DNA of 64,000 nt from a virus. The notes beneath the pieces are model-generated. The model searched no databases. It was not told the DNA's origin and saw only the letters and a program-made list of their open reading frames with translations. Below are positions 1 through 64,000 of this stretch, piece by piece. How positions within the stretch are numbered: the stretch's first letter is position 1; the number at the start of each line of letters is the position of its first letter. Position numbers and translations under genes: made by a program. The DNA is taken from the IMG/VR virus record IMGVR_UViG_3300033463_000089, positions 1-64,000 of that record; one strand, written 5' to 3'.

Positions 1-170
1 GAAATAGTAATATTAGCAGCAATCTGGTTGAATTGCTTTTTATATACATACACTTCATACCACTCACCAAGGTTATCATCTATAGCCTTGTAACTATAGC
101 TGAATATTATACGACTTGCATCTTCTTTTATGAGAGCAAAGTCTGTTCTGTTACCACATACTTTATTCAT
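1..170 (-). CDS. Hypothetical protein, 5' part only (continues past window start)
   Basis: ATG at 168-170 (minus), 16 nt after the stop of the fibre gene. Translates MNKVCGNRTDFALIKEDASRIIFSYSYKAIDDNLGEWYEVYVYKKQFNQ... and stays open to position 1. Not in the ORF track because it is truncated. Confidence 0.35.
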   Translation of the reverse strand, partial: MNKVCGNRTDFALIKEDASRIIFSYSYKAIDDNLGEWYEVYVYKKQFNQIAANITI

Positions 171-186
171 AGTTGTATTGTTTTAG

Positions 187-1236
187 TTACTGAACCGGGC
201 GGGCCGAAAAGCCGTCGAACCGAAAGCCGTTGCCCTGCGGCCAGACACCATCTGAGCGGAAGCTCAGAATCCTGCCGCCCGACTCTGAGCCAAGCGAGGA
301 AGCCCAGAAGTAGCCGTACGCACCACGGTCGTACCACGAGGAGCCGTAGCCGCCGCCTGAACAAGGAAAGAATAAGGTCTTACCATTGACCGTGGACTTT
401 AGCAATAAGCCAGTGACTCCGTTCACCGTCGTCAGCTTGTTGTCCTGAGCGACAGGAATGTCATCGCCGTTAGCGTCTATATAGGTAATATAATTGAACA
501 GTTCTCCGAACTCCCCCATTGTCGGCAGACGCCACGGAGCACCGCAGTTCACACGGGCAGCGTCAAAGCTTGTACTGATATCACCCGTCAGCGCAGCACC
601 CTGAGTGCTGGCATACGGGCCTGCATTGTCAGTACCGAAGTCATAGTCAAACGCATCTTGTGCATTCGGGTTATGGCCGTCAACGTTGCCCCATGAGAAG
701 AAGCTGCACGCATACTGGTAGATACTTGCGGCGAAGCCGTTAGGCTGCGTCACGTCGATATTCCGTGTGGCCCACAGCGTACCGCTGGGCAGACCCATAT
801 CGACATAGAGGTCGCTGGGCGAAGCACTCTGCTCCAAGCCGGAGAGTGAAATAATGTTGAAGTTGGTGCCGTCATACTGCATCACAGCCGTCATGCCAGC
901 ATTTATGACACCAGGCTGAATATTACCCCCGCCAATCTTGATGGCCTTGGCTCCCGTCGAAGAGATGTTCAGCGTAGCGTCTGGCACACTGATAGCCGTT
1001 GTGAAGCGGATAGCCACGATGCCGTTGGTAAGCAGAATGAAATTACTGATGGTGGCTGTACGTGCCGTGGTAGTGGCGGCGTTTGAGCTTGTGCCGTATG
1101 CCGTGCCGATAGAAGCCAGATTGGAGATAGTCTTTTGCTTGTCGGCTATCTCTAACTCCAGTACAGCAAACTTTGCTGCTGCCACCGTGGTTATCTTCTT
1201 TAACGAAAGTGCGAGTTCTCGAAGTTTTATCTTCAT
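187..1236 (-). CDS. Tail fibre / receptor-binding protein with C-terminal DUF1566/FISUMP-like domain
   Basis: Track ORF 187..1416 trimmed to the internal Met MKIKLRELALSLKKI (ATG 1234-1236), which matches the N-terminus of the upstream fibre gene. C-terminal motifs LWATRNI, PWRLPTMGEFGEL, YFWASS and GFSARPV resemble the DUF1566 / Fibrobacter-paralogous domain pattern. Confidence 0.6.
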   Translation of the reverse strand: MKIKLRELALSLKKITTVAAAKFAVLELEIADKQKTISNLASIGTAYGTSSNAATTTARTATISNFILLTNGIVAIRFTTAISVPDATLNISSTGAKAIKIGGGNIQPGVINAGMTAVMQYDGTNFNIISLSGLEQSASPSDLYVDMGLPSGTLWATRNIDVTQPNGFAASIYQYACSFFSWGNVDGHNPNAQDAFDYDFGTDNAGPYASTQGAALTGDISTSFDAARVNCGAPWRLPTMGEFGELFNYITYIDANGDDIPVAQDNKLTTVNGVTGLLLKSTVNGKTLFFPCSGGGYGSSWYDRGAYGYFWASSLGSESGGRILSFRSDGVWPQGNGFRFDGFSARPVQ

Positions 1237-1307
1237 GGCTACTAAACTTTTGCGTACAATAATAATAGGTGTGGCGGCAAAACCACACCCATGTCTTTCA
1301 ACTGATC

Positions 1308-2087
1308 TTAGGCGTCGGTCAGCGAATCGTCGAACCCGGAAGCATCGAAAGCATCCTTCAAGGCTTTCTCGGCCGTGTCGGCGACGGTCATGTTCGCCGG
1401 GTTGTAGCCGAACCACGACAGGATTTCCCCGTCGGTCACCACGTTAAGGTCCGAGGCGATATGCTCTTCCTGCTGCTTGCCTGCCACACTCTGCGCACCT
1501 GCTGCGGCATTGGTGGCCAGTGCCAGCTCCAGACCGCCCGACGTAATCGAGAGACCGTTGGTGTTTGTACCGAGGACGAGGCTAATCTGGTTGTTGCTCA
1601 CGCTGATGGCGCCGTTACCGCTGGTGTAGATGTCTATCAGCTCCGTCAGGTTCACGCTCAGATACTCGTTGGTGGCTGTGCCCGATTTGACGTTGACGGT
1701 GAAGATGGCCCACAGACCTGCGGCGTTCACGCCTGCTGGCGCTTCGTATGTCGTGACGGCATTGCCGTTCTCATGGGTAACGAAGAACTTACCAGTGTCG
1801 GCGCCCTCGCCCTCAACAACGGTGCAGCGCTTGACGCCCGTAACAAGGAAGTCCTTGGGTATGTCAATCTTACCGATAAGGTTCTTACCCGTTCCGGTGG
1901 CGACAACCTCGTTCTCGGTGCTCACGCCGATGGCTAAGATGTAGGTCTTCAGATAGCCACTCGTCGGCGTTCCGGCTTCAATGAGGTGCACTTCCGAGGC
2001 TTTGATGCGGTCCTCGGTGTATCGCTTTGCTGTCTTGCTGATTTTCTTCATGCGCAAGGCCAGCTCTTTCAATGTTATTTTTGTCAT
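1308..2087 (-). CDS. Tail fibre-like protein (paralogous N-terminal anchor)
   Basis: 259-aa ORF. The N-terminus MTKITLKELALRMKKIS parallels that of the downstream fibre. Gly/Thr/Asn-rich beta-type sequence within the fibre gene context. Confidence 0.5.
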   Translation of the reverse strand: MTKITLKELALRMKKISKTAKRYTEDRIKASEVHLIEAGTPTSGYLKTYILAIGVSTENEVVATGTGKNLIGKIDIPKDFLVTGVKRCTVVEGEGADTGKFFVTHENGNAVTTYEAPAGVNAAGLWAIFTVNVKSGTATNEYLSVNLTELIDIYTSGNGAISVSNNQISLVLGTNTNGLSITSGGLELALATNAAAGAQSVAGKQQEEHIASDLNVVTDGEILSWFGYNPANMTVADTAEKALKDAFDASGFDDSLTDA

Positions 2088-2115
2088 AACAGGCTGTATT
2101 TAAGGGTTTATATTA

Positions 2116-2508
2116 TTATTCTTCTTCGTCCGGTCCGTAAAACCATCGCTCTATGTCTGCGTCCGTCAAGTCGCCCACAAGCTCACGGTACAGGTCACCT
2201 GTAATCGCGGCAGCGGCGGCAAGGGCATCCCCGGCAGCGTTACGCGCCTCTTCTACCAGTCCCTGCAGCTCACTCTCCAGCCGTGACAAATCTGTGATAG
2301 CCTCCGGCGCAAGCTGCTCATGGCCTACCGCCCCCGGTGCTATCTTCTCCGCCGTCACCGCCTCGTCGGCAATCTTTTCGGAAGTGATAGCACCATCGCG
2401 TATATCGTCACGCTCAACCAAAGGAATCTTGTGGCCGAGGTGCAAATCTTCATGCCCAAAGAACGGGTCTTTATTCGGATTGAGCTGCTGTTCTGCGAAT
2501 GTAGGCAT
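2116..2508 (-). CDS. Fibre-associated protein with short (D/E)xA(I/V)TxEKIA repeats
   Basis: 130-aa ORF with the repeats IRDGAITSEKIADEAVTAEKIAPGAV, typical of phage fibre shafts. Same operon as the fibres. Confidence 0.45.
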   Translation of the reverse strand: MPTFAEQQLNPNKDPFFGHEDLHLGHKIPLVERDDIRDGAITSEKIADEAVTAEKIAPGAVGHEQLAPEAITDLSRLESELQGLVEEARNAAGDALAAAAAITGDLYRELVGDLTDADIERWFYGPDEEE

Positions 2509-2782
2509 ATTCTATATTGATTGGTATGTCGGTTAGGAATATCTTGATATATCGGCTTTCAGTTGCGCCGTAGATTCTCACATTAAACTTCGGTCCTTTC
2601 CATCGTGTAATGAGTGCTTTCGGCCACGGGCCGTTTTCCGTTTCGCTTTTCTTGATAACCAACCTACCTTTCTTTGGTAGGGTTACTTCGAGCCAGCAGT
2701 CATTGTCTATACACAGAGTTTCTGAAACCCATGCGTTGTCCTGTTGGCTCCAAGCACCTGTTATGGTTATCATCTCACTCAT
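2471..2782 (-). CDS. Hypothetical virion-module protein
   Basis: 103-aa ORF. ATGA-type overlap with the upstream gene at 2779-2782 and a 38-nt overlap with the downstream gene. Confidence 0.4.
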   Translation of the reverse strand: MSEMITITGAWSQQDNAWVSETLCIDNDCWLEVTLPKKGRLVIKKSETENGPWPKALITRWKGPKFNVRIYGATESRYIKIFLTDIPINIEYAYIRRTAAQSE

Positions 2783-3519
2783 CCTTCTGTCCTCCCGAGA
2801 TTCATCTTGGCTATTGCCAACATATTGGTTGCTCTTGCGTCGTTATAGGCACTCAGTAAGAGGTAAGCAAGGTAATAGATGAAACTTGTCTTGGCTAACG
2901 GGGGAATGGCAACGGTCTCATTCTCGTTGCTCGGGTCTGCAACGACGGTTAAAGGGCTGACGATGCAGGTAAACTCAAACTTCTCTGCCGACGGCCAACA
3001 CTCCAGTTCTTTCCTTGCTTTCTCGATTAAAGCAGCCTGCGGCCTGTCTGCCGTGGCATAAGCTGATGTAGGGTCGTGGAGTTTCAGATAATCGTCGGAG
3101 TCCTCTGCAATAAGCGTCTTACCGCTCACGGCCCTGTGCCATGTATTACCTCTTACACGGATTAGCTTAATGAAGTTAGCCGGGAGTACAAAGCGGTTAG
3201 ATGCTACGCTCGAAGGTGCGCCGTCGATAACACCTGCTTGGTTGTCGTTGACTGATGATGACGGTGTAATGCTACCTTCATAGACGATTCCTGTGTCTGA
3301 ACCGCCCGTATCTGTTCCTGTAAGTAGCTCTGCAGGGGCATACAGACACACCCATCTGAGTGCATCACCTATCTTTGACACGATGATATGGTTCATCAGT
3401 CCCGTATCGGTCTTACCGCCGTCAAAGTCATACGCCGATGCGTTGACAAGATTAGCCACATTAACAGCTTCCTCGTCAATGCACCAGCGTACCGCTTTAA
3501 TAATCTCGTTTATCTTCAT
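2779..3519 (-). CDS. Hypothetical virion protein (possible head-tail adaptor)
   Basis: 246-aa ORF placed between the capsid and fibre genes. No diagnostic motif, so the function is positional only. Confidence 0.45.
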   Translation of the reverse strand: MKINEIIKAVRWCIDEEAVNVANLVNASAYDFDGGKTDTGLMNHIIVSKIGDALRWVCLYAPAELLTGTDTGGSDTGIVYEGSITPSSSVNDNQAGVIDGAPSSVASNRFVLPANFIKLIRVRGNTWHRAVSGKTLIAEDSDDYLKLHDPTSAYATADRPQAALIEKARKELECWPSAEKFEFTCIVSPLTVVADPSNENETVAIPPLAKTSFIYYLAYLLLSAYNDARATNMLAIAKMNLGRTEG

Positions 3520-3524
3520 GTGAC

Positions 3525-3770
3525 TTAAACGATAGCAACAGCCTTAACCTCGGTCCATGCGCCTGTGGTCGTTCCCGTAGAAACATACAGCTTCTGTGTC
3601 GAGGTGTTGAAATACAGAAGGTTCTTGGCAGTAGGCTTGTTGGCCTCGGTTGTCAAGTCCTTCGTTCCCTGCTGAACAATGTTGTCAATCTTTGCCGTCT
3701 GTGCGGCGTCGGTGGCGTTCTGTGCGGTCTGCACTTCGAGCGCCTTCAATCGGTCTCTGTAGGCTCCCAT
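3525..3770 (-). CDS. Hypothetical small virion-module protein
   Basis: 81-aa ORF tightly packed in the operon (5-nt and 2-nt gaps). Confidence 0.5.
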   Translation of the reverse strand: MGAYRDRLKALEVQTAQNATDAAQTAKIDNIVQQGTKDLTTEANKPTAKNLLYFNTSTQKLYVSTGTTTGAWTEVKAVAIV

Positions 3771-3772
3771 AA

Positions 3773-4171
3773 TTATTTGTCTTTGTTAAGTGAAAGATTC
3801 GGGAAATCATATCCCCGGCCCTTGGCGTATGCCAAAGCTGCCTCGGGGCGCTGATAGACCTTCTCCAGCTTGGTAGCTACGAACTCCAAGAGCTGCTCGG
3901 GAGAAGTAATGTCTTCAATAGAGGTGGACTGCTTTTCTACGGTCTTCTCGCCGCCCTCGTCTGTACGGACAAGAACAACATAACCATCACGGAAAGCGTC
4001 GCTCGATTCAAGCAAATCCTGGGAGTATTGCGATTTCAGCATAATCGTCGCAGGCTTACCTGTCAACGGGTCGCCGCCGGAGAAGTTGAAACGCTGGGAG
4101 TTACCAGTCTTTCCGCGGAGTACCATGCTGCAGTTCCTTAGCTTGCTTGTCAGTTTGTATGTCTTAATCAT
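3773..4171 (-). CDS. Hypothetical virion-module protein
   Basis: 132-aa ORF directly downstream of the putative capsid gene. Confidence 0.5.
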   Translation of the reverse strand: MIKTYKLTSKLRNCSMVLRGKTGNSQRFNFSGGDPLTGKPATIMLKSQYSQDLLESSDAFRDGYVVLVRTDEGGEKTVEKQSTSIEDITSPEQLLEFVATKLEKVYQRPEAALAYAKGRGYDFPNLSLNKDK

Positions 4172-4247
4172 AACTTGTTGTTTTTGAAATTAAAAAAAGC
4201 ACGCGGGCAGTGGACTTACCCACTGCCTTTGTGCCCATCGGTTATAG

Positions 4248-5933
4248 TTATGCTGCGATGTCAGTGCCGGTGTACTCTTCCCACTTCTCGCCGTCGTAGA
4301 TGTAAACCTTACCCTTCTCGTAGGTTACATCGGGGTCGTCGTTCTCACCTGCTACGATGTAGTCAGCGGTAAGGGCAATCTTCATGTTGGTAGCCGGAGT
4401 GTCGGGCAGCTTGTTTGCGCTGACGATGTAGTTAATGACACCCTCAGACATCATATTGAAGATACCACCCTCGGGGCCTACCATGATAGAGTTGTAACCC
4501 TTCAAGGCAACGGCGTCGGTGTCATACTCCCAATGTGTCTTGGCAAGACGGATGTCGCCTGCGCCCTTCGACATATCGTTGGTACGGCTCTTAGTACCCT
4601 CCTTGATGTAGTGAACGGCGTTATCCATGTCGAGGATAAACATATAGTCGGCCAAGCCCATGAAGTCGAGCGTCTGATCCCAAATGAAGTTAATCTCACC
4701 GAAGGTGTCCTTGAACTTCTTGAAGGTCAAATCGAACTCTGACTCTACGCTCATGTGAATCTGGCGGTTCTGTCCGGGATTGATGTTCTCCAGACGCTCG
4801 ATAGCGTTCTTACCGCAGAAAGCGAAGGCGCGGTTAGAGGTGGCAAAGTCGGTGAACTGCAGCTTAGACAGAGCAATAAGGTCGCTCAGAGTGTACTCGT
4901 CGCCAATGGCGTAGTGGTTGGGAATCTGTGACATCAGACCCTCAGAATAGAACACGTCCTCTACAGAACCGTCCTCATTCATACGCTTACGCTTGGCCTT
5001 GACACCGAACCAGTAACCACGCTCTACGCGCATATCGTCCTTGATAGAGGCATCTTCCAAGAGGTTGGCAACCTTGACGGGATACTTCTTCTTGGCAACC
5101 TCGAACTCATCGGTAAAGGTGACGTTCCAACCGTGCTTCTGCAGGTAGACCTCACGCTCACGGGGCTGGAAGTTGTCGGGAGTAACGAGAAGCTGGCTCT
5201 CACTCATAGCGTTCCACATACCGACGATGTAAGCACCGGCAGCGATGGCGGGAACGGTCTGATAGTCGTACTCGTCGCCCGTCTGACCCTCTGTTGCGGC
5301 AGGGCCGTTGATAGCCTGCAGCGTTACGCCGGTCTTGTCGCGCTCGATAACCTCCAATACGAGGAAGTTGCCGTCGTGCTCTGACTGCGAACCGGGTTTG
5401 AAACCACCCATAGAAGGAATGGCAAGCAGGTCGTACTTACGGAACACAAGCAGATTACCCGAGAAGTTGCTCTTGGTAAGCTTGATGGTTGCACCTGCGC
5501 TGATGTTGGTCGTTACGGTGCCGTCCAGAGTCTCACCGCCTACACGGGCGTGCATGATAGAGTAATTGGTAACGCTCTGCGTCTTTGATACGCGGCTCAG
5601 AATACGCAGGAAAGGAACCTTATAGGGGCGAATCTGAGTAATTTTCTCTTCACGCTCCTGGTCCTCCAAACCACCCTCACGAATCTGGGTGGCAGAAGCC
5701 TGCGTACCTGTCAAGTCCTGACCGGCCTTGTCGCCACCGGGCATCTGACGGTCATTTACATCTTCGTCGGCAGGCTCATGGTCTGCGGCGGGATCGGCCT
5801 GCTGCATATTGTCGGTAGCAGGGTTCTCAATAGTGCCGACAGCCATTGCGCCGCCGCCACACATGATTGCGACTACTGCAAGCATATAGCTCAGCACTCG
5901 CCAAAAGGAATGATACTTTTTCATGTTGTACAT
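4248..5933 (-). CDS. Putative major capsid protein (positional call)
   Basis: 561 aa, the largest ORF of the head operon. It lies immediately downstream of an acidic scaffold-like gene and behind a late-type promoter. I can name no motif-level proof. The N-terminus is unusually hydrophobic. Confidence 0.45.
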   Translation of the reverse strand: MYNMKKYHSFWRVLSYMLAVVAIMCGGGAMAVGTIENPATDNMQQADPAADHEPADEDVNDRQMPGGDKAGQDLTGTQASATQIREGGLEDQEREEKITQIRPYKVPFLRILSRVSKTQSVTNYSIMHARVGGETLDGTVTTNISAGATIKLTKSNFSGNLLVFRKYDLLAIPSMGGFKPGSQSEHDGNFLVLEVIERDKTGVTLQAINGPAATEGQTGDEYDYQTVPAIAAGAYIVGMWNAMSESQLLVTPDNFQPREREVYLQKHGWNVTFTDEFEVAKKKYPVKVANLLEDASIKDDMRVERGYWFGVKAKRKRMNEDGSVEDVFYSEGLMSQIPNHYAIGDEYTLSDLIALSKLQFTDFATSNRAFAFCGKNAIERLENINPGQNRQIHMSVESEFDLTFKKFKDTFGEINFIWDQTLDFMGLADYMFILDMDNAVHYIKEGTKSRTNDMSKGAGDIRLAKTHWEYDTDAVALKGYNSIMVGPEGGIFNMMSEGVINYIVSANKLPDTPATNMKIALTADYIVAGENDDPDVTYEKGKVYIYDGEKWEEYTGTDIAA

Positions 5934-5954
5934 TGTTTATTAATAAATAATGAA

Positions 5955-6749
5955 TTAGGAATTGCGTTTCACGAAGTCCATCAGACTCTCTTTCTTGTTA
6001 CCTCTCGGAGTCGCGTTCTGACCGCCACCCTGCGAGAACGTGGGAGGCACTTGCTTCTCTTCGAAGTTCTTCACTTTGTTGGCGTGCTTCTCGTTACGCG
6101 CTTGGATAGCGGCTTCCTCTCGGGCGTTTGCCATATCCTGGTCGTAGTTCATGGCGTGCATGATGGCAGTCCAAGTGTCCTTGCTTACCTCTCCACTCCA
6201 TGCTGGGAGCCAAACTTCATCCCAGAAGTACTCCAGCATACGGTTCTTTTGCTCGTCGCTGATACCGTACTCCTGCTGCAGAGCGTCAAGCGTCTCGATG
6301 CTGTTGGCGATGGCGGCGTCTTTGGCGGCTTCTGCGGCTTCACCTTCGGCCTGCCGCTTCGTCCATTCGCCGAAACCATCTGTCACCTGCTGCATCACTT
6401 CGGGGTCATCCAAAGCAGCCTTGATGTCGATGCCGTTCTTTGCCATCCACACAAGGGGGTTTTCCTCATCGTCCTGCAGCATAGCACCAAGCCAGCGGTG
6501 CTTGTCGAGAATACCGGAGAGTTTCTTACCGCTTTCTTTCAGCTTGCGGTAACCTTCGCGCTCTTCGGCCATACGGCCATAACGGGCTTCCTTATCCTCA
6601 AAGTCTACGTCGGGATTGTCCTCGCCAAACATTGAGGCATACTTGTCGCGGTTCGGGCGCGGTGCTGGCTGTTCAACAGCAGCATTATCAGTAGGCTGGG
6701 TCTGCACCTCGGCCTCCTGATTCACCTTTTCTTTGTTCTTTTTGTCCAT
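5955..6749 (-). CDS. Putative scaffolding protein
   Basis: Track ORF trimmed to MDKKNKEKVNQ (ATG 6747-6749), 19 nt downstream of a -7 box. Acidic and E/K/A/Q-rich, predicted helical. First gene of the head operon. Confidence 0.45.
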   Translation of the reverse strand: MDKKNKEKVNQEAEVQTQPTDNAAVEQPAPRPNRDKYASMFGEDNPDVDFEDKEARYGRMAEEREGYRKLKESGKKLSGILDKHRWLGAMLQDDEENPLVWMAKNGIDIKAALDDPEVMQQVTDGFGEWTKRQAEGEAAEAAKDAAIANSIETLDALQQEYGISDEQKNRMLEYFWDEVWLPAWSGEVSKDTWTAIMHAMNYDQDMANAREEAAIQARNEKHANKVKNFEEKQVPPTFSQGGGQNATPRGNKKESLMDFVKRNS

Positions 6750-6768
6750 AATAAAAAGATTTACAGCG

Positions 6769-6810
6769 CAAATATCTGAAATTCTGAAAAGGTCTTTTCC
6801 TCGTCTCGGA
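6769..6810 (-). promoter_or_regulatory. Late-type promoter 1 (scaffold/capsid/fibre operon)
   Basis: The minus strand reads TCCGAGACGAGGAAAA (6810-6795), an 18-nt spacer, then GATATTTG (6776-6769). ATG lies 19 nt downstream. Confidence 0.6.
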
Positions 6811-6869
6811 CAACACATTTTTAGATATTGCTAAATAAGCTTAATTACTCAATAAGGCAAAATCTACTA

Positions 6870-6911
6870 TCCGAGACGAGGAAAACCACAGACCGCAAAA
6901 ACCTATCTTTG
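6870..6911 (+). promoter_or_regulatory. Late-type promoter 2 (portal operon)
   Basis: TCCGAGACGAGGAAAA (6870-6885), an 18-nt spacer, then TATCTTTG (6904-6911). ATG lies 22 nt downstream. Confidence 0.6.
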
Positions 6912-6933
6912 CCCGCATAAATACAGAACTTAT

Positions 6934-8901
6934 ATGGCCAAGATTCGTTCTCTGTCACAGGTAATGCCGCATGGATTGCACGACTCCGTAAAGAGCCGTA
7001 AGCAAATGCGCACTACCGATATAGCTATACATCGCCGCAGACACCAAGACCACGACCTTTTCCGTCGCTGCGAACAGGCGTGGAACAACAAGGAAAACAT
7101 ACGACGAACCCGTGAGCGTGTTCTGAAATATGTCTACGAAGACCAGTGGGGCGATATTATCGAATACAAGGGCGGACACATTACCGAGCGTCGCTATATT
7201 CAGCGAAAGGGTAATGTTCCCTTGCAGAACAATATCATGATTTCCATACAGAACTCTATCGTTGGTCTGTATGCGAAACAAGCTGGCGAGCCTAACTGCT
7301 TTGCCGTCAAGAAGGATGGGCAATGGCTCTCTGACATGATGAGTGCCACCATGCAGACGAATTGGGTGAAGACCAAGCAGGCCGGCGCACTAAAGAATTG
7401 CTTTGAAGATTATATCGACGGCGGTGTGGCTGTCGCCCGAGAAACTTATGACGAAAGAGACGGCAGGCTTGACGCTTGGACGGACTTTATCAATCCTAAC
7501 TACGCTTTTTGGGAGGCCGGTTCTGATGTGCGCATGACGGACTTGCGCATGATAGGCGTCTTGCATGATGTAGCACCCGGTCAGCTTTACCGTCAGTTCT
7601 GTAATCGTCAGTTTGGTTGGACGTTCGAAGAGATTAACGATGTGTTCAACATCAATTCCGACGAGTACCACCGCTTCTATCGTTCTTCCAACCTGCAGCA
7701 GAATGAGCAGGACAAACTTGATTCTGTCTCATTTGAAAAGCCGTCTGACAATTCCCTTTGCAGACTGATTGAGGTTTGGACGAGAGAATCGAAGACACGC
7801 TATCAGTGCTACGACCCCATCGCAGAGAACGCTGACGAGGTGGAGTATCGTGTGGAGATTAAGGACATTTGGCACGTTCAGCAGGAGAACCAAGAGCGCA
7901 TCCGTCAGTGCCAGGAGGTGGGTATGCCCGAAGAGGATTGGCCGCTTATTCAGTACGAACTGATTGAGGATGAATATTGGTACTATACCTTCATGGCCCC
8001 CGATGGTACGGTGATAGCCGAGGGTGAGACACCTTACGAATCCCATTCCCACCCCTTCACAATCAAGCTCTATCCCTATATCAATGCCGAGGTACACCCG
8101 TTCATGGGTAACATCATCGACCAGCAGCGATACATCAACCGCCTTATCATCATGCACGACATGGCGGCTCGTTTTGCAGCAAAGGGCCTTACCATCTTCC
8201 CCGTAGAGAATATCCCGGACGATATGAACAAGGAGGACATTGCAGAGGAAATGACGGAGTATGACGGAATCTTGTTTATTCAGACCAACAAGATAGACCC
8301 GAAAGTACGCCCCGAGGTTATTTCCCACGGTGCTGTGCAGATTGGTACACAGGAACTCCTGCAGATGGAACTCAACCTTGCAAGGGATATTACCAACGTA
8401 TCAGGTGCGCTTCAAGGCAAGACACCTTCTGCCGGTACGTCAGCAGCGCGTTACGCACAAGAGACGCAGAACGCCACCACGTCACTTGCTTCTCTCTTGC
8501 AGGACTTCACGCAGTTCACTGAGGACATTGCACAGAAGAAGTGCATGATGATTAAGCAGTACTACCGCAAGGGACGCTTGGTTACCAACAAAGACAAGTC
8601 GGCTCTTATCGAATACGATAACCTCTCTGCACGCGACGTTGACTTTGAAATCAATATCAAGGAGTCTGCGGCTACGGCGGCTTTCCAGACTTACATGAAC
8701 GATACGGCCATGCAGCTACTCCAGTTGGGAGTTATCAATGTCAAGCAGTATCTCTCGGCTGTCAACCTGCCGTTTGCCGATGACCTCCTGCAGCTTATCG
8801 AGCGCGACGAGGCACAGCAGATGGCTATGCAGCAGCTTGCAGCACAAAGTCCCGACATGGGCGCAGTCAATAACGCACAACAAATGTTACAGGCAGCATG
8901 A
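6934..8901 (+). CDS. Putative portal protein
   Basis: 655-aa ORF, first gene of the plus-strand virion operon, divergent from the capsid operon. Size and position fit a portal. No database confirmation. Confidence 0.5.
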   Translation: MAKIRSLSQVMPHGLHDSVKSRKQMRTTDIAIHRRRHQDHDLFRRCEQAWNNKENIRRTRERVLKYVYEDQWGDIIEYKGGHITERRYIQRKGNVPLQNNIMISIQNSIVGLYAKQAGEPNCFAVKKDGQWLSDMMSATMQTNWVKTKQAGALKNCFEDYIDGGVAVARETYDERDGRLDAWTDFINPNYAFWEAGSDVRMTDLRMIGVLHDVAPGQLYRQFCNRQFGWTFEEINDVFNINSDEYHRFYRSSNLQQNEQDKLDSVSFEKPSDNSLCRLIEVWTRESKTRYQCYDPIAENADEVEYRVEIKDIWHVQQENQERIRQCQEVGMPEEDWPLIQYELIEDEYWYYTFMAPDGTVIAEGETPYESHSHPFTIKLYPYINAEVHPFMGNIIDQQRYINRLIIMHDMAARFAAKGLTIFPVENIPDDMNKEDIAEEMTEYDGILFIQTNKIDPKVRPEVISHGAVQIGTQELLQMELNLARDITNVSGALQGKTPSAGTSAARYAQETQNATTSLASLLQDFTQFTEDIAQKKCMMIKQYYRKGRLVTNKDKSALIEYDNLSARDVDFEINIKESAATAAFQTYMNDTAMQLLQLGVINVKQYLSAVNLPFADDLLQLIERDEAQQMAMQQLAAQSPDMGAVNNAQQMLQAA

Positions 8902-11900
8902 ACATACAAGTAAATATCCTCACTCTCGACCAAGCCGTGAACCGTCAGCTTGCGGCAATAGGCAAACGCGCAAGAAATGCCGAAGGAAAATCTATCTTCT
9001 CCGACATCACGCCGTCCTCAGCAGAGATAGAAACCATCCACGACTTCTACGCTGATGCCGTCACGCTCCTTAATACCACCTCGCAGTACTTCGTCGAGGC
9101 CACCACGACACCAACCGAGGACGGCCAAGCTATCGGTGTGGTAACACTCACATTCCCCAATAATCATAACATCGCTATGAACACTACCCTCGTTGTTGCC
9201 TTTACGACCTTCCTCGTCGCCTATGCCGTCTATGCCTGGCTTTCTATCGTCAACCCGGCAGCGACTGAGCGTTATCAGCAGGCCATGCGCGAGAAGCTGG
9301 AGGCACTGATACAGATTATCTTCCATAAGACACCGCCTAACCATGAGTACGTCCTCGACGTACCGCCGTCCATCAGCTCACCAGGTTCACTACGGCTGGG
9401 TTTCAACGAGCAGCGTATCATCGCTTACACGCTCGGCTCCGACGGTATCGACGATTTGGAGATTGTCAGCAGCTCGGAATACATCACCGTCTATAAGAAC
9501 GCTGACCGGACTTTCTCCATCATCAACGCCAACACTACGGCAAATCCCGTCGTGGCTACCGTCACCATCAGACGCGGAGAGACCACCATTCTTGAAGTCA
9601 TCGCCGTTACAGCCCTCACTCAGTCCGCAGGTGCTACCATCGTCACTAACCCGATACTGATAGGTCTCAGAACCTTGTCGGACAGCATCGAACTGCAAAC
9701 AGGCGACACGCGCAAGATAACCTACACGGGAACCATCACAAGCATCGCACCTTCAAGCAATTTAGCCGCCGCCGAACTAATCACGGAGAACGGCCAGACA
9801 AAGATACTCATCACAGCTGGAGCCAACGCTGGCCGCGAAACCTTTATACTCTACGGTGCTAACGGCTGGTCGTACACGCTCTATTGCAACGTCAAGGAGC
9901 AGCAGGCAACCCTGCCGAAGATTAACCACTCTTCACTCGCTGCAATCCGTGTCAATGAGACCTTCGACATTCCTTACACCCTCGGCTCTGATAATTTCGA
10001 CGATATATACATGACGGCATCTAACAGCGCCGTAACACTCCAAAAGGTTGTCACGCCAGCATCGGGAAGCACGCCAGCATCTTACAAGTACGTCGTGACG
10101 GGTGTAAACGTCGGTTCTGCAACCATTCGCGTGACCTCTGCCAGACACCCGGAAATCAACACCTATATTACTGTGCGTGTTACGGCCGTTCACGGACTGC
10201 AGGAGCCACATATCTACGTCACGGAGAATACTATCAATACCGTGGCTGGAGCTGACCCGACGCGCATCCTCTTCTATCCCGGCGAGACGGGCGAGTTTAC
10301 CGTTACATCGTCAGACTCAACAAAGGTTGCTGTTTATAAGGGTAACGGCTATGTTGACATCAAACCGCTGGCCGCTACAGCAGCAGGTTCGCCCGTCACC
10401 ATCACCTTCACCAACAACGCCACCGAGTTCCAAGACAATAGTCATAACAACTGGATGCAGACTATCAGCGTCAGCGTCGCCGCTATACCTGCCGTCATCA
10501 CACCGCCCATCATCTATTGGCCGGACAGCCTGGTACTGAAAGAAGGCAGTATCGGTATTTCCGTGGAGTATGCGCTCGGAAATGATAGCGTGGACGGCTT
10601 TACTACATTAAATGGCGGCGGATGTTCTTCGTCCAATACTAATGTCGTTACAATAGCTCAAACAAGCAACGGTTTCAATATAACGCCACATGGCATCGGT
10701 TCGGCTACCATCCATATCTGGGACATATTACACGGCATCGACGTCTATAAGAACGTCGTGGTGGAATGGCGTGAGCCCGAGCTGCTAAACGGACTTCGTG
10801 ATAACGACGAGCTGTATCTGCCGGAGGTCTATGAGCCTGCAAGCGGCTTCGATGCAAGCGACACCGATACCAACCCGACAATAGGAACCAACGGACTTGC
10901 AATCGAGTTCAAGGCAGCCTCGTCTGGCACTTATAGCTATAATGTGTACCCGTCTGGTTGCGCCGTATGCAGAATAGACACAATACAGAACATCGGCGGC
11001 CCATATACAAAGAAACTCGTTGTCTTTGCGCTTGAAGAGGGTCTGACATATATAACTGTACGTTGCGACAGTGCTTCCGGAAACTCATGGTCTTCGCGCT
11101 TCATTCTGCGTGTAGGACAAGCAGCGGCAGACACGCCTACGTTACAGTCGCCCGATATTTCCTTCTCTGATTTTTATTTCAAAGCTACATCAAGAGATCA
11201 TGAGGGTCGCTGTCCTATCCTCACAAATACAAGGTACCTTCCTGTTACGTATTCTTCATCCAACACTTCTGTGGCTACCGTAGACCGGACAACCGGGGCC
11301 GTAACGTTTGTTGGAAACGGCACAACAATTATTTCGGCAGCTTTTGCTGGCAATGATACATATTACGCCTTTACTGCACAATACAGACTTGATGTCGATG
11401 TTGAATGGGGTGTTCAAGAGTTTACTGCCAATGACAGTGATGGTGTGTATTATTATAAAGGTACTATCGAAGGAGTTACTAACCCGATATTCATGTATGA
11501 TTCGCTCGGTACTGGTGCAGTCGTTCTCTTTACAAATTCAGACGGAGATTCTTTGTATTGCTATGATGAATCAGAAGAAGAGTATTATCTTGACACCCAG
11601 AATACCGTCGATTCAACGGCATTAGGAAATATAGAAACGGCTGTCATGGACGCCCTCTCCAGATATGAGGTAAGTGTGAGCGCACATACATCAACCAATA
11701 GCGTGCCGTCCGAATACCCATCAGCCTATATTCTCCCCATCCCGTCAAGTATGCAGCCTACCGAAATATCCAACTCTGCACCAGACGGCCTGTATTACCT
11801 TAAAGGTACTGTCGGTTCAGTCGGCAGAATAACCAACCCTGTATTCAGCCTCTCAAATGGAACAATCACGCTGTTTACAGACTCGGACGGTGCGGCTACC

Positions 11901-12956
11901 TATGTATATGACGAAACTACGGGTGAAGTCACAGCCTCATCGTCTGTCGGCTCAACGAACTTAGAGTATGCAATATGGTCTATTTACTACACGCTGTTGA
12001 GTTATGTCAGTGGGGCGTCATTCAACCGCCAGACGTCCGTCGGCACACCTTCCGGCACACCGACGCACTTTATTAATAAGGTTACACCGACACTCAACGG
12101 CAGCACCTCGCGCAACGTTGTTATCAACGACTATAATACTATCAGTGTTAACAATGATGCCGTTTACAGTGCCTTGTCATCTGATGACAGCATAGCATCG
12201 GTGGAGGCAGACGTTGGTAGTGCCTTCGTTACTGCCCTCGCAACGGGTACGGCAACCATTACCATCGTGACACTCACCGGAGAACAGTTCACTATCACCT
12301 ACACCGTTACAGCAACACTACTGCCCTCGATAGACGGCAATACATCGCGTAGTTTGACGGTGGGTAATACTGACACTATCTCTGTCAACAACGGCACTAT
12401 ATCATCCGTCAGCGTCAGCCCAAGCTCGGGCACATTGACAGCCAATCTGTCTAACGGCTCCGTGGTTGTTACGGGCGTCGGTGCTGGCTCTGCCACCGTT
12501 ACCATCACGACAACGGACAACACCACACTCACGGTCACTTATACCGTATCGGCAGCAGCGTCTAACACGATAACCGCCTATAGCGGACAGCGCAACGTGT
12601 TTGCGTATCTGAATAAGACGGTAACTGTTGATGCAGGTATTCCGTTAACAGTTGAAAATCCGATTGTGTACATTGATAATGACGGGTATGTATATGCAGT
12701 GTCAGACAATAGTAATTATCTCCTAAAATATAACACAAGTAGCAATCAGGTTGAGCAAGGCCCATACTGTCCAAGCAGCAACAATTCTCGCCCCCAAATT
12801 ATATGTGATGCTGCAGTAGCTGATTATGGAACTCTTGTCGAGAAGAATAACGATTACAGGAAATATTTCGCCACATCTAACGTCCTCGTCCTTTACTCTA
12901 TCAGCTCGTCACAGGGACAAGCCAACCCCGGAGGTAACGCTGGCGGCGGCGCTTAA
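8898..12956 (+). CDS. Large virion protein with multiple bacterial Ig-like (BIG2-type) repeats
   Basis: 1,352 aa with an ATGA overlap with the portal-like gene. Repeated signatures such as SSSNTSVATVDRTTGAVTFVGNGTTIISA, LSSDDSIASVEADVGSAFVTALATGTATITIV and VVVTGVGAGSATVTITT. Confidence 0.65.
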   Translation: MNIQVNILTLDQAVNRQLAAIGKRARNAEGKSIFSDITPSSAEIETIHDFYADAVTLLNTTSQYFVEATTTPTEDGQAIGVVTLTFPNNHNIAMNTTLVVAFTTFLVAYAVYAWLSIVNPAATERYQQAMREKLEALIQIIFHKTPPNHEYVLDVPPSISSPGSLRLGFNEQRIIAYTLGSDGIDDLEIVSSSEYITVYKNADRTFSIINANTTANPVVATVTIRRGETTILEVIAVTALTQSAGATIVTNPILIGLRTLSDSIELQTGDTRKITYTGTITSIAPSSNLAAAELITENGQTKILITAGANAGRETFILYGANGWSYTLYCNVKEQQATLPKINHSSLAAIRVNETFDIPYTLGSDNFDDIYMTASNSAVTLQKVVTPASGSTPASYKYVVTGVNVGSATIRVTSARHPEINTYITVRVTAVHGLQEPHIYVTENTINTVAGADPTRILFYPGETGEFTVTSSDSTKVAVYKGNGYVDIKPLAATAAGSPVTITFTNNATEFQDNSHNNWMQTISVSVAAIPAVITPPIIYWPDSLVLKEGSIGISVEYALGNDSVDGFTTLNGGGCSSSNTNVVTIAQTSNGFNITPHGIGSATIHIWDILHGIDVYKNVVVEWREPELLNGLRDNDELYLPEVYEPASGFDASDTDTNPTIGTNGLAIEFKAASSGTYSYNVYPSGCAVCRIDTIQNIGGPYTKKLVVFALEEGLTYITVRCDSASGNSWSSRFILRVGQAAADTPTLQSPDISFSDFYFKATSRDHEGRCPILTNTRYLPVTYSSSNTSVATVDRTTGAVTFVGNGTTIISAAFAGNDTYYAFTAQYRLDVDVEWGVQEFTANDSDGVYYYKGTIEGVTNPIFMYDSLGTGAVVLFTNSDGDSLYCYDESEEEYYLDTQNTVDSTALGNIETAVMDALSRYEVSVSAHTSTNSVPSEYPSAYILPIPSSMQPTEISNSAPDGLYYLKGTVGSVGRITNPVFSLSNGTITLFTDSDGAATYVYDETTGEVTASSSVGSTNLEYAIWSIYYTLLSYVSGASFNRQTSVGTPSGTPTHFINKVTPTLNGSTSRNVVINDYNTISVNNDAVYSALSSDDSIASVEADVGSAFVTALATGTATITIVTLTGEQFTITYTVTATLLPSIDGNTSRSLTVGNTDTISVNNGTISSVSVSPSSGTLTANLSNGSVVVTGVGAGSATVTITTTDNTTLTVTYTVSAAASNTITAYSGQRNVFAYLNKTVTVDAGIPLTVENPIVYIDNDGYVYAVSDNSNYLLKYNTSSNQVEQGPYCPSSNNSRPQIICDAAVADYGTLVEKNNDYRKYFATSNVLVLYSISSSQGQANPGGNAGGGA

Positions 12957-12991
12957 ACAGGCTAACTCAAAACAACTAACATCATAAAGTT

Positions 12992-13588
12992 ATGAATACA
13001 CTAACCCTTACCCTCAACAAAGAAAACATCATTTCTGCGGTCAAAGCTGATACCTACATCACAGGACGGGCTGACAAGTCAGTTGATGCAGTAAAGAACG
13101 CTGCCGTTGCCTACAACGAGCAGGCTGGTGACGATGCCTATCACGAAGTTAAGCTGTTCCGCACGCTCCGTGAAGCTCTCTCTAAGTTCGAGGCCAACCT
13201 CGCCGAGTACGTCGATACCTCAGACCCCAACGCACAGGTAACGAACACACTCAACAAGGACAACGAGACATTCACGGTCAGTATCACCGTAGGCTCTCGC
13301 TTCAACAAGGCGTTTGCTCCTACGCTGTCTGCCCTCGCCGAAAGCTACATTATCAATATGATGCTGTACTCTTGGTGGCAGTCGCTCAAAACGTCTCTCG
13401 CCAAAGACTACTACGGCTTTGCTAACGATTCACTCATCGCCGTGCAGCGTCTCTTGTCGAAGTCAGCACCATCGGTGTCTGCCAACAGCTATAACGCCCC
13501 GACTGGCGAGGTCGTTGATTCGTCGGCTTCGCAGACCTCCGGTAGCGACACGACCACCGAAGAGCAGACAGAAGTGACTAACCCCTAA
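12992..13588 (+). CDS. Hypothetical virion protein (tandem paralog A)
   Basis: 198 aa. Shares AGDDAYHE / SRFNKAF..LSALAESYIINMMLYSWW with the next gene. Confidence 0.55.
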   Translation: MNTLTLTLNKENIISAVKADTYITGRADKSVDAVKNAAVAYNEQAGDDAYHEVKLFRTLREALSKFEANLAEYVDTSDPNAQVTNTLNKDNETFTVSITVGSRFNKAFAPTLSALAESYIINMMLYSWWQSLKTSLAKDYYGFANDSLIAVQRLLSKSAPSVSANSYNAPTGEVVDSSASQTSGSDTTTEEQTEVTNP

Positions 13589-13599
13589 CAATCTGACCT

Positions 13600-14376
13600 A
13601 TGTATATCCGTCTAACCCTCATCAAGTCTCTCATCGTCGAGGCCATCAAGAATGAGACCTACCAACGTGGCAAGCTCGACAAGACACCTGCGGCCACGGG
13701 CACGCCCGGCAGCGCACAGGCTATCTCGCAGGCTTACCATGAGACAGCAGGCGACGAGACCTACCATGAGCGTATGATTGAGCGCTCCATCGTCTCTAAC
13801 CTCGCCGACTTCAAGACACGTATCTCCGACTATCTCACCCAGACGGGACAGACAGCCGCGGATAACATCACGCAGACAACGGACGGCGATAACATCATCC
13901 TCACGCTCTCCGTGTCCGACCGCTTCAACACCTCGCACACCGACGACCTTGCGAAGCTGGCATCCGAGTATATCGTGAACGCCAGCCTTATGGACTGGTA
14001 TCGCCCCATCGACGAGAAACGTTCTGCCCTCTATGCCTCATTCCTCGACCGAAACATTACTGCCGCACACCGATGCTTTACCAAAGTAGCCCCACAAGTC
14101 CCTTCGCCGGCCTATACAACCGGTCTCGACATCGACGGCTCTGCCATAGATATAGAGCCTGGAGAGGAAGCAACCGTAACCTACGCGCTATCGGATGGCG
14201 CTATAGACGATATTGAGGCGCGTGTGGCTAACAAGTGTATCTGCACTATCGGACGTTCTGACGATGGCTTCACTATCAAGGGACGCAGACGCGGACACAC
14301 GCTTGTGGAAATCTTCTCGCGTCACAACGACGAACTTTCGCGCACTATTCATGTATTCGTAACCGACCATAGCTAA
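13600..14376 (+). CDS. Hypothetical virion protein (tandem paralog B, extra C-terminal Ig-like domain)
   Basis: 258 aa. AGDETYHE / DRFNTSH..LAKLASEYIVNASLMDWY aligns with paralog A. The C-terminal ~90 aa look BIG2-like. Confidence 0.55.
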   Translation: MYIRLTLIKSLIVEAIKNETYQRGKLDKTPAATGTPGSAQAISQAYHETAGDETYHERMIERSIVSNLADFKTRISDYLTQTGQTAADNITQTTDGDNIILTLSVSDRFNTSHTDDLAKLASEYIVNASLMDWYRPIDEKRSALYASFLDRNITAAHRCFTKVAPQVPSPAYTTGLDIDGSAIDIEPGEEATVTYALSDGAIDDIEARVANKCICTIGRSDDGFTIKGRRRGHTLVEIFSRHNDELSRTIHVFVTDHS

Positions 14377-14381
14377 ATATC

Positions 14382-15017
14382 ATGGATAAGGTAATACTTC
14401 ACGAACACGGACGCTACCGCCCCGTCATGCCCGACCACCCCAAGCCGGACGACAACTGGCCGTATCACGGACACCCGACAACACCTTTCGACCCCGAGTT
14501 TGGTATCAAGAACCCGAAAGTCGAAAGACATATCTTTGTGCGTCATGAGAACATCTTCTTTGCTATCGACGCGCAGTTAGGTATGATTGCCCGGGCACGA
14601 CGCAAGCCGGACGGCACGGAAGATGAAACCATCGCCCATGCTACCGAGGCTTTCCGTCCCATGTTCTGCAGTTGGATAGATACACACATAGGCGAGGCAA
14701 AGACAACCATGTCTGCCTTTGTCCTTGAACGTTTCCGCAAGGGGGTGGTGAACGACATCAAGGATTCCGAGGAAACGGACATCGCCTTACTCATGCCTAA
14801 GTGGTACGACGATACAACCTTCAAGCAGCTAAAGGACGCCGTGAATAACTATGTCGTAGATGCAACGCTCTATGACTACTTCGCTATTACTTTGACTGCG
14901 AAAGACCCCGTGACACAATCCAAGGAGGTGAGCAAAAACAACCTTCTCGGAGAGATTAAGAAGCTGGCTAACATGGCAAAGCCGGGTTCTGTCAAGAAGA
15001 AAATGAAACCATTCTGA
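14382..15017 (+). CDS. Hypothetical virion-module protein
   Basis: 211-aa ORF. Its stop overlaps the next start (TGATG at 15015-15019). Confidence 0.55.
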   Translation: MDKVILHEHGRYRPVMPDHPKPDDNWPYHGHPTTPFDPEFGIKNPKVERHIFVRHENIFFAIDAQLGMIARARRKPDGTEDETIAHATEAFRPMFCSWIDTHIGEAKTTMSAFVLERFRKGVVNDIKDSEETDIALLMPKWYDDTTFKQLKDAVNNYVVDATLYDYFAITLTAKDPVTQSKEVSKNNLLGEIKKLANMAKPGSVKKKMKPF

Positions 15018-15388
15018 TGAGAGACGTAGGACAAGATGTAAGGCGGAACCAAACCGCTTGTGTGAAGCTATCAAAGACCGTGCAGGGACTGATGGCAAAC
15101 TGGACTGAGGACAATTTCGTGAACTTCCAAGAGACGATGGACCTCATACGAGAGGGTGCGCCCGTGCAGTGGGTAAAACTCTACATGGAAGCCGTCAAGA
15201 TGGGTATCATCAAGGAAACGAATGTCAATATCAATATCAACCGCCAGCAGGACCACGAAAACCTGCAGGCTCTCGTCCGCACACGAATACCTCAACTCCC
15301 CGAGTCTGGAACCTATACGCCTTACGAAGAGGTCAAGCCACAGGAATACGCTAAACTTACGGCCAACGACAAAACCAAAGAGCAATGA
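15017..15388 (+). CDS. Hypothetical protein (WVKLY motif)
   Basis: 123-aa ORF, translationally coupled on both sides. A truncated paralogous fragment lies at 52545-52650. Confidence 0.5.
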   Translation: MRDVGQDVRRNQTACVKLSKTVQGLMANWTEDNFVNFQETMDLIREGAPVQWVKLYMEAVKMGIIKETNVNININRQQDHENLQALVRTRIPQLPESGTYTPYEEVKPQEYAKLTANDKTKEQ

Positions 15389-17913
15389 ACGAGAAACAGC
15401 AGCAGCTTACCTTTGAGAAGGGAATAACCACTATCCCCTCCGATTCTCTGTGTTCTGACAACGCCTTGGAGAACGAGACCAACCTTATCTATAGGGATGG
15501 TGAGCATCATGTTATCCAATCGCCAGAGTATGAATTTGGCATTAACGGTACTCTGTTGTTTGTTCACAAGCTGCCCGGTGGTGGGGAGAAATATATCTAT
15601 GAGGGTGCTAACGCTGATACTAACAACGCCTATCATCTGTTCATCTACGGCTCCCCTAATAGTATCGGCGGTAGTGCTCACACCAACAACTTAACTCCCA
15701 AGGATGTAACAGCCATCGGCAAGACGCTCATCGTGAACATGAGCGGGGACATCAAGTATTTCTTGTGGAACGGGACGGGGTATAAGAGCCTGGGAAAGAT
15801 TAAGGAGCCCGATACGATGCAGTTTATTGTCGCCAACGATGGAGAGATAGGCGAGGCGGCCCCGTATTCTTCCGATCAATACAATACATATAATTATGGG
15901 CGTGCAGCATACGTCGTAAATCAGAAAGAATATGATAATCTGGTACTCGGTCTTTATAGCAAACTGGTTAAGAAAGCCGCCGAGAACAAGCGTTTCGTCA
16001 AGCCCTTTGTGATACGTTACGCCGTAGAGCTGTACGACGGTTCCTATACCTGTATCTCAAATCCCATCATCTGCTATGCAGGCGTGAGGTGTAATGCCCG
16101 TGCCGTGAGAAACGCAAGCGACGGAAATGCGGTATCAACATCCATGTTTCTGAGGACATTTCAACTGCGGTTCTTAGCCAAGTACGACTACACCGACTAC
16201 CAGGACATCGTAAAAGATGTTGTTGTCTTCATGTCCGAGGGCGTCAACCTTTATAATCTTGCTACAAGTCAGACTATGATAGCGAAATGGAACGATAACG
16301 AATCTGGTATCTATGCTGATGAAGTTAGCGGAAACGTATATTCTTCTTATGACTGGAACTACTATCCTATTCGAAATGATGCCAATTTTCAACCGCTAAC
16401 CCCTGCAGGAGAGAAAGCCATCGAGGACGGTCTGAAAGGTGCAAGCAACTTCTACAAGATAGCAGAGCTTGGCATGAAACAGGACACCGACGAATATAAG
16501 GATATAGACGAGTACATTGACACCAATATTCTGACTAACCTCACATCGCAGGAGAGGCTGACGCAGGACTACTTCACGCACAGCGTCATATCGAGCGACG
16601 AGATGCTGACGTACAACAACCGACTGCTGCTTACCAATGCCAAGCGCAGTTTCTTTAGCGGCTTCAAGTTCTTCTCGGCGTGGGGTGCTGGAAATATCAG
16701 CGCGTACAAGATTTATGTCTATATCAAAACAGATTCCGGCGACCGCGTCGTATGCAGCGGCGAATGGCGGACAATGCGTAATATAGGACACTACATCTAC
16801 TATCCGGACCCGAGAGCGTATAAAGCCGTCATATTCAAGAACGGTTCCTATTACGGAACGGTCAAGTTAAAAGAGCATCCCGGCCTGAACGGCGCGTATT
16901 ACTATAGCGGCTTGCCTCGCGATTATTCCACAGGAACATCATTCGCGCCGCCGACAGAAGAAACTACACCTACTGAGCCGACGGTCAGCAACGAGCCGGA
17001 AACGCTTGTCGGGCGTATCTATGTGTCCGAGGTCAACAACCCGTTTACCTTTACCTCTCGCGGCGACATCACCGTGGGCAACGGTAAGATACTCGGTGCC
17101 GCGGCTTTGACGCAGGCCCTTTCACAAGGTCAGTTCGGTCAGTACCCGCTCATCGCGTTTTGTACTGATGGCATCTGGGCACTCTCGGTTAATAGTGAAG
17201 GTGTGTTTACGTCTGTTCATCCCATGTCGCGCGAGGTGGCCTTGGAGAGTAACCCGTGCATCACGCAGACGGACGGAGCGATATTCTTTGTCTCTAAGAA
17301 GGGATTGATGGTTGTTGTAGGTAACGATGTAAGATGTGTATCAGAACAGCTTAGTGGAAAGAGTGTCATCAACTTCGATGCTTATTTCTCCAATTGTATG
17401 ATAGCCTATGACTACCGCGACTCTCTCCTTTGGATATTCAACGCTGACTATAATTCCCAGTATGCACTCGTCTACTCAATTAAGACGGGTACGTTTGCGT
17501 GGAAAAAGCTCGATTCAGAAGAGGCGAATAATGTCATCAACAATTACCCGGACTATCTCATACAGGACAATGTAGGTTCTGTTTACTCTCTGTATCATAG
17601 GGTTGCACCAGTCAACGACACAATACCCTATAACGCTTCAATCAAGACACGCCCCATGAAGCTGGAGAATGCCTTGGCCTTGAAGTCCATCATGCAGATA
17701 AGACATATCTATGATTTCTACAAATATGCAACCATAGGTCTAAAGATTGAAGCGTCCAACAATATGAGAGAATGGGAAACGCTTCGTTCTCTCGGTGGAA
17801 CACCTTGGAAGTACTACCGCTTCACATATAACTTTGATGGACTACAGGCCGCTGATACCTTCTCCGGCTCAATACTCATAACACAAGAACGCAGAACGAA
17901 CAAGCTGAGATAA
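15385..17913 (+). CDS. Large virion protein (tail/nozzle candidate), function unknown
   Basis: 842-aa ORF with an ATGA overlap at 15385-15388. Last gene of the plus-strand virion operon. Confidence 0.55.
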   Translation: MNEKQQQLTFEKGITTIPSDSLCSDNALENETNLIYRDGEHHVIQSPEYEFGINGTLLFVHKLPGGGEKYIYEGANADTNNAYHLFIYGSPNSIGGSAHTNNLTPKDVTAIGKTLIVNMSGDIKYFLWNGTGYKSLGKIKEPDTMQFIVANDGEIGEAAPYSSDQYNTYNYGRAAYVVNQKEYDNLVLGLYSKLVKKAAENKRFVKPFVIRYAVELYDGSYTCISNPIICYAGVRCNARAVRNASDGNAVSTSMFLRTFQLRFLAKYDYTDYQDIVKDVVVFMSEGVNLYNLATSQTMIAKWNDNESGIYADEVSGNVYSSYDWNYYPIRNDANFQPLTPAGEKAIEDGLKGASNFYKIAELGMKQDTDEYKDIDEYIDTNILTNLTSQERLTQDYFTHSVISSDEMLTYNNRLLLTNAKRSFFSGFKFFSAWGAGNISAYKIYVYIKTDSGDRVVCSGEWRTMRNIGHYIYYPDPRAYKAVIFKNGSYYGTVKLKEHPGLNGAYYYSGLPRDYSTGTSFAPPTEETTPTEPTVSNEPETLVGRIYVSEVNNPFTFTSRGDITVGNGKILGAAALTQALSQGQFGQYPLIAFCTDGIWALSVNSEGVFTSVHPMSREVALESNPCITQTDGAIFFVSKKGLMVVVGNDVRCVSEQLSGKSVINFDAYFSNCMIAYDYRDSLLWIFNADYNSQYALVYSIKTGTFAWKKLDSEEANNVINNYPDYLIQDNVGSVYSLYHRVAPVNDTIPYNASIKTRPMKLENALALKSIMQIRHIYDFYKYATIGLKIEASNNMREWETLRSLGGTPWKYYRFTYNFDGLQAADTFSGSILITQERRTNKLR

Positions 17914-18104
17914 AAAAGCGGGGAAAAGAAAAATCCCCCGACTTTCATTCATAATGTAGCACCACCCACTTTACAAACGATTGCCACGTAGCAGCACGTC
18001 GGGGGAGATAAGTCCCGTTAAGCTGTTACGCGGCATTGTCGTCGTTATGGATGGTGCGGGTGCAAAGGTAATGAATTAAATCGAATCAACCAAAATTTGC
18101 ACTT

Positions 18105-18347
18105 ATGAAAGTGGTCGAAATCTTGAAATTAGGTAGAAATTGGCTGGAATTGCTGCAAGATTCCTGCATTAAAGTCACCGATGTGCGTTTCCTGGATATG
18201 TACGAAGAGTATCTTTCCATGACTGACGAAGGACTAAAGATGTCGTATATCTCCGCCTGCCTCTCAGAGAAGTTCCGTATCTCTGAGCGTCAGTTCTTCT
18301 ATCTCATCAAACGTCTCTCGCAGGACTGCAAAATCGTTGCAGTGTGA
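18105..18347 (+). CDS. Small HTH protein, Mor-like transcription activator candidate
   Basis: 80 aa. The C-terminal KFRISERQFFYLIKRL resembles the Mor/C-family HTH (..SERQIYRII..). Confidence 0.4.
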   Translation: MKVVEILKLGRNWLELLQDSCIKVTDVRFLDMYEEYLSMTDEGLKMSYISACLSEKFRISERQFFYLIKRLSQDCKIVAV

Positions 18348-18384
18348 ATTTCCCGTTTGTTGCCTCACCTTTGTTTCTATTGCC

Positions 18385-18392
18385 TATCTTTG
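18385..18392 (+). promoter_or_regulatory. Bacteroidota-type -7 box TATCTTTG
   Basis: Matches TAnnTTTG. TTTG elements lie upstream (18356-18359 and 18370-18373). Precedes the gene at 18453. Confidence 0.5.
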
Positions 18393-18452
18393 CCCCTGTC
18401 AATGCGCATGGCAAGGTAACTTATTTATTCACTCTCTAACACAAGAACAATT

Positions 18453-18998
18453 ATGGCATTAGACATGAACGATTTGGCTGCTTTGAAGAGTATGGGAATG
18501 TCGCCCTACGAGCAGTTCAAGACACAGCACATGCAGGCTAAGTCTCACACCTCCGGCATCGGAGTTACAGGACTTGTAACGGGTATCGTCGGCACGGTAG
18601 CAGGCGTGACGGCATGGATTTTCGCCCCGTTGTATAGCAACGCCAAGGCTTCGCAGGCCAAGGAAGCTGCCATCGCCGCCAAGGAGATTGCCGCTATCCA
18701 GAACGGTGCTACCCAGCGTCAACTCGACCAGCTCACTTCTCTGTTTGCAGCCGAGCGTCAGGAGCGTATCAACGGCGACATCACGCTTAACGCTACCATC
18801 AACGACTCTGTAAGCGGTTCTCAGCAGGGACAGCTTACCGCTACACAGCAGGCAGAACTCGCCGCCTCGCAGGTGGCTACGCAGACCGTTATGACAGGCT
18901 TGATGACAGGCAAGTATTCTGAGAACCCTCAGAAGGTTGCGCTCTATCGTGACGCCCAGCCTTGCAACTGCCCCAATAGTTGCGGCTGCATGGGTTAA
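18453..18998 (+). CDS. Single-pass membrane protein with Cys-rich C-terminus
   Basis: 181 aa. Hydrophobic segment GIGVTGLVTGIVGTVAGVTAWIFAPL, a coiled-coil middle and the terminus QPCNCPNSCGCMG. A -7 box lies at 18385-18392. Confidence 0.5.
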   Translation: MALDMNDLAALKSMGMSPYEQFKTQHMQAKSHTSGIGVTGLVTGIVGTVAGVTAWIFAPLYSNAKASQAKEAAIAAKEIAAIQNGATQRQLDQLTSLFAAERQERINGDITLNATINDSVSGSQQGQLTATQQAELAASQVATQTVMTGLMTGKYSENPQKVALYRDAQPCNCPNSCGCMG

Positions 18999-19083
18999 GC
19001 GGTAATTTTGGGAGGAATCCGCTTAATGTTTAGGAAACTATACAAACAAGCGGGTTCCAACCTTCTTAAAATCTAACACGGCA

Positions 19084-19437
19084 ATGTTATGGTTCAACAC
19101 GAAAAAGAAACAGAAGATGGAGTTTATACAGAATTATGTGCCAACGAGTAAGGCGCAGTTGCTTCAAGTGGCAATGTACTTCAACAACGGGGATATGAAG
19201 AAGGCGCAGGAAATGTTCGACTTCTATTCAAAGAATCTCAACATCCCAGACTTCGACCCCGTATCGCCCAGCTTCATGCAGCAGGTAAAGACGGGCGCAA
19301 ACGACTTATTCTCATGGATAAAAGAGAATCAAAGTGACATCATCAACGGCTATCAGTTCATTCAGTCCGTCATTCAGAACCGTGGAGTGATACCGCCCGT
19401 GACGGAGGAAGTGCCGTTGGAGCCTATTAACGACTAA
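19084..19437 (+). CDS. Hypothetical protein
   Basis: 117-aa ORF (alternative start at 19117), same strand as its neighbours. Confidence 0.45.
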   Translation: MLWFNTKKKQKMEFIQNYVPTSKAQLLQVAMYFNNGDMKKAQEMFDFYSKNLNIPDFDPVSPSFMQQVKTGANDLFSWIKENQSDIINGYQFIQSVIQNRGVIPPVTEEVPLEPIND

Positions 19438-19499
19438 TCAAAGATTTCACGGATTTCAAAAATATCAAACTTTTCACTGTCAAACTTTTCAAATTTATC

Positions 19500-19703
19500 A
19501 TGGAAATCAAGAACATATCTTTCAATATCTACGCCAGCTCTGACGAAGAAGCGGAACGTGGCAGACAAGCTATCGTCAAGTTCATCAACATCATGGGACA
19601 GCACGGGGCGAGAGTAACTGGCAACAAGATCGCCGAAGCCGTGAGCAAGCTGAACTCCAATTCGTTTGTCACAAGCCAGATAATCAAATTCTTCAAAGGT
19701 TAA
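19500..19703 (+). CDS. Hypothetical small protein
   Basis: 67-aa ORF. Preferred over the antisense ORF 19434..19808 because all neighbours are on the plus strand. Confidence 0.4.
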   Translation: MEIKNISFNIYASSDEEAERGRQAIVKFINIMGQHGARVTGNKIAEAVSKLNSNSFVTSQIIKFFKG

Positions 19704-19761
19704 AAAGGAATCAGAAATGACTTCCTTCCCACAAAAAGGAACGAAATAAAGGAATAGAACT

Positions 19762-20010
19762 ATGGAACAGGAACAGAAACAATTCAAATGTACGGGCGAC
19801 TGCACCAAGTGCCACCCGGTACAACGTCAGTACTGCTCATCGCAGAAAGGCTACGACAACCAACGGCTATTGCTCGACCTCATGGGAGCCGTAGAGGAAC
19901 TGAAAGCCAAGATAGAGGCCATACAGGACAATGAAGCCTTGGTGTTCGTGCCGGAAGAAAAATCGGAAATTCCGACTTTACCTACAGCGCAAGAAGGGGA
20001 CGGCGCATAG
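19762..20010 (+). CDS. Hypothetical small protein with CxxxCxxC motif
   Basis: 82 aa, with an N-terminal CTGDCTKCHPVQRQYC. Confidence 0.45.
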   Translation: MEQEQKQFKCTGDCTKCHPVQRQYCSSQKGYDNQRLLLDLMGAVEELKAKIEAIQDNEALVFVPEEKSEIPTLPTAQEGDGA

Positions 20011-20053
20011 AATAGACTCCCCGAAATAACTAACAACACAAAAACTAAACTTT

Positions 20054-20503
20054 ATGAATGGTAACAATGGAAAGACATTCGTGGTCTCATTGACTACGGT
20101 GCCCGGCGGTACTGCCGCCAACGCCAACTATCTGCTGGCACTCGACCACTACACATGTGGAAACCGCAAGCTCTGCACGCAGGGCGAAATGTTCCCCGTC
20201 ACGGCTGACCTAAAGGCAACGGCACTCGGTACTCCCGTAGATGTGGGCAACGGCTCGTTCTGCCAAGAGGTGCTTATCTCCGGCACTTGCACCTATATGC
20301 CCTACAAGTGCGGCTGTCAGTGCGGCGTCTGTCCTCAGACGGAAAACATCTATTGCGTGGTGTGTGTGCCCTGCTCGTCTAACGCTACGCCGACGCTTGC
20401 CATCGGTAACTCGGTAGCCTCTCCGACCAACGTACAGCCTTGCTGCAACGTGACTAACTGCATCGCCGTGACTACGACGCTGAACGTAACGACTGGAGCT
20501 TGA
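20054..20503 (+). CDS. Cysteine-rich protein (14 Cys), function unknown
   Basis: 149 aa. Cys clusters YKCGCQCGVCPQ, IYCVVCVPC and QPCCNVTNC. No signal peptide seen. Confidence 0.55.
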   Translation: MNGNNGKTFVVSLTTVPGGTAANANYLLALDHYTCGNRKLCTQGEMFPVTADLKATALGTPVDVGNGSFCQEVLISGTCTYMPYKCGCQCGVCPQTENIYCVVCVPCSSNATPTLAIGNSVASPTNVQPCCNVTNCIAVTTTLNVTTGA

Positions 20504-20895
20504 TGAACTGGATAGATATTGCGAGTATAGTGTTCGTCTGTGTGACGGCAAACCATCTCGGACTGATAGGGACAATAGAGGAAATAATGGGGAAAATTCC
20601 CCTATTTAAGAAGTATGTTCCAAAATGGAACCACCTGCCTATTATCAGTTGCCCAAGGTGCTTTACACTCTGGTCTGTCCTCGCATACGGATTGTGGTCA
20701 GTCGGTTTTTCCGACATACCGCTGATACTCGCAGTATCTTTCCTCGCAAGCTATACCGCGATATGGCTTGAACTGCTTGAAGGATATATCGACACATTAT
20801 ACATGAAGCTATATGGGAAGATTACATCAGACAACACAGACGACACGACTGCCGCAGACCCCGACAAGGGTAATTCCGCAGGCTCCGTGTCCTAA
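20503..20895 (+). CDS. Multi-pass membrane protein (holin-like candidate)
   Basis: The track ORF starts at TTG 20500. ATG 20503 overlaps the previous stop (TGATG). There are 3-4 hydrophobic helices and a charged C-terminal tail. Confidence 0.45.
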   Translation: MNWIDIASIVFVCVTANHLGLIGTIEEIMGKIPLFKKYVPKWNHLPIISCPRCFTLWSVLAYGLWSVGFSDIPLILAVSFLASYTAIWLELLEGYIDTLYMKLYGKITSDNTDDTTAADPDKGNSAGSVS

Positions 20896-20937
20896 TTGTA
20901 GCAATCCTACAAAATCAGCAACTAAAACGAGAAGAAA

Positions 20938-21420
20938 ATGAATCAAGAAGAAATGAAGCAGGAGTTTCATGCCCTCTTTAACTTAATGGCGAACTCCAAC
21001 AAAGTAGAGTTTATGCACGCCTTCGGACAAGTGCATAAGGAAATGATGGACTGGTTCATAGCCAACAAGCCGGAACTGGCACAGGAATGGCTGGAGAAAC
21101 TGGAGTCTATCAAGTGGAAGAACTACCTCACTCCCAAGGAGGCACAGCGCATCGTTGACAAGATGGAGCCGAAAGCACCTTGGACGAAAGAGCAATGGGC
21201 CAACGCCATGCAGCAGAAAGGCTTTGAACTGGAGAAAGAGCCTTGCTACAACCGCTGTGCCCTGTGGGTGACAATGAACATGATAATGAGCGATTCTTCG
21301 GAAACTCTCAGCAAGTACGTCGAGGAAGGCTATATCTTCAAACTCGTCTACGACCTGGCCGTGGATAAGCTGACCGACGCTGATTCACGCTTCAACGTCC
21401 GCGCCTATTTTGGTATCTGA
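20938..21420 (+). CDS. Hypothetical protein
   Basis: 160-aa ORF, last of the plus-strand block, followed by a hairpin. Confidence 0.55.
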   Translation: MNQEEMKQEFHALFNLMANSNKVEFMHAFGQVHKEMMDWFIANKPELAQEWLEKLESIKWKNYLTPKEAQRIVDKMEPKAPWTKEQWANAMQQKGFELEKEPCYNRCALWVTMNMIMSDSSETLSKYVEEGYIFKLVYDLAVDKLTDADSRFNVRAYFGI

Positions 21421-21443
21421 CACCTGCCGTGTTGGTACAACAA

Positions 21444-21470
21444 GGGCTGACATCTTCGTGGTGCCAGCCC
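21444..21470. terminator. Hairpin between convergent genes (possible bidirectional terminator)
   Basis: GGGCTG (21444-21449) and CAGCCC (21465-21470) form a perfect 6-bp stem with a 15-nt loop. It sits between the stops at 21420 (+) and 21498 (-). No strong U-tract. Confidence 0.4.
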
Positions 21471-21497
21471 CTATTATATTATAATGTACGCGCGAGG

Positions 21498-24400
21498 CTA
21501 CTGAATCTTATCGAGTCCTCTTACGGTGTTCTCCATAATCTGGTCCATACGCATCTGAGCGGCTTCTTTCTGGGATTCGGTCTTCTTTGGATCGTCACAA
21601 ATCTTCTTTTGCTTATTGTAAGCCTTCAAAGAGTCGCTCATTATTTCCATTTTGGTAGCCTTAATACTGTCCGCAATAGAAATCTCCTTCATTTTTGCAA
21701 TCGGGTCTTTGGCACCAAATTCCTTCAACGAGTTCATCTGTGTCTTGAAGTCTTGCAACTGGTCTTTGTAGTAATACCACTTGTTCCTTGTTCTCGCCTG
21801 CTTATTCTGTTCTGTAGGAGAGTAATGAAACTTTCTTAGGATGGGAGTCTTGTCGCTTGATACGACATCTCTTAAAGTCGAGTTATCTTCTTTTATCATT
21901 CTATAGACGTGGGCGAGGTTTCCGGCAGTCTTACCAAGTCCTGCAAAGTAACTTTCCACAATGTGCTGAGCAATTGACGGGTCCGTCAGCCATCCATCCA
22001 AGCCTTTCTGGTTGTAATCGGCCTCAGAAATCATTTCCTCGTCAACTCCAAGCTTCTTCAACTTTTCCTCTGAGTAATCGTTGGTTGCTGCATTCCACTT
22101 CTTTGCAAGGCTCATATAAGCCTTGTTTACACTTCTATAAGCGCGTGTATGTCTTGGCTTTGAATCATTACCATAGTTTTCTTTCTCTATCGGTCTGCCA
22201 TAATAATTCTCGTTAAAACCTATCTCCAGAATTGGCCTTGCTGCACTTGGAGTAAAGTTGACAAGCGGGTTTCCTGGATGCTCACCCATGAAGTCAATAG
22301 GCAGTATCTGCGTCAACTGCGTAGTCACATCCTTCCAAACAGGCTTCTCTGATTTTAGGTCTGGATATTCGGTGTATCCTGCTGCCATATCTCCAATACC
22401 ATACATTGCTCTCAGTTCGATTGGAAGAGCGCAATACAAGAATTGTCCCTTGCCTATATACAGGCAGAGATTATTTCTTCTGATATATTCAGGAAGTTCG
22501 GCATAAGGATTCTTGATACCACCACGCTTGTCTTCGTCCTCCGAATCAATAAGACCTTGATTAATCCAACTCATAATGAAGGCACCAAGAGCAAAGCCGG
22601 TGAATACCGTGCTTGCCTTGATGGTGTGGTCTCTAAATAGCTTTGCGGCATTGTTCAATCCTTGCACTCCTGCATTATAGAACATGATGTAGTCTTGACC
22701 ATACTGTGCGGTTCTTGCAGCTACAAGAGCATTCATCCTCTGCAGGACGCTTCCATCTTTATTTACATCGCGTGTCTTGTATCCGGCACCCTTGCGGTTG
22801 AAGTTTACGCTTACCTCCTTGGCATCACTGACGGAGCGTGTTATAGAGCGTCCCATCTGTCTTGATGTCATATAGGTGGCGAATCGTGCCATATTCTCGG
22901 CTCGCTCATTCATTACCTCAATGGCGTGTGGCAATAGGTCGAATATATCCTTGCCGCCTCTAACCAGCTTTCTGCCGACATCCGAAGCGGTAAGTTTGCC
23001 ACTCTTCAAACTTTGCCAATCTTCCTTGGTTACGCGGTTTCTGATTGTATTCACGTTCTCCTTTACCAGCTTCTTCCACTTGTCGATGTTCTTACTTTCT
23101 ACCCAACCAGTCTCACCGCCATTCTTCATAAATTCACTGAAATAGCGGTCAGTTGGGTTGGACATATTTAATTCGCCTTTCTTGTAACGATTAAATAGAT
23201 TGGTTTTCATTAACGGAACCCCTGCGGCTACTCGACCGAAACCTCTACCAAAATAGTTAACCACCCATTGTGCAAAGTATTTTGAACTTTCTTTTATACC
23301 AATAGCAGATGCAGAGAATATCGCATCGCGCTCAGCGTTACTAATTATAAAGTCTGGGTTATATGAAGTGGCTAACTTTGCAATGACATTCTTTATACTC
23401 GACATATACGCAAAGTTACCTCTGCGCTCTGCCTTCAACTGTCCGTTGATGGCTTGTGCTGCTCTCGGACTACCATTGATGATGAACGAATGCTTTTCAC
23501 CGTTTATCCACACATCAACGATATGCTGTGCTTTATGCTCTCTGTCCGCAGGACGGAAAGGAATGTTGCTATTCTGACGAACACGCTTTGCATCGCCAGC
23601 GGCCTGCTTGGTTTTCATGTCCTGATTATACTGCTCAATTATCTGTGCAATATCATCGGCCTTGGCTCCCTCGGGAATATCGGGGAACTTTTCTACCCAT
23701 ATTTCGTTGCCTGCTGGATTGTACTGCTTCTCTGCCCACAGATAAGACAACTCGGTTACAAGTCTGTTGTCTGCCTCCACTTCGTTATAGTGGTTACGGA
23801 CAAATCTTGCAAACGCCTGCTTCATCTGATTTCTCAAAGCGCGATTGATGGCATTACTACTCATGGCACCCAAGGCTGCAAATACGTCTATATCTGCAAG
23901 GCTCTCGCGTCCCTTGGCATTCATCAGAACGGGGCCTGCCCACTTGCGGTCGCTTCCGTGTTCTTCCAAATAGTCGTAGACCTCTTCGGCGGTCTTTTCG
24001 TTATAACCCCTCAGAGGAACATACCACTCGAACATCTGACTTACCTTGTCGTGCTTCTCCTTGGAATCAATACCGCCCTCATATTCAGTGTCAAGCCCGA
24101 ACTGAGAAACGGCCTTTGTCTTATCCCAAAGATTCTTGACACGCGCATCGCCAAGCATAGATTCTATGCTCATCACTTCGTCTATAGCATCTGAGTCTAC
24201 TGTCTGGTCCCAAACGCCGTATAAGTCTGTAAGACCAGAGTAATCTTTATCTCCAACCTTATACTCCGGCAAGTTGTGCTTTATCCAGTTGTCGACCTCT
24301 TCAAAGTACTCACGGAGGTCTATATCTCCCCTTCGCAATTCGTCTCTGAGGTCATTCATGGTAACGAGATAGTCCTGCTCTAATTGGTCGGCCTTTGTTT

Positions 24401-27400
24401 TGTCTGTATTCCTAATGTCGCGCAGGGAGTCTCTGACGAACAACACGCGGTTGCGCTCCAAACCATGTTTCTTAATCATGTAGAGCTGCAGGTTTTTCAA
24501 CTGCTCATCAACGCCCTTACCCATATCAGGAAGGATGGCGGCTACGGCCTTATCCAAAGGCTCCATATAGTCACGGTTGAAGAGGAAGTCAAGCTGCTCT
24601 TCCTTGCTCGACATTTGGTTTTCCAACAACACAAAGTTTTCTGCTGACGGAATATCTTCTATCTTCTTTACACCACTGATTGAGCGCATCAACTCTATAG
24701 CGCTTTGCATAGCGTCGATATGCGCCTCTTTCCATACATATCCTATGCGCTTCAATGAACGCTCATAGTTCCTGCGCTGGTTCTTGACGGATGGGGTGTG
24801 TCTGAACAAAGTCTTTCCGCTACCGGGGAAGTATGGCACATAACTCTCCGTGTTGTCGGCAGCACCTTCACTATCATAGGCAAACTCGCCATTCTTCACC
24901 TTGGCTTCGTATTTCTCCTGTCCGAGTTTGTATAGCAAAGCTTCGCGCTCAATCTGATTCATGACATTGCCCTTTTCAAGATTGTGCTTACTCAGCCACA
25001 CCATATACTTAACGTCTGATATACTCGGACTCATGGTGAAGCCTACACTTCTCAAAGCATCGGTCATAACGTTCTTCACCTTCTGCCACATCGACAAATC
25101 GCCGTAGCCCTTTTCTGCTGCATCAGCAAGGAACTCGTCAATAGTGCGGTATGTATCGAAACCGTTCTTGGCAAGGTTCTCTTCCATGTACTTGCTTAAC
25201 TCTTCGTTCTTCAAGTCAAAGAGCAAAGAGCGCATATAACTCTTATACGCCTTCTCTCCAAGCAATTCACGGAAACCATAATGTCCTATAGTCTCGTGGG
25301 CAATAGTCTTCTCTGCATCGTAGGTATCTTTGACGTGAGGAAGATACAGGTAAATCTTCTTCTTGCCATCCTCACCAATCTCTACCCAACCGGGAACTTC
25401 TTTGCCAGCCGCGATAGCGTCCTTGACATCCTTATTCTTAATCTGGTCGGGAGAGGTAATAGCCTCAAAGTCAACATTCAGCTTCTTGGCAAGCTTTCGT
25501 CCTGCCTCTTCCTTTCGACGGAAATCAGCGTCAATAGTATTCTCGCTGCCACGGCTACGCATACGGGTTTCTGTTTCTTCGACATCTTCGAGCATGAAGC
25601 CGTCTTTTCCGTAAACATCACCCTTGTATTGTTCGTTATACTTGGCGTTGGCGTCAATAACGACAACGGAGCCATCTTTCTGCTCTACAATATTCCCATG
25701 ATGGGTATCTTTGACATAATACTTTTCGTTTCCAAACTCCAACCCGTCGCCGTAAATGTCGGACATACCCCTTTCTTCAAAGTATTGTTCAACCTTCTTG
25801 TCGATGCCATTCTGGAAATACTCTTCCATACTATACTGCTTGCCTTGGATAAAAGGCTGCTCGACAACAACATTAAACCTACCTTCCTTGTCACGGGAGA
25901 ATCCGACAACCTTATAAGCTGATTCAGGGAAAAGCTTATTAAAGACTTCGATATTTCTTAAAGCCTTTAATAAACCGCCATCGTTACGCTGGTATGGGTC
26001 GTTGAATTTTGTGATAGTCTTTCCGTCGGGCGAGAGATAAACACGGCTCTCACCACCCTTGGTAAGCATCTTTCCGTCGTAGGAAGATTTGGCAAACTCG
26101 TCCTCTTCCTTCCAATAGCCGGATGCCTTAGCCCAGTCTTCTACGGATTTTTCTATCTGCGCTCTTACAGGTTTGTCTGCATCATGCTCCGCGCGAATTG
26201 AAGCTGCTGCTGGAACTCCTCCCTTGTCTGCGGATATGATTTCTGCACCGATATGCGCCGCTGTAAGGCCTGTGCGCCCGCTTTCCGTATCTTCTCGTCC
26301 AAGGCGTGCTCGCCCGGAAACGACTCTTGATGCAAGTTCGTTGACTGTCTCATTGTACTGCTCTCCTTCTTTTTGGGGCAAAGATAAGAATAAATCCTCA
26401 GACTTCTCGTCTTTGCGCTCGTTATTTAACTTTTGTTCGGTTTTCTCTCGCTTGCGGAATCTTGTTGTCGGCTTATCCTCCAACTGCATGGTCTCGGCAT
26501 TGAACTCCTTGCCACTCTCGCGGTCAAAATCATACTCTACCTTCTGGTCGGGGTGTTCCTCGTTCCAATCGTCGATAACCTTTCTCGCCTCACGATCGCT
26601 CATGATACGATTAGCCTTGAAAGCACCGGCAACATACCAACCGATACGGTCGGCCTGCGAAGCTTCCTTGTTGGCATTGGTTGCCTTCATGTAGAAACCA
26701 TCCTCGGGGATATGTGTCGGTATGTCCTTGTCGGGATTCATGTTGGCCTCGTTCTGATAGTTCTTGTCGGCAGGCACTTCGCCCTCAACCCAAACAAATT
26801 TGTCATCACGAAGGTTTCTGTCCCTACCCTTGCCTATCTGACGCATGGAAGGTAATGAGCCGGCGTGCCAACCTGGGCGCATAGCGAACTCGCCAACTTG
26901 ACCACTTCCATTGATACCAATGTTCATATACTTGCGGTTCTCGCCCTCATATCTGCGCTGACCTCTCTCGGTGGCTGATATTCTCACAAAACGCTGCCCG
27001 TTGGCGGCTGCTTCGTTAATCATGTCAACAGACGGGTTCTTTCCAACCTTAACGCCTTTCTCTTTTGCATACTCTTCCAGCGTCTTATAAGTTCCATTGG
27101 CATAATCGACAATGAAAGTACCCTCCGGCATCTTCTTCAAGATGCTCATGTCGGGACTATCTGCATCGTACCACTTACCCAACTCCGTGGGATTTGCTGA
27201 ATCAATAAACAGAGGATAAAGCTTGCCGTCTTCCCCTAATCTCATCAGCTTATAGACCTTCTGTGTCTTCTTTGGCTCTTCTTTCTCTCTCAGACGGAAA
27301 CGGGTGGTAGTTCCCGGCTCCTGCGTCGTACCATTCAGACTGTCAGCAAACTTTCTTGCATCTTCCTCGGTCTTGAAGTGGAAAGCTTTCTTGAATCGGT

Positions 27401-30400
27401 TATAGTAACCGTCATACGCCTTTGCTCTACGCTCTACGGCGCGGTAGTCGTTATCGCTCAATCTTGCGCCATTGTAGCTAACAAGGTGCATATCATCGCC
27501 AGTACGGGTGTTCTTGTCAAGCTTATACTGATAGTCGCTCTTAGGCTGTGCCCCTCTTTGCGCAATATCTCTTATCTGCTCAACGACGGTTGATGTCCGA
27601 GCATTTACGGGCTCATTCAAATCTAACTTCTCGCCAGTCTGCCAATCAATACCTGCATTTCTGAGGATATTCTTTGAGCGCTCCGACAGTCTGAAATCAT
27701 TGCTGTGTGCGGCAACAATATTCATTCTGATACCATCCTCAGTTAGACTTGAATTGTTCGGATTCTCTCTGACTGCTGTTTCGGCAATAGTATTAATGCG
27801 CTCTCTCTTCTCTTGACGAATACGCTCGGTCTCGGCTTCTCGCTCTTGTATCCTGCGCCTGGTCTCCTCGTCACGCTCGCGTACCATCCTATCCATTTGG
27901 TCGGCGGTAACGCCCATCACGTTCTCCAGAGTCTTAATAGCTTGCTGGCAATAATCCTTGATAGCATCAATGGCAGGAATCTTGTCTTTTCCTCTGCCAT
28001 ACGTCTTATTATTGTATTTTCCGTATTCAAGCTCTTCAGGATTCTCCATCGTCTGTTTGAGGTTCTTATACCAGATAAGAGCGCTCTGCATACTCGGATT
28101 GTTGAGGTCGAGGCGTATTTCTGCCACATCATAGCGAGACCTACTGCGTACAACCAACAAATCGCCATAGATATTGAAATCGCTTGTAAACGGGTTGCTC
28201 TCCAGAGCTTTTTTAGTTTTCAGCGCCTTCTTTGTATTAATAGCCACTTGGTCAATGGTTCGCTCTGGCATACGGACAGTTCTCAACTGCTCGAACATAT
28301 CCTCCACGGTCTTGGCGTTGCTAATATCAAACGTAACCTTTTGCGGAGCTTTCCTCCTCATTTCCTCTCTCGATACTTTATCAATAACAAGTATGCGAGT
28401 CCGAACGCTTGTTCCTGCTCTTCCAAATGCGACATCAGGAAGTTTTACCTCGCCAATTACTACGGCAGAACCATTTACTCCGTCATAGCCGGTTGAGGCA
28501 AGCCAAGCGTCAACACGTTTTTCTGTTGCTGGGCCGTCTGGGATGATAGCAATCAGTCGGCCACCCTCATTAAGATGCTTAAATGCTTTGCCAACGTGTT
28601 CCATGGCAGTCTTGCCACCAACGCCATACGGCGGGTTCATCAGAATAGCATCGTGCTTATTCTGCAAAGGATAGTCCTCAAATGTCTTTTCTTCAAACTT
28701 TCTGCCGGGGCCGCCAGCTCGCATCTGCAAGCGAGAGAACAAAGCAGCACTTGGCTCTACGGCAGTCAAGGGGTTCGTCTCAGGCACATATCTCGCAATG
28801 GCTCCATGACCGGCACTCGGCTCCAAAACGCTTTCTTCGTCAAGAAGCTGTGCCCATTCCACCATCTTCCAACCTATAGGCTCAGGTGTCGGGAAGTAGT
28901 CAACACCCTCGCGGTTATCACGGCCTCTCTTCATCTTCTGATTGCCGTAGTAATCACTAATAGCGACATCGAAGCCGTCTTTCACACCTCGGCTGGCGAC
29001 CTGTCCGTCCATATCTTTACCACCAAATCCCTGACGCTCGTAGTCTATCTCGCCACTGTTCTCCAATACGGCATTGGCAATACTCTGGCGCAGGTTTCTT
29101 GCCTTGCTTCCAAGGGCAAGATTCTCGGTGGTTCCTAAAGCACTATTAAACTTCTGTGCAAACAGACTGGTTTCAAGATCAAGGCCAAGGAGAGGATACT
29201 CAAAGACGGCGTTACTCTTCTGACCTATTCTATATATACGACCTTCTATCTGAATAAATGCAATAGGACTCTGAGGTAAAGCAAGGTTGATTTCCACTCT
29301 CTGATGCTCACCGGTTTGGTCGTGCAAAGAGATACCTTCCTTACCGCTGGCTTCTTGAATGACGATAATATCTTTACCGCCATTATCTTTCATAAAGTCC
29401 TCTACGCTTGTATGCTTAGTCTTTTTGTTTTCAGCACCAGAGAAGAATCCTATGTTCTTCTCACCGAACACCTTTGCTATCTGGTCTCTTGGGAGGGTAT
29501 AGTCCAGCGTTTGCTCCCACTGCAACATATCCTTAAAGTCTGTCTCGAAGGCATGAATAGCAGAAAGAAGCTCCGATTTCTTATGCTGGTCTTGCATAGC
29601 CTCGGCCTCTATTCTTGCCATTGTCAATGCTCTTTCAAACGGTGGCTCCAAATCTCCGCTGGTTCTTCTGCGATGGAACACAACCACTTTCTGCCCTCTC
29701 TTCAAATGCTCTTTGATGCGGTCAATGACAAGCGAGGTTTTCATGGCCTCAAACAGAGCCGTTGAATAGTTGTAATCAAACGCCTTGCGGAATGTCTCTG
29801 CAAGAGGCTGATACTTCTTGTTGCGATACACCTCGCTCATGGCCTGGTTAAATCGGCCTGCATGGTCAAGAGTTAATACGGGGAAGTCTCTTGAATAGTC
29901 CCATTCGGAGTCAATCATGCGACCACTCATGGTCTGTAGATTGTTCTGCAAGTAGTCAGAGAAATCTATCTCCTGCCTACCAAGTGCTTCTTGGTTACTG
30001 ATGTGACTCTCCAAACGTCCGTATCTCCAACGATAACCGCCTGGGAATGTCTGCTCCAAGAAAGCTTCCTCGGGTGAGCGATGATTGTATGTACCGATAG
30101 TTTCTTTGTCTTCCTCGGGATAGCTGAAAATATAACCCTCTGCGTACTTCAAATTTTCGCGGGTATTGAACGGTGTTGCAGAAAGGAACACGGTTTTTGT
30201 TACCTTAGAATCTATCTCTGCCTGTGCTCGTTTACTCTCACGAATAGGCTGCTGCTCAGCAGGAATCTCTGCCAGACGCTGCTGCACCTCCAACTGACGT
30301 TTGTTGAGGCGGTCTTTCAGGGCCTCATCTTCTTTTGAAAGATAATCCTTGTCGTCAAGTTCTTCTATCTTGGCGGCATTTTCCTCAAACTCTTTTCTAA

Positions 30401-33400
30401 GATTGCGCTGCTCTACCCACAACGGCAGGTAGTACGTCTGACGATCAATAGACTTCTCTACATCTTTGTTGGTGAGCATCTGGTGAAACTTGAACATCTC
30501 ACCTTCTGCAGCCTCCTTACCTTCCGTAATCTTATGACTCTCGTCATAGATAACAAGGTCAAAGCAATCTTCCAACAAAGCAAGGTTCTGACGAGCGTTC
30601 GCATAGGTTGTAACAACAACACCCTTGCCTTTGGCTTTTGTGGCCGAAGTTCCGGCTGCTTTTGCGGCAGTGTCAAGATCTTCGATGTTTAGGCCAAGAT
30701 TCAAACCATCCTTTTTCCAGTCTGACACCTTCTCCTGACTCGGCGTAAGGATAAGTACTCTACCCTTTCCCTGCTTTACAAAACGCTTGGCAATTCCAAG
30801 GCCGGTATATGTCTTACCCGTACCCGTGCCATTGGTAAACATATATCCCTTTCCGTTGCCGTGCTCGCGGTCTTGGTGAGTCTCGTCAAAGAACTGCGTC
30901 TCAGACCTAAGCACGTCTTCGTGCTGCTCTGGCAAAAGATACGGTAATGTCTCGCGGATATTATCAACATCTCCGGTCTTGACTTCGATACTTTCGGCAG
31001 CCTTCTGCTTCTCAAACTTAGTGCCCAAGTCCTCGCGGACAACCTCTCTCAGCTTCTCTTCACCGATAAAAGATGCCCACTCGCGGATGGTGCGTGTAAC
31101 TCCGTCTATATTATATTCGCAATTCCATACTTCATTAAGGTATTCATCTATTTCTGCATCGCTCCATTTCATATCCTCCTGGAGCCAGTCGTGGAAGTCT
31201 TCAAGCATCTGCTTGCGCCAACCATCAAACTCACGAATACCTTTGACAAGATACTGATAACCGAGGTTGGCACTCTCAGTGGTAATATCCATGAGAATAC
31301 CAATCTGCTCGTTATTCATGCCGACAAGGGAGATAGTTGATTCTCCGTTGCGGCCTGCTTTCTTGAAACGTTCTCTTAGCTCTGCGAGTCGCTGCTTGCT
31401 GGCTGCGATGGCGGCATCACTTCCTGCTGCAAGCTTTTGAGTATTTCCGTCGCTTCGTCCACTTCCTCTGGACTTACCCAGTTGATTTCCCTCGACACCA
31501 GGTCGCACGCCTCCTCCGGCCAGTACACCTCCGGAAGAAAGCCCAGCCAATTCGGATGACGATTCAGAAACTCCGCTATCGCCTCCCTCTCCAGATATAC
31601 CGGGTAAGCGTCCCTCACTATTCTCCACACGTTGCTGTGTGGGTTGCTCTTGTCTTTCTCCAATGCCTGCACCTTCGGTTTCAACCACGCTGCTATCTGG
31701 TCCTCCAGCTCGTCCAGGTCGTCGCCCTGCAGAATCCTCTCCGCTATCCAACTGTGTTCCACGTTCGGGTAGCTGGCCATTTCCCTCAATTCTTTCTCTG
31801 GTAGTTCTAACATCGTTATAAGTGTTTAAGTATGCTGCTTTTTGTAATACGCCTTGGTTCCCGTTGAGGTAAGCCTTGGCGAGTGTCTTTTGCACATCAG
31901 AGACGGATGAACCATCTATCTCGTCAATGGTAAGCGGCGTGTCTGCAAACGCATCGGCCTGCTCCTTGTCTGCCATCTGCTGAGGTGTCTCGTTGTGGGT
32001 AACGCCGATGGCCTCGTCCTGCTCCTTTCTGAACTCCGTTGCCGTTTCATCTATCTTTTTCATTGGGTCTACCTCGGCTTTCTCTGAGAACTTTTTCATC
32101 GCCTCTCTTGCAGCCTCGGCATTTTCTTTGGGAATAGTCCAGCCTTTTCCGGACTCCCATTCGCCACCCATTTTTTTGAACTCGTTGTAAAGGTCTGTAT
32201 AATCGTCAGAAGTGACCTTACCATCTTGGATAACATTCTCATCCGTGATAGTTATCGAGCCATTCTTGTTCTCTTTTACAGAGAAGATGTTTGGTTTTTC
32301 TTCGCCGGTATCGAAACTCGTCTGCTTACGCTCGTTATCCAAAGCACCGCGAACACGGCTGTCATGCTCTTCTTGCGATTTCAGCCTTTCAAGCCTCTGC
32401 TCTGCATCTGCTACGGCATCGCGCTCTGCCTTGGTTCGCTTTTCAACTCCCTCTGCAGAAGTGTCGAGACCCATTTCTTCGGAAGAGAAGATTTGGTCTT
32501 CACTCTCAAAGGCCTTGTCGTTGGCAAACATATCGGTGGCCCGCTCACTCTCTTTGTTCTGAGCCTTTGCAAGCGCACTCTTTGCTTGTCTTACCTCTTC
32601 CTCGGCAGCTTTGACTTCCTCGGCAAGCTTCGCTTCAACGTCGGAAACAATCTTTTCTTCCTTCTCGTTGCGTGGCTTTAGGTATTCGTCTCGCTCTGAG
32701 GATTCGGATTCTCGGCTTGATTCAGCACGTCCTTCACCTTGGCCATCATTGCCTCTTTCTGCGCTTTCTTGGCCAGGTTCTTTTCCTTCACCATCTGCGG
32801 GAACTCGCGCATGCTCCATATCTTGCGCTTCGTCCCGTCTTTCTCCGTTACTTCTATCATTGATATAATCCTTTATTGTTTGTACTCTCTTTCTCAGCTC
32901 TTCGGGAGTTAGGTCGCCGGAGTAAACGGTAATCTTGCCGGTTTCTTCATCGAAGAACACTCCCTCTTCAAGAGCATATCGCTTTACAGCTTCTATTTCT
33001 TCTTCTCCGATAAAGGCTCCGTCGTTGGCTTTTTCAGCAAGTTCTCTCCAAGTGTCTGCCGATACTCTGTCTGTATCAACAATCTTAATCTCTGGAGTAC
33101 CTTCTTCTTTCATCAAAGCCTCTGCTTCTTTGAGTAGCTTGGTGATGGGCGCGTCGGGAATATCTTCGTCTGTAGACTGAGCAAACGGCATTTCTTCTTC
33201 AATCTTTGCCACCTCTTCTGCTGACAGTTCTATTCTCTCGTTGCGCTCTGCCTCTTCCTTTAGTCTGGCTTGCTCGGCTTCCCATGCCTTCTGTGCTTTT
33301 TCGACGCGGTTGCGAAGAACATATTCGGTAATATCTTTTCCGCTTTCTGCTGACAAGAAGAGGTCGATGATTGCGTCGCCGATTTGCCGCTCGTCGAATC

Positions 33401-36400
33401 GCTTTCTATCTTCACCGTCTAAACCGTGAATAGTGTTCTCGTCGCTACGCCATACCTTATCAACAAACTCGTCGAAGCCCATGCCGGTGGTATCATCCTT
33501 ACCTTTGAAAAGATGTGCAAAGGCGTGGCCCTCGCTACCTCTTCTTCCACCAAACTCGGTATTGATACCTAACGCAGTCTTGAAGCCTCTGATGACGCCT
33601 CCAGCTCCATTTGGCTTGTCTTCCCAACTGAATTGTCTGCCAGTTCCAATGTTCAATGCAACAAGTTCTGTGGCATCGCCAGGAACATCTATATCATCAT
33701 TGAACGAAGGGCCGTACTTCTTCTTGTATCGTTCTACAAGCTGCTGCAGGCGTGACTTCAAAGAAGGCTTCTTTTCGGCCTCCGGCTGCTCACTTGCAAC
33801 CTTTGGTTGCAAAGGTACAACATTTTGAGGTTCGTTGTTCTCTACAGGCGCAACATTTAAGTTAGTTTCAGGCTTGTTTGCTTTCTCTAACTCTTTCTTG
33901 GCAGAAGTCCAATAGTCCACCTTCTGCTGTGCCTCAGCTTTCTGTGCGTCTATATTGTCCTGCTCTTTGGCTCTCTTAATGGGGTCGCTGCTCTTCGGTG
34001 TCAGCTTCTCTGCGGCCTTAACATCTTTCTCTGAGGCCTTAATCTTAGCGTCGACGGCATCAATCACGCGCTTCTTGTCGCCGTGATTAATCTCGTCCAA
34101 TGCGGATAATGTATCTTCTACGGGTGCTTGCTCCCACTGGTACTGAGGGTCGCCCTCTTCGTTAAGAACGTCCGCACCTTGTTCGTCTTTCAAGGTGGGT
34201 ATCTTGGAAATAGCAGTCTCTTGTTCTGGCACTACAGCACCTTCTTCTTGCCCTGGAGCCGGTTGCAAAACCTCATTTGTATTCTGTTCGCTTTCGCCCT
34301 GCTTTTCTTCTTCGGGGTTGACAAGGCCAGCTTCTACAGCTGTGTTGGAAGATTCCACCTGCAACTGCTCACGCACTCTGTTTGCGTACTCTTCTTTTGC
34401 CTCACGGCCTGCAATTGACATGGTGGCATCTGGCTTGGTAGGTAAAAATCGTCCATCCTTTGCTCTGAGGATAATCTGACCGCTTGACTTATCCGGGTCT
34501 ACACTTACTCCGTCTCGCGTACCTATATTACCATTCACAAGGATAAAGTTCTCTCCGTCTTTTGTAATGGTAATAATGTTTGCCTGGTCTGCTTCCTCGT
34601 CAATAGTTCCATGGAAAGACTTCTCGGTTACGTCTTGGGAAACCTGCTCGTCGATGTTCGCGCCGGTCTGTTCAATGTAACCGTCTTTCTTGGCTTTTGC
34701 ATTAGCATAGTCAGCCAGCTTTTCAAGGAAGTTGTCAACCTCCGGCCCGCTAAAGTTGTCGCGGATATACATATATATATCGTCCAGACGTGCGGATTCG
34801 CCAAGGGCTTCAAGTGCTTGTTGAATTTCCTCACTACGGGAGGCTGAGAGATAAGCATCGCGTGCGGCGTTATACTCTTGTGCCACCTGTGCAGCAGTCT
34901 CGGGATTCATAACACCACTACCGCCTGCAAGTGTTTCTCCGTCAATTCTTGATTGCTCGGTGTGCTTTTCACCTACGGGATAGGCGGCATCGTGAAGACG
35001 CTTTGCAAGCTCATTCATAAGGTCTTGTTCATCGTCTACACGTTCAATGGGTTTCTTGTGCATGATGTCGAGAACTTCCTCTACCGTCATATTGCACTCG
35101 TTAGCAAACTCAGCCACTATCTCGTTACCCCAATTTGCTTTCTCTCTTGCTCGGTCAAGAACAATATCGTAGCTCTTACCACCCGGCTCTACGTCTTGCG
35201 GACGAAGGCCCGGATTTACCTGCAGAAGTTCTTGTGCCGACTGACGAATCATTTCTTCGGTCGGGTCTGATACCTTAATCTTACTCAGTACACCATAGTC
35301 AGAAATCATATCATCGTTAGCGCGACGATCTTCAATCTGCTGGCGAATCTGCATGAGTTCGTTGACATCAGAATACTTGTGTACCTCTATCAATTCTCCC
35401 GTAGCAGAACGCTCGCTAATGGTCTTGTCTGTGCCGTTAATATTGATGTCCTTGGTACGAGGGCGGCTTGACTCACAGGCATTTTGCACCTGTGCAGACA
35501 CCTTCATGCGAGTAGTCCAAGGTATGTTTTGTCTATCAGACAGAATCTTGCCTACATTGTTAATATCCGATGCTATCTCTGCGAAATCCATACCGGCGAA
35601 AGCACGCTGTATAGATTCCCTATCCATATCATTGAGTTGTATAGGCGCGTTCTTCGACTGCTTAACGGAGAATATATCTTTCAGTTCGCGTCCTACGCCT
35701 TTAAGTCCGTGGCCGGACGAGAACTTAGAACCTATCTGCATATAGAAAGCGTCTGCTGCACTATCTACCCAATTAAAATTCTCTGGGTCAGATATATAGT
35801 CCAGGCCGGTGAAAATCTGGTTCTCCACCAAGAATGAACCACCATAGAAAGCCGCCTTTTTACCGATATTCTTCTGTCCTACCGTTCCTATCCTGCCTCC
35901 TAATTCATGTGCAGCTACGCCAAATGCACCAGTGGCAAAACCGAACTTAGCACCTTCCCATGCTCCTTCAAGTGCAGCGTGACCGATTGACGAAAGTGTG
36001 CCATCGCCCGTTGACATTTCCTGCAAGGCACTTGAACCTCCCATGAATGTTGACATTGAGCCAGCACCTCTTAACATGGCATTGGTATAGATACCACCAT
36101 ATTTAACTACCTTGCTAACGTTTGCGGCAAGGAACGGGCTTCCCGTTGCAACTATATGGCCAAGTTCCTTCTGTCCCAAACTTGCTATGGCGGAACCTAT
36201 GGCTTTAGTACCAAACTCGCCTACCGTGCCGGTTACCATAAGAACAGGTGCATCTGGTGCGAACATAGCAACACTACCAGCCATTCTTGCACCAATACCG
36301 GCGTTATAATGCTTTCCTTTTCCTTCTTCCGTCTTAAATAGTTCCTCATTGCGCATCCTGCGCTCCATCTTTGACATGGTAGACATTCCTGCAAGTGTTC

Positions 36401-37559
36401 CTATTACGGAGTTGCTCATCTTGCGAGTAAGGTAGTCTGCCACGTCCTTGACAGAATACTTCTCTTCCATGTGCTTCTGGAATCCCTGCGCAATACCTTC
36501 GCTTACCTGCGGTATAAACTCCTGCCATACGAAGTCTTCTACAGGCATACCAAGACGTGCGGCACTTGCTTCTATCAAGTCTCTGTTTTGTTCTACAAGT
36601 CCGTTGGCAAAGTCCGTTGCCTCGCCAGTGCTATTGCCGAAGAAATCGGGTCTTGAATCAAGCTTTGCACCATAACGCTTGTTTAGTGCATCCAAAAGGC
36701 TTTCTGGGCTTGTGATACTAGAAGTCTTCGCCAATTCCGGCGACATAACATTAGTGTCGAGGTTCTTTCCTTCAAGGCCCTTTTTCAATATGTCACGACC
36801 TTGCTTTTCAAGTTCATCTTGAAGTCCAAGGATTGCACCATTTACTGCAGGGTTGATGGCCTGTTTCTGCAACTGCTTGCGGATAACCTCTCTTTCTTGT
36901 TGCTGATACTGCGCCACACGCTGCTCGTCAGTGGTCTGCCCCATCAGCATTTGCCCGCTTTCGTCTCTTACGGCGGTAGGTGCTGTCACGGGTGTATTGA
37001 CGATGTTTGCAAGCGGTTTTCCTGTAGCTTCGTAGTACTCGCGCTCTTGCTGCATACGCTGAACGGCAGTATCAAGACCGCTTTCCTTGGCGGCTTTCTT
37101 GTCGCCCTTGATGGCCTTATCTAACTGCTGAACGGTGTTTTTCTTTTGCTCAACGGCTTTACCTGTCTGCGGGTTAATGGGCTGGCCTTTTGCAGTACCC
37201 CACGACGAAGCACCTTTGCCCATAGCCATTTGGTTGGCCTGCTGCAAATCCAACTCACCGAAACCTTCCGGAATTGGCGAAGGCTTCTGTTGGGTAGCTT
37301 GTGGTTTCTGCTGAGGCTTCGCCGGTTGCTGTGGTTTGGTTGCGAAATCGGTGCTTATGCTACCGAAGAAATCGTCCTCGGAGCCTATCTCATTCTCGTC
37401 AAAGATACCGCTTTTGATTAGATTTTGATGGAATTGTCTTGATGATTTCTCATCTTTAATGGCATTCTTAAAGTCGTTAAGACTGCCGATCTGACTTTCA
37501 TCAACCTTTCCAGAACCAATAAGGTTGCGATACAACTGCTCTCTCTTATCTTGTGCCAT
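21498..37559 (-). CDS. Giant multi-domain 'polyvalent' protein (5,353 aa): helicase + N6-MTase + kinase-like + HExxH peptidase; DarB-like injected-cargo candidate
   Basis: Single uninterrupted ORF. Motifs read directly from the translation are listed in the sub-features. A late-type promoter lies at 38595-38636. Confidence 0.85.
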   Translation of the reverse strand: MAQDKREQLYRNLIGSGKVDESQIGSLNDFKNAIKDEKSSRQFHQNLIKSGIFDENEIGSEDDFFGSISTDFATKPQQPAKPQQKPQATQQKPSPIPEGFGELDLQQANQMAMGKGASSWGTAKGQPINPQTGKAVEQKKNTVQQLDKAIKGDKKAAKESGLDTAVQRMQQEREYYEATGKPLANIVNTPVTAPTAVRDESGQMLMGQTTDEQRVAQYQQQEREVIRKQLQKQAINPAVNGAILGLQDELEKQGRDILKKGLEGKNLDTNVMSPELAKTSSITSPESLLDALNKRYGAKLDSRPDFFGNSTGEATDFANGLVEQNRDLIEASAARLGMPVEDFVWQEFIPQVSEGIAQGFQKHMEEKYSVKDVADYLTRKMSNSVIGTLAGMSTMSKMERRMRNEELFKTEEGKGKHYNAGIGARMAGSVAMFAPDAPVLMVTGTVGEFGTKAIGSAIASLGQKELGHIVATGSPFLAANVSKVVKYGGIYTNAMLRGAGSMSTFMGGSSALQEMSTGDGTLSSIGHAALEGAWEGAKFGFATGAFGVAAHELGGRIGTVGQKNIGKKAAFYGGSFLVENQIFTGLDYISDPENFNWVDSAADAFYMQIGSKFSSGHGLKGVGRELKDIFSVKQSKNAPIQLNDMDRESIQRAFAGMDFAEIASDINNVGKILSDRQNIPWTTRMKVSAQVQNACESSRPRTKDININGTDKTISERSATGELIEVHKYSDVNELMQIRQQIEDRRANDDMISDYGVLSKIKVSDPTEEMIRQSAQELLQVNPGLRPQDVEPGGKSYDIVLDRAREKANWGNEIVAEFANECNMTVEEVLDIMHKKPIERVDDEQDLMNELAKRLHDAAYPVGEKHTEQSRIDGETLAGGSGVMNPETAAQVAQEYNAARDAYLSASRSEEIQQALEALGESARLDDIYMYIRDNFSGPEVDNFLEKLADYANAKAKKDGYIEQTGANIDEQVSQDVTEKSFHGTIDEEADQANIITITKDGENFILVNGNIGTRDGVSVDPDKSSGQIILRAKDGRFLPTKPDATMSIAGREAKEEYANRVREQLQVESSNTAVEAGLVNPEEEKQGESEQNTNEVLQPAPGQEEGAVVPEQETAISKIPTLKDEQGADVLNEEGDPQYQWEQAPVEDTLSALDEINHGDKKRVIDAVDAKIKASEKDVKAAEKLTPKSSDPIKRAKEQDNIDAQKAEAQQKVDYWTSAKKELEKANKPETNLNVAPVENNEPQNVVPLQPKVASEQPEAEKKPSLKSRLQQLVERYKKKYGPSFNDDIDVPGDATELVALNIGTGRQFSWEDKPNGAGGVIRGFKTALGINTEFGGRRGSEGHAFAHLFKGKDDTTGMGFDEFVDKVWRSDENTIHGLDGEDRKRFDERQIGDAIIDLFLSAESGKDITEYVLRNRVEKAQKAWEAEQARLKEEAERNERIELSAEEVAKIEEEMPFAQSTDEDIPDAPITKLLKEAEALMKEEGTPEIKIVDTDRVSADTWRELAEKANDGAFIGEEEIEAVKRYALEEGVFFDEETGKITVYSGDLTPEELRKRVQTIKDYINDRSNGERRDEAQDMEHARVPADGEGKEPGQESAERGNDGQGEGRAESSRESESSERDEYLKPRNEKEEKIVSDVEAKLAEEVKAAEEEVRQAKSALAKAQNKESERATDMFANDKAFESEDQIFSSEEMGLDTSAEGVEKRTKAERDAVADAEQRLERLKSQEEHDSRVRGALDNERKQTSFDTGEEKPNIFSVKENKNGSITITDENVIQDGKVTSDDYTDLYNEFKKMGGEWESGKGWTIPKENAEAAREAMKKFSEKAEVDPMKKIDETATEFRKEQDEAIGVTHNETPQQMADKEQADAFADTPLTIDEIDGSSVSDVQKTLAKAYLNGNQGVLQKAAYLNTYNDVRTTRERIEGNGQLPERGTQLDSGEDSAGRRPGRAGGPDSSVVETEGAGIGERQEQPTQQRVENSEGRLPGISGEGGDSGVSESSSELAGLSSGGVLAGGGVRPGVEGNQLGKSRGSGRSDGNTQKLAAGSDAAIAASKQRLAELRERFKKAGRNGESTISLVGMNNEQIGILMDITTESANLGYQYLVKGIREFDGWRKQMLEDFHDWLQEDMKWSDAEIDEYLNEVWNCEYNIDGVTRTIREWASFIGEEKLREVVREDLGTKFEKQKAAESIEVKTGDVDNIRETLPYLLPEQHEDVLRSETQFFDETHQDREHGNGKGYMFTNGTGTGKTYTGLGIAKRFVKQGKGRVLILTPSQEKVSDWKKDGLNLGLNIEDLDTAAKAAGTSATKAKGKGVVVTTYANARQNLALLEDCFDLVIYDESHKITEGKEAAEGEMFKFHQMLTNKDVEKSIDRQTYYLPLWVEQRNLRKEFEENAAKIEELDDKDYLSKEDEALKDRLNKRQLEVQQRLAEIPAEQQPIRESKRAQAEIDSKVTKTVFLSATPFNTRENLKYAEGYIFSYPEEDKETIGTYNHRSPEEAFLEQTFPGGYRWRYGRLESHISNQEALGRQEIDFSDYLQNNLQTMSGRMIDSEWDYSRDFPVLTLDHAGRFNQAMSEVYRNKKYQPLAETFRKAFDYNYSTALFEAMKTSLVIDRIKEHLKRGQKVVVFHRRRTSGDLEPPFERALTMARIEAEAMQDQHKKSELLSAIHAFETDFKDMLQWEQTLDYTLPRDQIAKVFGEKNIGFFSGAENKKTKHTSVEDFMKDNGGKDIIVIQEASGKEGISLHDQTGEHQRVEINLALPQSPIAFIQIEGRIYRIGQKSNAVFEYPLLGLDLETSLFAQKFNSALGTTENLALGSKARNLRQSIANAVLENSGEIDYERQGFGGKDMDGQVASRGVKDGFDVAISDYYGNQKMKRGRDNREGVDYFPTPEPIGWKMVEWAQLLDEESVLEPSAGHGAIARYVPETNPLTAVEPSAALFSRLQMRAGGPGRKFEEKTFEDYPLQNKHDAILMNPPYGVGGKTAMEHVGKAFKHLNEGGRLIAIIPDGPATEKRVDAWLASTGYDGVNGSAVVIGEVKLPDVAFGRAGTSVRTRILVIDKVSREEMRRKAPQKVTFDISNAKTVEDMFEQLRTVRMPERTIDQVAINTKKALKTKKALESNPFTSDFNIYGDLLVVRSRSRYDVAEIRLDLNNPSMQSALIWYKNLKQTMENPEELEYGKYNNKTYGRGKDKIPAIDAIKDYCQQAIKTLENVMGVTADQMDRMVRERDEETRRRIQEREAETERIRQEKRERINTIAETAVRENPNNSSLTEDGIRMNIVAAHSNDFRLSERSKNILRNAGIDWQTGEKLDLNEPVNARTSTVVEQIRDIAQRGAQPKSDYQYKLDKNTRTGDDMHLVSYNGARLSDNDYRAVERRAKAYDGYYNRFKKAFHFKTEEDARKFADSLNGTTQEPGTTTRFRLREKEEPKKTQKVYKLMRLGEDGKLYPLFIDSANPTELGKWYDADSPDMSILKKMPEGTFIVDYANGTYKTLEEYAKEKGVKVGKNPSVDMINEAAANGQRFVRISATERGQRRYEGENRKYMNIGINGSGQVGEFAMRPGWHAGSLPSMRQIGKGRDRNLRDDKFVWVEGEVPADKNYQNEANMNPDKDIPTHIPEDGFYMKATNANKEASQADRIGWYVAGAFKANRIMSDREARKVIDDWNEEHPDQKVEYDFDRESGKEFNAETMQLEDKPTTRFRKREKTEQKLNNERKDEKSEDLFLSLPQKEGEQYNETVNELASRVVSGRARLGREDTESGRTGLTAAHIGAEIISADKGGVPAAASIRAEHDADKPVRAQIEKSVEDWAKASGYWKEEDEFAKSSYDGKMLTKGGESRVYLSPDGKTITKFNDPYQRNDGGLLKALRNIEVFNKLFPESAYKVVGFSRDKEGRFNVVVEQPFIQGKQYSMEEYFQNGIDKKVEQYFEERGMSDIYGDGLEFGNEKYYVKDTHHGNIVEQKDGSVVVIDANAKYNEQYKGDVYGKDGFMLEDVEETETRMRSRGSENTIDADFRRKEEAGRKLAKKLNVDFEAITSPDQIKNKDVKDAIAAGKEVPGWVEIGEDGKKKIYLYLPHVKDTYDAEKTIAHETIGHYGFRELLGEKAYKSYMRSLLFDLKNEELSKYMEENLAKNGFDTYRTIDEFLADAAEKGYGDLSMWQKVKNVMTDALRSVGFTMSPSISDVKYMVWLSKHNLEKGNVMNQIEREALLYKLGQEKYEAKVKNGEFAYDSEGAADNTESYVPYFPGSGKTLFRHTPSVKNQRRNYERSLKRIGYVWKEAHIDAMQSAIELMRSISGVKKIEDIPSAENFVLLENQMSSKEEQLDFLFNRDYMEPLDKAVAAILPDMGKGVDEQLKNLQLYMIKKHGLERNRVLFVRDSLRDIRNTDKTKADQLEQDYLVTMNDLRDELRRGDIDLREYFEEVDNWIKHNLPEYKVGDKDYSGLTDLYGVWDQTVDSDAIDEVMSIESMLGDARVKNLWDKTKAVSQFGLDTEYEGGIDSKEKHDKVSQMFEWYVPLRGYNEKTAEEVYDYLEEHGSDRKWAGPVLMNAKGRESLADIDVFAALGAMSSNAINRALRNQMKQAFARFVRNHYNEVEADNRLVTELSYLWAEKQYNPAGNEIWVEKFPDIPEGAKADDIAQIIEQYNQDMKTKQAAGDAKRVRQNSNIPFRPADREHKAQHIVDVWINGEKHSFIINGSPRAAQAINGQLKAERRGNFAYMSSIKNVIAKLATSYNPDFIISNAERDAIFSASAIGIKESSKYFAQWVVNYFGRGFGRVAAGVPLMKTNLFNRYKKGELNMSNPTDRYFSEFMKNGGETGWVESKNIDKWKKLVKENVNTIRNRVTKEDWQSLKSGKLTASDVGRKLVRGGKDIFDLLPHAIEVMNERAENMARFATYMTSRQMGRSITRSVSDAKEVSVNFNRKGAGYKTRDVNKDGSVLQRMNALVAARTAQYGQDYIMFYNAGVQGLNNAAKLFRDHTIKASTVFTGFALGAFIMSWINQGLIDSEDEDKRGGIKNPYAELPEYIRRNNLCLYIGKGQFLYCALPIELRAMYGIGDMAAGYTEYPDLKSEKPVWKDVTTQLTQILPIDFMGEHPGNPLVNFTPSAARPILEIGFNENYYGRPIEKENYGNDSKPRHTRAYRSVNKAYMSLAKKWNAATNDYSEEKLKKLGVDEEMISEADYNQKGLDGWLTDPSIAQHIVESYFAGLGKTAGNLAHVYRMIKEDNSTLRDVVSSDKTPILRKFHYSPTEQNKQARTRNKWYYYKDQLQDFKTQMNSLKEFGAKDPIAKMKEISIADSIKATKMEIMSDSLKAYNKQKKICDDPKKTESQKEAAQMRMDQIMENTVRGLDKIQ
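25200..25397 (-). other. Giant ORF segment: HExxH zinc-metallopeptidase-like motif (aa ~4055-4120)
   Basis: TIAHETIGHYGFRE, with HETIGH at 25281-25298. Confidence 0.5.
25605..26066 (-). other. Giant ORF segment: protein-kinase-like fold (aa ~3832-3985)
   Basis: GGESRVYLSPDGKTITKF (Gly-loop/Lys-like), then YVKDTHHGNIV (25692-25709, catalytic-loop-like D..N) and VVIDAN (DFG-like). Confidence 0.5.
28380..28922 (-). other. Giant ORF segment: N6-adenine-type DNA methyltransferase (aa ~2880-3060)
   Basis: Motif I VLEPSAGHGAIA (~28800-28830) and motif IV NPPY (28626-28637). Confidence 0.75.
29160..30962 (-). other. Giant ORF segment: SF2 (SNF2/DExH-like) helicase (aa ~2200-2800)
   Basis: Walker A GTGTGKT (30810-30830), Walker B DESH (30534-30545) and motif VI QIEGRIYRIGQ (29220-29252). 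Confidence 0.8.
31376..31813 (-). CDS. Candidate overprinted ORF (145 aa, +1 frame inside the giant ORF)
   Basis: ATG 31811-31813, stop 31376-31378. The product is acidic, Trp-rich and globular-looking. The giant frame is low-complexity exactly over this span. See findings. Confidence 0.3.
   Translation of the reverse strand: MLELPEKELREMASYPNVEHSWIAERILQGDDLDELEDQIAAWLKPKVQALEKDKSNPHSNVWRIVRDAYPVYLEREAIAEFLNRHPNWLGFLPEVYWPEEACDLVSREINWVSPEEVDEATEILKSLQQEVMPPSQPASSDSQS
35805..36413 (-). other. Giant ORF segment: Gly/Ala-rich hydrophobic region (aa ~383-585)
   Basis: GIGARMAGSVAMFAPDAPVLMVTGTVGEFG...GAGSMSTFMGGSS...GFATGAFGVAAHELGG. Glycine-zipper-like, as in membrane-inserting ejection or tape-measure segments. 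Confidence 0.5.
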
Positions 37560-37572
37560 AGCTTTCTGTTAT

Positions 37573-38571
37573 TTATTTCTTGGGAAGAAGTGAACCGCCT
37601 TGTTTGTTTCCACTTGGAAGGAGGCTTTTCTTTGGTGTTGTGGTCTTTGTTTTGCTACTGCTTTGAGTACCCGTAGAACCTCTCCTACTCTTTTGAGAAG
37701 TCCATGTGACAGTTCCATCCGGATTCTCTTTCTTTGTCCTTGTTTCAGTAACGTCATAATCGGAAAGACCACCCCTTCGGCCGCCACCACCACCGCTTCT
37801 ACCGCCTCCTGTGCGGTTGTTGCGTGCGATAACACTCTCTTCTTTCTGCGGCAAATACTTGTTGACAATCTCTTTTCGCTCGTTCTCAGTAATCTGCCCC
37901 TTTGCTTTCAATTCGTTCAAATAGGTCAGTACGTTCTGTGTCTGGATACGTGCCTCATTGAGATTTGCCCTTGCGTCTGATTCGTTCTTCTTCAATTCAT
38001 AATCACGTGCATCCTTCGCCTGGTTGTATCTGAACTGCTGCTCCCACTTCTCCATCGCGGCGTCCTGCTGTGCTTTCTGCTGCTGGTAGTTGTAGTAAAT
38101 CTGATTCGCCCTGTCTCTGAGTGCCTTGCCTTGCTGATAGCGGGCATACTCTTCATTGACGGGGTTATTGAACTGCTGGGCCGGTGCGCCCTTGGTCGTG
38201 TTGTAGATATTACCGATATGTCTGAGCGCGTCGCCAATAGCCAAGATACGCTGATTCATCACACTGGCCTTCCTCAGTTTCTCTTCATCTTCTGGAGAGG
38301 TATAGAGGGAGTTAAGGTAGTCCAATGCACCCTGCGGATTGTTCGAGCCGCCCGTGTATTGCTTCGGTTGAGAAGAAACCGCAGGGGTTTTCACTACGGG
38401 TGTAGGCTGAATAGGCTGTGATACTGCGCCCGTCTCAGAGTTGGCAGCTTGCTTACCTGCTGCAAACTGCTCAGGCGTCTCACCCTGCACTTGGCCGGGT
38501 GTGTTCTGCTGAACGGTGTCTGCATTGGGGTAATACTTCTGCTTCTGTTGAGCAAATAAATTATATTCCAT
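37573..38571 (-). CDS. Q/N-rich coiled-coil protein with RGG/poly-Gly box
   Basis: 332-aa ORF, first gene behind late-type promoter 3 and directly upstream of the giant ORF. Contains NRTGGGRSGGGGGRRGG. Confidence 0.6.
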   Translation of the reverse strand: MEYNLFAQQKQKYYPNADTVQQNTPGQVQGETPEQFAAGKQAANSETGAVSQPIQPTPVVKTPAVSSQPKQYTGGSNNPQGALDYLNSLYTSPEDEEKLRKASVMNQRILAIGDALRHIGNIYNTTKGAPAQQFNNPVNEEYARYQQGKALRDRANQIYYNYQQQKAQQDAAMEKWEQQFRYNQAKDARDYELKKNESDARANLNEARIQTQNVLTYLNELKAKGQITENERKEIVNKYLPQKEESVIARNNRTGGGRSGGGGGRRGGLSDYDVTETRTKKENPDGTVTWTSQKSRRGSTGTQSSSKTKTTTPKKSLLPSGNKQGGSLLPKK

Positions 38572-38594
38572 AAAAATAACGTTATTTCTTCGGG

Positions 38595-38636
38595 CAAATA
38601 TAGCGCATACGCGCGTACCTTCTTCCTCGTCTCGGA
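38595..38636 (-). promoter_or_regulatory. Late-type promoter 3 (332-aa gene + giant ORF)
   Basis: The minus strand reads TCCGAGACGAGGAAGA (38636-38621), an 18-nt spacer, then TATATTTG (38602-38595). ATG lies 23 nt downstream. Confidence 0.6.
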
Positions 38637-38664
38637 TTGTGCATTTGTTATATTTTATTAATTG

Positions 38665-38690
38665 TATTTGCTATCTTTTGCTATCTTTTG
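38665..38690 (+). repeat. 10-bp-phased T-tract array, near-identical to the int-upstream array
   Basis: TATTTG CTATCTTTTG CTATCTTTTG, about 45-70 nt upstream of the -7 box at 38733. Confidence 0.55.
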
Positions 38691-38732
38691 TCGCCGAATT
38701 GTGCTTTATTTGCATTTTTCAGACGAAATTCC

Positions 38733-38740
38733 TATATTTG
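38733..38740 (+). promoter_or_regulatory. Bacteroidota-type -7 box TATATTTG
   Basis: 8 nt upstream of ATG 38748, so the mRNA would be nearly leaderless. Confidence 0.45.
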
Positions 38741-38747
38741 CAGCATT

Positions 38748-39266
38748 ATGAAGCAAGATTATAGTCTATCAAAACAGATGCAGGACGACCTCATCAAAGC
38801 CTATAACGAGGTCGCAAAGCATTGCTGGTATCAGAAGGATGCCTACAGGAGAACGGTCGAGCACCCGGCTCCGAGGTATTATGTGTCGCCGCATCATGCA
38901 GCAGAAATCCTCTCTCCCATGCTACGGGGTGATTTCAGTCGTGTGGACAAGATGCACCCGAACAAACGGAGATTGTACTATTCTCTCTACAAAGAGGTGG
39001 CTAAGATGTCAGAAGAGAGGGAGTTCGTAGGCAAGTCGCTTACTTACGTCGCTCAGTTCGCCGTCTTACGCCCTGCCCCCGAGTTCTTTTTATCAGTCAG
39101 TCAGTTCCAGGACATGAGGCTATGGATAAAGAGGGGACTGATACGCGACGATGGCAGTTACACTCCCCTCCCTCATCTTGTTCGCTCACATGAGAGGCTG
39201 ACGAAGAAACGCGCGAGGGCGAAAGCCAGAAGAGAAGCGTTGGAGAAAAAGGACTTAGAAGCTTGA
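38748..39266 (+). CDS. Hypothetical basic protein
   Basis: Track ORF trimmed to MKQDYSLSK (ATG 38748), 8 nt after a TATATTTG box. Basic C-terminus KKRARAKARREALEKK. Its 3' end overlaps the terL stop by 12 nt (convergent). Confidence 0.5.
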   Translation: MKQDYSLSKQMQDDLIKAYNEVAKHCWYQKDAYRRTVEHPAPRYYVSPHHAAEILSPMLRGDFSRVDKMHPNKRRLYYSLYKEVAKMSEEREFVGKSLTYVAQFAVLRPAPEFFLSVSQFQDMRLWIKRGLIRDDGSYTPLPHLVRSHERLTKKRARAKARREALEKKDLEA

Positions 39267-41432
39267 CTCCGTTTTCAGAACGTTCTCCCTCGGCTTCTTG
39301 TACTCGCTCTTCCATGCAGGGGCGTAGGCCGGCGCGTTAAAGGCTATCCACAGGCCGATGGCCGTAGACATCAGCACGTCGTCATGCTTGCCAGAGCCGG
39401 GTTTGTTACCCATCGTGCCGTCATCCCTTCTCTCATACCAGCCTAATTCCCTATACATTTCCTCGTCGGGTTCTTCCCACAGCTTATCATCCACACAGGC
39501 AGTAAGGTTGTCTATTATCCAACCCTTAGTCAGTTTGTTGGTTTGGAAACCGTAGATAGGCTTCACACCTTCTGTCGTACTCTCGGGTTCTTTCGTCCTC
39601 TGATAGAGGTTAGGATAATAGCCTGCTATCTCTTCGATAATCGTTCCGAAGTGATCGCCCTCGGTGTTGTTCTCCCTCTCTCGGTCTGCGGTGTTACTCT
39701 CGATAACCAATATAGCATTATCGTAGTAATGTGCTAAAGCGGCTGCAGTCCACGCCAAGATGTCATGTCTGATATGTCCTCGCCACCTTGCAACCACTCT
39801 TGGTCTACCTTGTACCTCGGGACATAAACCCATGAGGTCTAAGACAGTCATCACGGTATAGTCGCTCGTTACTGACTTACCGCCAATATCTACAGAGACA
39901 AGGTATCTGTTCTTGACCTTGAAGATATGGTTATTAGGCTCTGCCCACACCTTCAACTCTCCCTGCCCGTCATCACGGACTTTAATATCCGCGTTAAGGA
40001 AAACATTCTTGTTCCTTCTCTCAAAGGGTGGTAGGTTGATGTTCGCAGTGTATTGAGGCGGACGGGGTTTACAATCTTCCCTTAAAGCGTCGATTGAATA
40101 GGGGTCGAACACAAGGTTACCCGAGTTTCTAAACGCCTCTACGGGGTCTATAGGGGCCTCGGTAGCCATATAAGCATGGTTCTTGTGCTTATTTCTTGTG
40201 TGTCTGTACCAGTTAATAGCTTCAAAGCAAGCACCTAACTTCCACATCTTCCAGAAGAACCTGCCAGCCTCGCGGAATCCTGCAGGGCACCGGTCATATT
40301 CCCTATTCTCAAACAACCACTTGGCGAACTCAATCTCTTCCTCTGGAGAGAAACCGACCTCACCCTTCGGCTCCATGTCGTTCTCAATCATATAGAAGGG
40401 GATGAAGAGGAACTTATAAGCACTTGTTGAGTCCTCTTTCATCGCGTCTTGACACAAATCGTAGAAGAATCCCGAGTTACCCATACCAGTACTTTCAAAC
40501 ACCTCTATCTCGTCTGGTAAGCCAATCAGACCACCGGACGCAGAAGAGATAACCGATTCGGGGTCGTGCTCAGGGGTTTTCTTCCACAGAGCGACCTCGG
40601 AATAGTGAATACACTTGAAGTTATCACCTCTCAGCTTCTCATAGTTCTCAAACGAAGCGACACTAAGAGTAGTACTTCTTACAGCAAATCTACCATCAGT
40701 AACCACGAAGTCAGAGTCCGAGCCTTCATAGGGATTCATCTTGAACTTCGTTCCGGGCATCCCCAGCGTCCACCCTGCTTGATTCTCGATGGCTTTTCGG
40801 TACATGGCCTTAATCTTCTTAGACGTAGAGCCGACTTGCGCAAGGATAGCGGCGTTCCAACCATTCGGGTGTCTAAAGTCCTGCATCCACTTGATATACA
40901 TCTGCACCAACGTACTTCCACCCCACTGACGAGCCTTTAACAGAGCGATGAGGATAGGTTTGTTCTCATGCCTCAAATCCTCCATCAAGTTCAAGAGTAC
41001 TCTTTGGGCGTATCTCAGCCTAAAGGGGATAAGCTGGCCGGTTGTCTTATCCACGATAACGTCAGTGACGTACATCGCAAACTCGGGATCGTCGATGAAT
41101 CTTGCTTGGAAAAGGGCTTCTTCCACTTCTTGGTGGTATTCCTGGTCGTACTCCCTTCCACCCATAAAACCCTTCTCGATATATTTCTTGATACTCCCGT
41201 ATTTCAAGACCTCACTATAAATCAAGGTCTGTAATGTCTCTTTCGGCACCCACATCTCGGGAATCATACAGTCCTTTATCTTGATATGGATTCGCTTTCC
41301 TTCCTTGAAACCATAACAGCCAACTCCAGTCAAAGGCTCATACGGGCCGTATATCTCCTGCCTCCTTCGGTGATTCTCGGCGATAATCTCCTTTACACCG
41401 TCATCTAACACTAACTTCTCTTCTTCTTTCAT
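39255..41432 (-). CDS. terL: Terminase large subunit
   Basis: 725 aa. Walker A-like LLKARQWGGSTLVQ (the KxRQxGxS pattern of large terminases), Walker B-like CIHYSEVA and ESTGMG. Size and context fit. Confidence 0.85.
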   Translation of the reverse strand: MKEEEKLVLDDGVKEIIAENHRRRQEIYGPYEPLTGVGCYGFKEGKRIHIKIKDCMIPEMWVPKETLQTLIYSEVLKYGSIKKYIEKGFMGGREYDQEYHQEVEEALFQARFIDDPEFAMYVTDVIVDKTTGQLIPFRLRYAQRVLLNLMEDLRHENKPILIALLKARQWGGSTLVQMYIKWMQDFRHPNGWNAAILAQVGSTSKKIKAMYRKAIENQAGWTLGMPGTKFKMNPYEGSDSDFVVTDGRFAVRSTTLSVASFENYEKLRGDNFKCIHYSEVALWKKTPEHDPESVISSASGGLIGLPDEIEVFESTGMGNSGFFYDLCQDAMKEDSTSAYKFLFIPFYMIENDMEPKGEVGFSPEEEIEFAKWLFENREYDRCPAGFREAGRFFWKMWKLGACFEAINWYRHTRNKHKNHAYMATEAPIDPVEAFRNSGNLVFDPYSIDALREDCKPRPPQYTANINLPPFERRNKNVFLNADIKVRDDGQGELKVWAEPNNHIFKVKNRYLVSVDIGGKSVTSDYTVMTVLDLMGLCPEVQGRPRVVARWRGHIRHDILAWTAAALAHYYDNAILVIESNTADRERENNTEGDHFGTIIEEIAGYYPNLYQRTKEPESTTEGVKPIYGFQTNKLTKGWIIDNLTACVDDKLWEEPDEEMYRELGWYERRDDGTMGNKPGSGKHDDVLMSTAIGLWIAFNAPAYAPAWKSEYKKPRENVLKTESSF

Positions 41433-41859
41433 ACAATCCGAACAAATAACCGACTAACATACAATAGATATGCAACAAACCATTCACATGAGGCAAGAAT
41501 AAGGGGATAACCAGAAACCACTTGTTCCTCCAAACCATATCCCTAAACTTCCCTATCCTGCCCCAAGAGATTCCTACAATAGCAAAAAGCACTCCGCTCA
41601 TCCCTACCGTCTCTTCACTACAAAAACACGGCAAGAACGAACAGAGTACCCCAATCAAGTATGAAGACAACAAAAACAATCTACATGGTATCAGCCAAAA
41701 ACATAACAGGTTGGCTAATAAATGGAAAATGTTCGCATGACTGAACACATAAACGAAATGACCTGATAAATCACCCGGATAACCGTGCTTCGGCAAAAAG
41801 ACGTACCAAAGGACGATTACCAGACTGACTATAATCTTCTGAATATAATGATTCATCAT
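41401..41859 (-). CDS. Rhomboid-family intramembrane serine protease (minimal six-helix form)
   Basis: 152 aa. FSHANIFHLLANLL (HxxxN of TM2), VGMSGVLFAIVG (GxSG of TM4) and LLHIYCMLVGYLFG (His plus GxxxG of TM6). Overlaps the terL start by 32 nt and the upstream gene by ATGA. Confidence 0.7.
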   Translation of the reverse strand: MMNHYIQKIIVSLVIVLWYVFLPKHGYPGDLSGHFVYVFSHANIFHLLANLLCFWLIPCRLFLLSSYLIGVLCSFLPCFCSEETVGMSGVLFAIVGISWGRIGKFRDMVWRNKWFLVIPLFLPHVNGLLHIYCMLVGYLFGLYERRREVSVR

Positions 41860-42101
41860 GTCTTACGGATATTATGCTTGTAATTCCTCGTATATCGGTT
41901 GGCATACTTGTGACAATCCCAGCCCGGCGCACGCTCAAAACCCTTTGACTTAACAAGATTCCTAATAGTCGGAGCAGAAACACCTAACTGGTCTGCTATA
42001 TCCGAACAACTCTCGGTCTTATACAACTCCCTAATAGTCTCTAACTCTTCGTCAGAGAAAACTATCCTACCCTTCTGGATTCCACTTAACTTCGTCGGCA
42101 T
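41856..42101 (-). CDS. HTH DNA-binding protein (small-terminase candidate)
   Basis: 81 aa. HTH CSDIADQLGVSAPTIRNLVK. Located upstream of terL in the packaging operon. Confidence 0.45.
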   Translation of the reverse strand: MPTKLSGIQKGRIVFSDEELETIRELYKTESCSDIADQLGVSAPTIRNLVKSKGFERAPGWDCHKYANRYTRNYKHNIRKT

Positions 42102-42103
42102 AA

Positions 42104-42391
42104 CTATAACTCACTAAATACTTTTATATACTCACTCGCAAAATCTATCGCTCTGCCTAACTCCCTAACATCGGGCATACGATAAATACTCGGAACACTC
42201 TGAACCCTCCTGTAACGGTTGGCTTGAATCAATACAGCCCTAAAGTGCCTCATGGCCTTCTTGGAGACAAACTTCAAAGGCAACCTGCATCGGTCATCAC
42301 ACTTGCTCATGTCATAAACAAGGAAAGGACAAAAACCGTAACCGTCAGTATCCTCACCATGAAACCAACAACATTCTCCACAATAATTCAT
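42104..42391 (-). CDS. Hypothetical Cys-rich protein
   Basis: 95 aa, with MNYCGECCWFHGEDTDGYGFCPF...CDDRC. Confidence 0.5.
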   Translation of the reverse strand: MNYCGECCWFHGEDTDGYGFCPFLVYDMSKCDDRCRLPLKFVSKKAMRHFRAVLIQANRYRRVQSVPSIYRMPDVRELGRAIDFASEYIKVFSEL

Positions 42392-42529
42392 AGGACGTTT
42401 CAGTATCTTGTAAAGGGTTCCTATACCCCCGGGGGTGACAAAGAAAACAGAATGTGTATGTGTGTCTTATTCCGCTGTACCTTGCTCGGGTGGTCAACAC
42501 CCCCACCCCCTTGGGGTCGGTTCGATTCG

Positions 42530-43255
42530 TCACGACTTCCGGCCAAACACATCGGTCTGCACCTTCGCGGCATTGGCACGCATCCCCTTTACCGCTTCCT
42601 CCGCGTTGACTGCGGTAGCATATTCGCGTGTCGTTGGTGCGGTCGTACCATTATTATTACCACCTTGCAGGCTTGTAGGCTTCGTAGTTGCTTGGTCTAT
42701 CGCCCCTGCTGCACTCATTATCGCGTTACTGGCTCCTTGTGCCGCTTGTGTGATGTTCTGTGCCTTGGCTTGCTCCCTTTGCATATCCATTTGGGCGAAA
42801 TTGGCTTCCTGCTGACGATGCAAGTTATCCACTTGTGCCTTTCTCTGCTCGTCTGTGGCGGCAATATTGGCAATTGTGTCGCCCATCATCTTGTTAGACG
42901 CTTCCTTGGCTTGTGCTACGCTTGCATCAGTTCCACCGGCAACCGCTTGCGCCCCTGCTGCTTTCTTCCATTGGTTGTCAGCCAGTTCCTTGGCACGTCT
43001 CACAAGGTTCTGCCCTGCTGCGGTGTCGAGATAGTCCTCATGGTATCGTCTGTTATACCATGCTTCTTCCTTGGCTTCCTGCTCTCTCTGCCGTCTCTCG
43101 GCTCGTTTCGCAGCCTTAGACGCACTAATTCCACCAATAAGTGATGTTGCAAGGCCTACGCCTGCACCGATGGCAGACGCAATCCATTCCTTGCGTTGAG
43201 GAACTAAGCTATTCCCCATGCCCAAAGGCTGATTTGTGTACTTTGTCGCTTTCAT
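42530..43255 (-). CDS. Membrane-anchored coiled-coil protein
   Basis: 241 aa. One hydrophobic helix (IASAIGAGVGLATSLIGGI), then an A/Q/K/E-rich region. First ORF of the packaging operon. Confidence 0.5.
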   Translation of the reverse strand: MKATKYTNQPLGMGNSLVPQRKEWIASAIGAGVGLATSLIGGISASKAAKRAERRQREQEAKEEAWYNRRYHEDYLDTAAGQNLVRRAKELADNQWKKAAGAQAVAGGTDASVAQAKEASNKMMGDTIANIAATDEQRKAQVDNLHRQQEANFAQMDMQREQAKAQNITQAAQGASNAIMSAAGAIDQATTKPTSLQGGNNNGTTAPTTREYATAVNAEEAVKGMRANAAKVQTDVFGRKS

Positions 43256-43426
43256 ATCTTACCTTGTTTGAAATGTTAAAATCGCGTTCTATTTAGCATA
43301 ATCGCTGTTATGTGTGTTAAAATCGCCCTTTTCCTGCATATCCATGCAAAAAACTGCATATTCGGGAGATTCTTTGACATTTCTCGTCACTCTCCGGCAA
43401 TACTGGGCAACATCGCTCACACGCCG

Positions 43427-43468
43427 CAAATATAAGGGGTTTGGAAAAACACTCTTCCCCGTCTCGGA
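43427..43468 (-). promoter_or_regulatory. Late-type promoter 4 (packaging operon)
   Basis: The minus strand reads TCCGAGACGGGGAAGA (43468-43453), an 18-nt spacer, then TATATTTG (43434-43427). A 171-nt leader precedes ATG 43255. Confidence 0.55.
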
Positions 43469-43867
43469 TAGTACATTCCCGATTTAAGGTACTTTAACGG
43501 GGTTTTTTGGCCATTTTTCCCCTCTCTCACTCTCTCATTTCCCTTTGTTGTATTTCTTTACTTTTCGCCTTATTTTCTATCTCCTTAGCTTTCAGCATTT
43601 TAGTCTCGACCGTACACTAAGGGAGATAAAGAGAAAGTGTTGGGGTTTTTTACCTTGCCCGATTTAGTACAGAAAACTATCTGATTCGGCAAAGTTTTGT
43701 TAAAAGGCACACGGATTTAGTTCGATATATGCAATTATCGTGCTATATCGTTACGGAAATGTTAAAATGTGGGTTTAGTGTGCACAAATAGTTCACAAAT
43801 AGGGGTTTTGCATGGTTTTATGGCTTAGGAACTGGATAAGAAAGACTGATAGTGCGCACTTATTCAT

Positions 43868-44470
43868 CTAATAGTCTTCATCAACCTCTTTTATCTGCGA
43901 TATGTCATATACGCCGTTGTTAATCTTGTAGTAAATAAAATCTACATATTCTCTATCTACGCAATCTTCGCAAGTTGTTTCTATTGATTCAATATCCCTA
44001 AAGTTTAATCTTGTTGTTGTTCCCTCTATTCCAGAACAATTGCCACTAATGTGTAGTTTACCAGGATATTCCATATAAACATACAACTTACTAAAATCAG
44101 CTTCGTTATTATACAAGAGGTCAACCCACGCTTTTCTCTCTTCCCAGTAGAAGTTCACTTTCTTTCTCTCGCGTAATTCTTGGTTGTATTTCTTTTGTTC
44201 TTCTGCGGTATAACAGAACTTGCACATCTTCTTTTCCTTGTAGTTCGCATCTTTTTTGCTTATCCTGCTTATCTTATAATCTCTTTCTTTCGCTATCTTT
44301 ACGAATCTGCATTTATTTGGATTGTTTGTAGAGTGGATATAGTTTGTTTTTTCCACAAGATACTCCTTTCCCCAATCTCTTGAAGAATAGCCGACATATA
44401 AAATAACTGCTAATATTAGTATCTCGGTTAGGCAGCAGCCAAAGTCTTTCATTTTGGATTCATTATTCAT
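43868..44470 (-). CDS. Membrane-anchored protein of the AT-rich moron island
   Basis: 200 aa. N-terminal TM (CCLTEILILAVILYVGY). The C-terminal Hx4CSxI...CxxCVDxxY motif is shared with the upstream 95-aa gene. Confidence 0.55.
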   Translation of the reverse strand: MNNESKMKDFGCCLTEILILAVILYVGYSSRDWGKEYLVEKTNYIHSTNNPNKCRFVKIAKERDYKISRISKKDANYKEKKMCKFCYTAEEQKKYNQELRERKKVNFYWEERKAWVDLLYNNEADFSKLYVYMEYPGKLHISGNCSGIEGTTTRLNFRDIESIETTCEDCVDREYVDFIYYKINNGVYDISQIKEVDEDY

Positions 44471-44474
44471 AAGG

Positions 44475-44762
44475 CTACCATGTGCAGTTTAGAAGTTCGT
44501 AGGCTCTATCATTCACGCATTTGGTACAGAAAGACCAATCAGAAGTGTTTATGGACTTTACTTGTTCGCTTTCAATCCATTTCACATCTCCGCTTATCAT
44601 GCTGCAATCTTTCTTTGCATGGCAGACGTTTTCAGTATTTTTCCATCTGTTGTAATGTTCCAGATACACATATTTACCCAAAGGGAAGTAATAGCGATAA
44701 ACGGCGATGGCCAGTAATACCACAAATAGCGATATTACGCCTGATGTGATGTATCTTTTCAT
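44475..44762 (-). CDS. Membrane-anchored protein (paralogous His/Cys domain)
   Basis: 95 aa. N-terminal TM (GVISLFVVLLAIAVY), then HAKKDCSMISG...CTKCVNDRAY. Its own -7 box lies at 44788-44795. Confidence 0.55.
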   Translation of the reverse strand: MKRYITSGVISLFVVLLAIAVYRYYFPLGKYVYLEHYNRWKNTENVCHAKKDCSMISGDVKWIESEQVKSINTSDWSFCTKCVNDRAYELLNCTW

Positions 44763-44787
44763 GCGATAGGTTATTTATTTGTCGCGT

Positions 44788-44795
44788 CAAAGATA
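44788..44795 (-). promoter_or_regulatory. Bacteroidota-type -7 box TATCTTTG (moron genes)
   Basis: The reverse complement of CAAAGATA lies 25 nt upstream of ATG 44762. Confidence 0.5.
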
Positions 44796-44863
44796 CGGAA
44801 ATATTCTGTTGGTTGTAACGATGTGCCGGAAGATTTAGGATAAATTAAAGGAAGAGAGCCAGT

Positions 44864-45133
44864 TTAACCCTCTTCCTCCGCTACGAAAGGAGTAACTTTG
44901 ATTCGTATCTCCTTGCCACAATGAGGGCACGTTAATGTGCCATCTCCAAATAATTCGGGAACACTAACATTTAATGCGTCTGCAATTCGTTTAAGGTAAT
45001 TCATATCGAAATTGTTTCTCGCAATTGCTTGGCTGAACGATACCGGCTTAATGCCTATCTTTTTCGCCAGTTCTGCTTGTGTTATCCCCCTCTCTTTACA
45101 GAGGTCTTTAATGCGTAAATCTGATTTCGCCAT
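44864..45133 (-). CDS. XRE-family HTH regulator with C-terminal CxxC zinc-ribbon-like tail
   Basis: Track ORF trimmed to MAKSDLRIKDL (ATG 45131-45133), because a TATATTTG box (45158-45165) lies inside the longer ORF. HTH ITQAELAKKIGIKPVSFSQ. C-terminal CPHCGKEI. Confidence 0.7.
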   Translation of the reverse strand: MAKSDLRIKDLCKERGITQAELAKKIGIKPVSFSQAIARNNFDMNYLKRIADALNVSVPELFGDGTLTCPHCGKEIRIKVTPFVAEEEG

Positions 45134-45157
45134 ATCGCTATATTTTGAAACTCCCTG

Positions 45158-45165
45158 CAAATATA
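45158..45165 (-). promoter_or_regulatory. Bacteroidota-type -7 box TATATTTG (XRE gene)
   Basis: The reverse complement of CAAATATA lies 24 nt upstream of ATG 45133. Confidence 0.5.
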
Positions 45166-45287
45166 CAACAATTTCGTTTCTCTGCGAAATTATTTAAGAA
45201 ATGTTATGTATTAAGACGAAAGTTTTAATTTTCCTTAAATATAGCACCAAAACATAACTTTTCCTTGGAAGTTTAGCATAAATGCTA

Positions 45288-45295
45288 TATCTTTG
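45288..45295 (+). promoter_or_regulatory. Bacteroidota-type -7 box TATCTTTG (early operon)
   Basis: Divergent from the XRE gene. Followed by a ~285-nt ORF-free leader before ATG 45589. Confidence 0.5.
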
Positions 45296-45588
45296 CAGCG
45301 CAAACCCACCTCAACGATGCGACGCCGGAAGTTTGTCAAAGGCGAGGGAACGGAAGTGAAAGGTTTGCGTGAGGTCTTACCGATGACGTTTCTTTGGCTT
45401 ACTGGTACACTTAATTAGATGCAGGGAGAAAGGAGACGTAGTAGAGGAAGACGAAAGCGTTATTTAGGCTATCCTGCATGAGTTTTAGGGCACGATGTCA
45501 CACCTTATATATAAGGGAGTAGGCTGCAATTGAATTGGTCGTGCTTCACTAATTATTGTTTTACTTAAAATTATAGGAGAAAATCATT
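45296..45588 (+). other. Long structured 5' leader / candidate cis-regulatory RNA
   Basis: Nested complementary pairs: GCAAACC/GGTTTGC (45300-45306 with 45362-45368), ATGCAGG/CCTGCAT (45419-45425 with 45473-45479), GCACGA/TCGTGC (45490-45495 with 45539-45544), and the palindrome CCTTATATATAAGG (45503-45516). Confidence 0.35.
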
Positions 45589-45735
45589 ATGAAAGGCGAA
45601 CACGTTTATGTACTATCGTACAATGCAGGCGTTCTTGGTGTCTACGCTGACAAGAGAGACGCGAACAAGGCAAAGTTTGTATATCAAGTAGCAGACTACA
45701 AAGGTCTGAAGGTTGAGGAACATTTAGTAGGTTAG
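45589..45735 (+). CDS. Small hypothetical protein (48 aa)
   Basis: Not in the track (<60 aa). AGGAG lies 9 nt upstream of the ATG. MKGEHVYVLSYNAGVLGVYADKRDANKAKF... Confidence 0.35.
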   Translation: MKGEHVYVLSYNAGVLGVYADKRDANKAKFVYQVADYKGLKVEEHLVG

Positions 45736-45737
45736 CT

Positions 45738-45875
45738 ATGAATGAACTGAAACGACTGGTTGAGCGAGGGGAGATTTCTCTTCGTTCAGCCGCTTACAGA
45801 CTGATGAGGATGGGGAAATGTTCGTTTCTTCCCTCGGATAGAGAAGTTATTAGATTGTTACACATTATAATTTGA
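45738..45875 (+). CDS. Small hypothetical protein (45 aa)
   Basis: ATG 2 nt after the previous stop. MNELKRLVERGEISLRSAAYRLMRMGK... Confidence 0.3.
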   Translation: MNELKRLVERGEISLRSAAYRLMRMGKCSFLPSDREVIRLLHIII

Positions 45876-46046
45876 ATGATTATGGAAGGAAGAAATATTG
45901 GTTATAGGATAGGTTATCGAAGCAGACATTTCGTTAACTGGGTAAATGACACGTTTTACCCGACTATTGAAGAAGCGGTAGCAGACAAGAAGAAGTTGCA
46001 GCCGCAGTACAAGCAGACTTTATTTGTTGAACTTGATTACGAATAG
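45876..46046 (+). CDS. Small hypothetical protein (56 aa)
   Basis: ATG immediately follows the previous stop (TGAATG). MIMEGRNIGYRIGYRSRHFVNWVNDTFYPTIEEA... Confidence 0.35.
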   Translation: MIMEGRNIGYRIGYRSRHFVNWVNDTFYPTIEEAVADKKKLQPQYKQTLFVELDYE

Positions 46047-46050
46047 AGTT

Positions 46051-46149
46051 ATGACACATCTTACACAATTTGAGATAGCCGGAGTGATTCTTTCGGCTAT
46101 CTGCTATTTATCAGCGATTATCAGTTTAGCTAAGAACAAAGTGATTTAG
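46051..46149 (+). CDS. Small hydrophobic peptide (32 aa)
   Basis: MTHLTQFEIAGVILSAICYLSAIISLAKNKVI, a single TM-like helix. Confidence 0.3.
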   Translation: MTHLTQFEIAGVILSAICYLSAIISLAKNKVI

Positions 46150-46238
46150 GGCATATCCGTTAAAGGCGGTGCGAGGTAGTTCGAAGCCTACCTTGCCCAC
46201 AAACATTATTTATTCACAAAATTATAGGAGATTCAATT

Positions 46239-46733
46239 ATGAAAGAATTACTGATTGTTGATTTGGCTTTCAACGACATCTTTACTACTTGTAAAGAGGG
46301 AGAAACCACAAACGCTATTAAGAGGGCGAAAACGTTCTACAAGAGCGATTTGGATTTGGTGCGCTCTCACAAGGAGAACTACCCACAGGACGCGGAGTAC
46401 TGGCAGACACAGATTGACAAGTACTCTAAAATCCTTTCAGCCGGATTCGAAGCTATCACGTTTGAGGAGTTTGAGAAGCGACAGAGAGAAAGGTGGCTGA
46501 ATAAGCCTATCAAAGAGGTTACGGGGAAAGAGTACGATGATATGTTGTGTGTCCTGCCCCCTATTGAGTGGTACGATAACGACAAATACTCTATCTTCAT
46601 GGTCGGGGAGTGCTACACGATGACATATTACTCCCAGTATCTCTACAACAAGGAGAACAAGAAGTATTATTCAGCCTTGGTTGACAGATTCGACAAAGAA
46701 ACATGGATTGACAAGAGATTAGGTTTAGTATAG
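46239..46733 (+). CDS. Hypothetical early protein
   Basis: 164-aa ORF with AGGAG 8 nt upstream of the ATG. Confidence 0.6.
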   Translation: MKELLIVDLAFNDIFTTCKEGETTNAIKRAKTFYKSDLDLVRSHKENYPQDAEYWQTQIDKYSKILSAGFEAITFEEFEKRQRERWLNKPIKEVTGKEYDDMLCVLPPIEWYDNDKYSIFMVGECYTMTYYSQYLYNKENKKYYSALVDRFDKETWIDKRLGLV

Positions 46734-46744
46734 GAGGGTTTATT

Positions 46745-47101
46745 ATGCTTAAAATCACGTTTAACGAACATCTTCCCCTTGATGGTGCAGGAACACTTAT
46801 CAGTCCTGCCCACAAGTGGTTGGTAAAAGAAAGAACCGAGTATTGCGACAACATCAGCAAGGTTGGTAATATATGGTATATGTGGCGTGGCGGATTCGTC
46901 TACAAATCAGTTGAGCCGGAAAAGATAACGCGCCTTGATGGTTTGCATGGTACGATAGCCAGTATTACACACTATATTGGTTCGCCTTATCCGTTCTCCT
47001 GCAGATATACGAATAAGTTTGGTAAGGAGTTCGGTGCAGGATATGCAGAGTTTTCGGAACTGGTTAGGGATTTCTATTTTTATAAGAAATGCGGAATATG
47101 A
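46745..47101 (+). CDS. Hypothetical early protein
   Basis: 118-aa ORF with TATAGGAGG 8 nt upstream of the ATG. Confidence 0.55.
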   Translation: MLKITFNEHLPLDGAGTLISPAHKWLVKERTEYCDNISKVGNIWYMWRGGFVYKSVEPEKITRLDGLHGTIASITHYIGSPYPFSCRYTNKFGKEFGAGYAEFSELVRDFYFYKKCGI

Positions 47102-47125
47102 GAATATTAAACAATACAGATAATT

Positions 47126-47512
47126 ATGAGTACACAAGTAATTGAAACCAATCTTGACTTGATGAAGCAGGATTTGGTTGAGCATATTAACGATGAAATA
47201 TTTGATATGCTTGAAAGGTTTGAGGATGAAGAGATAGCCGACTGCGTACTGGCTATTGCTTCTCGTCTGTTATTACCTGCAAAGGTGGTGGAACAACCAT
47301 TAACGTCATGTGGCGGTGTTTGGAACTATCAGATTAAGGTAAACAATAATCATGGTGGCTTTGTTTCTGTCTCCTGCGAAGAGACTGGATGCACGGGCGT
47401 TAGCAGGACAGAATTTTTCCCGTTCTTCGAAGATGATGAGGATGGCTATTATTCCGGCCTTTGCTCTTTGGCTGATATGATTAATGAAGCATGGTATTTC
47501 TGTAACAACTAA
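47126..47512 (+). CDS. Hypothetical acidic early protein
   Basis: 128-aa ORF, D/E-rich. Confidence 0.55.
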   Translation: MSTQVIETNLDLMKQDLVEHINDEIFDMLERFEDEEIADCVLAIASRLLLPAKVVEQPLTSCGGVWNYQIKVNNNHGGFVSVSCEETGCTGVSRTEFFPFFEDDEDGYYSGLCSLADMINEAWYFCNN

Positions 47513-47518
47513 CAATTA

Positions 47519-47725
47519 ATGGTTATATGGATTTTGGATTGTGCAACCACCTATTGCACTAAGGTAAACCTTTCTCCGGAAAGGGAAAAGGAACTGAATG
47601 AAAAGTACGATAGTAACGTAGAAGAGTTCCTTAACGACCACAGAGAGGAATTGCGCTTTTCTTCTATGGACTACGTTTCATGGATGAGCGCAAACGATGA
47701 GAACTTTGACATCATCAATTATTAA
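47519..47725 (+). CDS. Hypothetical small early protein
   Basis: 68-aa ORF, same strand, tight spacing. Confidence 0.5.
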   Translation: MVIWILDCATTYCTKVNLSPEREKELNEKYDSNVEEFLNDHREELRFSSMDYVSWMSANDENFDIINY

Positions 47726-47744
47726 CCCTTTAATACTTATCATT

Positions 47745-48014
47745 ATGGAAGCAATAAAATTGATTATCTCGTTATGCGACATGACAGAGGATTTGAACAA
47801 GTTCGTGCGGATGAATGACAGAAACGACAGCCTTGTGGACTATATGGAAGATTTCGCGGTAGGATATAGGCTTATCTGTGGCGACCCGACACCATGTCAC
47901 TTGTATTTAATCGTTGATATGCCGCTGAACGGACTTGTGCCGGAACTGATGTTTGAGCATAAGGATGCAAAGGCATCGCAGTACTTCTACGGCTACCGCA
48001 TTGACGAAGAGTAA
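47745..48014 (+). CDS. Hypothetical small early protein
   Basis: Track ORF 47697.. trimmed to MEAIKLIISLCDM (ATG 47745). Confidence 0.5.
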   Translation: MEAIKLIISLCDMTEDLNKFVRMNDRNDSLVDYMEDFAVGYRLICGDPTPCHLYLIVDMPLNGLVPELMFEHKDAKASQYFYGYRIDEE

Positions 48015-48129
48015 GCACCACCCACTATTCCAGTACGTTGGGATTCTCCCCTATCCGCCAATTTATGTTGGCTACCCTCGAAAGGAGATAGGGGAACAAA
48101 CATTGTTTCACTTAATTAAATTATAGCGT

Positions 48130-48252
48130 ATGAAAGATTATGGTTTAGACTATTCCAAGCCGCATTGGACTGAAACGGCATGGTATTTGTGTGTTGTTAT
48201 TTGCGCTCTAATAGCCGCAGGGTATTTCACGTATAAACTCTTCACGTTATGA
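48130..48252 (+). CDS. Small membrane peptide (40 aa)
   Basis: MKDYGLDYSKPHWTETAWYLCVVICALIAAGYFTYKLFTL. ATGA overlap with the next ORF. Confidence 0.35.
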   Translation: MKDYGLDYSKPHWTETAWYLCVVICALIAAGYFTYKLFTL

Positions 48253-48401
48253 GCGTTAAAGACCAGTTTATGAATATGACCTACGCGGTAACGTCTGACT
48301 ATTCAGAAGTTCTCCCGTATGTTGACGATGAGCGTTATTTGGTAGCCAATACCTATCACGCTAACGGGTTATTCGACAAGTATTATATAGGACTAAAATG
48401 A
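48249..48401 (+). CDS. Small hypothetical protein (50 aa)
   Basis: Coupled on both sides (ATGA at 48249-48252, ATGATG at 48398-48403). Confidence 0.35.
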   Translation: MSVKDQFMNMTYAVTSDYSEVLPYVDDERYLVANTYHANGLFDKYYIGLK

Positions 48402-48733
48402 TGGATATTATGGATTCAAGCAAATTTCAAATCGTAGAGGACATGAACGAGGTACGTTCTGTGTTCAAGGAGATTTTTGAGGGCAAGACCATCGGCACAG
48501 ACGATGTGAAGATGGGCACGTTCTCTAATTCTGTGTGTGCCGCCAAGGTTGAGGGGAATCAGATTACTTTCTCCCTGCCTTTCAACGGCCCGATAGTTCT
48601 CTTGTGCGAGATACTAAAGAAGCACAAGTATAACCGCTCTAATACAATCTTCTGTGAGACGGAGATTAATGACGATAACACGATAGTTATTGCCAAGTAC
48701 TACACCAAGGAATTTAAGATGTTCGACATTTAA
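48398..48733 (+). CDS. Hypothetical early protein
   Basis: 111-aa ORF. Confidence 0.55.
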   Translation: MMDIMDSSKFQIVEDMNEVRSVFKEIFEGKTIGTDDVKMGTFSNSVCAAKVEGNQITFSLPFNGPIVLLCEILKKHKYNRSNTIFCETEINDDNTIVIAKYYTKEFKMFDI

Positions 48734-48744
48734 TCATTTGAGTT

Positions 48745-49095
48745 ATGGATTTCAAAGAGATAATCAAAGACCATTTGGATAAGATGGCACAACAAGACGC
48801 AGCATTTGCGGAGCGTTACAAGTTAGAGACTAAGAATCTTGACGATTGCATCAAGTACATCACGTCAGAAGCAAGGAAGCAAGCAAAGAACAATTGCGCG
48901 GCTATCCAAGATGCAGTCGTGTTCGGGTGGGCGGTTCACTATTACCAGGAAGATAATGTCAAGGTAGATAATGTGAAAGCCAAGGTCGTTACTCCCAAGG
49001 CAGAGAAGCCAAAGGAGATTAAGCCTATCAAGGCTCTTGTCAAGGGCAAGAAGACTACGTGTGTTGAGATTGATATGTTTGCAGGAATGTTTTGA
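48745..49095 (+). CDS. PcfK-like protein
   Basis: 116 aa. The pattern CIKYITSEARKQAKNNCAAIQDAVVFGWAVHYYQED and the position directly upstream of a PcfJ-like gene fit the PcfK family as I recall it. Confidence 0.5.
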   Translation: MDFKEIIKDHLDKMAQQDAAFAERYKLETKNLDDCIKYITSEARKQAKNNCAAIQDAVVFGWAVHYYQEDNVKVDNVKAKVVTPKAEKPKEIKPIKALVKGKKTTCVEIDMFAGMF

Positions 49096-49099
49096 GACT

Positions 49100-50311
49100 A
49101 TGAGACCGAGAAATAAGTATGAGAAGAGGGTGGCTGAACTTAACGCCACTCTCTCCGAAGATATTGCCGCCACAAATGTGGAATGGGTTAAGGAAGCGTG
49201 TAAGTCATGGGATATGGCGCACTTCTGTTACTTCTGTGTTCACTCCAACATGGCAGAGTTTAGGGTGCGTAGGCTTTACCGCGTCTACAAGTTCCCCGAT
49301 AAGAGTACCGTACACTTCTTTTTCGTGGAGATTATGCGCGAGTTCAAGGATGGTTCCACAAAGCTTTACTTCGGTAAGCAAAGGACTATGGGTTATTACT
49401 TTGACTGCTTCATCTATAATTCTGATTTGGAGTTACGCGGTGTCAGCAAGAACTACGCAGGGTACGACATTACTCAACTCTTCGACCTCTCTATGGATTC
49501 TGTGCCGGAGGATAACGTGTCAGAGCGTATTGACTGCGTACACATCGACCCCAAGGAGTTAGGCAGGGTTATTCGGAACAATCCAGTAGCCGAGACCTTA
49601 TACAAGACTGGCGACCCGTTGTTTGTTCATCTTCTGTGGGGTTCTTACCCCAAGCAGATTTGCAGAGCCATTACACTGGCAAAGCGACATGGTTTTGTAT
49701 TCACAGAGCAAAGCACACCTATTTGGTTTGATATGGTTCGTTCTATCTGTTACTGCAAGAAAGACTTCCACAATCCGGTCTACATTGCCCCCGACGACCT
49801 CATGGCAACACATCAGATGTTTACCACCATGCTTTTCCGTAAGCAGAGAAAGAACAGAGAACAAAGGGCACGTAGACGCGAGGAACTGCGGTTGCAGCGT
49901 GAATATGAGTATATCCACAAGCAGCTTGAAGAGGACAAGACTATCAATGAAAAGTACATCAAGCGCAGGAAGAGGTTCTACGACATGGTGCTTACTGATG
50001 GTCTGATAGAGTGCAGGGTTCTGCGTGACGTTAAGGAGTTTGAGGAAGAGGGCAAGGCTATGTGCCATTGCGTTTACAAGTGCGAGTATTTCAAGAAGCC
50101 TTACTCGCTGATTCTCTCCGCAAGGATAGGGGATAAGCGCATCGAGACTATTGAGGTTGATTTGAGCCACTATTCCATCAAGCAATGCTACGGCAAGCAC
50201 GACCAGTTTACGATGTATCACGACCGCATCGTGAGCCTTGTCGCATCGCAGATGGAAACGATTAAGGCTTATAACAGAAGACGTACAACTAAAATCAAGA
50301 TTGCAGTATGA
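49100..50311 (+). CDS. PcfJ-like protein
   Basis: Trimmed to MRPRNKYEK (ATG 49100). C-terminal EGKAMCHCVYKCEYFKKPYSLILSARIGDKRIETIEVDL...IKQCYGKHDQ resembles the PcfJ domain. Confidence 0.55.
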   Translation: MRPRNKYEKRVAELNATLSEDIAATNVEWVKEACKSWDMAHFCYFCVHSNMAEFRVRRLYRVYKFPDKSTVHFFFVEIMREFKDGSTKLYFGKQRTMGYYFDCFIYNSDLELRGVSKNYAGYDITQLFDLSMDSVPEDNVSERIDCVHIDPKELGRVIRNNPVAETLYKTGDPLFVHLLWGSYPKQICRAITLAKRHGFVFTEQSTPIWFDMVRSICYCKKDFHNPVYIAPDDLMATHQMFTTMLFRKQRKNREQRARRREELRLQREYEYIHKQLEEDKTINEKYIKRRKRFYDMVLTDGLIECRVLRDVKEFEEEGKAMCHCVYKCEYFKKPYSLILSARIGDKRIETIEVDLSHYSIKQCYGKHDQFTMYHDRIVSLVASQMETIKAYNRRRTTKIKIAV

Positions 50312-50342
50312 AACGCTTAGTATTAACCATAATTTTCATCAT

Positions 50343-50371
50343 CCTATTCCTAATAGGTTTATTAGGATAGG
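50343..50371 (+). other. Strong hairpin downstream of the PcfJ-like gene
   Basis: CCTATTCCTAATA-GGTT-TATTAGGATAGG: a 12-13-bp stem with one bulge. Confidence 0.5.
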
Positions 50372-50467
50372 TCGGGAGGGGTTTTCCTATAATTTTCCCC
50401 CTACCCTTTTTTCCCTCGGTTCGTGAGAATAGAGGGTTTTGTTTGAACTATACTTTATCTGATAGGA

Positions 50468-50500
50468 GGGGAGGGACTTTCGCGGTCTCTCCCCTTTTTT
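50468..50500 (+). terminator. Rho-independent terminator of the early operon
   Basis: GGGGAGGGAC (50468-50477) pairs with GTCTCTCCCC (50485-50494; 10 bp including one G-U), followed by TTTTTT (50495-50500). Confidence 0.6.
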
Positions 50501-50503
50501 GTT

Positions 50504-51646
50504 TTATACTCTCTCATAGTTAACCATACTATCTACGATTGTCTTATCCAGTACCTTCGCGTAGGTGCGTTCAGTCTCTCGGATTGTCGAGTGCCCCAAG
50601 ATATGTTGAACGATGTGCATGGGTACGTTTCCTTCATTCAGTAAGAGCGTAGCACCAGTATGCCTTGCCCAATGGGTGGTTACCGCCTTGTCTATCTGTG
50701 CGTAGTTGACTGCGATTTTCAGATAGGCGTTGTACTTGACGTTACTGATGATGGGCAGCTTGTTCTTGTACTTCTTCAAGATTTGAATCGCCGGTTCAAG
50801 CAAGACCACCATAAACTCCTGCCCCGTCTTTGTCCTCTTGGATTTGTAGACCTTTCTCCCGTTCACGGAGATACATTTCTTGTAGTCAAACTCCGCTAAG
50901 TCTGAATAACTCATCATCGTGTACGTCTGGAACACGAACACATCTCTTACCCTCTCCAAGCACTTGTCCTTGATTATGCAGGTTTCAAAGCGGTGGAACT
51001 CTTCGGGTGTCAGATACCTCGTCAGTCCGCTTTCATTCCCTCGCTTGATGTCTAACCGGCTATAAGGATTGCGCTTGATTAGACCATCTTCCATAGCCTG
51101 CAGGATAAAGTACTTCATGAACTTGTGGTAGTTCCACCTTGATTGCTCTTTCAGACCTTTCTTCTTCAAGACCTTATCCATGTTAAGGATATTGTTCTCC
51201 GTCACGTCTGAAAAGTACACAATCCCTTTCCAGTCCTCTAAGAACCGCAGGAATAGTTCGTAGTGTTCCTTTGTTCCTGCCGAGATACTACTATACTTCC
51301 ACCTCGCCCTTTCTCGGGCAAAGTCGATGAAGTTGTCTGTCCTCTGCAGTTCCTCCGCCAGTATCTTCGGGAGTGCGTCAAGGTTCAAGGCGTTCTCGCT
51401 AATCATGCGCGTTATTATCTCCCTCGTCTTGCGCTTGACCATGCGTAACTGCTCGTTCAGTTCCTCATAGTCCTCCCTGCAGGCACTAACTTCCCCGTGA
51501 GACCATTCCTTGGGGAATAGCTTCACGCCAGTTGTGATGTACTTACGCTTCTTGTCTGCGTACACTACTAACTCTACTTGTGCAGCCGTTGTCTTGCTGC
51601 CGCGACCTCTTCGGTCATAAACAAATGTTAAACTCGGTATAACCAT
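50504..51646 (-). CDS. int: Tyrosine recombinase / phage integrase
   Basis: 380 aa. C-terminal catalytic signature WARHTGATLLL...HILGHSTIRETERTYAKV (HxxR ... LGH ... Y). The N-terminal SAM-like/arm-binding region is typical of Bacteroidota integrases. Confidence 0.9.
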   Translation of the reverse strand: MVIPSLTFVYDRRGRGSKTTAAQVELVVYADKKRKYITTGVKLFPKEWSHGEVSACREDYEELNEQLRMVKRKTREIITRMISENALNLDALPKILAEELQRTDNFIDFARERARWKYSSISAGTKEHYELFLRFLEDWKGIVYFSDVTENNILNMDKVLKKKGLKEQSRWNYHKFMKYFILQAMEDGLIKRNPYSRLDIKRGNESGLTRYLTPEEFHRFETCIIKDKCLERVRDVFVFQTYTMMSYSDLAEFDYKKCISVNGRKVYKSKRTKTGQEFMVVLLEPAIQILKKYKNKLPIISNVKYNAYLKIAVNYAQIDKAVTTHWARHTGATLLLNEGNVPMHIVQHILGHSTIRETERTYAKVLDKTIVDSMVNYERV

Positions 51647-51682
51647 TGCTTTTGAAATGTTAAATTAATAATATTTAAGTCT

Positions 51683-51723
51683 TTTGGTAGCATTGTCATT
51701 TTTTGGTAGCACATTTGGTAGCA
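51683..51723 (+). repeat. Three direct repeats of TTTGGTAGCA (a fourth at 51973-51982): candidate integrase arm-type sites
   Basis: Exact 10-mers at 51683-51692, 51702-51711, 51714-51723 and 51973-51982, all in the same orientation and just upstream of int. Confidence 0.5.
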
Positions 51724-51768
51724 CAAAAGCAGCAAATGATAGCAAAAGATAACAAAAGATAGCAAATA
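51724..51768 (-). repeat. 10-bp-phased T-tract array (CTATCTTTTG-type units)
   Basis: The minus strand reads TATTTG CTATCTTTTG TTATCTTTTG CTATCATTTG CTGCTTTTG. 25 of 26 nt are identical to 38665-38690. Confidence 0.55.
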
Positions 51769-52089
51769 GACTTTTTTTTAATTAGACACTCGAAAAGCCC
51801 TTTAATTAAGCGGTTTTCCACGAATTACACTCTCTTTCAACGAATTAGGAGAGCCGTTATTAATCGACTCTCCTACTCCCCTTTGTGATTCCGGCGGGGT
51901 CGGTGTCGATTTTCAACCTTGTGTATTGTGTATCAACCACTTAGGACTTTAATTTTTGTTCGTTTTTCTGCCTTTGGTAGCAAGAATGTATCACGTTTTT
52001 TCAGATATTTTCTTACAAAATTTTCTTACCATGCTCTTTACTCGGTTTAATAAAACTTAATGTGGTATTGCCCTATCCGGCTTTTAGCC

Positions 52090-52097
52090 TATCTTTG
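52090..52097 (+). promoter_or_regulatory. Bacteroidota-type -7 box TATCTTTG (orphan, drives a short transcript)
   Basis: GCCTATCTTTGCACCC. No credible ORF downstream before the terminator at 52175. Confidence 0.5.
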
Positions 52098-52103
52098 CAC
52101 CCG

Positions 52104-52213
52104 ACAAGCTGAGTTGTCTGTGGAACAATGTGAGAATCTTCATACCTCAGATAACATCGAAAGATGTTGGGATGCCCCCGTCAGTAACCTCAGCTAACGC
52201 TGACGGGGGTTTT
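52104..52213 (+). ncRNA. Candidate ~110-nt small RNA (promoter, GNRA hairpin, terminator)
   Basis: Lies between the -7 box (52090-52097) and the terminator. Internal AACATC-GAAA-GATGTT hairpin (52153-52168). The overlapping ORF 52130..52321 is implausible. Confidence 0.4.
52175..52213 (+). terminator. Rho-independent terminator
   Basis: CCCCCGTCAG (52175-52184) and CTGACGGGGG (52200-52209) form a perfect 10-bp stem with a 15-nt loop, followed by TTTT (52210-52213). Confidence 0.65.
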
Positions 52214-52544
52214 CTTCCACCAAATACTTACTGGAAGCAGTTAATCACCGTACTGCGTCAGACTTACCAACTGACAGATAAACAACGGCAGTCTTTTTGG
52301 AAACGGAGAGCCAAATCCTGAAACGAGACACCCAATAACAGGTCTGCAAGGTCGAAAAACGACTTATTTTACTCCGATAAGAGCTGTTCAGTATCAGTGT
52401 TCCAAAAAAGGCTTAGAACGTAGAAGAAAACTTAGCAATAAGAGGTAATAAATAATCTTCGAGTTCTCCCCTGCAACCCCTATCTTGCAGTATTGGGTGG
52501 ACTATATATATAACCAATCAACATCATGTCAAAGAACGTATAGT

Positions 52545-52650
52545 ATGAATCAGATTGAACGTTTTTCAGAACTAATGGATAGTGTCAGAAGAGAAAACCC
52601 TGCAGAATGGGTTAAACTCTATTGTTTGGCCGGCAGAATGGGTCTCATGC
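52545..52650 (+). pseudogene. Truncated fragment paralogous to gene 15017..15388
   Basis: MNQIERFSELMDSVRRENPAEWVKLYCLAGRMGLMP aligns with FVNFQETMDLIREGAPVQWVKLYMEAVKMGIIK. Beyond ~52650 the frame runs antisense through a better minus-strand gene and looks like noise. Confidence 0.35.
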
Positions 52651-52866
52651 CTACCCATTATTCTTTTTTCGGGCGTTGTAAGCTGCGATTACGACATCTG
52701 ATAGTTCGTCTCTTAGGCTTTCGGGTATTTTTTCGACTATATCAGAGGTTATATCCGTGTTAATCGCCCACTCGTTTATCTGTTCGCGCGTCATCCCGTA
52801 GCTTTCCGGATTGCCTATCGCATCCTTTAGCATTTGAAGTTTTTGTTCTAACACTTTCTTATCCAT
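52651..52866 (-). CDS. Hypothetical small protein downstream of the repressor
   Basis: 71-aa ORF starting 1 nt after the repressor gene stop codon (52868-52870). Confidence 0.55.
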   Translation of the reverse strand: MDKKVLEQKLQMLKDAIGNPESYGMTREQINEWAINTDITSDIVEKIPESLRDELSDVVIAAYNARKKNNG

Positions 52867-52867
52867 A

Positions 52868-53554
52868 TCACAATATCCTTAGTACTCCTACACATCTGTA
52901 AAATGCGTGAATCATGTCGCGCTCAATGAGAAAATCGGGGAACTCTTCTTTGTTATAAGATACACATCTGACGTACTCCTTGCCTTTCTCTTCGTGCGGA
53001 TAGATTCGTTTGAACTTCGGGCCATCGTCAGTATCAAGTAGAAAATCGTTGCCCCACTCTGGGAAGTTAGCCTTTTTGAAGAATATCTCATCACCCCTAT
53101 CGTACTTAGGCGACATTCTGTTGTTTTTTAGAATCAGCGAGAAATCATAGTCAGAGAATTGTGTGATGATTGGCTTTTCCATACATAACTTTCGCTTCAT
53201 GCCCTCGCCATAGTACTGTTCGATATGCCCCTCGGACATGAACTTGGGCAGACGTGGGCGTGTAGGCAGTTTATCCATGTGCTTCTGCAGTTCTGTCACG
53301 TCTGCCAGTTCCTGCTCTTGTCTGAACATTTCTCCCGTTCCGAACAAAAGCCATTCCTTTCTGACATCAGGGTAAACGGCAAGCAGCTTTGGGATAAATG
53401 TCTGTGTCGGGATCTTCCTATTGCCGGTCGTTATCTTAGTTAAAGAGGAATAGTCGAAATCTATCTTCTCTGCAAACTCTCTTTGGCTCAAACCTAATGT
53501 TTCAAGCAACATTCTTAGCCTTACTCTTCTCTCTTTGTCTTGATTCTCTTCCAT
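52868..53554 (-). CDS. CI-like repressor (XRE HTH + S24/LexA-like C-terminal domain, catalytic Ser apparently replaced)
   Basis: Track ORF trimmed to MEENQDKERR (ATG 53552-53554). HTH LGLSQREFAEKIDFDYSSLTKI. The C-terminal NNRMSPKYDRGDEIFF aligns with GDSMxPxxxxGDxxxV with Arg at the Ser position. FKRIY supplies the Lys. Confidence 0.7.
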   Translation of the reverse strand: MEENQDKERRVRLRMLLETLGLSQREFAEKIDFDYSSLTKITTGNRKIPTQTFIPKLLAVYPDVRKEWLLFGTGEMFRQEQELADVTELQKHMDKLPTRPRLPKFMSEGHIEQYYGEGMKRKLCMEKPIITQFSDYDFSLILKNNRMSPKYDRGDEIFFKKANFPEWGNDFLLDTDDGPKFKRIYPHEEKGKEYVRCVSYNKEEFPDFLIERDMIHAFYRCVGVLRIL

Positions 53555-53580
53555 AGTTGGCAATCCTTTCCTTAAATTCT

Positions 53581-53627
53581 GCAAAGTTTTCACAATGTAC
53601 GCTAAAATATTTGGCAAAGTTTTCACA
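53581..53627. promoter_or_regulatory. Two exact 14-bp direct repeats GCAAAGTTTTCACA (operator candidates)
   Basis: 53581-53594 and 53614-53627, 33 bp centre to centre, between the repressor start and the divergent promoter. Confidence 0.5.
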
Positions 53628-53643
53628 TTTGGAAAATAATGCC

Positions 53644-53651
53644 TATCTTTG
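53644..53651 (+). promoter_or_regulatory. Bacteroidota-type -7 box TATCTTTG (lytic-side promoter)
   Basis: GCCTATCTTTGCCCC. Points toward the antirepressor operon (ATG 53811). Confidence 0.5.
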
Positions 53652-53734
53652 CCCCGTCAATCAATTAGTTTTGAAATGACAAAGGCTTCGGCTGGTGCGA
53701 GGGTTAAAAACCTCTCCAAACCGCTTGAACACCG

Positions 53735-53742
53735 CAAAGATA
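53735..53742 (-). promoter_or_regulatory. Bacteroidota-type -7 box TATCTTTG on the minus strand (repressor-side promoter)
   Basis: The reverse complement of CAAAGATA. It faces the plus-strand promoter 84 bp away, a face-to-face arrangement. Confidence 0.45.
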
Positions 53743-53810
53743 GGGAATTATCCTCAACCATCCAAGCCTTAACCATGATTATTTAATTTAATTAATAAAT
53801 TTTAGTGTGT

Positions 53811-54035
53811 ATGAATGTATCAACAGACGCAATCAGAGCCATCAAGCCGGGCACAATCGAGCCTTTTCATTGTGACGGAGATAAGATGTTTTCCGTTGCC
53901 ACAACGCTCTCCTGTTTGAAGCGCAAAGGTCTTCCGGAGGGTGTCGTGGACTACGAACATCAGAAGTTTTTCGACAAGAATATCATCATCATCCATGCCC
54001 TTGGAGAGAATGATTCCTATGTATTAAACCAGTAA
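53811..54035 (+). CDS. Hypothetical small protein
   Basis: The track ORF starts at GTG 53805. The first ATG is at 53811 (MNVSTDAIRAIKPG...). Confidence 0.5.
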   Translation: MNVSTDAIRAIKPGTIEPFHCDGDKMFSVATTLSCLKRKGLPEGVVDYEHQKFFDKNIIIIHALGENDSYVLNQ

Positions 54036-54051
54036 CTAAAACCATAAAGGT

Positions 54052-54843
54052 ATGAAGACAGAAATGATTAAGTTTGGCGAAAGCCAAAAGATGAGCAGCT
54101 TGGAAATTGCAAAGCTGACGGGTAAGCCACACAATGACGTGATGAAGGCCATTCGCAAGATGGAGCCTGCTTGGGAGAAAGTGCATGAGGGAAAATTTTC
54201 CCTAATGTTCCGAGAGACTGAAATCGGTAACGGGGCAACAAGGAAAGACCCTTACTACGAATTAACCAAGACCGAGTGCCTTTACGTTGCCACCAAGTTC
54301 AACGATGAAGCAAGAGCAAAACTTGTTCTTCGTTGGGAGGAACTGGAAACAAAGCAGCACACTTCCATGACGGCACTACCAGACTTTACGAATCCGGCAG
54401 AAGCCGCCCGTGCCTGGGCAGAGCAGTTTGAGCAGAAGCAGATTGAAGCAAAGCGTGCTGATGAAGCAGAAGCGCAGGTATTGTCTCTTACGCAGGAGAT
54501 AGCCACCATGCAGCCAAAGGTCAGCTATTACGACAATATCCTTGCCAACAAGTCTACGGTACTCACTACGCAGATTGCGCAGGACTACGGAATGTCGGCC
54601 AAGGCTCTTAACAAAACCCTTAACGAGTTAGGTATTCAGCGCAAGGTAAACGACCAATGGATTCTGTACGCCCCGTATATCGGTATGGGTTATGTTCAAT
54701 CTAAGCAAGTCACGATTACCCATAGCAACGGCTTCCAGTCTGTTAAGCTAAATACCGAATGGACGCAGAAAGGCCGTCTCTTCCTCTACGAAGAACTGAA
54801 AAAGCACAATATACTTCCACTTATTGAAACTAACAATAAGTAA
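54052..54843 (+). CDS. Antirepressor (Rha-like N-terminal + KilAC/ANT-like C-terminal domain)
   Basis: 263 aa. N-terminal [23 protein letters not shown]...[31 protein letters not shown] (Rha pattern). C-terminal [36 protein letters not shown] (KilAC pattern). Confidence 0.8.
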
Positions 54844-54844
54844 T

Positions 54845-55084
54845 ATGAAAATAAAAGGTTACGAAGCAAAGAGAGTGAGCCTTGTCGTTGAAGTGTTCGA
54901 TAATGGAATCACGACAAAGTGGAGGGATCTGTCCGGCGGTGTTGACCCGTCAAGTTCTGTCGCCGTAGAAGGTGGAGAATCGCAAGCCATAGGCGATGAG
55001 ATATGGAGTGACATTAAAGCCTTCATGAGCAACTGCGATGCGAAGAAGGTAAAGGCGGTAATCACTTATACTAAGGAGGGGTGA
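54845..55084 (+). CDS. Hypothetical small protein
   Basis: Trimmed to MKIKGYEAKRVSL (ATG 54845), 2 nt after the antirepressor stop. Confidence 0.5.
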   Translation: MKIKGYEAKRVSLVVEVFDNGITTKWRDLSGGVDPSSSVAVEGGESQAIGDEIWSDIKAFMSNCDAKKVKAVITYTKEG

Positions 55085-55086
55085 GT

Positions 55087-55200
55087 ATGAAACAGAAATG
55101 GTACAATACTGACTGGTTCGTCTGCACGTCTGCGGCTCTTGGGTTTATTGCTATGGTTGTTGCCAATTACATCTATCACCATGGGCATTTGGTATGGTAA
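55087..55200 (+). CDS. Small membrane peptide (37 aa)
   Basis: MKQKWYNTDWFVCTSAALGFIAMVVANYIYHHGHLVW. Not in the track. Confidence 0.3.
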   Translation: MKQKWYNTDWFVCTSAALGFIAMVVANYIYHHGHLVW

Positions 55201-55364
55201 GGGACTACATATCCGTAGCAGAGGCGGCAGAGATACTTAGCCTGTCTATAAGCCGCGTGTATCACATCAAGAACAAACTGCCGCATATCAAGTGCGGTAA
55301 CAAGAAGCAGTCAAGGATTCTGTTTGTTCGGGATGAGTTGCTTGAAGCATATCAGAATATATAG
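55194..55364 (+). CDS. Excisionase/AlpA-like HTH protein (56 aa)
   Basis: MVRDYISVAEAAEILSLSISRVYHIKNKLPHIKCGNKKQSRILFVRDELLEAYQNI matches the excisionase-family HTH pattern (xxEAAxxLxxSxxxxY...G....F...L..). Confidence 0.5.
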   Translation: MVRDYISVAEAAEILSLSISRVYHIKNKLPHIKCGNKKQSRILFVRDELLEAYQNI

Positions 55365-55549
55365 TTATTTATTTGTTTTTATGTAATTCTTTCATTAATC
55401 CCTTGGCGAAGGGGCTGAACTCATTTCTATTTGTAGATGTTTTCATAGTGTTCTTTAATTATTTGTCGTGAGACAAAACCCGGTTAATAGATTGTTTTAA
55501 TAAGATTTTTCATTTCCCCTGCCAGCCGTGAGGTTCGCAGGTTTTACAA

Positions 55550-55661
55550 GGGAACTGGAAGGCAGAATAGTTATCCCGATGATGTATTATAGTTTTTATT
55601 GTCCCATTCTGCCGGCCATGCCCGTGAGGGTTAAAGAAAGGTTCGAATCCTTTCGTTCCCA
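55550..55661 (+). ncRNA. tRNA-like element (acceptor-like stem + canonical T-arm, no D-arm, 112 nt)
   Basis: T-arm AAAGG-TTCGAAT-CCTTT (55637-55653). 5' GGGAACT (55550-55556) pairs with CGTTCCC (55654-60; 6 bp plus 1 mismatch), then discriminator A. An 8-bp stem GGCAGAAT/ATTCTGCC (55561-68 with 55606-13) has an AT-rich 37-nt loop. Also a CCC-GTGA-GGG hairpin (55621-30). Confidence 0.3.
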
Positions 55662-55935
55662 CTACTTCTACACAAACGTCGGCGGTAATCTTTGGCGCGT
55701 CGTGGCCTGTTGTGGAGTTGTTCTTTGGCTTATTGGAACAAGAAGAGATAATAGGGGGTGTGGTATGCCCACATAGGAGGGATATAGATGTGTAACAATC
55801 CTTTAGAATTTGCCATAATGTCCGAGAGCAGGGTAACGCCTGCCGCCCCCAACCTTAATGCGGCTACCTATATATAATAAGGTACGTGTACCAAGCCACT
55901 AACGCAGAGGTAGGTAAACTAAAAACTTTTTGTCT

Positions 55936-56127
55936 ATGATAGTACTTCCAACAAAACAACGGCTCGTCAGACGGCGTGATAGCGTCTACGAAATGCTTTA
56001 CCATGCTCTTCAACATTGTGCCGTGGAATATGTTGAGGAGAAAATGAGACAGATACATATTATTAACGGCAAGCTAATAACGTACATGGAGCGTGAACGC
56101 GAACCTAAAGAAATCTTTAACGACTAA
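55936..56127 (+). CDS. Hypothetical small protein
   Basis: The track ORF starts at TTG 55930; the ATG is at 55936. Its stop overlaps the ninG-like start (TAATG at 56125-56129). Confidence 0.45.
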   Translation: MIVLPTKQRLVRRRDSVYEMLYHALQHCAVEYVEEKMRQIHIINGKLITYMEREREPKEIFND

Positions 56128-56660
56128 TGGTACTAAGAAGAAAAACTCCGCTTCGCTCTAAGAAACCGAAGAGCAAGTTTGAAATATCAGAGGTTAAGAC
56201 GAAGACAAAACCTTTAGAGGACAAACGCAAGCATATTGATGAACTCGACAAGGTTTTCCAGTTCTATGTCAGGTTGCGCGACTCTCGTAGCGATGGCCGT
56301 TGTCAATGTATAAGTTGTGGCAAGATCGTTCCATTTGATAAGATTCAAGCCGGACACTATCGCTCACGCAAGAATCTTAGCACCAGATGGAGCGAACTTA
56401 ATGTGAACGGCGAGTGTTTTTTGTGCAACTGCATGGAGGGCGACCATCTAATCAACTATCGCAAGAATCTGATAAAGAAGATAGGAGAAAGCAAGGTTAA
56501 CTGGCTTGACGCCTATTGTAACGAGACCTACAAATGGAGCGACTTTGAGTTAGTAATCATGATTAAGGAATACTGCAAGAAGTGTTCAGAACTCTCAAAG
56601 GAAAAAGGAATACCGATAAGTCAGACTGTTCAAAGAATAATAAAGAAATATAATAAGTAA
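56127..56660 (+). CDS. ninG: NinG/Rap-like recombination endonuclease
   Basis: 177 aa. CQCISCGK...QAGHYRSRKNLSTRW...NVNGECFLCN matches the lambda NinG family Cys/His pattern. Confidence 0.65.
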   Translation: MVLRRKTPLRSKKPKSKFEISEVKTKTKPLEDKRKHIDELDKVFQFYVRLRDSRSDGRCQCISCGKIVPFDKIQAGHYRSRKNLSTRWSELNVNGECFLCNCMEGDHLINYRKNLIKKIGESKVNWLDAYCNETYKWSDFELVIMIKEYCKKCSELSKEKGIPISQTVQRIIKKYNK

Positions 56661-56677
56661 TACCAAATCAAATAGTT

Positions 56678-56902
56678 ATGGATGCAAGAAAACACATTAC
56701 ACTACTCGACATCATGGTTGATGGTCGATTCTTATGCCAGCTTCGCTACACCAAGCGAGGACTGCCAAAGATGCAAGACGGAGAGATTGTAGAGGTGCAT
56801 AACCACAAAGACCTCGAAGCCTTTGTGCTGGAACAACGCCCTTCGTTAAAGGGTAAGAAGTTCTCCATTGAGGTTGCCAACCAACAAGTGTTTAACAGAT
56901 AA
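56678..56902 (+). CDS. Hypothetical small protein
   Basis: 74-aa ORF. Confidence 0.5.
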   Translation: MDARKHITLLDIMVDGRFLCQLRYTKRGLPKMQDGEIVEVHNHKDLEAFVLEQRPSLKGKKFSIEVANQQVFNR

Positions 56903-56913
56903 ATTTCAAAAGT

Positions 56914-57303
56914 ATGTTTGGATTCAGTTTAATTAAGACAGCCAAGTATGAGAAACTTCTCAACGAACTGGTTGCATTAGAGAAAAAGAACGTTGACTTG
57001 TATAACCTGCGCAACGGACTTGACAGGGATATTCTGGACTTGCGTAATCAGAACACCGCCATGCGTCTTGCCAATAACAAGCACATTAAAGACCTCGACC
57101 TTCTGCGCAAGGACTACAAGAAGCTGCAGAAGAAGATTATTGACTTCGGCAGAAGAAATGTTATGTTCGATGATTTCTTCTCGGTCGTAGATTCCAAGTC
57201 TACGTGTGAAGAGTGTTCATTAAAGCAGAAGAACTGTAAGAGGATTGCCTGTGGCAGCAAGGAGGTCTGCATTATTCCCAAGTACTTTCAATATAAAAAG
57301 TAA
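56914..57303 (+). CDS. Hypothetical coiled-coil protein
   Basis: 129-aa ORF. Heptad-like K/L/N-rich N-terminal half and a C-terminal CEECSLKQKNCKRIAC. Confidence 0.5.
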   Translation: MFGFSLIKTAKYEKLLNELVALEKKNVDLYNLRNGLDRDILDLRNQNTAMRLANNKHIKDLDLLRKDYKKLQKKIIDFGRRNVMFDDFFSVVDSKSTCEECSLKQKNCKRIACGSKEVCIIPKYFQYKK

Positions 57304-57307
57304 GGCT

Positions 57308-58183
57308 ATGAATCTGATAGACATCGCAATATTCAAACACTTCATACGGTCGCGCGACTTGCGCCACAACTTCATTAAGAAGTATAAGAAGAGCCGCACG
57401 ATGACGAAGAACCCGGAGAGTATAGAGGCTTATCTGAGTAATGTGGAGCCGGAGAGTGTCATTACCAAGGCCATAACCCTGTTTCATCCTAATGAAACCT
57501 TTGGCTTCGACTTCTGGAACAACCTCGACAACAACTGGCAGAACTTCTACAAGCACATGAAGGCCGACCATGCAACAGACCAAGAGGTTAAGATACTCTC
57601 TTTGGCCGGAGTTTACCAAGTATTGTGCGAGAATTGGGACACCGACAAGCCACATCTGTATGAGACCCGTGAGCAGACTATTAAGAGATTAGGACTTGCT
57701 TATATGCTGCATCCGATAAAGGAAGAAGAGCCTGTAAAGGTTGAAGAGCAGACAAAGGAAGAAGAAAAACCTTTGGTGGATTCCTCTAACGATTCAGATC
57801 CTCTGTCTGACTTTGATTTCTTCGACGATGTTGTTCCAAGGTCGCACAAGTTGAAGTCTAACGAGGTTTCACTGAACTACAAAGACTCCTACAAGATTAC
57901 ATTCAACACGCAGGAATCGGAGTGCATCAAGAAAAGCGGTCTCACTTTGGCAAGACTGGCAAAGAAGAATAACGACTTCTATCTTATCATCAACAACGAG
58001 AAGGGAAGTAACATATCCAACCTTGCAGGCAGGAAGTCAAAGCAGAACATCACCATCAACTCTAAAGACATCTGTGTGCGTCTGCGTGTTTTCCTCTCTA
58101 TCAAGGAAACATATTCTAAATTTACTATTGAGAAACTCCAATCTACAAGTGATTACATTATCTACAAACTCATTAAACAATGA
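57308..58183 (+). CDS. Hypothetical protein
   Basis: Trimmed to MNLIDIAIFKH (ATG 57308). ATGA overlap with the ATPase gene at 58180-58183. Confidence 0.55.
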   Translation: MNLIDIAIFKHFIRSRDLRHNFIKKYKKSRTMTKNPESIEAYLSNVEPESVITKAITLFHPNETFGFDFWNNLDNNWQNFYKHMKADHATDQEVKILSLAGVYQVLCENWDTDKPHLYETREQTIKRLGLAYMLHPIKEEEPVKVEEQTKEEEKPLVDSSNDSDPLSDFDFFDDVVPRSHKLKSNEVSLNYKDSYKITFNTQESECIKKSGLTLARLAKKNNDFYLIINNEKGSNISNLAGRKSKQNITINSKDICVRLRVFLSIKETYSKFTIEKLQSTSDYIIYKLIKQ

Positions 58184-60168
58184 ATATTAAAATTCAAGGC
58201 TTATCCCTTAACAACTTCAAATGTTTCAAGGGATTTAACATGTTTGATTTTGACGGCAAACAGATTATTACCGTCAAAGGGCGTAACGGCGCAGGAAAGA
58301 CCACTATTGCCGACGCTATCCTGTGGTGTCTTTTCGGTAAGAACTCGCAAGGCCAGTCTGACTTCGACCTAAAGACACACGGAGAAGACGGCAAGCCTAT
58401 TCCTCACCTCGACCACTCCGTAGAACTCTTATTATCTATTGATGGCAAAGAGGTTTCTCTGAAACGAACCATCAAAGAGACGTGGATAAAGAAGCGTGGT
58501 GCAGACGAGCAGGTGTTCAAGAACAACACCACCGAGTATATGGTTAATGGAGATGCCTACACAGCAGCCGACTATAAGAAGTATATCGCTTCCCTCATCA
58601 GCGAAGATGTGTTCCGGGCCATCACCAACCCAACCTACTTCCCGTCTCTCAAATGGCAGGAACAAAGAAAGTTCCTTGAACTCATTGCCGATGATGTAAA
58701 GCAGCCGGACGGCGAAGAGTTTGCCGACCTCTTGAAGCAACTGAATGATTCTGACGAGGACATCATTGCCCACCGCAAGCACCTCTCTTATCAGATTAAG
58801 GAGATAAAGAAGAAACTCGACCTCATCCCCACCCGTCTGGAAGAGCAGCACAAAGCCTTGCCGGAAAAGGTTGATTCCGACAATATCAATAGTGACTTGC
58901 TTGCCAAGAAGAATCAGATTGAAGAGATAGAGAAGAATATCCTATCTATCAAGACTGGCTCCGGTGCTGACGTGAAGCGTGATGAACTGCGCAAGGAGAT
59001 TGATTCTAAGCAGGCTATCTTGGTTGGTTTCAAGAAGCAAGCAATGGTTGAGCAGAGTACCTATGAAGCGGCCCACAACAAGAAAGTGTCCGACCTTGCC
59101 TTGAAGTTCAACAACGAACTGAACAATCAGAAGCTGATGGAGCAGACGATTGAAGCAGACAAGCGGCTGATCGAAAGGTGCAAAGAAGTGGACTACGAAG
59201 CCGAACTGCAGAAACTGCGCGACCAATGGCCCACGTCTAAGTTCGTCGTTGACCCCAATCTTTCCTATTGCCCCACCTGCGGCCAGCCTATACCGCAAGA
59301 GCAATACCAGGAGAAGGTCGAGGAAATGCGCAAGAACTTCAACCTGCAGCGCGAGGCTAAGATTAAGGAACTCAACGAAAAGGCTGCAAAGATTAAGCAG
59401 CAGCAGGCAGATGCAGGCGTAGAACTTCATAGTTTGGAAAGTAAACTGGCTGACGACACGAAGCAGCTTGAAAAAATCAAGGAAGCTATCAACAATATCT
59501 TCGCAGAGAAATCAAAAGCCGAGAAAGTGCCTGTGCCTACGCAAGAAGAGATTCTTTCCTCTAACGTGGAGTATGTTGACTTGTCTAAGCAGGTTCTTGA
59601 ACTCGAAGACAATCTCGCTAACATTACCGATTCAGACGAGGATAAAGACAGGCTGACGGAACTTGAAGGCAATTTGTTTACGCTCAAAGCGGAGGTTGAG
59701 AACCTGCAGCAGCAGCTTGCATCAGTTAAGCAGTATGAGAGAGGTATTTCCCTTATCGAAGCTATCCAAGCAGAAGAAAAAGGTCTTATCGCACAACTCT
59801 CTGAACTTGAACGTCTCGACGATATAGCACGCCGCTACCAAGAGCGTCAGAACGAGATACTTGAAGAGTGTATCAACAAACACTTTAACCTTGTCCGCTG
59901 GAAGATGTTTAGGACGGTCAACAATGGCGGCGACCCCTTCGACGAGCCTTTCTGCGAGTGTTATGTGGATGGTGTAGCCTACCACGACGGACTGAACCAA
60001 GCTGCACGGCTGAATGCCGGCCTCGACATAATCAACACTCTAAGTAAATACTACCAAGTATCTGCGCCTATCTGCCTTGATAACGCCGAGAGTACGATTA
60101 ATATCATCGAAACGCTCGGGCAGCAGATACGCTTCGTAGTTAGCGATTGTGACTTGCAGTTATGGTAG
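58180..60168 (+). CDS. Rad50/SbcC-like SMC-type ATPase with CxxC zinc hook
   Basis: 662 aa. Walker A GRNGAGKTT, a long central coiled coil containing CPTCGQP, and a C-terminal ICLDNAES (Walker B/D-loop-like). Confidence 0.7.
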   Translation: MNIKIQGLSLNNFKCFKGFNMFDFDGKQIITVKGRNGAGKTTIADAILWCLFGKNSQGQSDFDLKTHGEDGKPIPHLDHSVELLLSIDGKEVSLKRTIKETWIKKRGADEQVFKNNTTEYMVNGDAYTAADYKKYIASLISEDVFRAITNPTYFPSLKWQEQRKFLELIADDVKQPDGEEFADLLKQLNDSDEDIIAHRKHLSYQIKEIKKKLDLIPTRLEEQHKALPEKVDSDNINSDLLAKKNQIEEIEKNILSIKTGSGADVKRDELRKEIDSKQAILVGFKKQAMVEQSTYEAAHNKKVSDLALKFNNELNNQKLMEQTIEADKRLIERCKEVDYEAELQKLRDQWPTSKFVVDPNLSYCPTCGQPIPQEQYQEKVEEMRKNFNLQREAKIKELNEKAAKIKQQQADAGVELHSLESKLADDTKQLEKIKEAINNIFAEKSKAEKVPVPTQEEILSSNVEYVDLSKQVLELEDNLANITDSDEDKDRLTELEGNLFTLKAEVENLQQQLASVKQYERGISLIEAIQAEEKGLIAQLSELERLDDIARRYQERQNEILEECINKHFNLVRWKMFRTVNNGGDPFDEPFCECYVDGVAYHDGLNQAARLNAGLDIINTLSKYYQVSAPICLDNAESTINIIETLGQQIRFVVSDCDLQLW

Positions 60169-60305
60169 ATGTTAAGAGAGATAACAAGAGTGAGGATAAC
60201 TGGATAGTAACCAAGACGGATTCAGAAGGGTTTCATTGTCAGTTAAACCTTACTCTTGATGAAATGAACCAAATCGTAAATTATTGGATAAACAAAATTC
60301 TTTAA
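60162..60305 (+). CDS. Small hypothetical protein (47 aa)
   Basis: ATG 60162 overlaps the ATPase stop. MVDVKRDNKSEDNWIVTKTDSEGFHCQLNL... Not in the track. Confidence 0.3.
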   Translation: MVDVKRDNKSEDNWIVTKTDSEGFHCQLNLTLDEMNQIVNYWINKIL

Positions 60306-60307
60306 CT

Positions 60308-61201
60308 ATGGCAGAAAATCAAGCACAAACAACGGCTCTCGCACAGCCGACGAAAAAGCAGGAAGTGATTCTTGCTTTCAACAAAGTAGTGAACGGCGGT
60401 TATATCCAAAACCAGCTCACAAAAATCATGGGAAAGAACGCAGGCTCGTTCACGTCATCCATGATCGAATTATTCTCGCAGGATTCTGGACTGCAAGAGT
60501 GCAACCCGAAAGATGTTGTCATGGAAGCAATGAAGGCTGCATCACTTCACTTACCCCTCGCACGCCCTCTTGGGCGAGCCTATGTTTTACCATTCAAAAA
60601 CAAAGGTGTGGCAACCCCGACATTCGTAATAGGGTGGAAAGGATTAGTGGATTTAGCTGTCCGTACTGGTCAGTATGAGACTATCAACGCTATCTGTGTT
60701 TACAAGGGAGAAATCTCTGAACAGGACAGACTTTCCGGTTTTATCAAGCTCGACGGTGTCAGAGAGTCTAATGAGGTGGTAGGCTATCTTGGATATTTCA
60801 AGCTGACTACCGGCTTCGTGAAGATGGTTTACATGAGCGTCGAACAGATGGCACACTACGGAAAGACCTACGCCCCTACCTTGAAGTTCAACAAGATTAC
60901 AGAAGATGAACTTATCAAGAAAGCACAAGAACAAGCCGAACATGGCCCACAAGCCGGCGCAGTCGGTTGGTTCGGAGATTTCAACGCTATGGGTTTGAAG
61001 ACCGTAGTCCGTAAGGTTCTTTCCTGGGGCCCGATGTCGATTGAACTCCAAAATGCTATTGCCAATGATGGCGATTACGACATTCCTGCAGAGCAGAAGC
61101 GCGACGAAGACAACGCCCAGCCTCGCACGGTCATCAGCGTAAACGCTATCTCTACACCTGTTGAGCCGGAAGAAGAAAAGGAAGATAAACCAAACTTCTA
61201 A
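60308..61201 (+). CDS. recT: RecT-family single-strand annealing protein
   Basis: The track ORF starts at TTG 60284; the first ATG is at 60308. AMKAASLHLPLARPLGRAYVLPF...FVIGWKGLVDLAVRTGQY fits the RecT core. Confidence 0.8.
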   Translation: MAENQAQTTALAQPTKKQEVILAFNKVVNGGYIQNQLTKIMGKNAGSFTSSMIELFSQDSGLQECNPKDVVMEAMKAASLHLPLARPLGRAYVLPFKNKGVATPTFVIGWKGLVDLAVRTGQYETINAICVYKGEISEQDRLSGFIKLDGVRESNEVVGYLGYFKLTTGFVKMVYMSVEQMAHYGKTYAPTLKFNKITEDELIKKAQEQAEHGPQAGAVGWFGDFNAMGLKTVVRKVLSWGPMSIELQNAIANDGDYDIPAEQKRDEDNAQPRTVISVNAISTPVEPEEEKEDKPNF

Positions 61202-61204
61202 CCT

Positions 61205-61930
61205 ATGACTCGTCTGATTACTATCGGCAGTTCTTCTGCCGGAAACTCTTACGCTATTGATACTGGCTCCGAGATATTACTTCTCGAAGCTGGTATCAAA
61301 ATGGCAGAGGTGAAAAGGGCAATAGATTTCCGGCTTGCCGATGTCGTGGGTTGTGTGTGTTCCCATGTTCATGGAGACCATGCTAAGTACGCTACGGAGT
61401 ATGCAAAGTTTGGTGTCAAGGTCTACGGCCCGCAGGACATAGCAGACAAAAAACTATTTCCTTACGAAAAGTTTTCTGTCATGAAAGCAGGCAAGACGTA
61501 CCGCATCGGCTCGTTTGATGTCGTACCATTTGAAAACTTCCATGATGTTCCCTGCTATGGTTACATCGTCAGACACAAGGACTTCGGCACTTTACTCTTC
61601 TCGACGGACACCTATAAGATAGATGTTGCAGTCCGGGGTATCAACCATTTCTTGATTGAAGCCAACTATTCTGACGAAATCTTGAAGCAGAACGTCTGGA
61701 GTGGTAAGATAGACAAGGCACAGGCTGACCGCGTTATGCTTTCTCACATGAGTATTGAGTATTGTGTCAAGTATCTGCAGGATTGTGAAGCTAAGAAAGC
61801 ACATACCATCACGCTTTGCCACCTCTCTGAAAGGAACTCTAACCCTATGGCTTTCCATGAGGTTGTGGCAGGTACTTTCGGTGTGCCGGTATATGTCGCA
61901 AGGAAATGTAGTATAATAAATTTGGTGTAA
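61205..61930 (+). CDS. Metallo-beta-lactamase-fold hydrolase (nuclease partner candidate)
   Basis: 241 aa. HxHxDH motif CSHVHGDHAKY. Located directly after recT. Confidence 0.7.
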   Translation: MTRLITIGSSSAGNSYAIDTGSEILLLEAGIKMAEVKRAIDFRLADVVGCVCSHVHGDHAKYATEYAKFGVKVYGPQDIADKKLFPYEKFSVMKAGKTYRIGSFDVVPFENFHDVPCYGYIVRHKDFGTLLFSTDTYKIDVAVRGINHFLIEANYSDEILKQNVWSGKIDKAQADRVMLSHMSIEYCVKYLQDCEAKKAHTITLCHLSERNSNPMAFHEVVAGTFGVPVYVARKCSIINLV

Positions 61931-62370
61931 TGGCACGATTCTCACCTTCCGACCCAAGGGACTATTTGGAAATCCTTGACTTCTTGAACAAGGCCAAGGA
62001 GCAAGGCTTTGACGTGGAACTAAAGAAGTTCTATAAGAAACGCTCTAACCCTCAGAACAGGTATCTTTATCTGGCCTTGGGTTACTTTGCACATTGCTAC
62101 GGCTGCTCTTTGGTTGAGGCGAAAGAAATCTACCTAAAGAAGTACGCCTGCCGCGACATCTTTGAGGTTGTAACGACCGACAAGAACGGACGCGAGGTGA
62201 ACTACTATCGCTCTACCGCAGATCTCAACACCGTAGAAATGTCAAATGCTATCAGCAATTTCGTCGCCTACGCTTCCTGTAACGGGATTGAGATACCTGC
62301 GCCGGACGATGAATTAGGAATAAGATATTGTGAACGACAAATCGAAAAGACATCAGTATATGGAACTTAA
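61930..62370 (+). CDS. ninB: NinB/Orf-family recombination mediator
   Basis: 146 aa. KKRSNPQNRYLYLALGYFA aligns with lambda NinB RSLDQNRKLWACLGDVS. A later STADLNTVEMSNAISNFVAYASCNGIEIP aligns with NinB TSRMRVGEFAELLELIQAFGTERGV. Confidence 0.6.
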   Translation: MARFSPSDPRDYLEILDFLNKAKEQGFDVELKKFYKKRSNPQNRYLYLALGYFAHCYGCSLVEAKEIYLKKYACRDIFEVVTTDKNGREVNYYRSTADLNTVEMSNAISNFVAYASCNGIEIPAPDDELGIRYCERQIEKTSVYGT

Positions 62371-62716
62371 TGGAGTTATTATCGCTGTACTACCTGCTAA
62401 GTCGGGGGTATCAGCACGAACAGGAAAACCTTGGTTTACACAAGAGTATGTAATCGAGACATCTGGACAACACCCTAAGAAGTGTTGCTTTGAAGTCTTT
62501 GGTGAGGATAGAATCAAACAATTCAATCTTCAACAAGGGCAGACGGTATCAATTCAGATTGACATTGATGCCAGCGAGTATCAGGGGCGTTGGTATAACA
62601 GCATAAAGTGCTACAACGTGACGCACACCGACCTCTTCGGTCAGCAGCCTGCACCCGAACCTCAGCCTGTCGTGCAAGAGGTTAATGAAGCTGGCACCGA
62701 CGATTTGCCCTTCTGA
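62360..62716 (+). CDS. DUF3127-type OB-fold protein with SSB-like acidic C-terminal tip
   Basis: Trimmed to MELNGVIIAVLPAKSGVSARTGKPWFTQEYVIET (ATG 62360). The pattern fits DUF3127 of Bacteroidota. The C-terminus ...TDDLPF mimics the SSB DDDIPF tail. Confidence 0.65.
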   Translation: MELNGVIIAVLPAKSGVSARTGKPWFTQEYVIETSGQHPKKCCFEVFGEDRIKQFNLQQGQTVSIQIDIDASEYQGRWYNSIKCYNVTHTDLFGQQPAPEPQPVVQEVNEAGTDDLPF

Positions 62717-62719
62717 TGT

Positions 62720-62914
62720 ATGGCTAAAAAGAAACCTATCATCCTGCATATATGTGGAGAGTGCGCAAACGTGACACCAGTAACTGACAAGTTCCATCTT
62801 CTCAGTATAAAAGGAGAACCTACACTTGGTACTTGTCCTTATTGGAAAGAGTCACGCTGCGTACTCCTTAGCTGGAAATCTGAATGTAAACATTACAAAC
62901 CGAAACGTCTATGA
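62720..62914 (+). CDS. Small zinc-ribbon-like protein
   Basis: 64 aa, with CGEC...C...C....C. ATGA overlap with the next gene. Confidence 0.5.
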   Translation: MAKKKPIILHICGECANVTPVTDKFHLLSIKGEPTLGTCPYWKESRCVLLSWKSECKHYKPKRL

Positions 62915-63402
62915 CAAAAGAAGAAATAAATTTGGCTTTTGAAAACCGCTGGCGAATCAAGGGTAAGTTCGGACAGATGAACCAAAACTCTGCCACCATG
63001 TCCTTCGACGAGTTCTTTGAATACATCAAAGGCTTGTGTAAGGACTTCTTTGAGACCGGCATACTCCTCGCCGAAAAAGCCTCTCCTTCTGGTCAAGAGA
63101 ATCCGACAATAGAGGTGGTATGTCACGACTTCGACTACTGGTGGGGCCTCTACGACCTAAAGGTGGGCAAAGAGAATTGTCAGAAGAAATGGGCTAAGAT
63201 GTCTGTTAAAGACCGTGAAGCCTGCATCGCCGGCACACCTGCCTACGTCTCAGCCACCCCAAATAAACAATTTCGTAAACGCCCTCTCACCTTCCTTAAT
63301 CAGAAAGCGTGGAAGGATGAGATAATACCACAGAACAATGGAACAAAGATTGCCTTCGACGAGCAACGTCTCAACAAACTCGCTGACATACTCACAGACT
63401 AA
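62911..63402 (+). CDS. Hypothetical protein (replication-accessory-like FxxWWxxYxxKxGK...W motif)
   Basis: 163 aa. FDYWWGLYDLKVGKENCQKKWAKM...RPLTFLNQKAWKDE resembles a motif seen in phage replication-organiser-type proteins. The call is weak. Confidence 0.45.
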   Translation: MTKEEINLAFENRWRIKGKFGQMNQNSATMSFDEFFEYIKGLCKDFFETGILLAEKASPSGQENPTIEVVCHDFDYWWGLYDLKVGKENCQKKWAKMSVKDREACIAGTPAYVSATPNKQFRKRPLTFLNQKAWKDEIIPQNNGTKIAFDEQRLNKLADILTD

Positions 63403-63982
63403 CCTGCCTCAGTCCTCTCTTTTGAGTGCTGACAAGATAGCTTCTGCCATAGCACGCTTCGGTGAGGACTACCGCCCGTTAGTTTTTGAGCGGTACAAGA
63501 AAGGTGGCGGTATTCAGCAGGCGGTAAGAGATAAAGCACCCACGTTCAGAGACATTACAAACTTCTTCACGGAAGAGGCTACCGCTTTCTGGCTACGTTT
63601 CCATATTGCCGAGACCTTTGCTTTCCTTGGTATCTACGACACAGCATCCAAGTACCAGGTACAGCAGACGGCCGATCTGATTCTTACTCACGAAATCTAC
63701 GGTCAGCTAACACTCTCGGAGTTCCTTTGCTTCTTGACGAGGTTCAAACGCGGAGATTATGGGAAGATATATCAATCCTCCCGGCCAAACCCGCAGGAGT
63801 TCTTAGCCTGCCTGCAGCCGTTCTGGAATGAACTATCTCGGGAACGAATCAGACGCGAGGAATCAGAGCGCGTGGAAAAGCTATCAAAGAACGCTCACGA
63901 TTCAGAAGCTATGTCCCGTGAAGAATGGATAGAGATTAAGACAATAACTGCAATGTATAACTCAGAATACACGGTAAGATGA
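63338..63982 (+). CDS. Hypothetical protein
   Basis: 214-aa track ORF overlapping the previous gene by 65 nt. A TTG at 63422 (20 nt after the previous stop) is an alternative start. Confidence 0.5.
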   Translation: MEQRLPSTSNVSTNSLTYSQTNLPQSSLLSADKIASAIARFGEDYRPLVFERYKKGGGIQQAVRDKAPTFRDITNFFTEEATAFWLRFHIAETFAFLGIYDTASKYQVQQTADLILTHEIYGQLTLSEFLCFLTRFKRGDYGKIYQSSRPNPQEFLACLQPFWNELSRERIRREESERVEKLSKNAHDSEAMSREEWIEIKTITAMYNSEYTVR

Positions 63983-64000
63983 AAACAAAAGGACATACAG

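Follow-up and report, generated by a model that had tools for sequence, protein, structure and literature searches.

The 16-kb gene described here encodes a giant protein that is probably an encapsidated ejection protein and also delivers counter-defence or takeover enzymes, in a temperate podovirus-type phage of Bacteroidales. It lies in a window of 64,000 nucleotides, the whole stretch of DNA analysed, from IMG/VR virus record IMGVR_UViG_3300033463_000089. We establish its open reading frame, its domains, their homology to proteins of other phages, the variation of enzyme cassettes among relatives and a late promoter shared with morphogenesis operons. The giant is very large but essentially ordinary and represents no new type of system. 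It is a member of a known family of giant virion-packaged proteins, in which a conserved delivery module is combined with swappable enzyme cassettes. The novelty implied by an earlier sequence-only reading of this DNA was thus overstated, given that comparable proteins are already in databases and have been studied in part (Bcep22 gp75, 4,602 aa; BKO1-TP3 gp55, 5,553 aa).

21498..37559, minus strand: giant gene, 5,353 aa plus stop codon, ATG start

The 16-kb gene is real. Its translation of 5,353 aa contains no internal stop, whereas the other two frames of the same strand contain 264 and 388 stops, and the probability of a stop-free run of 5,353 codons is about 1e-136 as calculated from base composition. 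This agrees with the sequence-only reading, which had described a single uninterrupted minus-strand ORF and whose motif coordinates (GTGTGKT, DESH, QIEGRIYRIGQ, LEPSAGHG, NPPY, DTHHGN and HETIGH) were all exact. Chimeric giant ORFs sometimes occur in metagenomic contigs and numerous database relatives are fragments, as would be expected if the long ORF had arisen by misassembly or misannotation or were a pseudogene in decay. The probability of this is negligible in view of the chance estimate above, the undamaged catalytic motifs, full-length collinear giants of 3,400-6,300 aa from independent assemblies, and comparable genes of 3,633 aa and 5,553 aa in cultured phages. Moreover, the ORF that bears the module is open over the entire 10-kb upstream flank, that is, for at least 10 kb, at about 45 of 80 independent loci.

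The window belongs to a temperate phage of gut Bacteroidales with podovirus-type structural genes, known here from its genes alone. The window also encodes a portal-terminase packaging system (P22-like portal, TerL and SU10-like capsid), and giants are syntenic with structural genes in relatives.

2779..3519, minus strand: head-tail adaptor, SU10-like (Pfam SU10_adaptor 9e-05, under its cut-off)
4248..5933, minus strand: major capsid protein, SU10-like (Pfam SU10_MCP 6e-11)
6797..6811, minus strand: 15-nt element with 1 mismatch, facing the scaffold/capsid operon
6869..6914, plus strand: like promoter architecture, upstream of the portal/tail operon
6934..8901, plus strand: portal protein, P22-like (Pfam P22_portal 8e-25; phrog_156 3e-45)
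37573..38571, minus strand: 332-aa gene, 13 nt upstream of the giant gene
38592..38637, minus strand: promoter of the 332-aa/giant operon, ATCCGAGACGAGGAA, about 19 nt, then CTATATTTGCCC
39255..41432, minus strand: large terminase TerL (phrog_2 3e-17)
43455..43469, minus strand: 15-nt element with 1 mismatch, upstream of the operon ending in TerL

TerL is 35-39% identical to proteins of the Bacteroides phages BF1-TP2, BKO1-TP3 and BS-TP4. The 332-aa gene, which is probably co-transcribed with the giant gene, encodes a protein with weak BLASTP similarity to BKO1-TP3 gp56 (6e-06) and BF1-TP2 gp69 (8e-04), and lies where genes for "virion-associated" proteins are found ahead of the giants of relatives (Bcep22 gp74, Gamede gp41 and JC1 gp68). 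The late-promoter element, consisting of the 15-nt sequence and a -7 box, is present in four copies, at the giant, capsid, portal/tail and terminase operons. A late-type promoter before the giant gene had been proposed, and the element there also occurs at morphogenesis operons. The description of the gene as adjacent to the packaging genes needs correction, in that a divergent plus-strand gene (about 38753-39266) separates the two-gene operon from TerL, but the late-promoter element does link the giant to the TerL, portal and capsid operons. We detected no conjugation genes among the window ORFs scanned. There was also no Pfam or PHROG match to a tape-measure family in the window, which may hold less than the whole genome. 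This is in accordance with the earlier remark that no tape-measure gene could be found, and the podovirus-type structural genes account for its absence. The giant itself was considered as a tape-measure protein and rejected, with no tape-measure match in Pfam or PHROGs and with structural genes of podovirus type.

The giant contains a long conserved module at either end.

33726..37559, minus strand: conserved N-terminal module, aa 1 to about 1278, in collinear alignment with other giants
37356..37541, minus strand: tandem-repeat mini-domain, aa 7-68, two 28-aa repeats
35760..36422, minus strand: Gly/Ala-rich, mildly hydrophobic segment by composition and hydropathy, aa about 380-600
32337..33725, minus strand: acidic, low-complexity linker, aa about 1279-1741, poorly conserved among relatives
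21531..25490, minus strand: conserved C-terminal module, aa about 4024-5343, common to several phage giants
25113..25298, minus strand: HExxGH plus [D/E]E[F/Y][I/L]A..AE motif, aa 4088-4149, candidate zincin-like site
25281-25298, minus strand: HETIGH, an HExxGH motif in which three residues separate E from the second H
22560..22616, minus strand: most hydrophobic 19-aa window, aa 4982-5000, just upstream of LPD38
21882..22511, minus strand: LPD38 domain, aa 5017-5226, Pfam PF18857

The sequence-only reading had set aside about 1,250 C-terminal residues as lacking a nameable motif. We find instead that this is the best-conserved part of the protein and holds the Pfam domain LPD38 (PF18857, E = 1e-29, 104.4 bits against a cut-off of 27). 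The C-terminal module is common to BKO1-TP3 gp55, BF1-TP2 gp68, Bcep22 gp75, Gamede gp42 and Stx P27 gp51; relatives were sought both by BLASTP, which over aa 4453-5158 matched Gamede gp42 (1e-22), Bcep22 gp75 (2e-20) and Stx P27 gp51 (1e-17), and by tblastn against 334 phage records. Homology to experimentally studied giants covers no more than about 480-700 aa, with 23-24% of residues identical. In reference genomes and MAGs the module was found at 207 loci, nearly all in Bacteroidales, and the majority of the ORFs bearing it there are at least 4,500 aa long. LPD38 lies about 100-200 aa from the C terminus in all five giants tested. The domains upstream of it vary, being ddrB-ParB, InPase and SNF2 in one case, InPase, ART and PBECR5 in another, SLT, MTase (methyltransferase), SNF2 and LPD3 in a third, and LPD5, LPD1 and MuF_C in a fourth. 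An AF2 model of the C-terminal module is mostly alpha-helical and of moderate confidence (pLDDT 58), and a comparison with the PDB returned no relative (best E = 0.24). The hydropathy peak of the whole protein lies just upstream of LPD38 in four of the five giants tested, with values of 1.29-1.75; in the window giant, every segment stays below what is typical of a classical transmembrane helix (maximum 1.29).

Near the start of the C-terminal module, an HExxH peptidase motif had been suggested. The motif is in fact HExxGH rather than the classical HExxH, and neither profiles nor structure support a peptidase there: the region matched neither a Pfam peptidase family, even with E values up to 5 admitted, nor a PDB profile. 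Residues H4088, E4089 and H4093 are nevertheless invariant or nearly so in a 17-sequence alignment (A1), and the two-motif pattern of HExx[G/A]H followed about 53 aa downstream by [D/E]E[F/Y][I/L]A..AE occurs in 16 of its 17 rows. The downstream motif could be the source of a Glu ligand.

The N-terminal module aligns collinearly from the N terminus, at 38-45% identity, with giants P0033, P0034, P0035 and P0036 (3,400-6,300 aa), and found no match among deposited phage genomes. The two tandem repeats previously noted at its N terminus, at about 26 aa each, are confirmed and measure 28 aa, with 14 of 28 residues identical between aa 7-34 and aa 41-68. The same mini-domain occurs C-terminally in small proteins with one hydrophobic helix. 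The Gly/Ala-rich segment had been compared to membrane-inserting segments. Its composition is real, with a G+A fraction of about 0.30, 14 small-xxx-small-xxx-small motifs against 3.4 expected and a maximum 19-residue hydropathy of 1.22, but the hydropathy peak of the protein lies elsewhere, at aa 4982-5000. Hydrophobic patches within the first 600 aa or so are also present in all four other giants tested. Long acidic linkers, likewise seen before, extend across aa 700-2000 approximately.

Between the two modules lie the enzyme cassettes.

29190..30896, minus strand: SF2 helicase, Strawberry-notch type, aa about 2222-2790, from Pfam profiles and motifs
30810-30830, minus strand: helicase motif I, GTGTGKT
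30534-30545, minus strand: helicase motif II, DESH
29220-29252, minus strand: helicase motif VI, QIEGRIYRIGQ
28344..28904, minus strand: N6-adenine-type DNA methyltransferase, aa about 2886-3072, motifs TP (FPTPEP), LEPSAGHG and NPPY
28803-28826, minus strand: methyltransferase motif LEPSAGHG
28626-28637, minus strand: methyltransferase motif NPPY
27288..27305, minus strand: linker motif 1, TRFRLR, aa 3419-3424, boundary of the methyltransferase block and domain X
26478..27299, minus strand: domain X, aa 3421-3694, conserved cassette without assigned function
26448..26465, minus strand: linker motif 2, TRFRKR, aa 3699-3704, boundary of domain X and the kinase
25641..26153, minus strand: Kinase-PolyVal domain, aa 3803-3973, motifs GGESRVY, DTHHGN and IDAN
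25692-25709, minus strand: kinase motif DTHHGN
25551..25568, minus strand: linker motif 3, TRMRSR, aa 3998-4003, boundary of the kinase and the C-terminal module

Three of the four activities proposed from motifs, namely the helicase, the N6-adenine-type MTase and the kinase-like fold, are borne out by profile searches, in which the proposed peptidase segment had no match. The helicase matches Pfam ResIII (5e-14), AAA_34 (3e-07, over its cut-off) and Helicase_C_4 (4e-05). The MTase matches PHROG DNA-methyltransferase families at 1e-29 and 1e-18 and, as a borderline case, Pfam MTS (8e-05, slightly below its cut-off). The kinase is Pfam PF18762 Kinase-PolyVal (E = 2e-25, 89.9 bits, cut-off 27). 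Domain X matches only uncharacterised viral proteins, its homologues being 45-63% identical and residing in proteins that also have LPD3, Kinase-PolyVal, MPTase-PolyVal or PBECR3 matches; its AF2 model (pLDDT 73, pTM 0.73) found no match in the PDB (best E = 0.45). In closer relatives, the N- and C-terminal modules are kept while cassettes are gained, lost or moved, with breakpoints that coincide with the recurring TRFR-type linker.

The giant thus unites several unrelated enzyme or effector domains in one ORF (helicase, MTase, Kinase-PolyVal and LPD38), of which Kinase-PolyVal and LPD38 are specific to polyvalent proteins and above their cut-offs. These two domains uphold its earlier assignment to the polyvalent protein class (Iyer et al. 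2017), whose members were read there as early-acting conflict effectors. The giant also has the traits of LPD38-type giants, with LPD38 near the C terminus, homology beyond LPD38 and podovirus-type morphogenesis genes.

The closest cultured relatives are BKO1-TP3 gp55 (5,553 aa) and BF1-TP2 gp68 (3,633 aa) of Bacteroides temperate phages. Their C-terminal modules are 27-28% identical to that of the window giant over about 1,300 aa, their TerL proteins 35-39%, their hosts are of the same order, and their giant genes lie in the same neighbourhood as portal and terminase genes. Their cargo differs, comprising ddrB-ParB, InPase and an SNF2 helicase or InPase, ART-PolyVal and PBECR5, and the N-terminal module is not detectably shared except for one weak match (3e-4). 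The paper reporting the two phages contains no experimental study of their giants.

Evidence from virions comes from more distant relatives. The giants of the Burkholderia podoviruses Bcep22 (gp75, 4,602 aa) and JC1 (gp69, 4,515 aa) are annotated as "DarB-like antirestriction protein". As in the window, a giant single ORF ends the virion module and a virion-associated protein precedes it, although the host is proteobacterial. Like the window giant, Bcep22 gp75 combines an MTase and an SF2 helicase with LPD38 near the C terminus, and the C-terminal regions of the two proteins are homologous (BLASTP 2e-20). Unlike it, Bcep22 gp75 contains an N-terminal SLT lytic transglycosylase and LPD3, places the MTase before a helicase of SNF2 type, lacks Kinase-PolyVal, domain X and (by regex) HExxGH, and has no BLASTP similarity to the window N-terminal module. 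JC1 gp69, for which its paper reports Bcep22 gp75 as the best BLASTP match at 79% identity, was found in virions by mass spectrometry (PMC9144972). In 933W/phi24B-type Stx-converting podoviruses, phi24B gp47 and P27 gp51 (2,811-2,867 aa) are half the size of the window giant and carry LPD5, LPD1 and MuF_C as cargo, without helicase, MTase or kinase. P27 gp51 resembles the window giant in its LPD38 near the C terminus and its homologous C-terminal module (1e-17), and likewise belongs to a temperate podovirus. phi24B gp47 (LPD5/LPD1/LPD38) is abundant in virions by mass spectrometry, is not visible in the cryo-EM reconstruction of the virion, and was proposed, by inference, to be an encapsidated ejection protein by its authors (bioRxiv 10.64898/2026.04.10.717836). 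We compared the window protein with Bcep22 gp75 and Stx P27 gp51, through which JC1 gp69 and phi24B gp47 are linked to it. Together with the common late-promoter element and the podovirus-type genes, these sequence relationships support virion delivery of the giant.

We infer packaging, ejection, membrane activity, the targets of the enzymes and any proteolytic release of cassettes, and propose the following course of events. The N-terminal module (about 1,200 aa) and the C-terminal module (about 1,300 aa) together would most likely form the delivery part and would bring the giant into the capsid late in infection. In the next infection, it would exit by way of the short tail in an at least partly unfolded state, and the two modules may help to build or extend a channel across the cell envelope. 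This putative channel role is drawn by analogy from the ejection proteins of other short-tailed phages, the C-terminal module being modelled at a pLDDT of 58 and unmatched in the PDB. T7 gp14-16, P22 gp7/16/20 and the N4 virion RNA polymerase are packaged in the head and, on ejection, pass at least partly unfolded through a short tail; some podovirus ejection proteins are very large or enzyme-bearing, a likeness to the window giant that is one of analogy only. No similarity of the giant to solved proteins was detected by sequence or structure in the libraries searched. The helicase-MTase pair, domain X and the kinase would ride along and act within the first minutes in the cell, where the helicase-MTase pair would most likely methylate or shield the incoming DNA against restriction and the kinase would most likely modify host or defence proteins.

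It is conceivable, though unlikely, that the giant is instead purely accessory anti-restriction cargo resembling P1 DarB, packaged and injected but without a role in genome delivery, and dispensable in hosts without restriction. The reading of polyvalent proteins by Iyer et al. 2017 and the annotation of relatives as "DarB-like antirestriction" favour this, as does the combination of a helicase with an N6A MTase of the DarB clade (TP, LEPSAGxG, NPPY). P1 DarB (2,255 aa) is a capsid-packaged protein with a gamma-class N6A MTase (TP, NPPY-type) and an SF2 helicase, and the window MTase core aligns with its aa 88-284 at 24% identity (pairwise E = 1e-4). The likeness to DarB noted earlier is loose, the MTase core being the only part that aligns well. 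In DarB the MTase (aa about 88-284) precedes the helicase (about 827-1523), whereas the window has the helicase (2222-2790) before the MTase (2886-3072), and the DarB order of LPD36, MTase and SF2 helicase is not that of the window giant, in which LPD36 had no Pfam match. Only motif VI of the two helicases aligns, and weakly (E = 0.002); that of DarB is of SWI2/SNF2 type, and the best profiles for the window helicase are ResIII, AAA_34 and Helicase_C_4, of Strawberry-notch type. DarB also lacks the LPD38 module and belongs to a myovirus, in which it needs DarA, Hdf, DdrA/B and Ulx, and its packaging signal has been functionally defined as its N-terminal 30 residues. A general scan of the window neighbour genes gave no match to the DarA, Hdf, DdrA, DdrB or Ulx families. 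P0036 and Stx P27 gp51 retain the C-terminal module in the absence of helicase and MTase, and both end modules are far more consistently conserved than any enzyme cassette. In phage PTXU04, knock-down of the LPD38 protein PTXU04_00025 caused a large drop in plating efficiency (PMC11879866), which fits a role beyond optional counter-defence. The earlier emphasis on pure counter-defence cargo underrated the conserved, delivery-like end modules.

A multi-enzyme protein that is never packaged and serves DNA modification, replication or takeover in the producing cell is very unlikely. The helicase, MTase and kinase could all work there, and nothing in the sequence proves packaging; against this, the late-promoter element is common to the capsid, portal and terminase operons, relatives have the giant in synteny with structural genes, and homologous giants were detected in purified virions. 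An external structural role, whether as a tail or central fibre or as a ruler akin to a tape measure, is highly improbable. Huge size, long helical or low-complexity stretches, the Gly/Ala-rich segment and a window devoid of a tape-measure gene are compatible with such a role. The structural genes, however, are of podovirus type, a fibre would hardly be expected to have intact catalytic motifs for three enzymes, phi24B gp47 is abundant in proteomics but missing from the virion exterior in cryo-EM, and Ig-like, fibre-type features are found on other large ORFs instead (8898-12956 and 15385-17913).

A bolder version of the ejection-protein reading, which we consider doubtful, is that of a modular delivery chassis. 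In this version the membrane-active end modules would be the ejection machinery, and selection on the peptide would keep T-R-[F/M]-R-x-R-type linkers as the bounds of exchangeable cassettes, perhaps as sites cut by the HExxGH domain. If so, an injected polyprotein of about 600 kDa would cut itself into free enzymes in the cell, and the giant would be the phage equivalent of viral polyproteins, with slots into which new counter-defence cassettes can be plugged. The tandem-repeat mini-domain, which is also present on small membrane-anchored-looking proteins, might in that case serve for docking or as a decoy in superinfection exclusion.

Among giant virion-borne polyvalent proteins, this one is a well-resolved case from gut Bacteroidales, and the 207 loci indicate that such giants are the rule rather than the exception in a widespread Bacteroidales prophage group. 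Its anatomy comprises two conserved end modules, sharply bounded cassettes, a domain X that is confidently modelled and lacks a known fold relative, and a putative site of self-processing. It offers constructs for studying the packaging and ejection of very large proteins by podoviruses, and a route to finding the gut Bacteroidales defences defeated by the cargo. The giant is also among the longest phage proteins on record. Pavtok gp27 (5,007 aa), a putative ejection protein of an Erwinia podophage that is partly homologous to an ejection protein of P1, was named the longest known phage protein in 2021; compared by length only, the window giant has 5,353 aa, and metagenomic relatives reach up to 6,348 aa.

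Positions 21498-37559(-) hold a single ORF, as the sequence-only reading had proposed, with an ATG start and 5,353 codons followed by one stop. Based on the regional base composition, the chance of no stop over 5,353 codons is ~1e-136, and the remaining two minus-strand frames are interrupted by 264 and 388 stops. Related loci were located through the C-terminal module of this giant protein (C-module, residues ~4024-5343). A single-sequence query of reference genomes found no close relatives. With an alignment as the query and one genome scanned for each species, the C-module was identified at 207 loci, almost all of them in Bacteroidales. ORF lengths were assessed in 80 loci kept out of the 207, with a 10-kb upstream flank. 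In ~45 of the 80, the C-module ORF is open over the entire flank and hence encodes at least 4,500 amino acids; complete C-module ORFs (n = 11) range from 1,573 to 4,534 amino acids. By this survey, C-module loci typically carry giant fusions, and the ~45 uninterrupted flanks rule out an assembly artefact as the origin of the giant ORF.

All motifs quoted in the sequence-only reading were found at their positions. Two N-terminal repeats (residues 7-34 and 41-68, 14 of 28 residues identical) precede a Gly/Ala-rich segment (residues ~380-600, G+A ~0.30, with four times as many small-xxx-small zipper motifs as expected) and a long acidic region (residues ~700-2000). No window of the protein, the hydrophobic stretch that had been likened to membrane-inserting segments included, is as hydrophobic as a classical transmembrane helix. 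Profile matches and further features of the giant protein are listed by residue:

2222-2349, ResIII (Pfam, 5e-14), with AAA_34 in the same region (Pfam, 3e-07, above the cut-off)
~2713-2789, Helicase_C_4 (Pfam, 4e-05, below the cut-off)
~2886-3072, DNA methyltransferase (PHROG families, 1e-29 and 1e-18)
~2910-3006, MTS (Pfam, 8e-05, 0.3 bits under the cut-off)
3419, linker motif, 27288-27305(-)
3421-3694, domain X, ~270 aa, 26478-27299(-)
3699, linker motif, 26448-26465(-)
3803-3973, Kinase-PolyVal (Pfam, 2e-25)
3998, linker motif, 25551-25568(-)
5017-5226, LPD38 (Pfam, 1e-29)

Taken jointly, the ResIII, AAA_34 and Helicase_C_4 matches indicate a Strawberry-notch-type SF2 helicase. A PDB sequence search with both halves of the protein returned marginal helicase matches to XPB only (E = 0.04), and NCBIfam searches with ten tiles returned sub-threshold helicase matches only. 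Further matches are to the PHROG giant-protein families phrog_10691, phrog_5143 and phrog_14770. A survey of polyvalent proteins defined the Kinase-PolyVal and LPD38 families (Iyer et al. 2017, PMC5512222).

The combination of helicase and methyltransferase had been read as the architecture of phage P1 DarB, of which ~40 copies are packaged into each virion through a signal in the N-terminal 30 residues (PMC9024508). In a direct BLASTP comparison of P1 DarB with the giant protein, the methyltransferase core aligns (24% identity, pairwise E = 1e-4), and besides this core helicase motif VI alone does so (E = 0.002). In P1 DarB the methyltransferase precedes the helicase, whereas in the giant protein the helicase precedes the methyltransferase. 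Given this order and the limited alignment, the protein contains DarB-like parts, but not the DarB architecture.

The C-terminus, in which no motif had been recognized earlier, is the best-conserved part of the protein. By BLASTP, residues ~4024-5343 are the sole part in common with the other giants compared, namely BKO1-TP3 gp55 (4e-120), BF1-TP2 gp68 (2e-87), Gamede gp42 (1e-22), Bcep22 gp75 (2e-20) and Stx P27 gp51 (1e-17). According to tblastn, the C-module is present in 334 deposited phage genomes, chiefly of Vibrio phages, Stx-converting phages, Ralstonia phages and the Burkholderia Bcep22 group. LPD38 is positioned ~100-200 amino acids from the C-terminus in all five giants scanned, and the domains upstream are entirely different. 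We had considered relatives of 1,300-2,000 amino acids to be standalone C-module genes. This was withdrawn, because one of them (P0011) begins at a contig end and another (P0004) is a split giant. The latter, of 2,008 amino acids, is the 3' part of a collinear giant of ~4,800 amino acids that is interrupted by a 100-N scaffold gap (locus L088, ENA scaffold MERR22-1...scaffold_377, 1559-16027). Many "short" database relatives are fragments of this type, and family length statistics from protein catalogues are therefore biased downward.

Near its start the C-module carries HE-x-x-[G/A]-H, followed ~53 residues on by [D/E]-E-[F/Y]-[I/L]-A..AE. Of 17 aligned sequences, 16 have both motifs, and their distance from the C-terminus is constant at ~1,190-1,280 amino acids. 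The motif HETIGH of the giant protein, taken for HExxH in the sequence-only reading, is HExxGH. We take the layout of the two motifs to resemble that of gluzincin-type metallopeptidases. The peptidase assignment itself found no profile match, as neither a Pfam peptidase family (E <= 5) nor a solved structure matched the HExxGH region. A possible identity of this region with LPD3 was rejected after inspection of the LPD3 sequence of Bcep22. The 19-residue window with the highest hydropathy in the whole protein (1.29-1.75) ends 17-19 residues before the LPD38 match in four of the five giants; in the fifth, just two overlapping windows outscore the window before LPD38. All five have a hydrophobic patch within their first ~600 amino acids. 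A structure model of the C-module is mostly alpha-helical and of moderate confidence (pLDDT 58), and in Foldseek it had no match in the PDB below E = 0.24. When the C-module and domain X alignments were used as profiles against the PDB, no match had E <= 0.39.

An exhaustive HMMER search with residues 1-1200, covering most of the N-terminal module (N-module, residues 1-~1278), returned 95 cluster representatives, many of which are giants of 3,400-6,348 amino acids that are collinear from their own N-termini. Full-length BLASTP against the closest of these relatives showed conserved N- and C-modules and a variable middle. In relative P0035, residue ~3427 of the giant protein is joined directly to ~3998, so that domain X and the kinase are missing, and P0033 has unrelated sequence in place of this interval. 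P0036 is without the helicase-methyltransferase, P0039 carries domain X upstream of the helicase, and in P0042, which is without domain X, the C-terminal block of similarity starts exactly at residue 3700. The linker motif T-R-[F/M]-R-x-R, found three times compared with 0.34 expected, coincides exactly with the cassette boundaries at which relatives break collinearity. One linker, PTTRFRLREKE, marks the P0035 junction, and other relatives have the variants TRFS, TRFK, TYFR and KYFR. We rejected an interpretation of the linkers as nucleotide-level repeats: the copies in the giant protein use different codons and are identical at 34 of 63 nt. Hence it is the peptide sequence that is maintained, and the linkers are no recent repeats of DNA. 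They could be processing sites or boundary elements, and the HExxGH site is a candidate self-processing site.

Domain X is strongly conserved. Homologues, 45-63% identical, occur in other multi-domain polyvalent-type proteins, and the invariant stretches include GINGSG, RPGWHAGSLP.MRQIGKG and NPDKDIPTHIP. The structure model is fairly confident (pLDDT 73, pTM 0.73). Foldseek gave a best E of 0.45 against the PDB and uncharacterised viral proteins only against BFVD; no Pfam model and no deposited phage genome matched. Domain X may be an undescribed polyvalent-protein domain, possibly an enzymatic one. The tandem repeat at the N-terminus (residues 7-68, 37356-37541(-)) is a mini-domain that also forms the C-terminus of small proteins of 120-260 amino acids (P0081, P0089, P0094, P0095, P0097 and P0099), each with one hydrophobic, membrane-anchor-like helix. 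Speculatively, these proteins might serve as a docking partner or as a decoy in superinfection exclusion.

The giant gene lies 13 nt downstream of a gene for a 332-aa protein. Upstream of this pair we observed ATCCGAGACGAGGAA, ~19 nt and then CTATATTTGCCC, which matches the Bacteroidota -7 box TAnnTTTG. Four copies share the architecture AAATG.., then (A/G)TCCGAGACG(A/G)GGAA, ~19 nt and (C/T/G)AT(A/C)TTTGC:

6797-6811(-), promoter copy
6869-6914(+), promoter copy
38592-38637(-), promoter copy
43455-43469(-), promoter copy

The operons headed by these copies are, in the order listed, scaffold/capsid, portal/tail, 332-aa/giant, and a terminase operon ending in the large terminase gene (TerL). 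The 15-mer of the element has 10 matches at <=3 mismatches, where 1.9 would be expected; in 100 shuffles the number always stayed below 10. The shared architecture supports the late-type promoter proposed earlier and would place the giant gene in the morphogenesis regulon. The 15-mer stands where Bacteroidota promoters usually have the -33 element and may therefore be bound by a phage-specific activator or sigma factor. None of the 88 related loci searched contains it. Scans for sigma-70 promoters and terminators were at chance level, and are uninformative for a Bacteroidota host. Between the 332-aa/giant pair and TerL lies a divergent plus-strand gene, 38753-39266(+), for ~170 amino acids, flanked by opposite-strand genes and with its own TATATTTG box at ~38737-38749.

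Giants like this one are already known, deposited and partly characterized. JC1 gp69 (4,515 aa; LT-like, methyltransferase, helicase, LPD3, LPD38), which is reported to be 79% identical to Bcep22 gp75, the Burkholderia giant compared here, was found in purified virions by mass spectrometry (PMC9144972). phi24B gp47 (2,811 aa; LPD5, LPD1, LPD38), with the same domain set as Stx P27 gp51, the Stx-phage giant compared here, is abundant in virion proteomics and missing from the cryo-EM map, and its authors proposed that it is an ejection protein carried inside the capsid (bioRxiv 10.64898/2026.04.10.717836). Plating drops strongly when the LPD38 protein PTXU04_00025 is knocked down (PMC11879866). 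Pavtok gp27 (5,007 aa), from a short-tailed phage and putatively an ejection protein, was described in 2021 as the longest known phage protein, and the authors argued that such proteins must cross the tail at least partly unfolded (PMC8402733). The core of the sequence-only reading holds: the giant is a polyvalent multi-enzyme protein, most probably delivered with the virion. Our comparisons add evidence that the family is defined by the conserved ends and not by the enzymes. The ends probably serve packaging and ejection, and the enzymes between them are exchangeable cargo. Of experimental interest are the cassette linkers, the candidate self-processing site, domain X and the N-terminal mini-domain.

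Genes of the phage context in the window are:

2779-3519, SU10-like adaptor
4248-5933, SU10-like major capsid protein
6934-8901, P22-like portal
39255-41432, large terminase (TerL)
50504-51646, integrase
52868-53626, CI-like repressor
58180-60168, SbcC-like recombination protein

By these predicted products, the window is from a phage with structural genes of the short-tailed type, which explains why no tape-measure family was matched in it, in agreement with the earlier reading. The window contains no tRNAs. The closest cultured relatives are three temperate Bacteroides phages of ~65 kb, BF1-TP2, BKO1-TP3 and BS-TP4, with TerL 35-39% identical to that of the window. BF1-TP2 and BKO1-TP3 also carry giants, of 3,633 and 5,553 amino acids, the latter annotated as "DarB-like antirestriction"; the paper on the three phages does not discuss the giant proteins (PMC12694917). 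Overlapping the TerL start by 32 nt, 41401-41859(-) encodes a 152-aa protein with a Rhomboid match (E = 7e-05, just above the Pfam cut-off), and BKO1-TP3 gp50 and BF1-TP2 gp59, in the equivalent position, are annotated as rhomboid-like. This protein is possibly an intramembrane protease of the phage; alternatively, it might be a small terminase subunit that was misread. After the portal gene, within 8898-15017(+), a 1,352-aa ORF with an Ig-like (Big_2) match comes first, ahead of three ORFs in tandem (12992-13588, 13600-14376 and 14382-15017, all +). phrog_19255 matches all four, which therefore form a paralogous set and probably encode tail or fibre proteins. G+C is ~0.45-0.53 in the structural half (1-44000) compared with ~0.39-0.46 in the lysogeny/early-gene half (44001-64000), with a switch in the sign of the GC skew near 44-46 kb.

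Follow-up and report, generated by a model that had tools for sequence, protein, structure and literature searches.

Bacteriophage lambda Rz1 is a lipoprotein of about 60 residues encoded by a gene nested in the +1 frame of Rz (about 150 codons); it has its own start, and the two products cooperate. In Bacillus subtilis, the 46-codon comS lies out of frame within the surfactin synthetase gene srfAB, on the same transcript, and encodes a regulatory peptide with a narrow taxonomic range and a function unrelated to that of the host protein. In the annotation of phage P1, the Dar system comprises DarB and the accessory proteins Ulx, DdrA, DdrB, Hdf and DarA, with the accessory genes separate and non-overlapping. 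The DarB-like gp69 of JC1 is present in virions, and homologues of Ulx, Ddr and Hdf are not known in other DarB-like phages (PMC9144972). A review and a further study of overprinted viral pairs describe a structured protein that dominates selection and a disordered product in the other frame, the disordered member usually being the embedded, younger ORF (PMC8227390; PMC9119678).

The locus described here lies in a 64,000-nucleotide stretch of viral DNA (positions 1 to 64,000 of IMG/VR record IMGVR_UViG_3300033463_000089), hereafter the window. The virus is a temperate phage whose host is probably in the Bacteroidota, and close relatives of the locus were found in Bacteroidota genomes. A giant ORF of 5353 codons wholly contains, on the same strand and in the +1 frame relative to it, a smaller ORF, X, whose acidic product (pI 4.4) is all-alpha (Table 1). 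An earlier note on this DNA, made from the letters alone, had claimed this 145-codon ORF, and its coordinates, frame and strand were all exact. The arrangement resembles that of Rz1 in that X lies entirely within a phage gene, on its strand but in its +1 frame, and would use its own internal start. However, X has no homology to Rz1, its product of about 145 residues looks like a cytoplasmic helical globule, the overlap is confined to a presumably disordered linker of a host gene of 3,700-5,400 codons, and its partnership with the host protein is putative. As with comS, a small independent ORF lies out of frame within a giant multidomain gene; X is, however, three times longer, predicted to fold, and conserved across phyla together with the host module.

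The host gene belongs to the DarB-like anti-restriction class. Pfam matches were found to ResIII (1.7e-12), AAA_34, Kinase-PolyVal (1e-24) and LPD38 (2.6e-28), and the helicase part matches coding sequences of cultured phages annotated as "DarB-like antirestriction". Anti-restriction activity and packaging into virions would follow by analogy with JC1 gp69. A giant helicase/methylase with a small protein encoded alongside recalls the P1 Dar system. A search with the X HMM over the P1 ulx-darB region, ulx included and in all frames, gave no significant match; DarB proper thus does not share the nested gene. With helicase, kinase and LPD domains on one giant polypeptide, and a methylase (MTS) match below cutoff (20.4 bits against the Pfam cutoff of 23 bits), the host gene fits the polyvalent proteins of phages and conjugative elements, as judged by ResIII, Kinase-PolyVal and LPD38 (Iyer et al. 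2017, PMC5512222). X itself is not among the Pfam LPD domains, and the words "overlapping", "frameshift", "linker" and "disordered" are absent from the text of that paper. A literature search found no paper describing the X ORF.

Table 1 Features of the X locus and its host gene (positions are those of the window).
Feature	Position	Strand	Basis
Host gene: 5353-codon polyvalent, DarB-like protein	21498..37559	(-)	ORF, Pfam and CDS matches
Nested gene X: ATG ORF, 145 codons plus TAA (ATG 31813-31811; TAA 31378-31376)	31376..31813	(-)	ORF list and translation
Conserved giant-frame segment immediately preceding X, TPLTIDEIDG…AKAYLNGNQGVLQKAAYLNTYN	31815..31940	(-)	Alignment, 7 lineages
Putative X translation-initiation region, A/T-rich unstructured leader (…caaaaagcagcatacttaaacacttataacg ATG)	31814..31850	(-)	Relatives, folding energy
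Giant-frame overlap product: G/S/E/R-rich, aromatic-free, poorly conserved linker, presumed disordered	31431..31810	(-)	Translation, composition
Constraint hand-over zone; giant-frame conserved segment AAGSDAAIAASKQRLAEL starts	31379..31430	(-)	Conserved in both frames
Module directly downstream of X: helical N-terminal region, then start of ResIII/DarB-like helicase	30513..31376	(-)	Giant frame, conserved

The giant frame over X encodes 146 residues, including 30 Gly, 18 Ser, 15 Glu and 15 Arg, with Phe, Tyr, Trp, Met, Cys and His absent, in agreement with the low-complexity G/S/E/R translation noticed earlier. The segment had also been described as GC-richer than its flanks, and its GC content is 0.55 in the X ORF, above the 0.47 of the giant gene as a whole and the 0.42-0.49 of the flanks. 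The giant-frame segment immediately upstream shows 61% identity and a normal divergence by codon position (0.28/0.19/0.53) in the alignment of seven lineages, and its final codons provide the leader and the ATG of X. The downstream module, with the Pfam ResIII match at 30513-30896, is likewise normal (0.29/0.22/0.55-0.58). At the hand-over zone X reads a C-terminal tail, QQEVMPPSQPASSDSQS, that is predicted to be disordered, and there both frames are conserved among closer relatives.

Related loci were gathered by helicase-alignment motif scans (A5) and by alignment scans (A2) of metagenomes; the A2 alignment scan over genome contigs returned no loci. The earlier note had named frame-specific conservation as a check, and the +1 frame proved to be kept directly upstream of the helicase module in 69 of 69 IMG/VR loci and in all 23 bacterial-genome loci possessing upstream sequence, the latter spanning Bacteroidota, Proteobacteria, Pectinatus and Acidobacteriota. 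X is also present in six cultured phages (Parlo, Skulduggery, ZX1, 45A6, 1.232.O and D274), for which the annotation shows the giant CDS alone. Clustering at 85% identity gave 38 lineages with a median pairwise X identity of 25%. The idea that both frames are protected from stops held across this set: over the overlap neither the X frame nor the giant frame contains a stop in any of the 38, whereas the third sense frame has a mean of 13.2 stops and is open in none, a comparison that dispels the doubt left by the window alone. The lineages are phylogenetically related, and the counts are therefore not independent trials. The antisense frames over X have means of 1.6-3.4 stops, and two antisense ORFs on the plus strand (31556-31804 and 31639-31821) were treated as by-products because such frames are open in merely 3-11 of the 38 lineages.

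Searches of GenBank phages and PLSDB plasmids, with the region by blastn and with the X protein of the window by tblastn, gave nothing significant, and it took metagenome protein searches and profile-guided locus scans to find any relatives of X. Five separate metagenome protein calls resemble the window X at 44-69% identity. The X HMM search recovered 76 cluster representatives (39 at E<1e-10), the majority of which are 120-155 residues long and align from residue 1. On fragmented contigs the X frame was chosen by gene callers in independent calls.

The hand counts that had suggested protection from stops in the window were exact on recount. The four TA-initiated codons of X are TAC, TAC, TAT and TAC, the seven TG-initiated codons are six TGG and one TGC, and none of the 12 codons ending in T is followed by AA, AG or GA. 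The stop-free run over X, 149 codons, is the longest of 265 +1-frame runs in the giant gene, the second longest being 100. Under a geometric model (264 stops in 5353 codons) the probability of one such run anywhere in the gene is about 0.14; because of this value the openness in the window alone is only suggestive, as the earlier note had judged. Synonymous-codon permutation of the window gave stronger evidence, with P < 0.0005 for an open +1 frame with the giant protein fixed and P = 0.012 for an open giant frame with the X protein fixed. In nine lineages permuted in the same way, the former probability was at most 0.006 in eight, the exception being L001 (0.20), and the latter was 0.0015-0.10 in eight, the exception being L008 (0.56). 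These two lineages are individually weak, L001 for the openness of X and L008 for that of the giant frame.

The pattern of divergence changes within the overlap. In the flanks, divergence at the three giant-frame codon positions is 0.28-0.30, 0.19-0.22 and 0.53-0.58, whereas in the overlap core it is 0.48, 0.37 and 0.33 in the giant frame and 0.39, 0.31 and 0.49 in the X frame, so that giant-frame codon position 1 is the most variable position. Identity in the core is 0.38 in the giant frame versus 0.49 in the X frame, and the X frame is the more conserved in 616 of 703 lineage pairs. The codon-position signature thus switches to the X frame and points to purifying selection on the embedded ORF. 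As to which frame is ancestral, synonymous codon usage did not discriminate overall, with the better score falling to the X frame in 16 of 32 lineages (Wilcoxon p=0.22); X looks more native in most high-GC, strongly biased genomes, clearly so in L102, L103, L105, L090, L098 and L100.

A few loci serve as natural controls. Free-standing X homologues have 15-42 stops in their other frames; the frame equivalent to the giant frame contains 15 stops in L006/L007 (P0001, 69% identity) and 42 in L031/L032 (P0041), and hence that frame is not open by composition. In a few contigs (P0027/L024, P0076 and the C-terminus of P0001) X is in frame with downstream giant sequence, which indicates either that X may be linked covalently in certain contexts or that these contigs contain indel errors.

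The start of X is marked in several ways, and the search for internal-initiation signals proposed in the earlier note returned a conserved ATG together with either a Shine-Dalgarno motif or an unstructured A/T-rich leader. Position 1 of the X profile is ATG in 68 of the 69 IMG/VR loci and GTG in the other, and it is ATG in at least 20 of the 23 genome loci. A stop in the X frame lies 3-5 codons upstream of the ATG in 41 of the 69 viral loci and within 12 codons in 57. The leader sequence is conserved among relatives. In the window, the region from -30 to +30 has a folding energy of -1.4 kcal/mol, whereas surrounding windows average -11.9 (99th percentile), and the AT content of the leader is at the 89th percentile; across lineages the start is, at the median, less structured than 96% of neighbouring windows, with an AT content at the 95th percentile. 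Genes of the window lack Shine-Dalgarno motifs. Several lineages have one before X, including all four cultured proteobacterial phages inspected: GAGG, AGGA or AAGGAG occurs 7-9 nt upstream in Parlo, Skulduggery, 1.232.O, 45A6, L097, L099 and L100. The Bacteroidetes-type promoter motif TAnnTTTG is absent from the 490 nt upstream of X, and Rfam gave no match at E<=1 over 30800-32400.

The expectation of an ordinary globular product was borne out by structure prediction. With an input of six sequences, AF2 modelled X confidently as a seven-helix globule (pLDDT 87.8, pTM 0.82); pLDDT drops from about residue 129 and is below 50 at residues 139-145. A Foldseek search of the model against the PDB gave a best E-value of 1.7 with TM-scores below 0.35, and the search against BFVD found no relative. 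Pfam has no family for X and gave no consistent match among 53 members, PHROGs gave no match, PADLOC gave nothing below E=0.01, and a sequence profile search of the PDB gave nothing below E=0.3. Pfam analysis of the longer fused members (P0041, P0019, P0027, P0076 and P0069) gave nothing above cutoff. Most lineages encode an X with a pI of 4.1-5.2 and a net charge of about -12 to -17, whereas the pI is 9.26 in Vibrio phage 1.232.O.

That the +1 ORF arose by chance or from the composition of a GC- and purine-rich linker, conserved as a side effect of the giant frame, is scarcely credible. Purine-rich linkers do deplete stops in some frames, and in the window alone a gene of this size would contain such an open run about 1 time in 7. 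However, the giant frame is the less conserved of the two in the overlap, where the codon-position pattern tracks X, and X stays open in every lineage down to 10-25% identity, in homologous loci drawn from many metagenomes, isolate genomes and cultured phages. Free-standing copies with the other frames closed, the confident globular fold and the conserved start codon with its Shine-Dalgarno or leader signals argue in the same direction. It is very improbable that X is instead the sole product, with the giant gene consisting of an upstream gene and a helicase gene that starts past X, and the frame-0 linker untranslated. On fragments, gene calls do give X plus a downstream gene beginning at an internal Met (MN(N/A)EQI…), and L010 and L024 lack the N-terminal half of the giant gene and have unrelated genes upstream of X. 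Yet over 120-160 codons the giant frame contains no stop in any of the 38 lineages, compared with about 13 in the third frame and 15-42 in free-standing copies; the permutations show that this openness is not forced by the X protein sequence, and no full-length locus has a stop ending the upstream half.

The earlier note had offered, as an alternative to an embedded protein, a domain reached by frameshifting. X would then be a trans-frame domain of the giant protein entered by a programmed +1 frameshift, with or without a return shift, and the products would be a fusion of the N-terminal half to X or an X-containing giant protein. Such a covalent connection has some precedent: P0001 ends in IDAEIAASKQRLVELMTKFKEA, the sequence of the giant-frame segment, so that X is covalently continuous there, P0027 and P0076 carry X in frame with the downstream domain, and T_TTA_AAA, in the phase of the giant frame, precedes the ATG by about 20 nt in some lineages. 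Frameshifting is nonetheless improbable and is disfavoured by the lack of a conserved slippery site, by the conserved ATG and by the X-frame stop close upstream. TTTAAAA is absent from the window (which has CTTAAAC) and from many lineages, and a -1 slip on it enters the stop-filled third frame rather than that of X; it was rejected as a general shift mechanism, being neither conserved nor in the right phase. The start codon is retained at position 1 in all 69 viral loci despite differing giant-frame residues (D/N then V/A), Shine-Dalgarno motifs at canonical spacing precede it in lineages that include the four cultured proteobacterial phages, and the upstream stops leave barely any room for a shift site. 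An open giant frame across the overlap, as found in all lineages, would be needless had ribosomes left it, and Rfam shows no frameshift element. Separate translation is also compatible with X being an independent anti-defence effector, such as an Ocr- or ArdA-like DNA mimic, merely parked in the giant gene, but this is unlikely. The acidity of most X proteins, the anti-restriction class of the host gene, the virion association of the JC1 DarB-like protein (PMC9144972) and the defence-like gene cluster that adjoins the fused homologue P0041 are all consistent with such an effector, and an anti-defence role is a reasonable guess, though from context alone. The DNA-mimic idea raised in the earlier note fared less well, as acidity is not universal (pI up to 9.3) and Foldseek found no resemblance to solved structures, known DNA mimics included. 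PADLOC was without match, and a link to the helicase module is favoured by the strict position of X, locked in frame at the edge of that module in more than 90 loci.

Dual-frame conservation, a predicted fold and start signals were all established computationally for X, which is very probably a genuine nested gene translated, as we infer, by internal initiation, and a probable partner of the helicase module. One mRNA would be read in two frames. Ribosomes in frame 0 would produce a flexible, weakly constrained G/S/E/R linker joining the N-terminal half to the helicase-methylase-kinase half, while others would initiate independently at the internal ATG within an unstructured A/U-rich patch or, in some lineages such as those of the proteobacterial phages, behind a Shine-Dalgarno motif, yielding a distinct acidic protein with seven helices and about 120-160 residues. 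Selection is partitioned between the frames, the overlap evolving mostly as X-coding sequence with the giant frame merely kept stop-free, and constraint is handed back to the giant frame at the disordered C-terminal tail of X. Such a segregation of constraint resembles that of the ordered/disordered viral overprints, but the usual roles appear reversed, the embedded ORF being ordered and the host gene providing the disordered frame.

Apart from rare free-standing or fused copies, X always occupies the 5' edge of the helicase module. Because of this strict location the likeliest role for X, at a weaker level of inference, is that of a partner bound non-covalently to the DarB-like helicase module, for example a regulator, an assembly or packaging factor, or an inhibitor, and nesting would secure the co-inheritance and co-expression of the two. 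A role equivalent to that of the accessory proteins Ulx, Ddr and Hdf in DarB-like phages is speculation. It is possible, if doubtful, that X is both an obligatory subunit of widespread DarB-like machines (a chaperone, packaging adaptor or helicase auto-inhibitor) and the older gene. The helicase gene would then have been joined to an upstream gene through translation across X in the -1 frame, a "frame bypass" that would have created the disordered linker de novo and was then locked in across phyla.

Intact in each related phage and prophage inspected, X is almost certainly real and probably represents a missing component of DarB-like systems. Giant DarB-like polyvalent proteins are encoded by some of the largest and least understood phage genes, and the conserved X was missed by every annotation inspected, including the RefSeq records of cultured phages. 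The locus exposes a failure mode of gene calling, in which pipelines either absorb X into the giant ORF or break the giant ORF at X. The overlap is unusually deep, with identity within the family falling to 10-25% and at least four bacterial phyla represented; this depth, the ordered-on-disordered arrangement and the free-standing and in-frame controls make X useful for studying how overlapping genes originate and share constraint. Tractable phage-host pairs are available with Serratia phage Parlo, Pseudomonas fluorescens SBW25 phage Skulduggery, Klebsiella phage ZX1 and Vibrio phages. Knock-outs, truncations or recoding of DarB-like giants would unknowingly alter X as well.

The +1 frame of the giant gene, a DarB-like polyvalent ORF on the minus strand, contains an ATG-initiated ORF whose putative product is termed X here. 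Translation of the +1 frame gives MLELPEKELREMASYPNVEHSWIAERILQGDDLDELEDQIAAWLKPKV…. The giant frame, read over the same DNA, gives a linker (…GEDSAGRRPGRAGGPDSSVVETEGAGIGERQ…) whose 146 residues include 30 Gly, 18 Ser, 15 Glu and 15 Arg, and no Phe, Tyr, Trp, Met, Cys or His. The X ORF is richer in GC than the entire giant gene (0.55 versus 0.47), the earlier note having remarked a GC content above that of the flanks, and the hand counts of codons avoiding stops in both frames were all exact on recount. The stop-free run at X, 149 codons, is the longest of 265 such +1-frame runs in the giant gene, and the runner-up has 100 codons. A geometric model with 264 stops in 5353 codons yields ~0.14 for one such run per gene; the evidence of the window by itself is modest, in agreement with its first assessment as suggestive only. 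Permutation of synonymous codons in the window provides sharper evidence than run length: with the giant protein fixed, the +1 frame was open in <1 of 2000 permutations, and with the X protein fixed, the giant frame was open in 1.2%. The next-longest alternative-frame open runs in the giant gene are located from 28219 downward (100 codons, +1), at 34906 (92 codons, +1) and at 36630 (94 codons, +2).

Coordinates of the giant gene, X, and related ORFs in other records.
Feature	Record	Position	Strand	Basis or remark
Giant ORF, 5353 codons	window	21498-37559	-	ORF call
X, 145-codon ATG ORF inside giant ORF, +1 frame	window	31376-31813	-	ORF call and translation
Unannotated X ORF, Klebsiella phage vB_KpnP_ZX1	MW722080.1	49373-49750		
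Unannotated X ORF, Serratia phage Parlo	NC_048758.1	53818-54204		
Unannotated X ORF, Pseudomonas phage Skulduggery	NC_070827.1	33577-33963		
Free-standing X gene P0001	L006	442-969		L006/L007 are ENA ERZ28653738 / ERZ28653751
P0041, free-standing, 353 residues (X at N-terminus and C-terminal domain without assignment), with adjoining gene cluster	L031 (Logan SRR25667322 contig)	233-10306		
Second overlap	L024 (GCA_965308125.1 contig CBDMBP010000105.1)	~2087-2625		

A protein search with the 145 residues of X identified five proteins with 44-69% identity, all on short metagenome contigs in which gene callers had picked the X frame. A profile search of 1.8 billion cluster representatives returned 76 members, of which 39 scored E<1e-10. 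Almost all members are 120-155 residues long with the alignment beginning at residue 1, and in the DNA around most of them the giant frame is present and uninterrupted across the small ORF. Loci were gathered independently of X with A5, an alignment of the conserved giant-frame helicase region just 3' of X. An X-family match was found in 69/69 IMG/VR loci (E 1e-6 to 1e-53), always in the +1 frame and directly upstream of the helicase region, with 0 giant-frame stops and 3-18 third-frame stops across each match. The same arrangement occurs in 23/23 bacterial genome loci with upstream sequence, from Bacteroidota, Proteobacteria (Acinetobacter, Methylotenera, Roseateles, Methylococcales), Pectinatus and an acidobacterium. 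X is also present in six cultured phages (Parlo, Skulduggery, vB_KpnP_ZX1, Ruegeria phage 45A6, and Vibrio phages 1.232.O and D274), and in all six records the giant CDS is the sole annotated feature under the X match. The X profile found no X in P1 darB. The giant CDS is named inconsistently among the ZX1, Parlo and Skulduggery records ('PLxRFG protein', 'DarB-like antirestriction', 'hypothetical protein', 'N-6 adenine-specific DNA methylase'). The locus is poorly served by public gene calls, which on fragments comprise X and a downstream gene begun at an internal Met (among loci L008, L010, L011, L012, L025, L028 and L030). At L028 (10001-10459 and surroundings) a 4822-codon ORF (4252-18717) is shown as scattered small calls, with a 5-kb stretch nearly devoid of gene calls inside it, and at L025 and L026 the acidic upstream region bears a spurious gene call on the opposite strand.

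Clustering of 84 X sequences at 85% identity defined 38 lineages, whose median pairwise identity is 25%. The X frame and the giant frame are each stop-free in 38/38 lineages; the third sense frame is open in 0/38, with a mean of 13.2 stops, and the antisense frames across X have means of 1.6-3.4 stops. Divergence of the giant frame at codon positions 1/2/3 is 0.28-0.30 / 0.19-0.22 / 0.53-0.58 in the flanks and 0.48 / 0.37 / 0.33 in the overlap core, where the corresponding values for the X frame are 0.39 / 0.31 / 0.49. The usual coding signature thus belongs to the giant frame in the flanks and to the X frame within the overlap, so that the frame-specific conservation across homologues that the earlier note had proposed to look for is borne out. 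Within the overlap core, X has an amino acid identity of 0.49 and the linker one of 0.38, and X is better conserved than the giant frame in 616/703 lineage pairs of the deep set. Free-standing X genes serve as controls. The copy in L006 and L007, two samples, has 69% identity to the X of the window and 15 stops in each alternative frame, and in L031/L032 X is fused to a different C-terminal region, and the giant-equivalent frame there contains 42 stops. Because these copies have such stops, the openness of the giant frame is not due to the composition of X; the frame is maintained free of stops only where a giant gene traverses X. The possibility that the +1 ORF is a chance or compositional by-product is excluded by the openness of both frames together with the occurrence of the family in every viral locus, genome locus and lineage, by a codon-position signature that follows X, and by the closed giant-equivalent frame of the free-standing controls. 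The alternative in which two genes flank a linker that is not translated is contradicted by the giant frame, which has 0 stops in every lineage.

The AlphaFold2 model of X, computed with six sequences as sole input, is a seven-helix globule (pLDDT 87.8, pTM 0.82), and this confident prediction agrees with the initial reading of X as globular. The tail is predicted to be disordered from residue ~129, and the conserved giant-frame segment AAGSDAAIAASKQRLAEL begins exactly there. Because the two coincide, order appears to be split between the products: ordered X overlies the disordered linker, and the disordered X tail then overlies ordered giant sequence. A Foldseek search with the model identified nothing in the PDB (best E 1.7) or BFVD (best E 0.98), and X has no match in Pfam, PHROGs, PADLOC or the PDB sequence profile. 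The nearly invariant residues are M1, H20, W43, R64, R67, E75, A78 and A102. Most members are acidic (pI 4.1-5.2), but the DNA-mimic role suggested in the earlier note is weakened by the pI of 9.3 of the Vibrio phage 1.232.O member.

The giant product has Pfam matches to ResIII helicase, Kinase-PolyVal and LPD38, with a methyltransferase match below threshold, and this content makes it a polyvalent protein as Iyer et al. 2017 (PMC5512222) define the class. Matches to the helicase part of the gene include cultured-phage CDSs named 'DarB-like antirestriction'. Since genes for a portal protein, a large terminase subunit and an integrase are also present, the window is from a temperate phage or prophage. 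No Shine-Dalgarno motif was found at any of 24 gene starts inspected in the window (for example 6934, 12992, 21498-37559 and 54052), and their leaders are A/T-rich. The closest relatives lie within genomes of Alistipes, Prevotella, Bacteroides, Parabacteroides and Muribaculaceae, with related prophages in the first three. Together, the lack of Shine-Dalgarno motifs and these relatives make a Bacteroidota host likely.

Position 1 of the X profile is ATG in 68/69 viral loci and GTG in one, and the ATG is retained even where the overlapping giant residues vary. An X-frame stop lies 3-5 codons 5' of the ATG in 41/69 viral loci and within 12 codons in 57/69. Across lineages, a median 96% of the 61-nt segments in the surrounding 2 kb are more structured than the one at the X start; the start region of the window's own X folds at -1.4 kcal/mol, compared with -11.9 on average. 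In A+T content, the 25 nt 5' of the start are at the 95th percentile. Initiation independent of Shine-Dalgarno motifs is expected in Bacteroidota, and the open, A+T-rich X leader fits it. Most lineages without such a leader (Parlo, 45A6, L099, L100) have GAGG, AGGA or AAGGAG 7-9 nt 5' of the start, and several have both an open leader and such a motif (Skulduggery, 1.232.O, L097). No Bacteroidetes-type promoter motif was found within 490 nt upstream of X, and no Rfam family at the X region. The simplest mechanism would be internal initiation on the mRNA of the giant gene. The alternative raised in the earlier note, that X is a domain of the giant protein reached by frameshifting, is disfavoured by these start signals, by the X-frame stop close upstream, by the giant frame being open throughout the overlap and by the absence of a conserved slippery site, a signal that the earlier note had proposed to look for along with those of internal initiation.

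Several loci depart from the common arrangement. X is continuous with downstream giant sequence in a few contigs (P0027, P0076 and the C-terminus of P0001), which represent genuine, rare fusions or else indel errors. P0001 retains ~40 nt of giant-gene-like sequence 5' of its ATG and has at its end the peptide IDAEIAASKQRLVELMTKFKEA of the giant frame, here encoded in the frame of X; given this leader and end, it looks like a piece excised from a giant gene that survived independently while the giant frame decayed. P0041, in a locus of 39% GC, adjoins an opposite-strand cluster of N6_N4 methyltransferase, DEAD/ResIII helicase, DndD-like, AAA_23 and FtsK/DUF87-like genes that looks like a defence island. 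At the second overlap, in L024, an acidic, helical-looking frame-2 ORF starting MKMTQECLEAMKEEAKQIGKW… at nt 2099 lies over a G/S/R/E-rich frame-1 ORF (1339-2625). It does not belong to the X family by HMM, and the overlap could represent either a further dual-coding linker or an assembly with a frameshift; the same contig repeats the segment DDVPASAMD.IPVDE.GEPLFEQA. Giant-frame homology in L010 (ENA ERZ27256784 k141_3112586, 1-709) begins only ~30 codons before X, preceded by opposite-strand genes, one with Exo_endo_phos_3; either the N-terminal half of the giant protein is wholly absent or the contig is chimeric.

X is frame-locked at the 5' edge of one clade of the DarB-like helicase module in >90 loci, and on this association it is most likely a partner of that module, as a regulator, an assembly/packaging factor or an inhibitor. 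Virions of phage JC1 contain DarB-like giant proteins, and no homologues of the small Dar accessory proteins of P1 are known in such phages (PMC9144972); by analogy, X is a candidate for a similar role. X could still be an independent anti-defence effector.

Same-strand nested genes are of a known kind, for example lambda Rz/Rz1 and comS within srfA, but none of these is homologous to X. Iyer et al. 2017 (PMC5512222) make no mention of overlaps or frameshifts in polyvalent proteins, and X was not found described in the literature covered on overlapping genes, polyvalent proteins and DarB, although this coverage was incomplete and an earlier description is possible. The arrangement is unusual in that the embedded product is ordered and the host frame disordered, and in its conservation, which spans no fewer than four bacterial phyla and extends to family identities as low as 10-25%. 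Codon usage as a test of the older frame favours X in most high-GC genomes and is mixed overall. Should X prove to be the older frame, the giant linker would have arisen by reading across a pre-existing gene.
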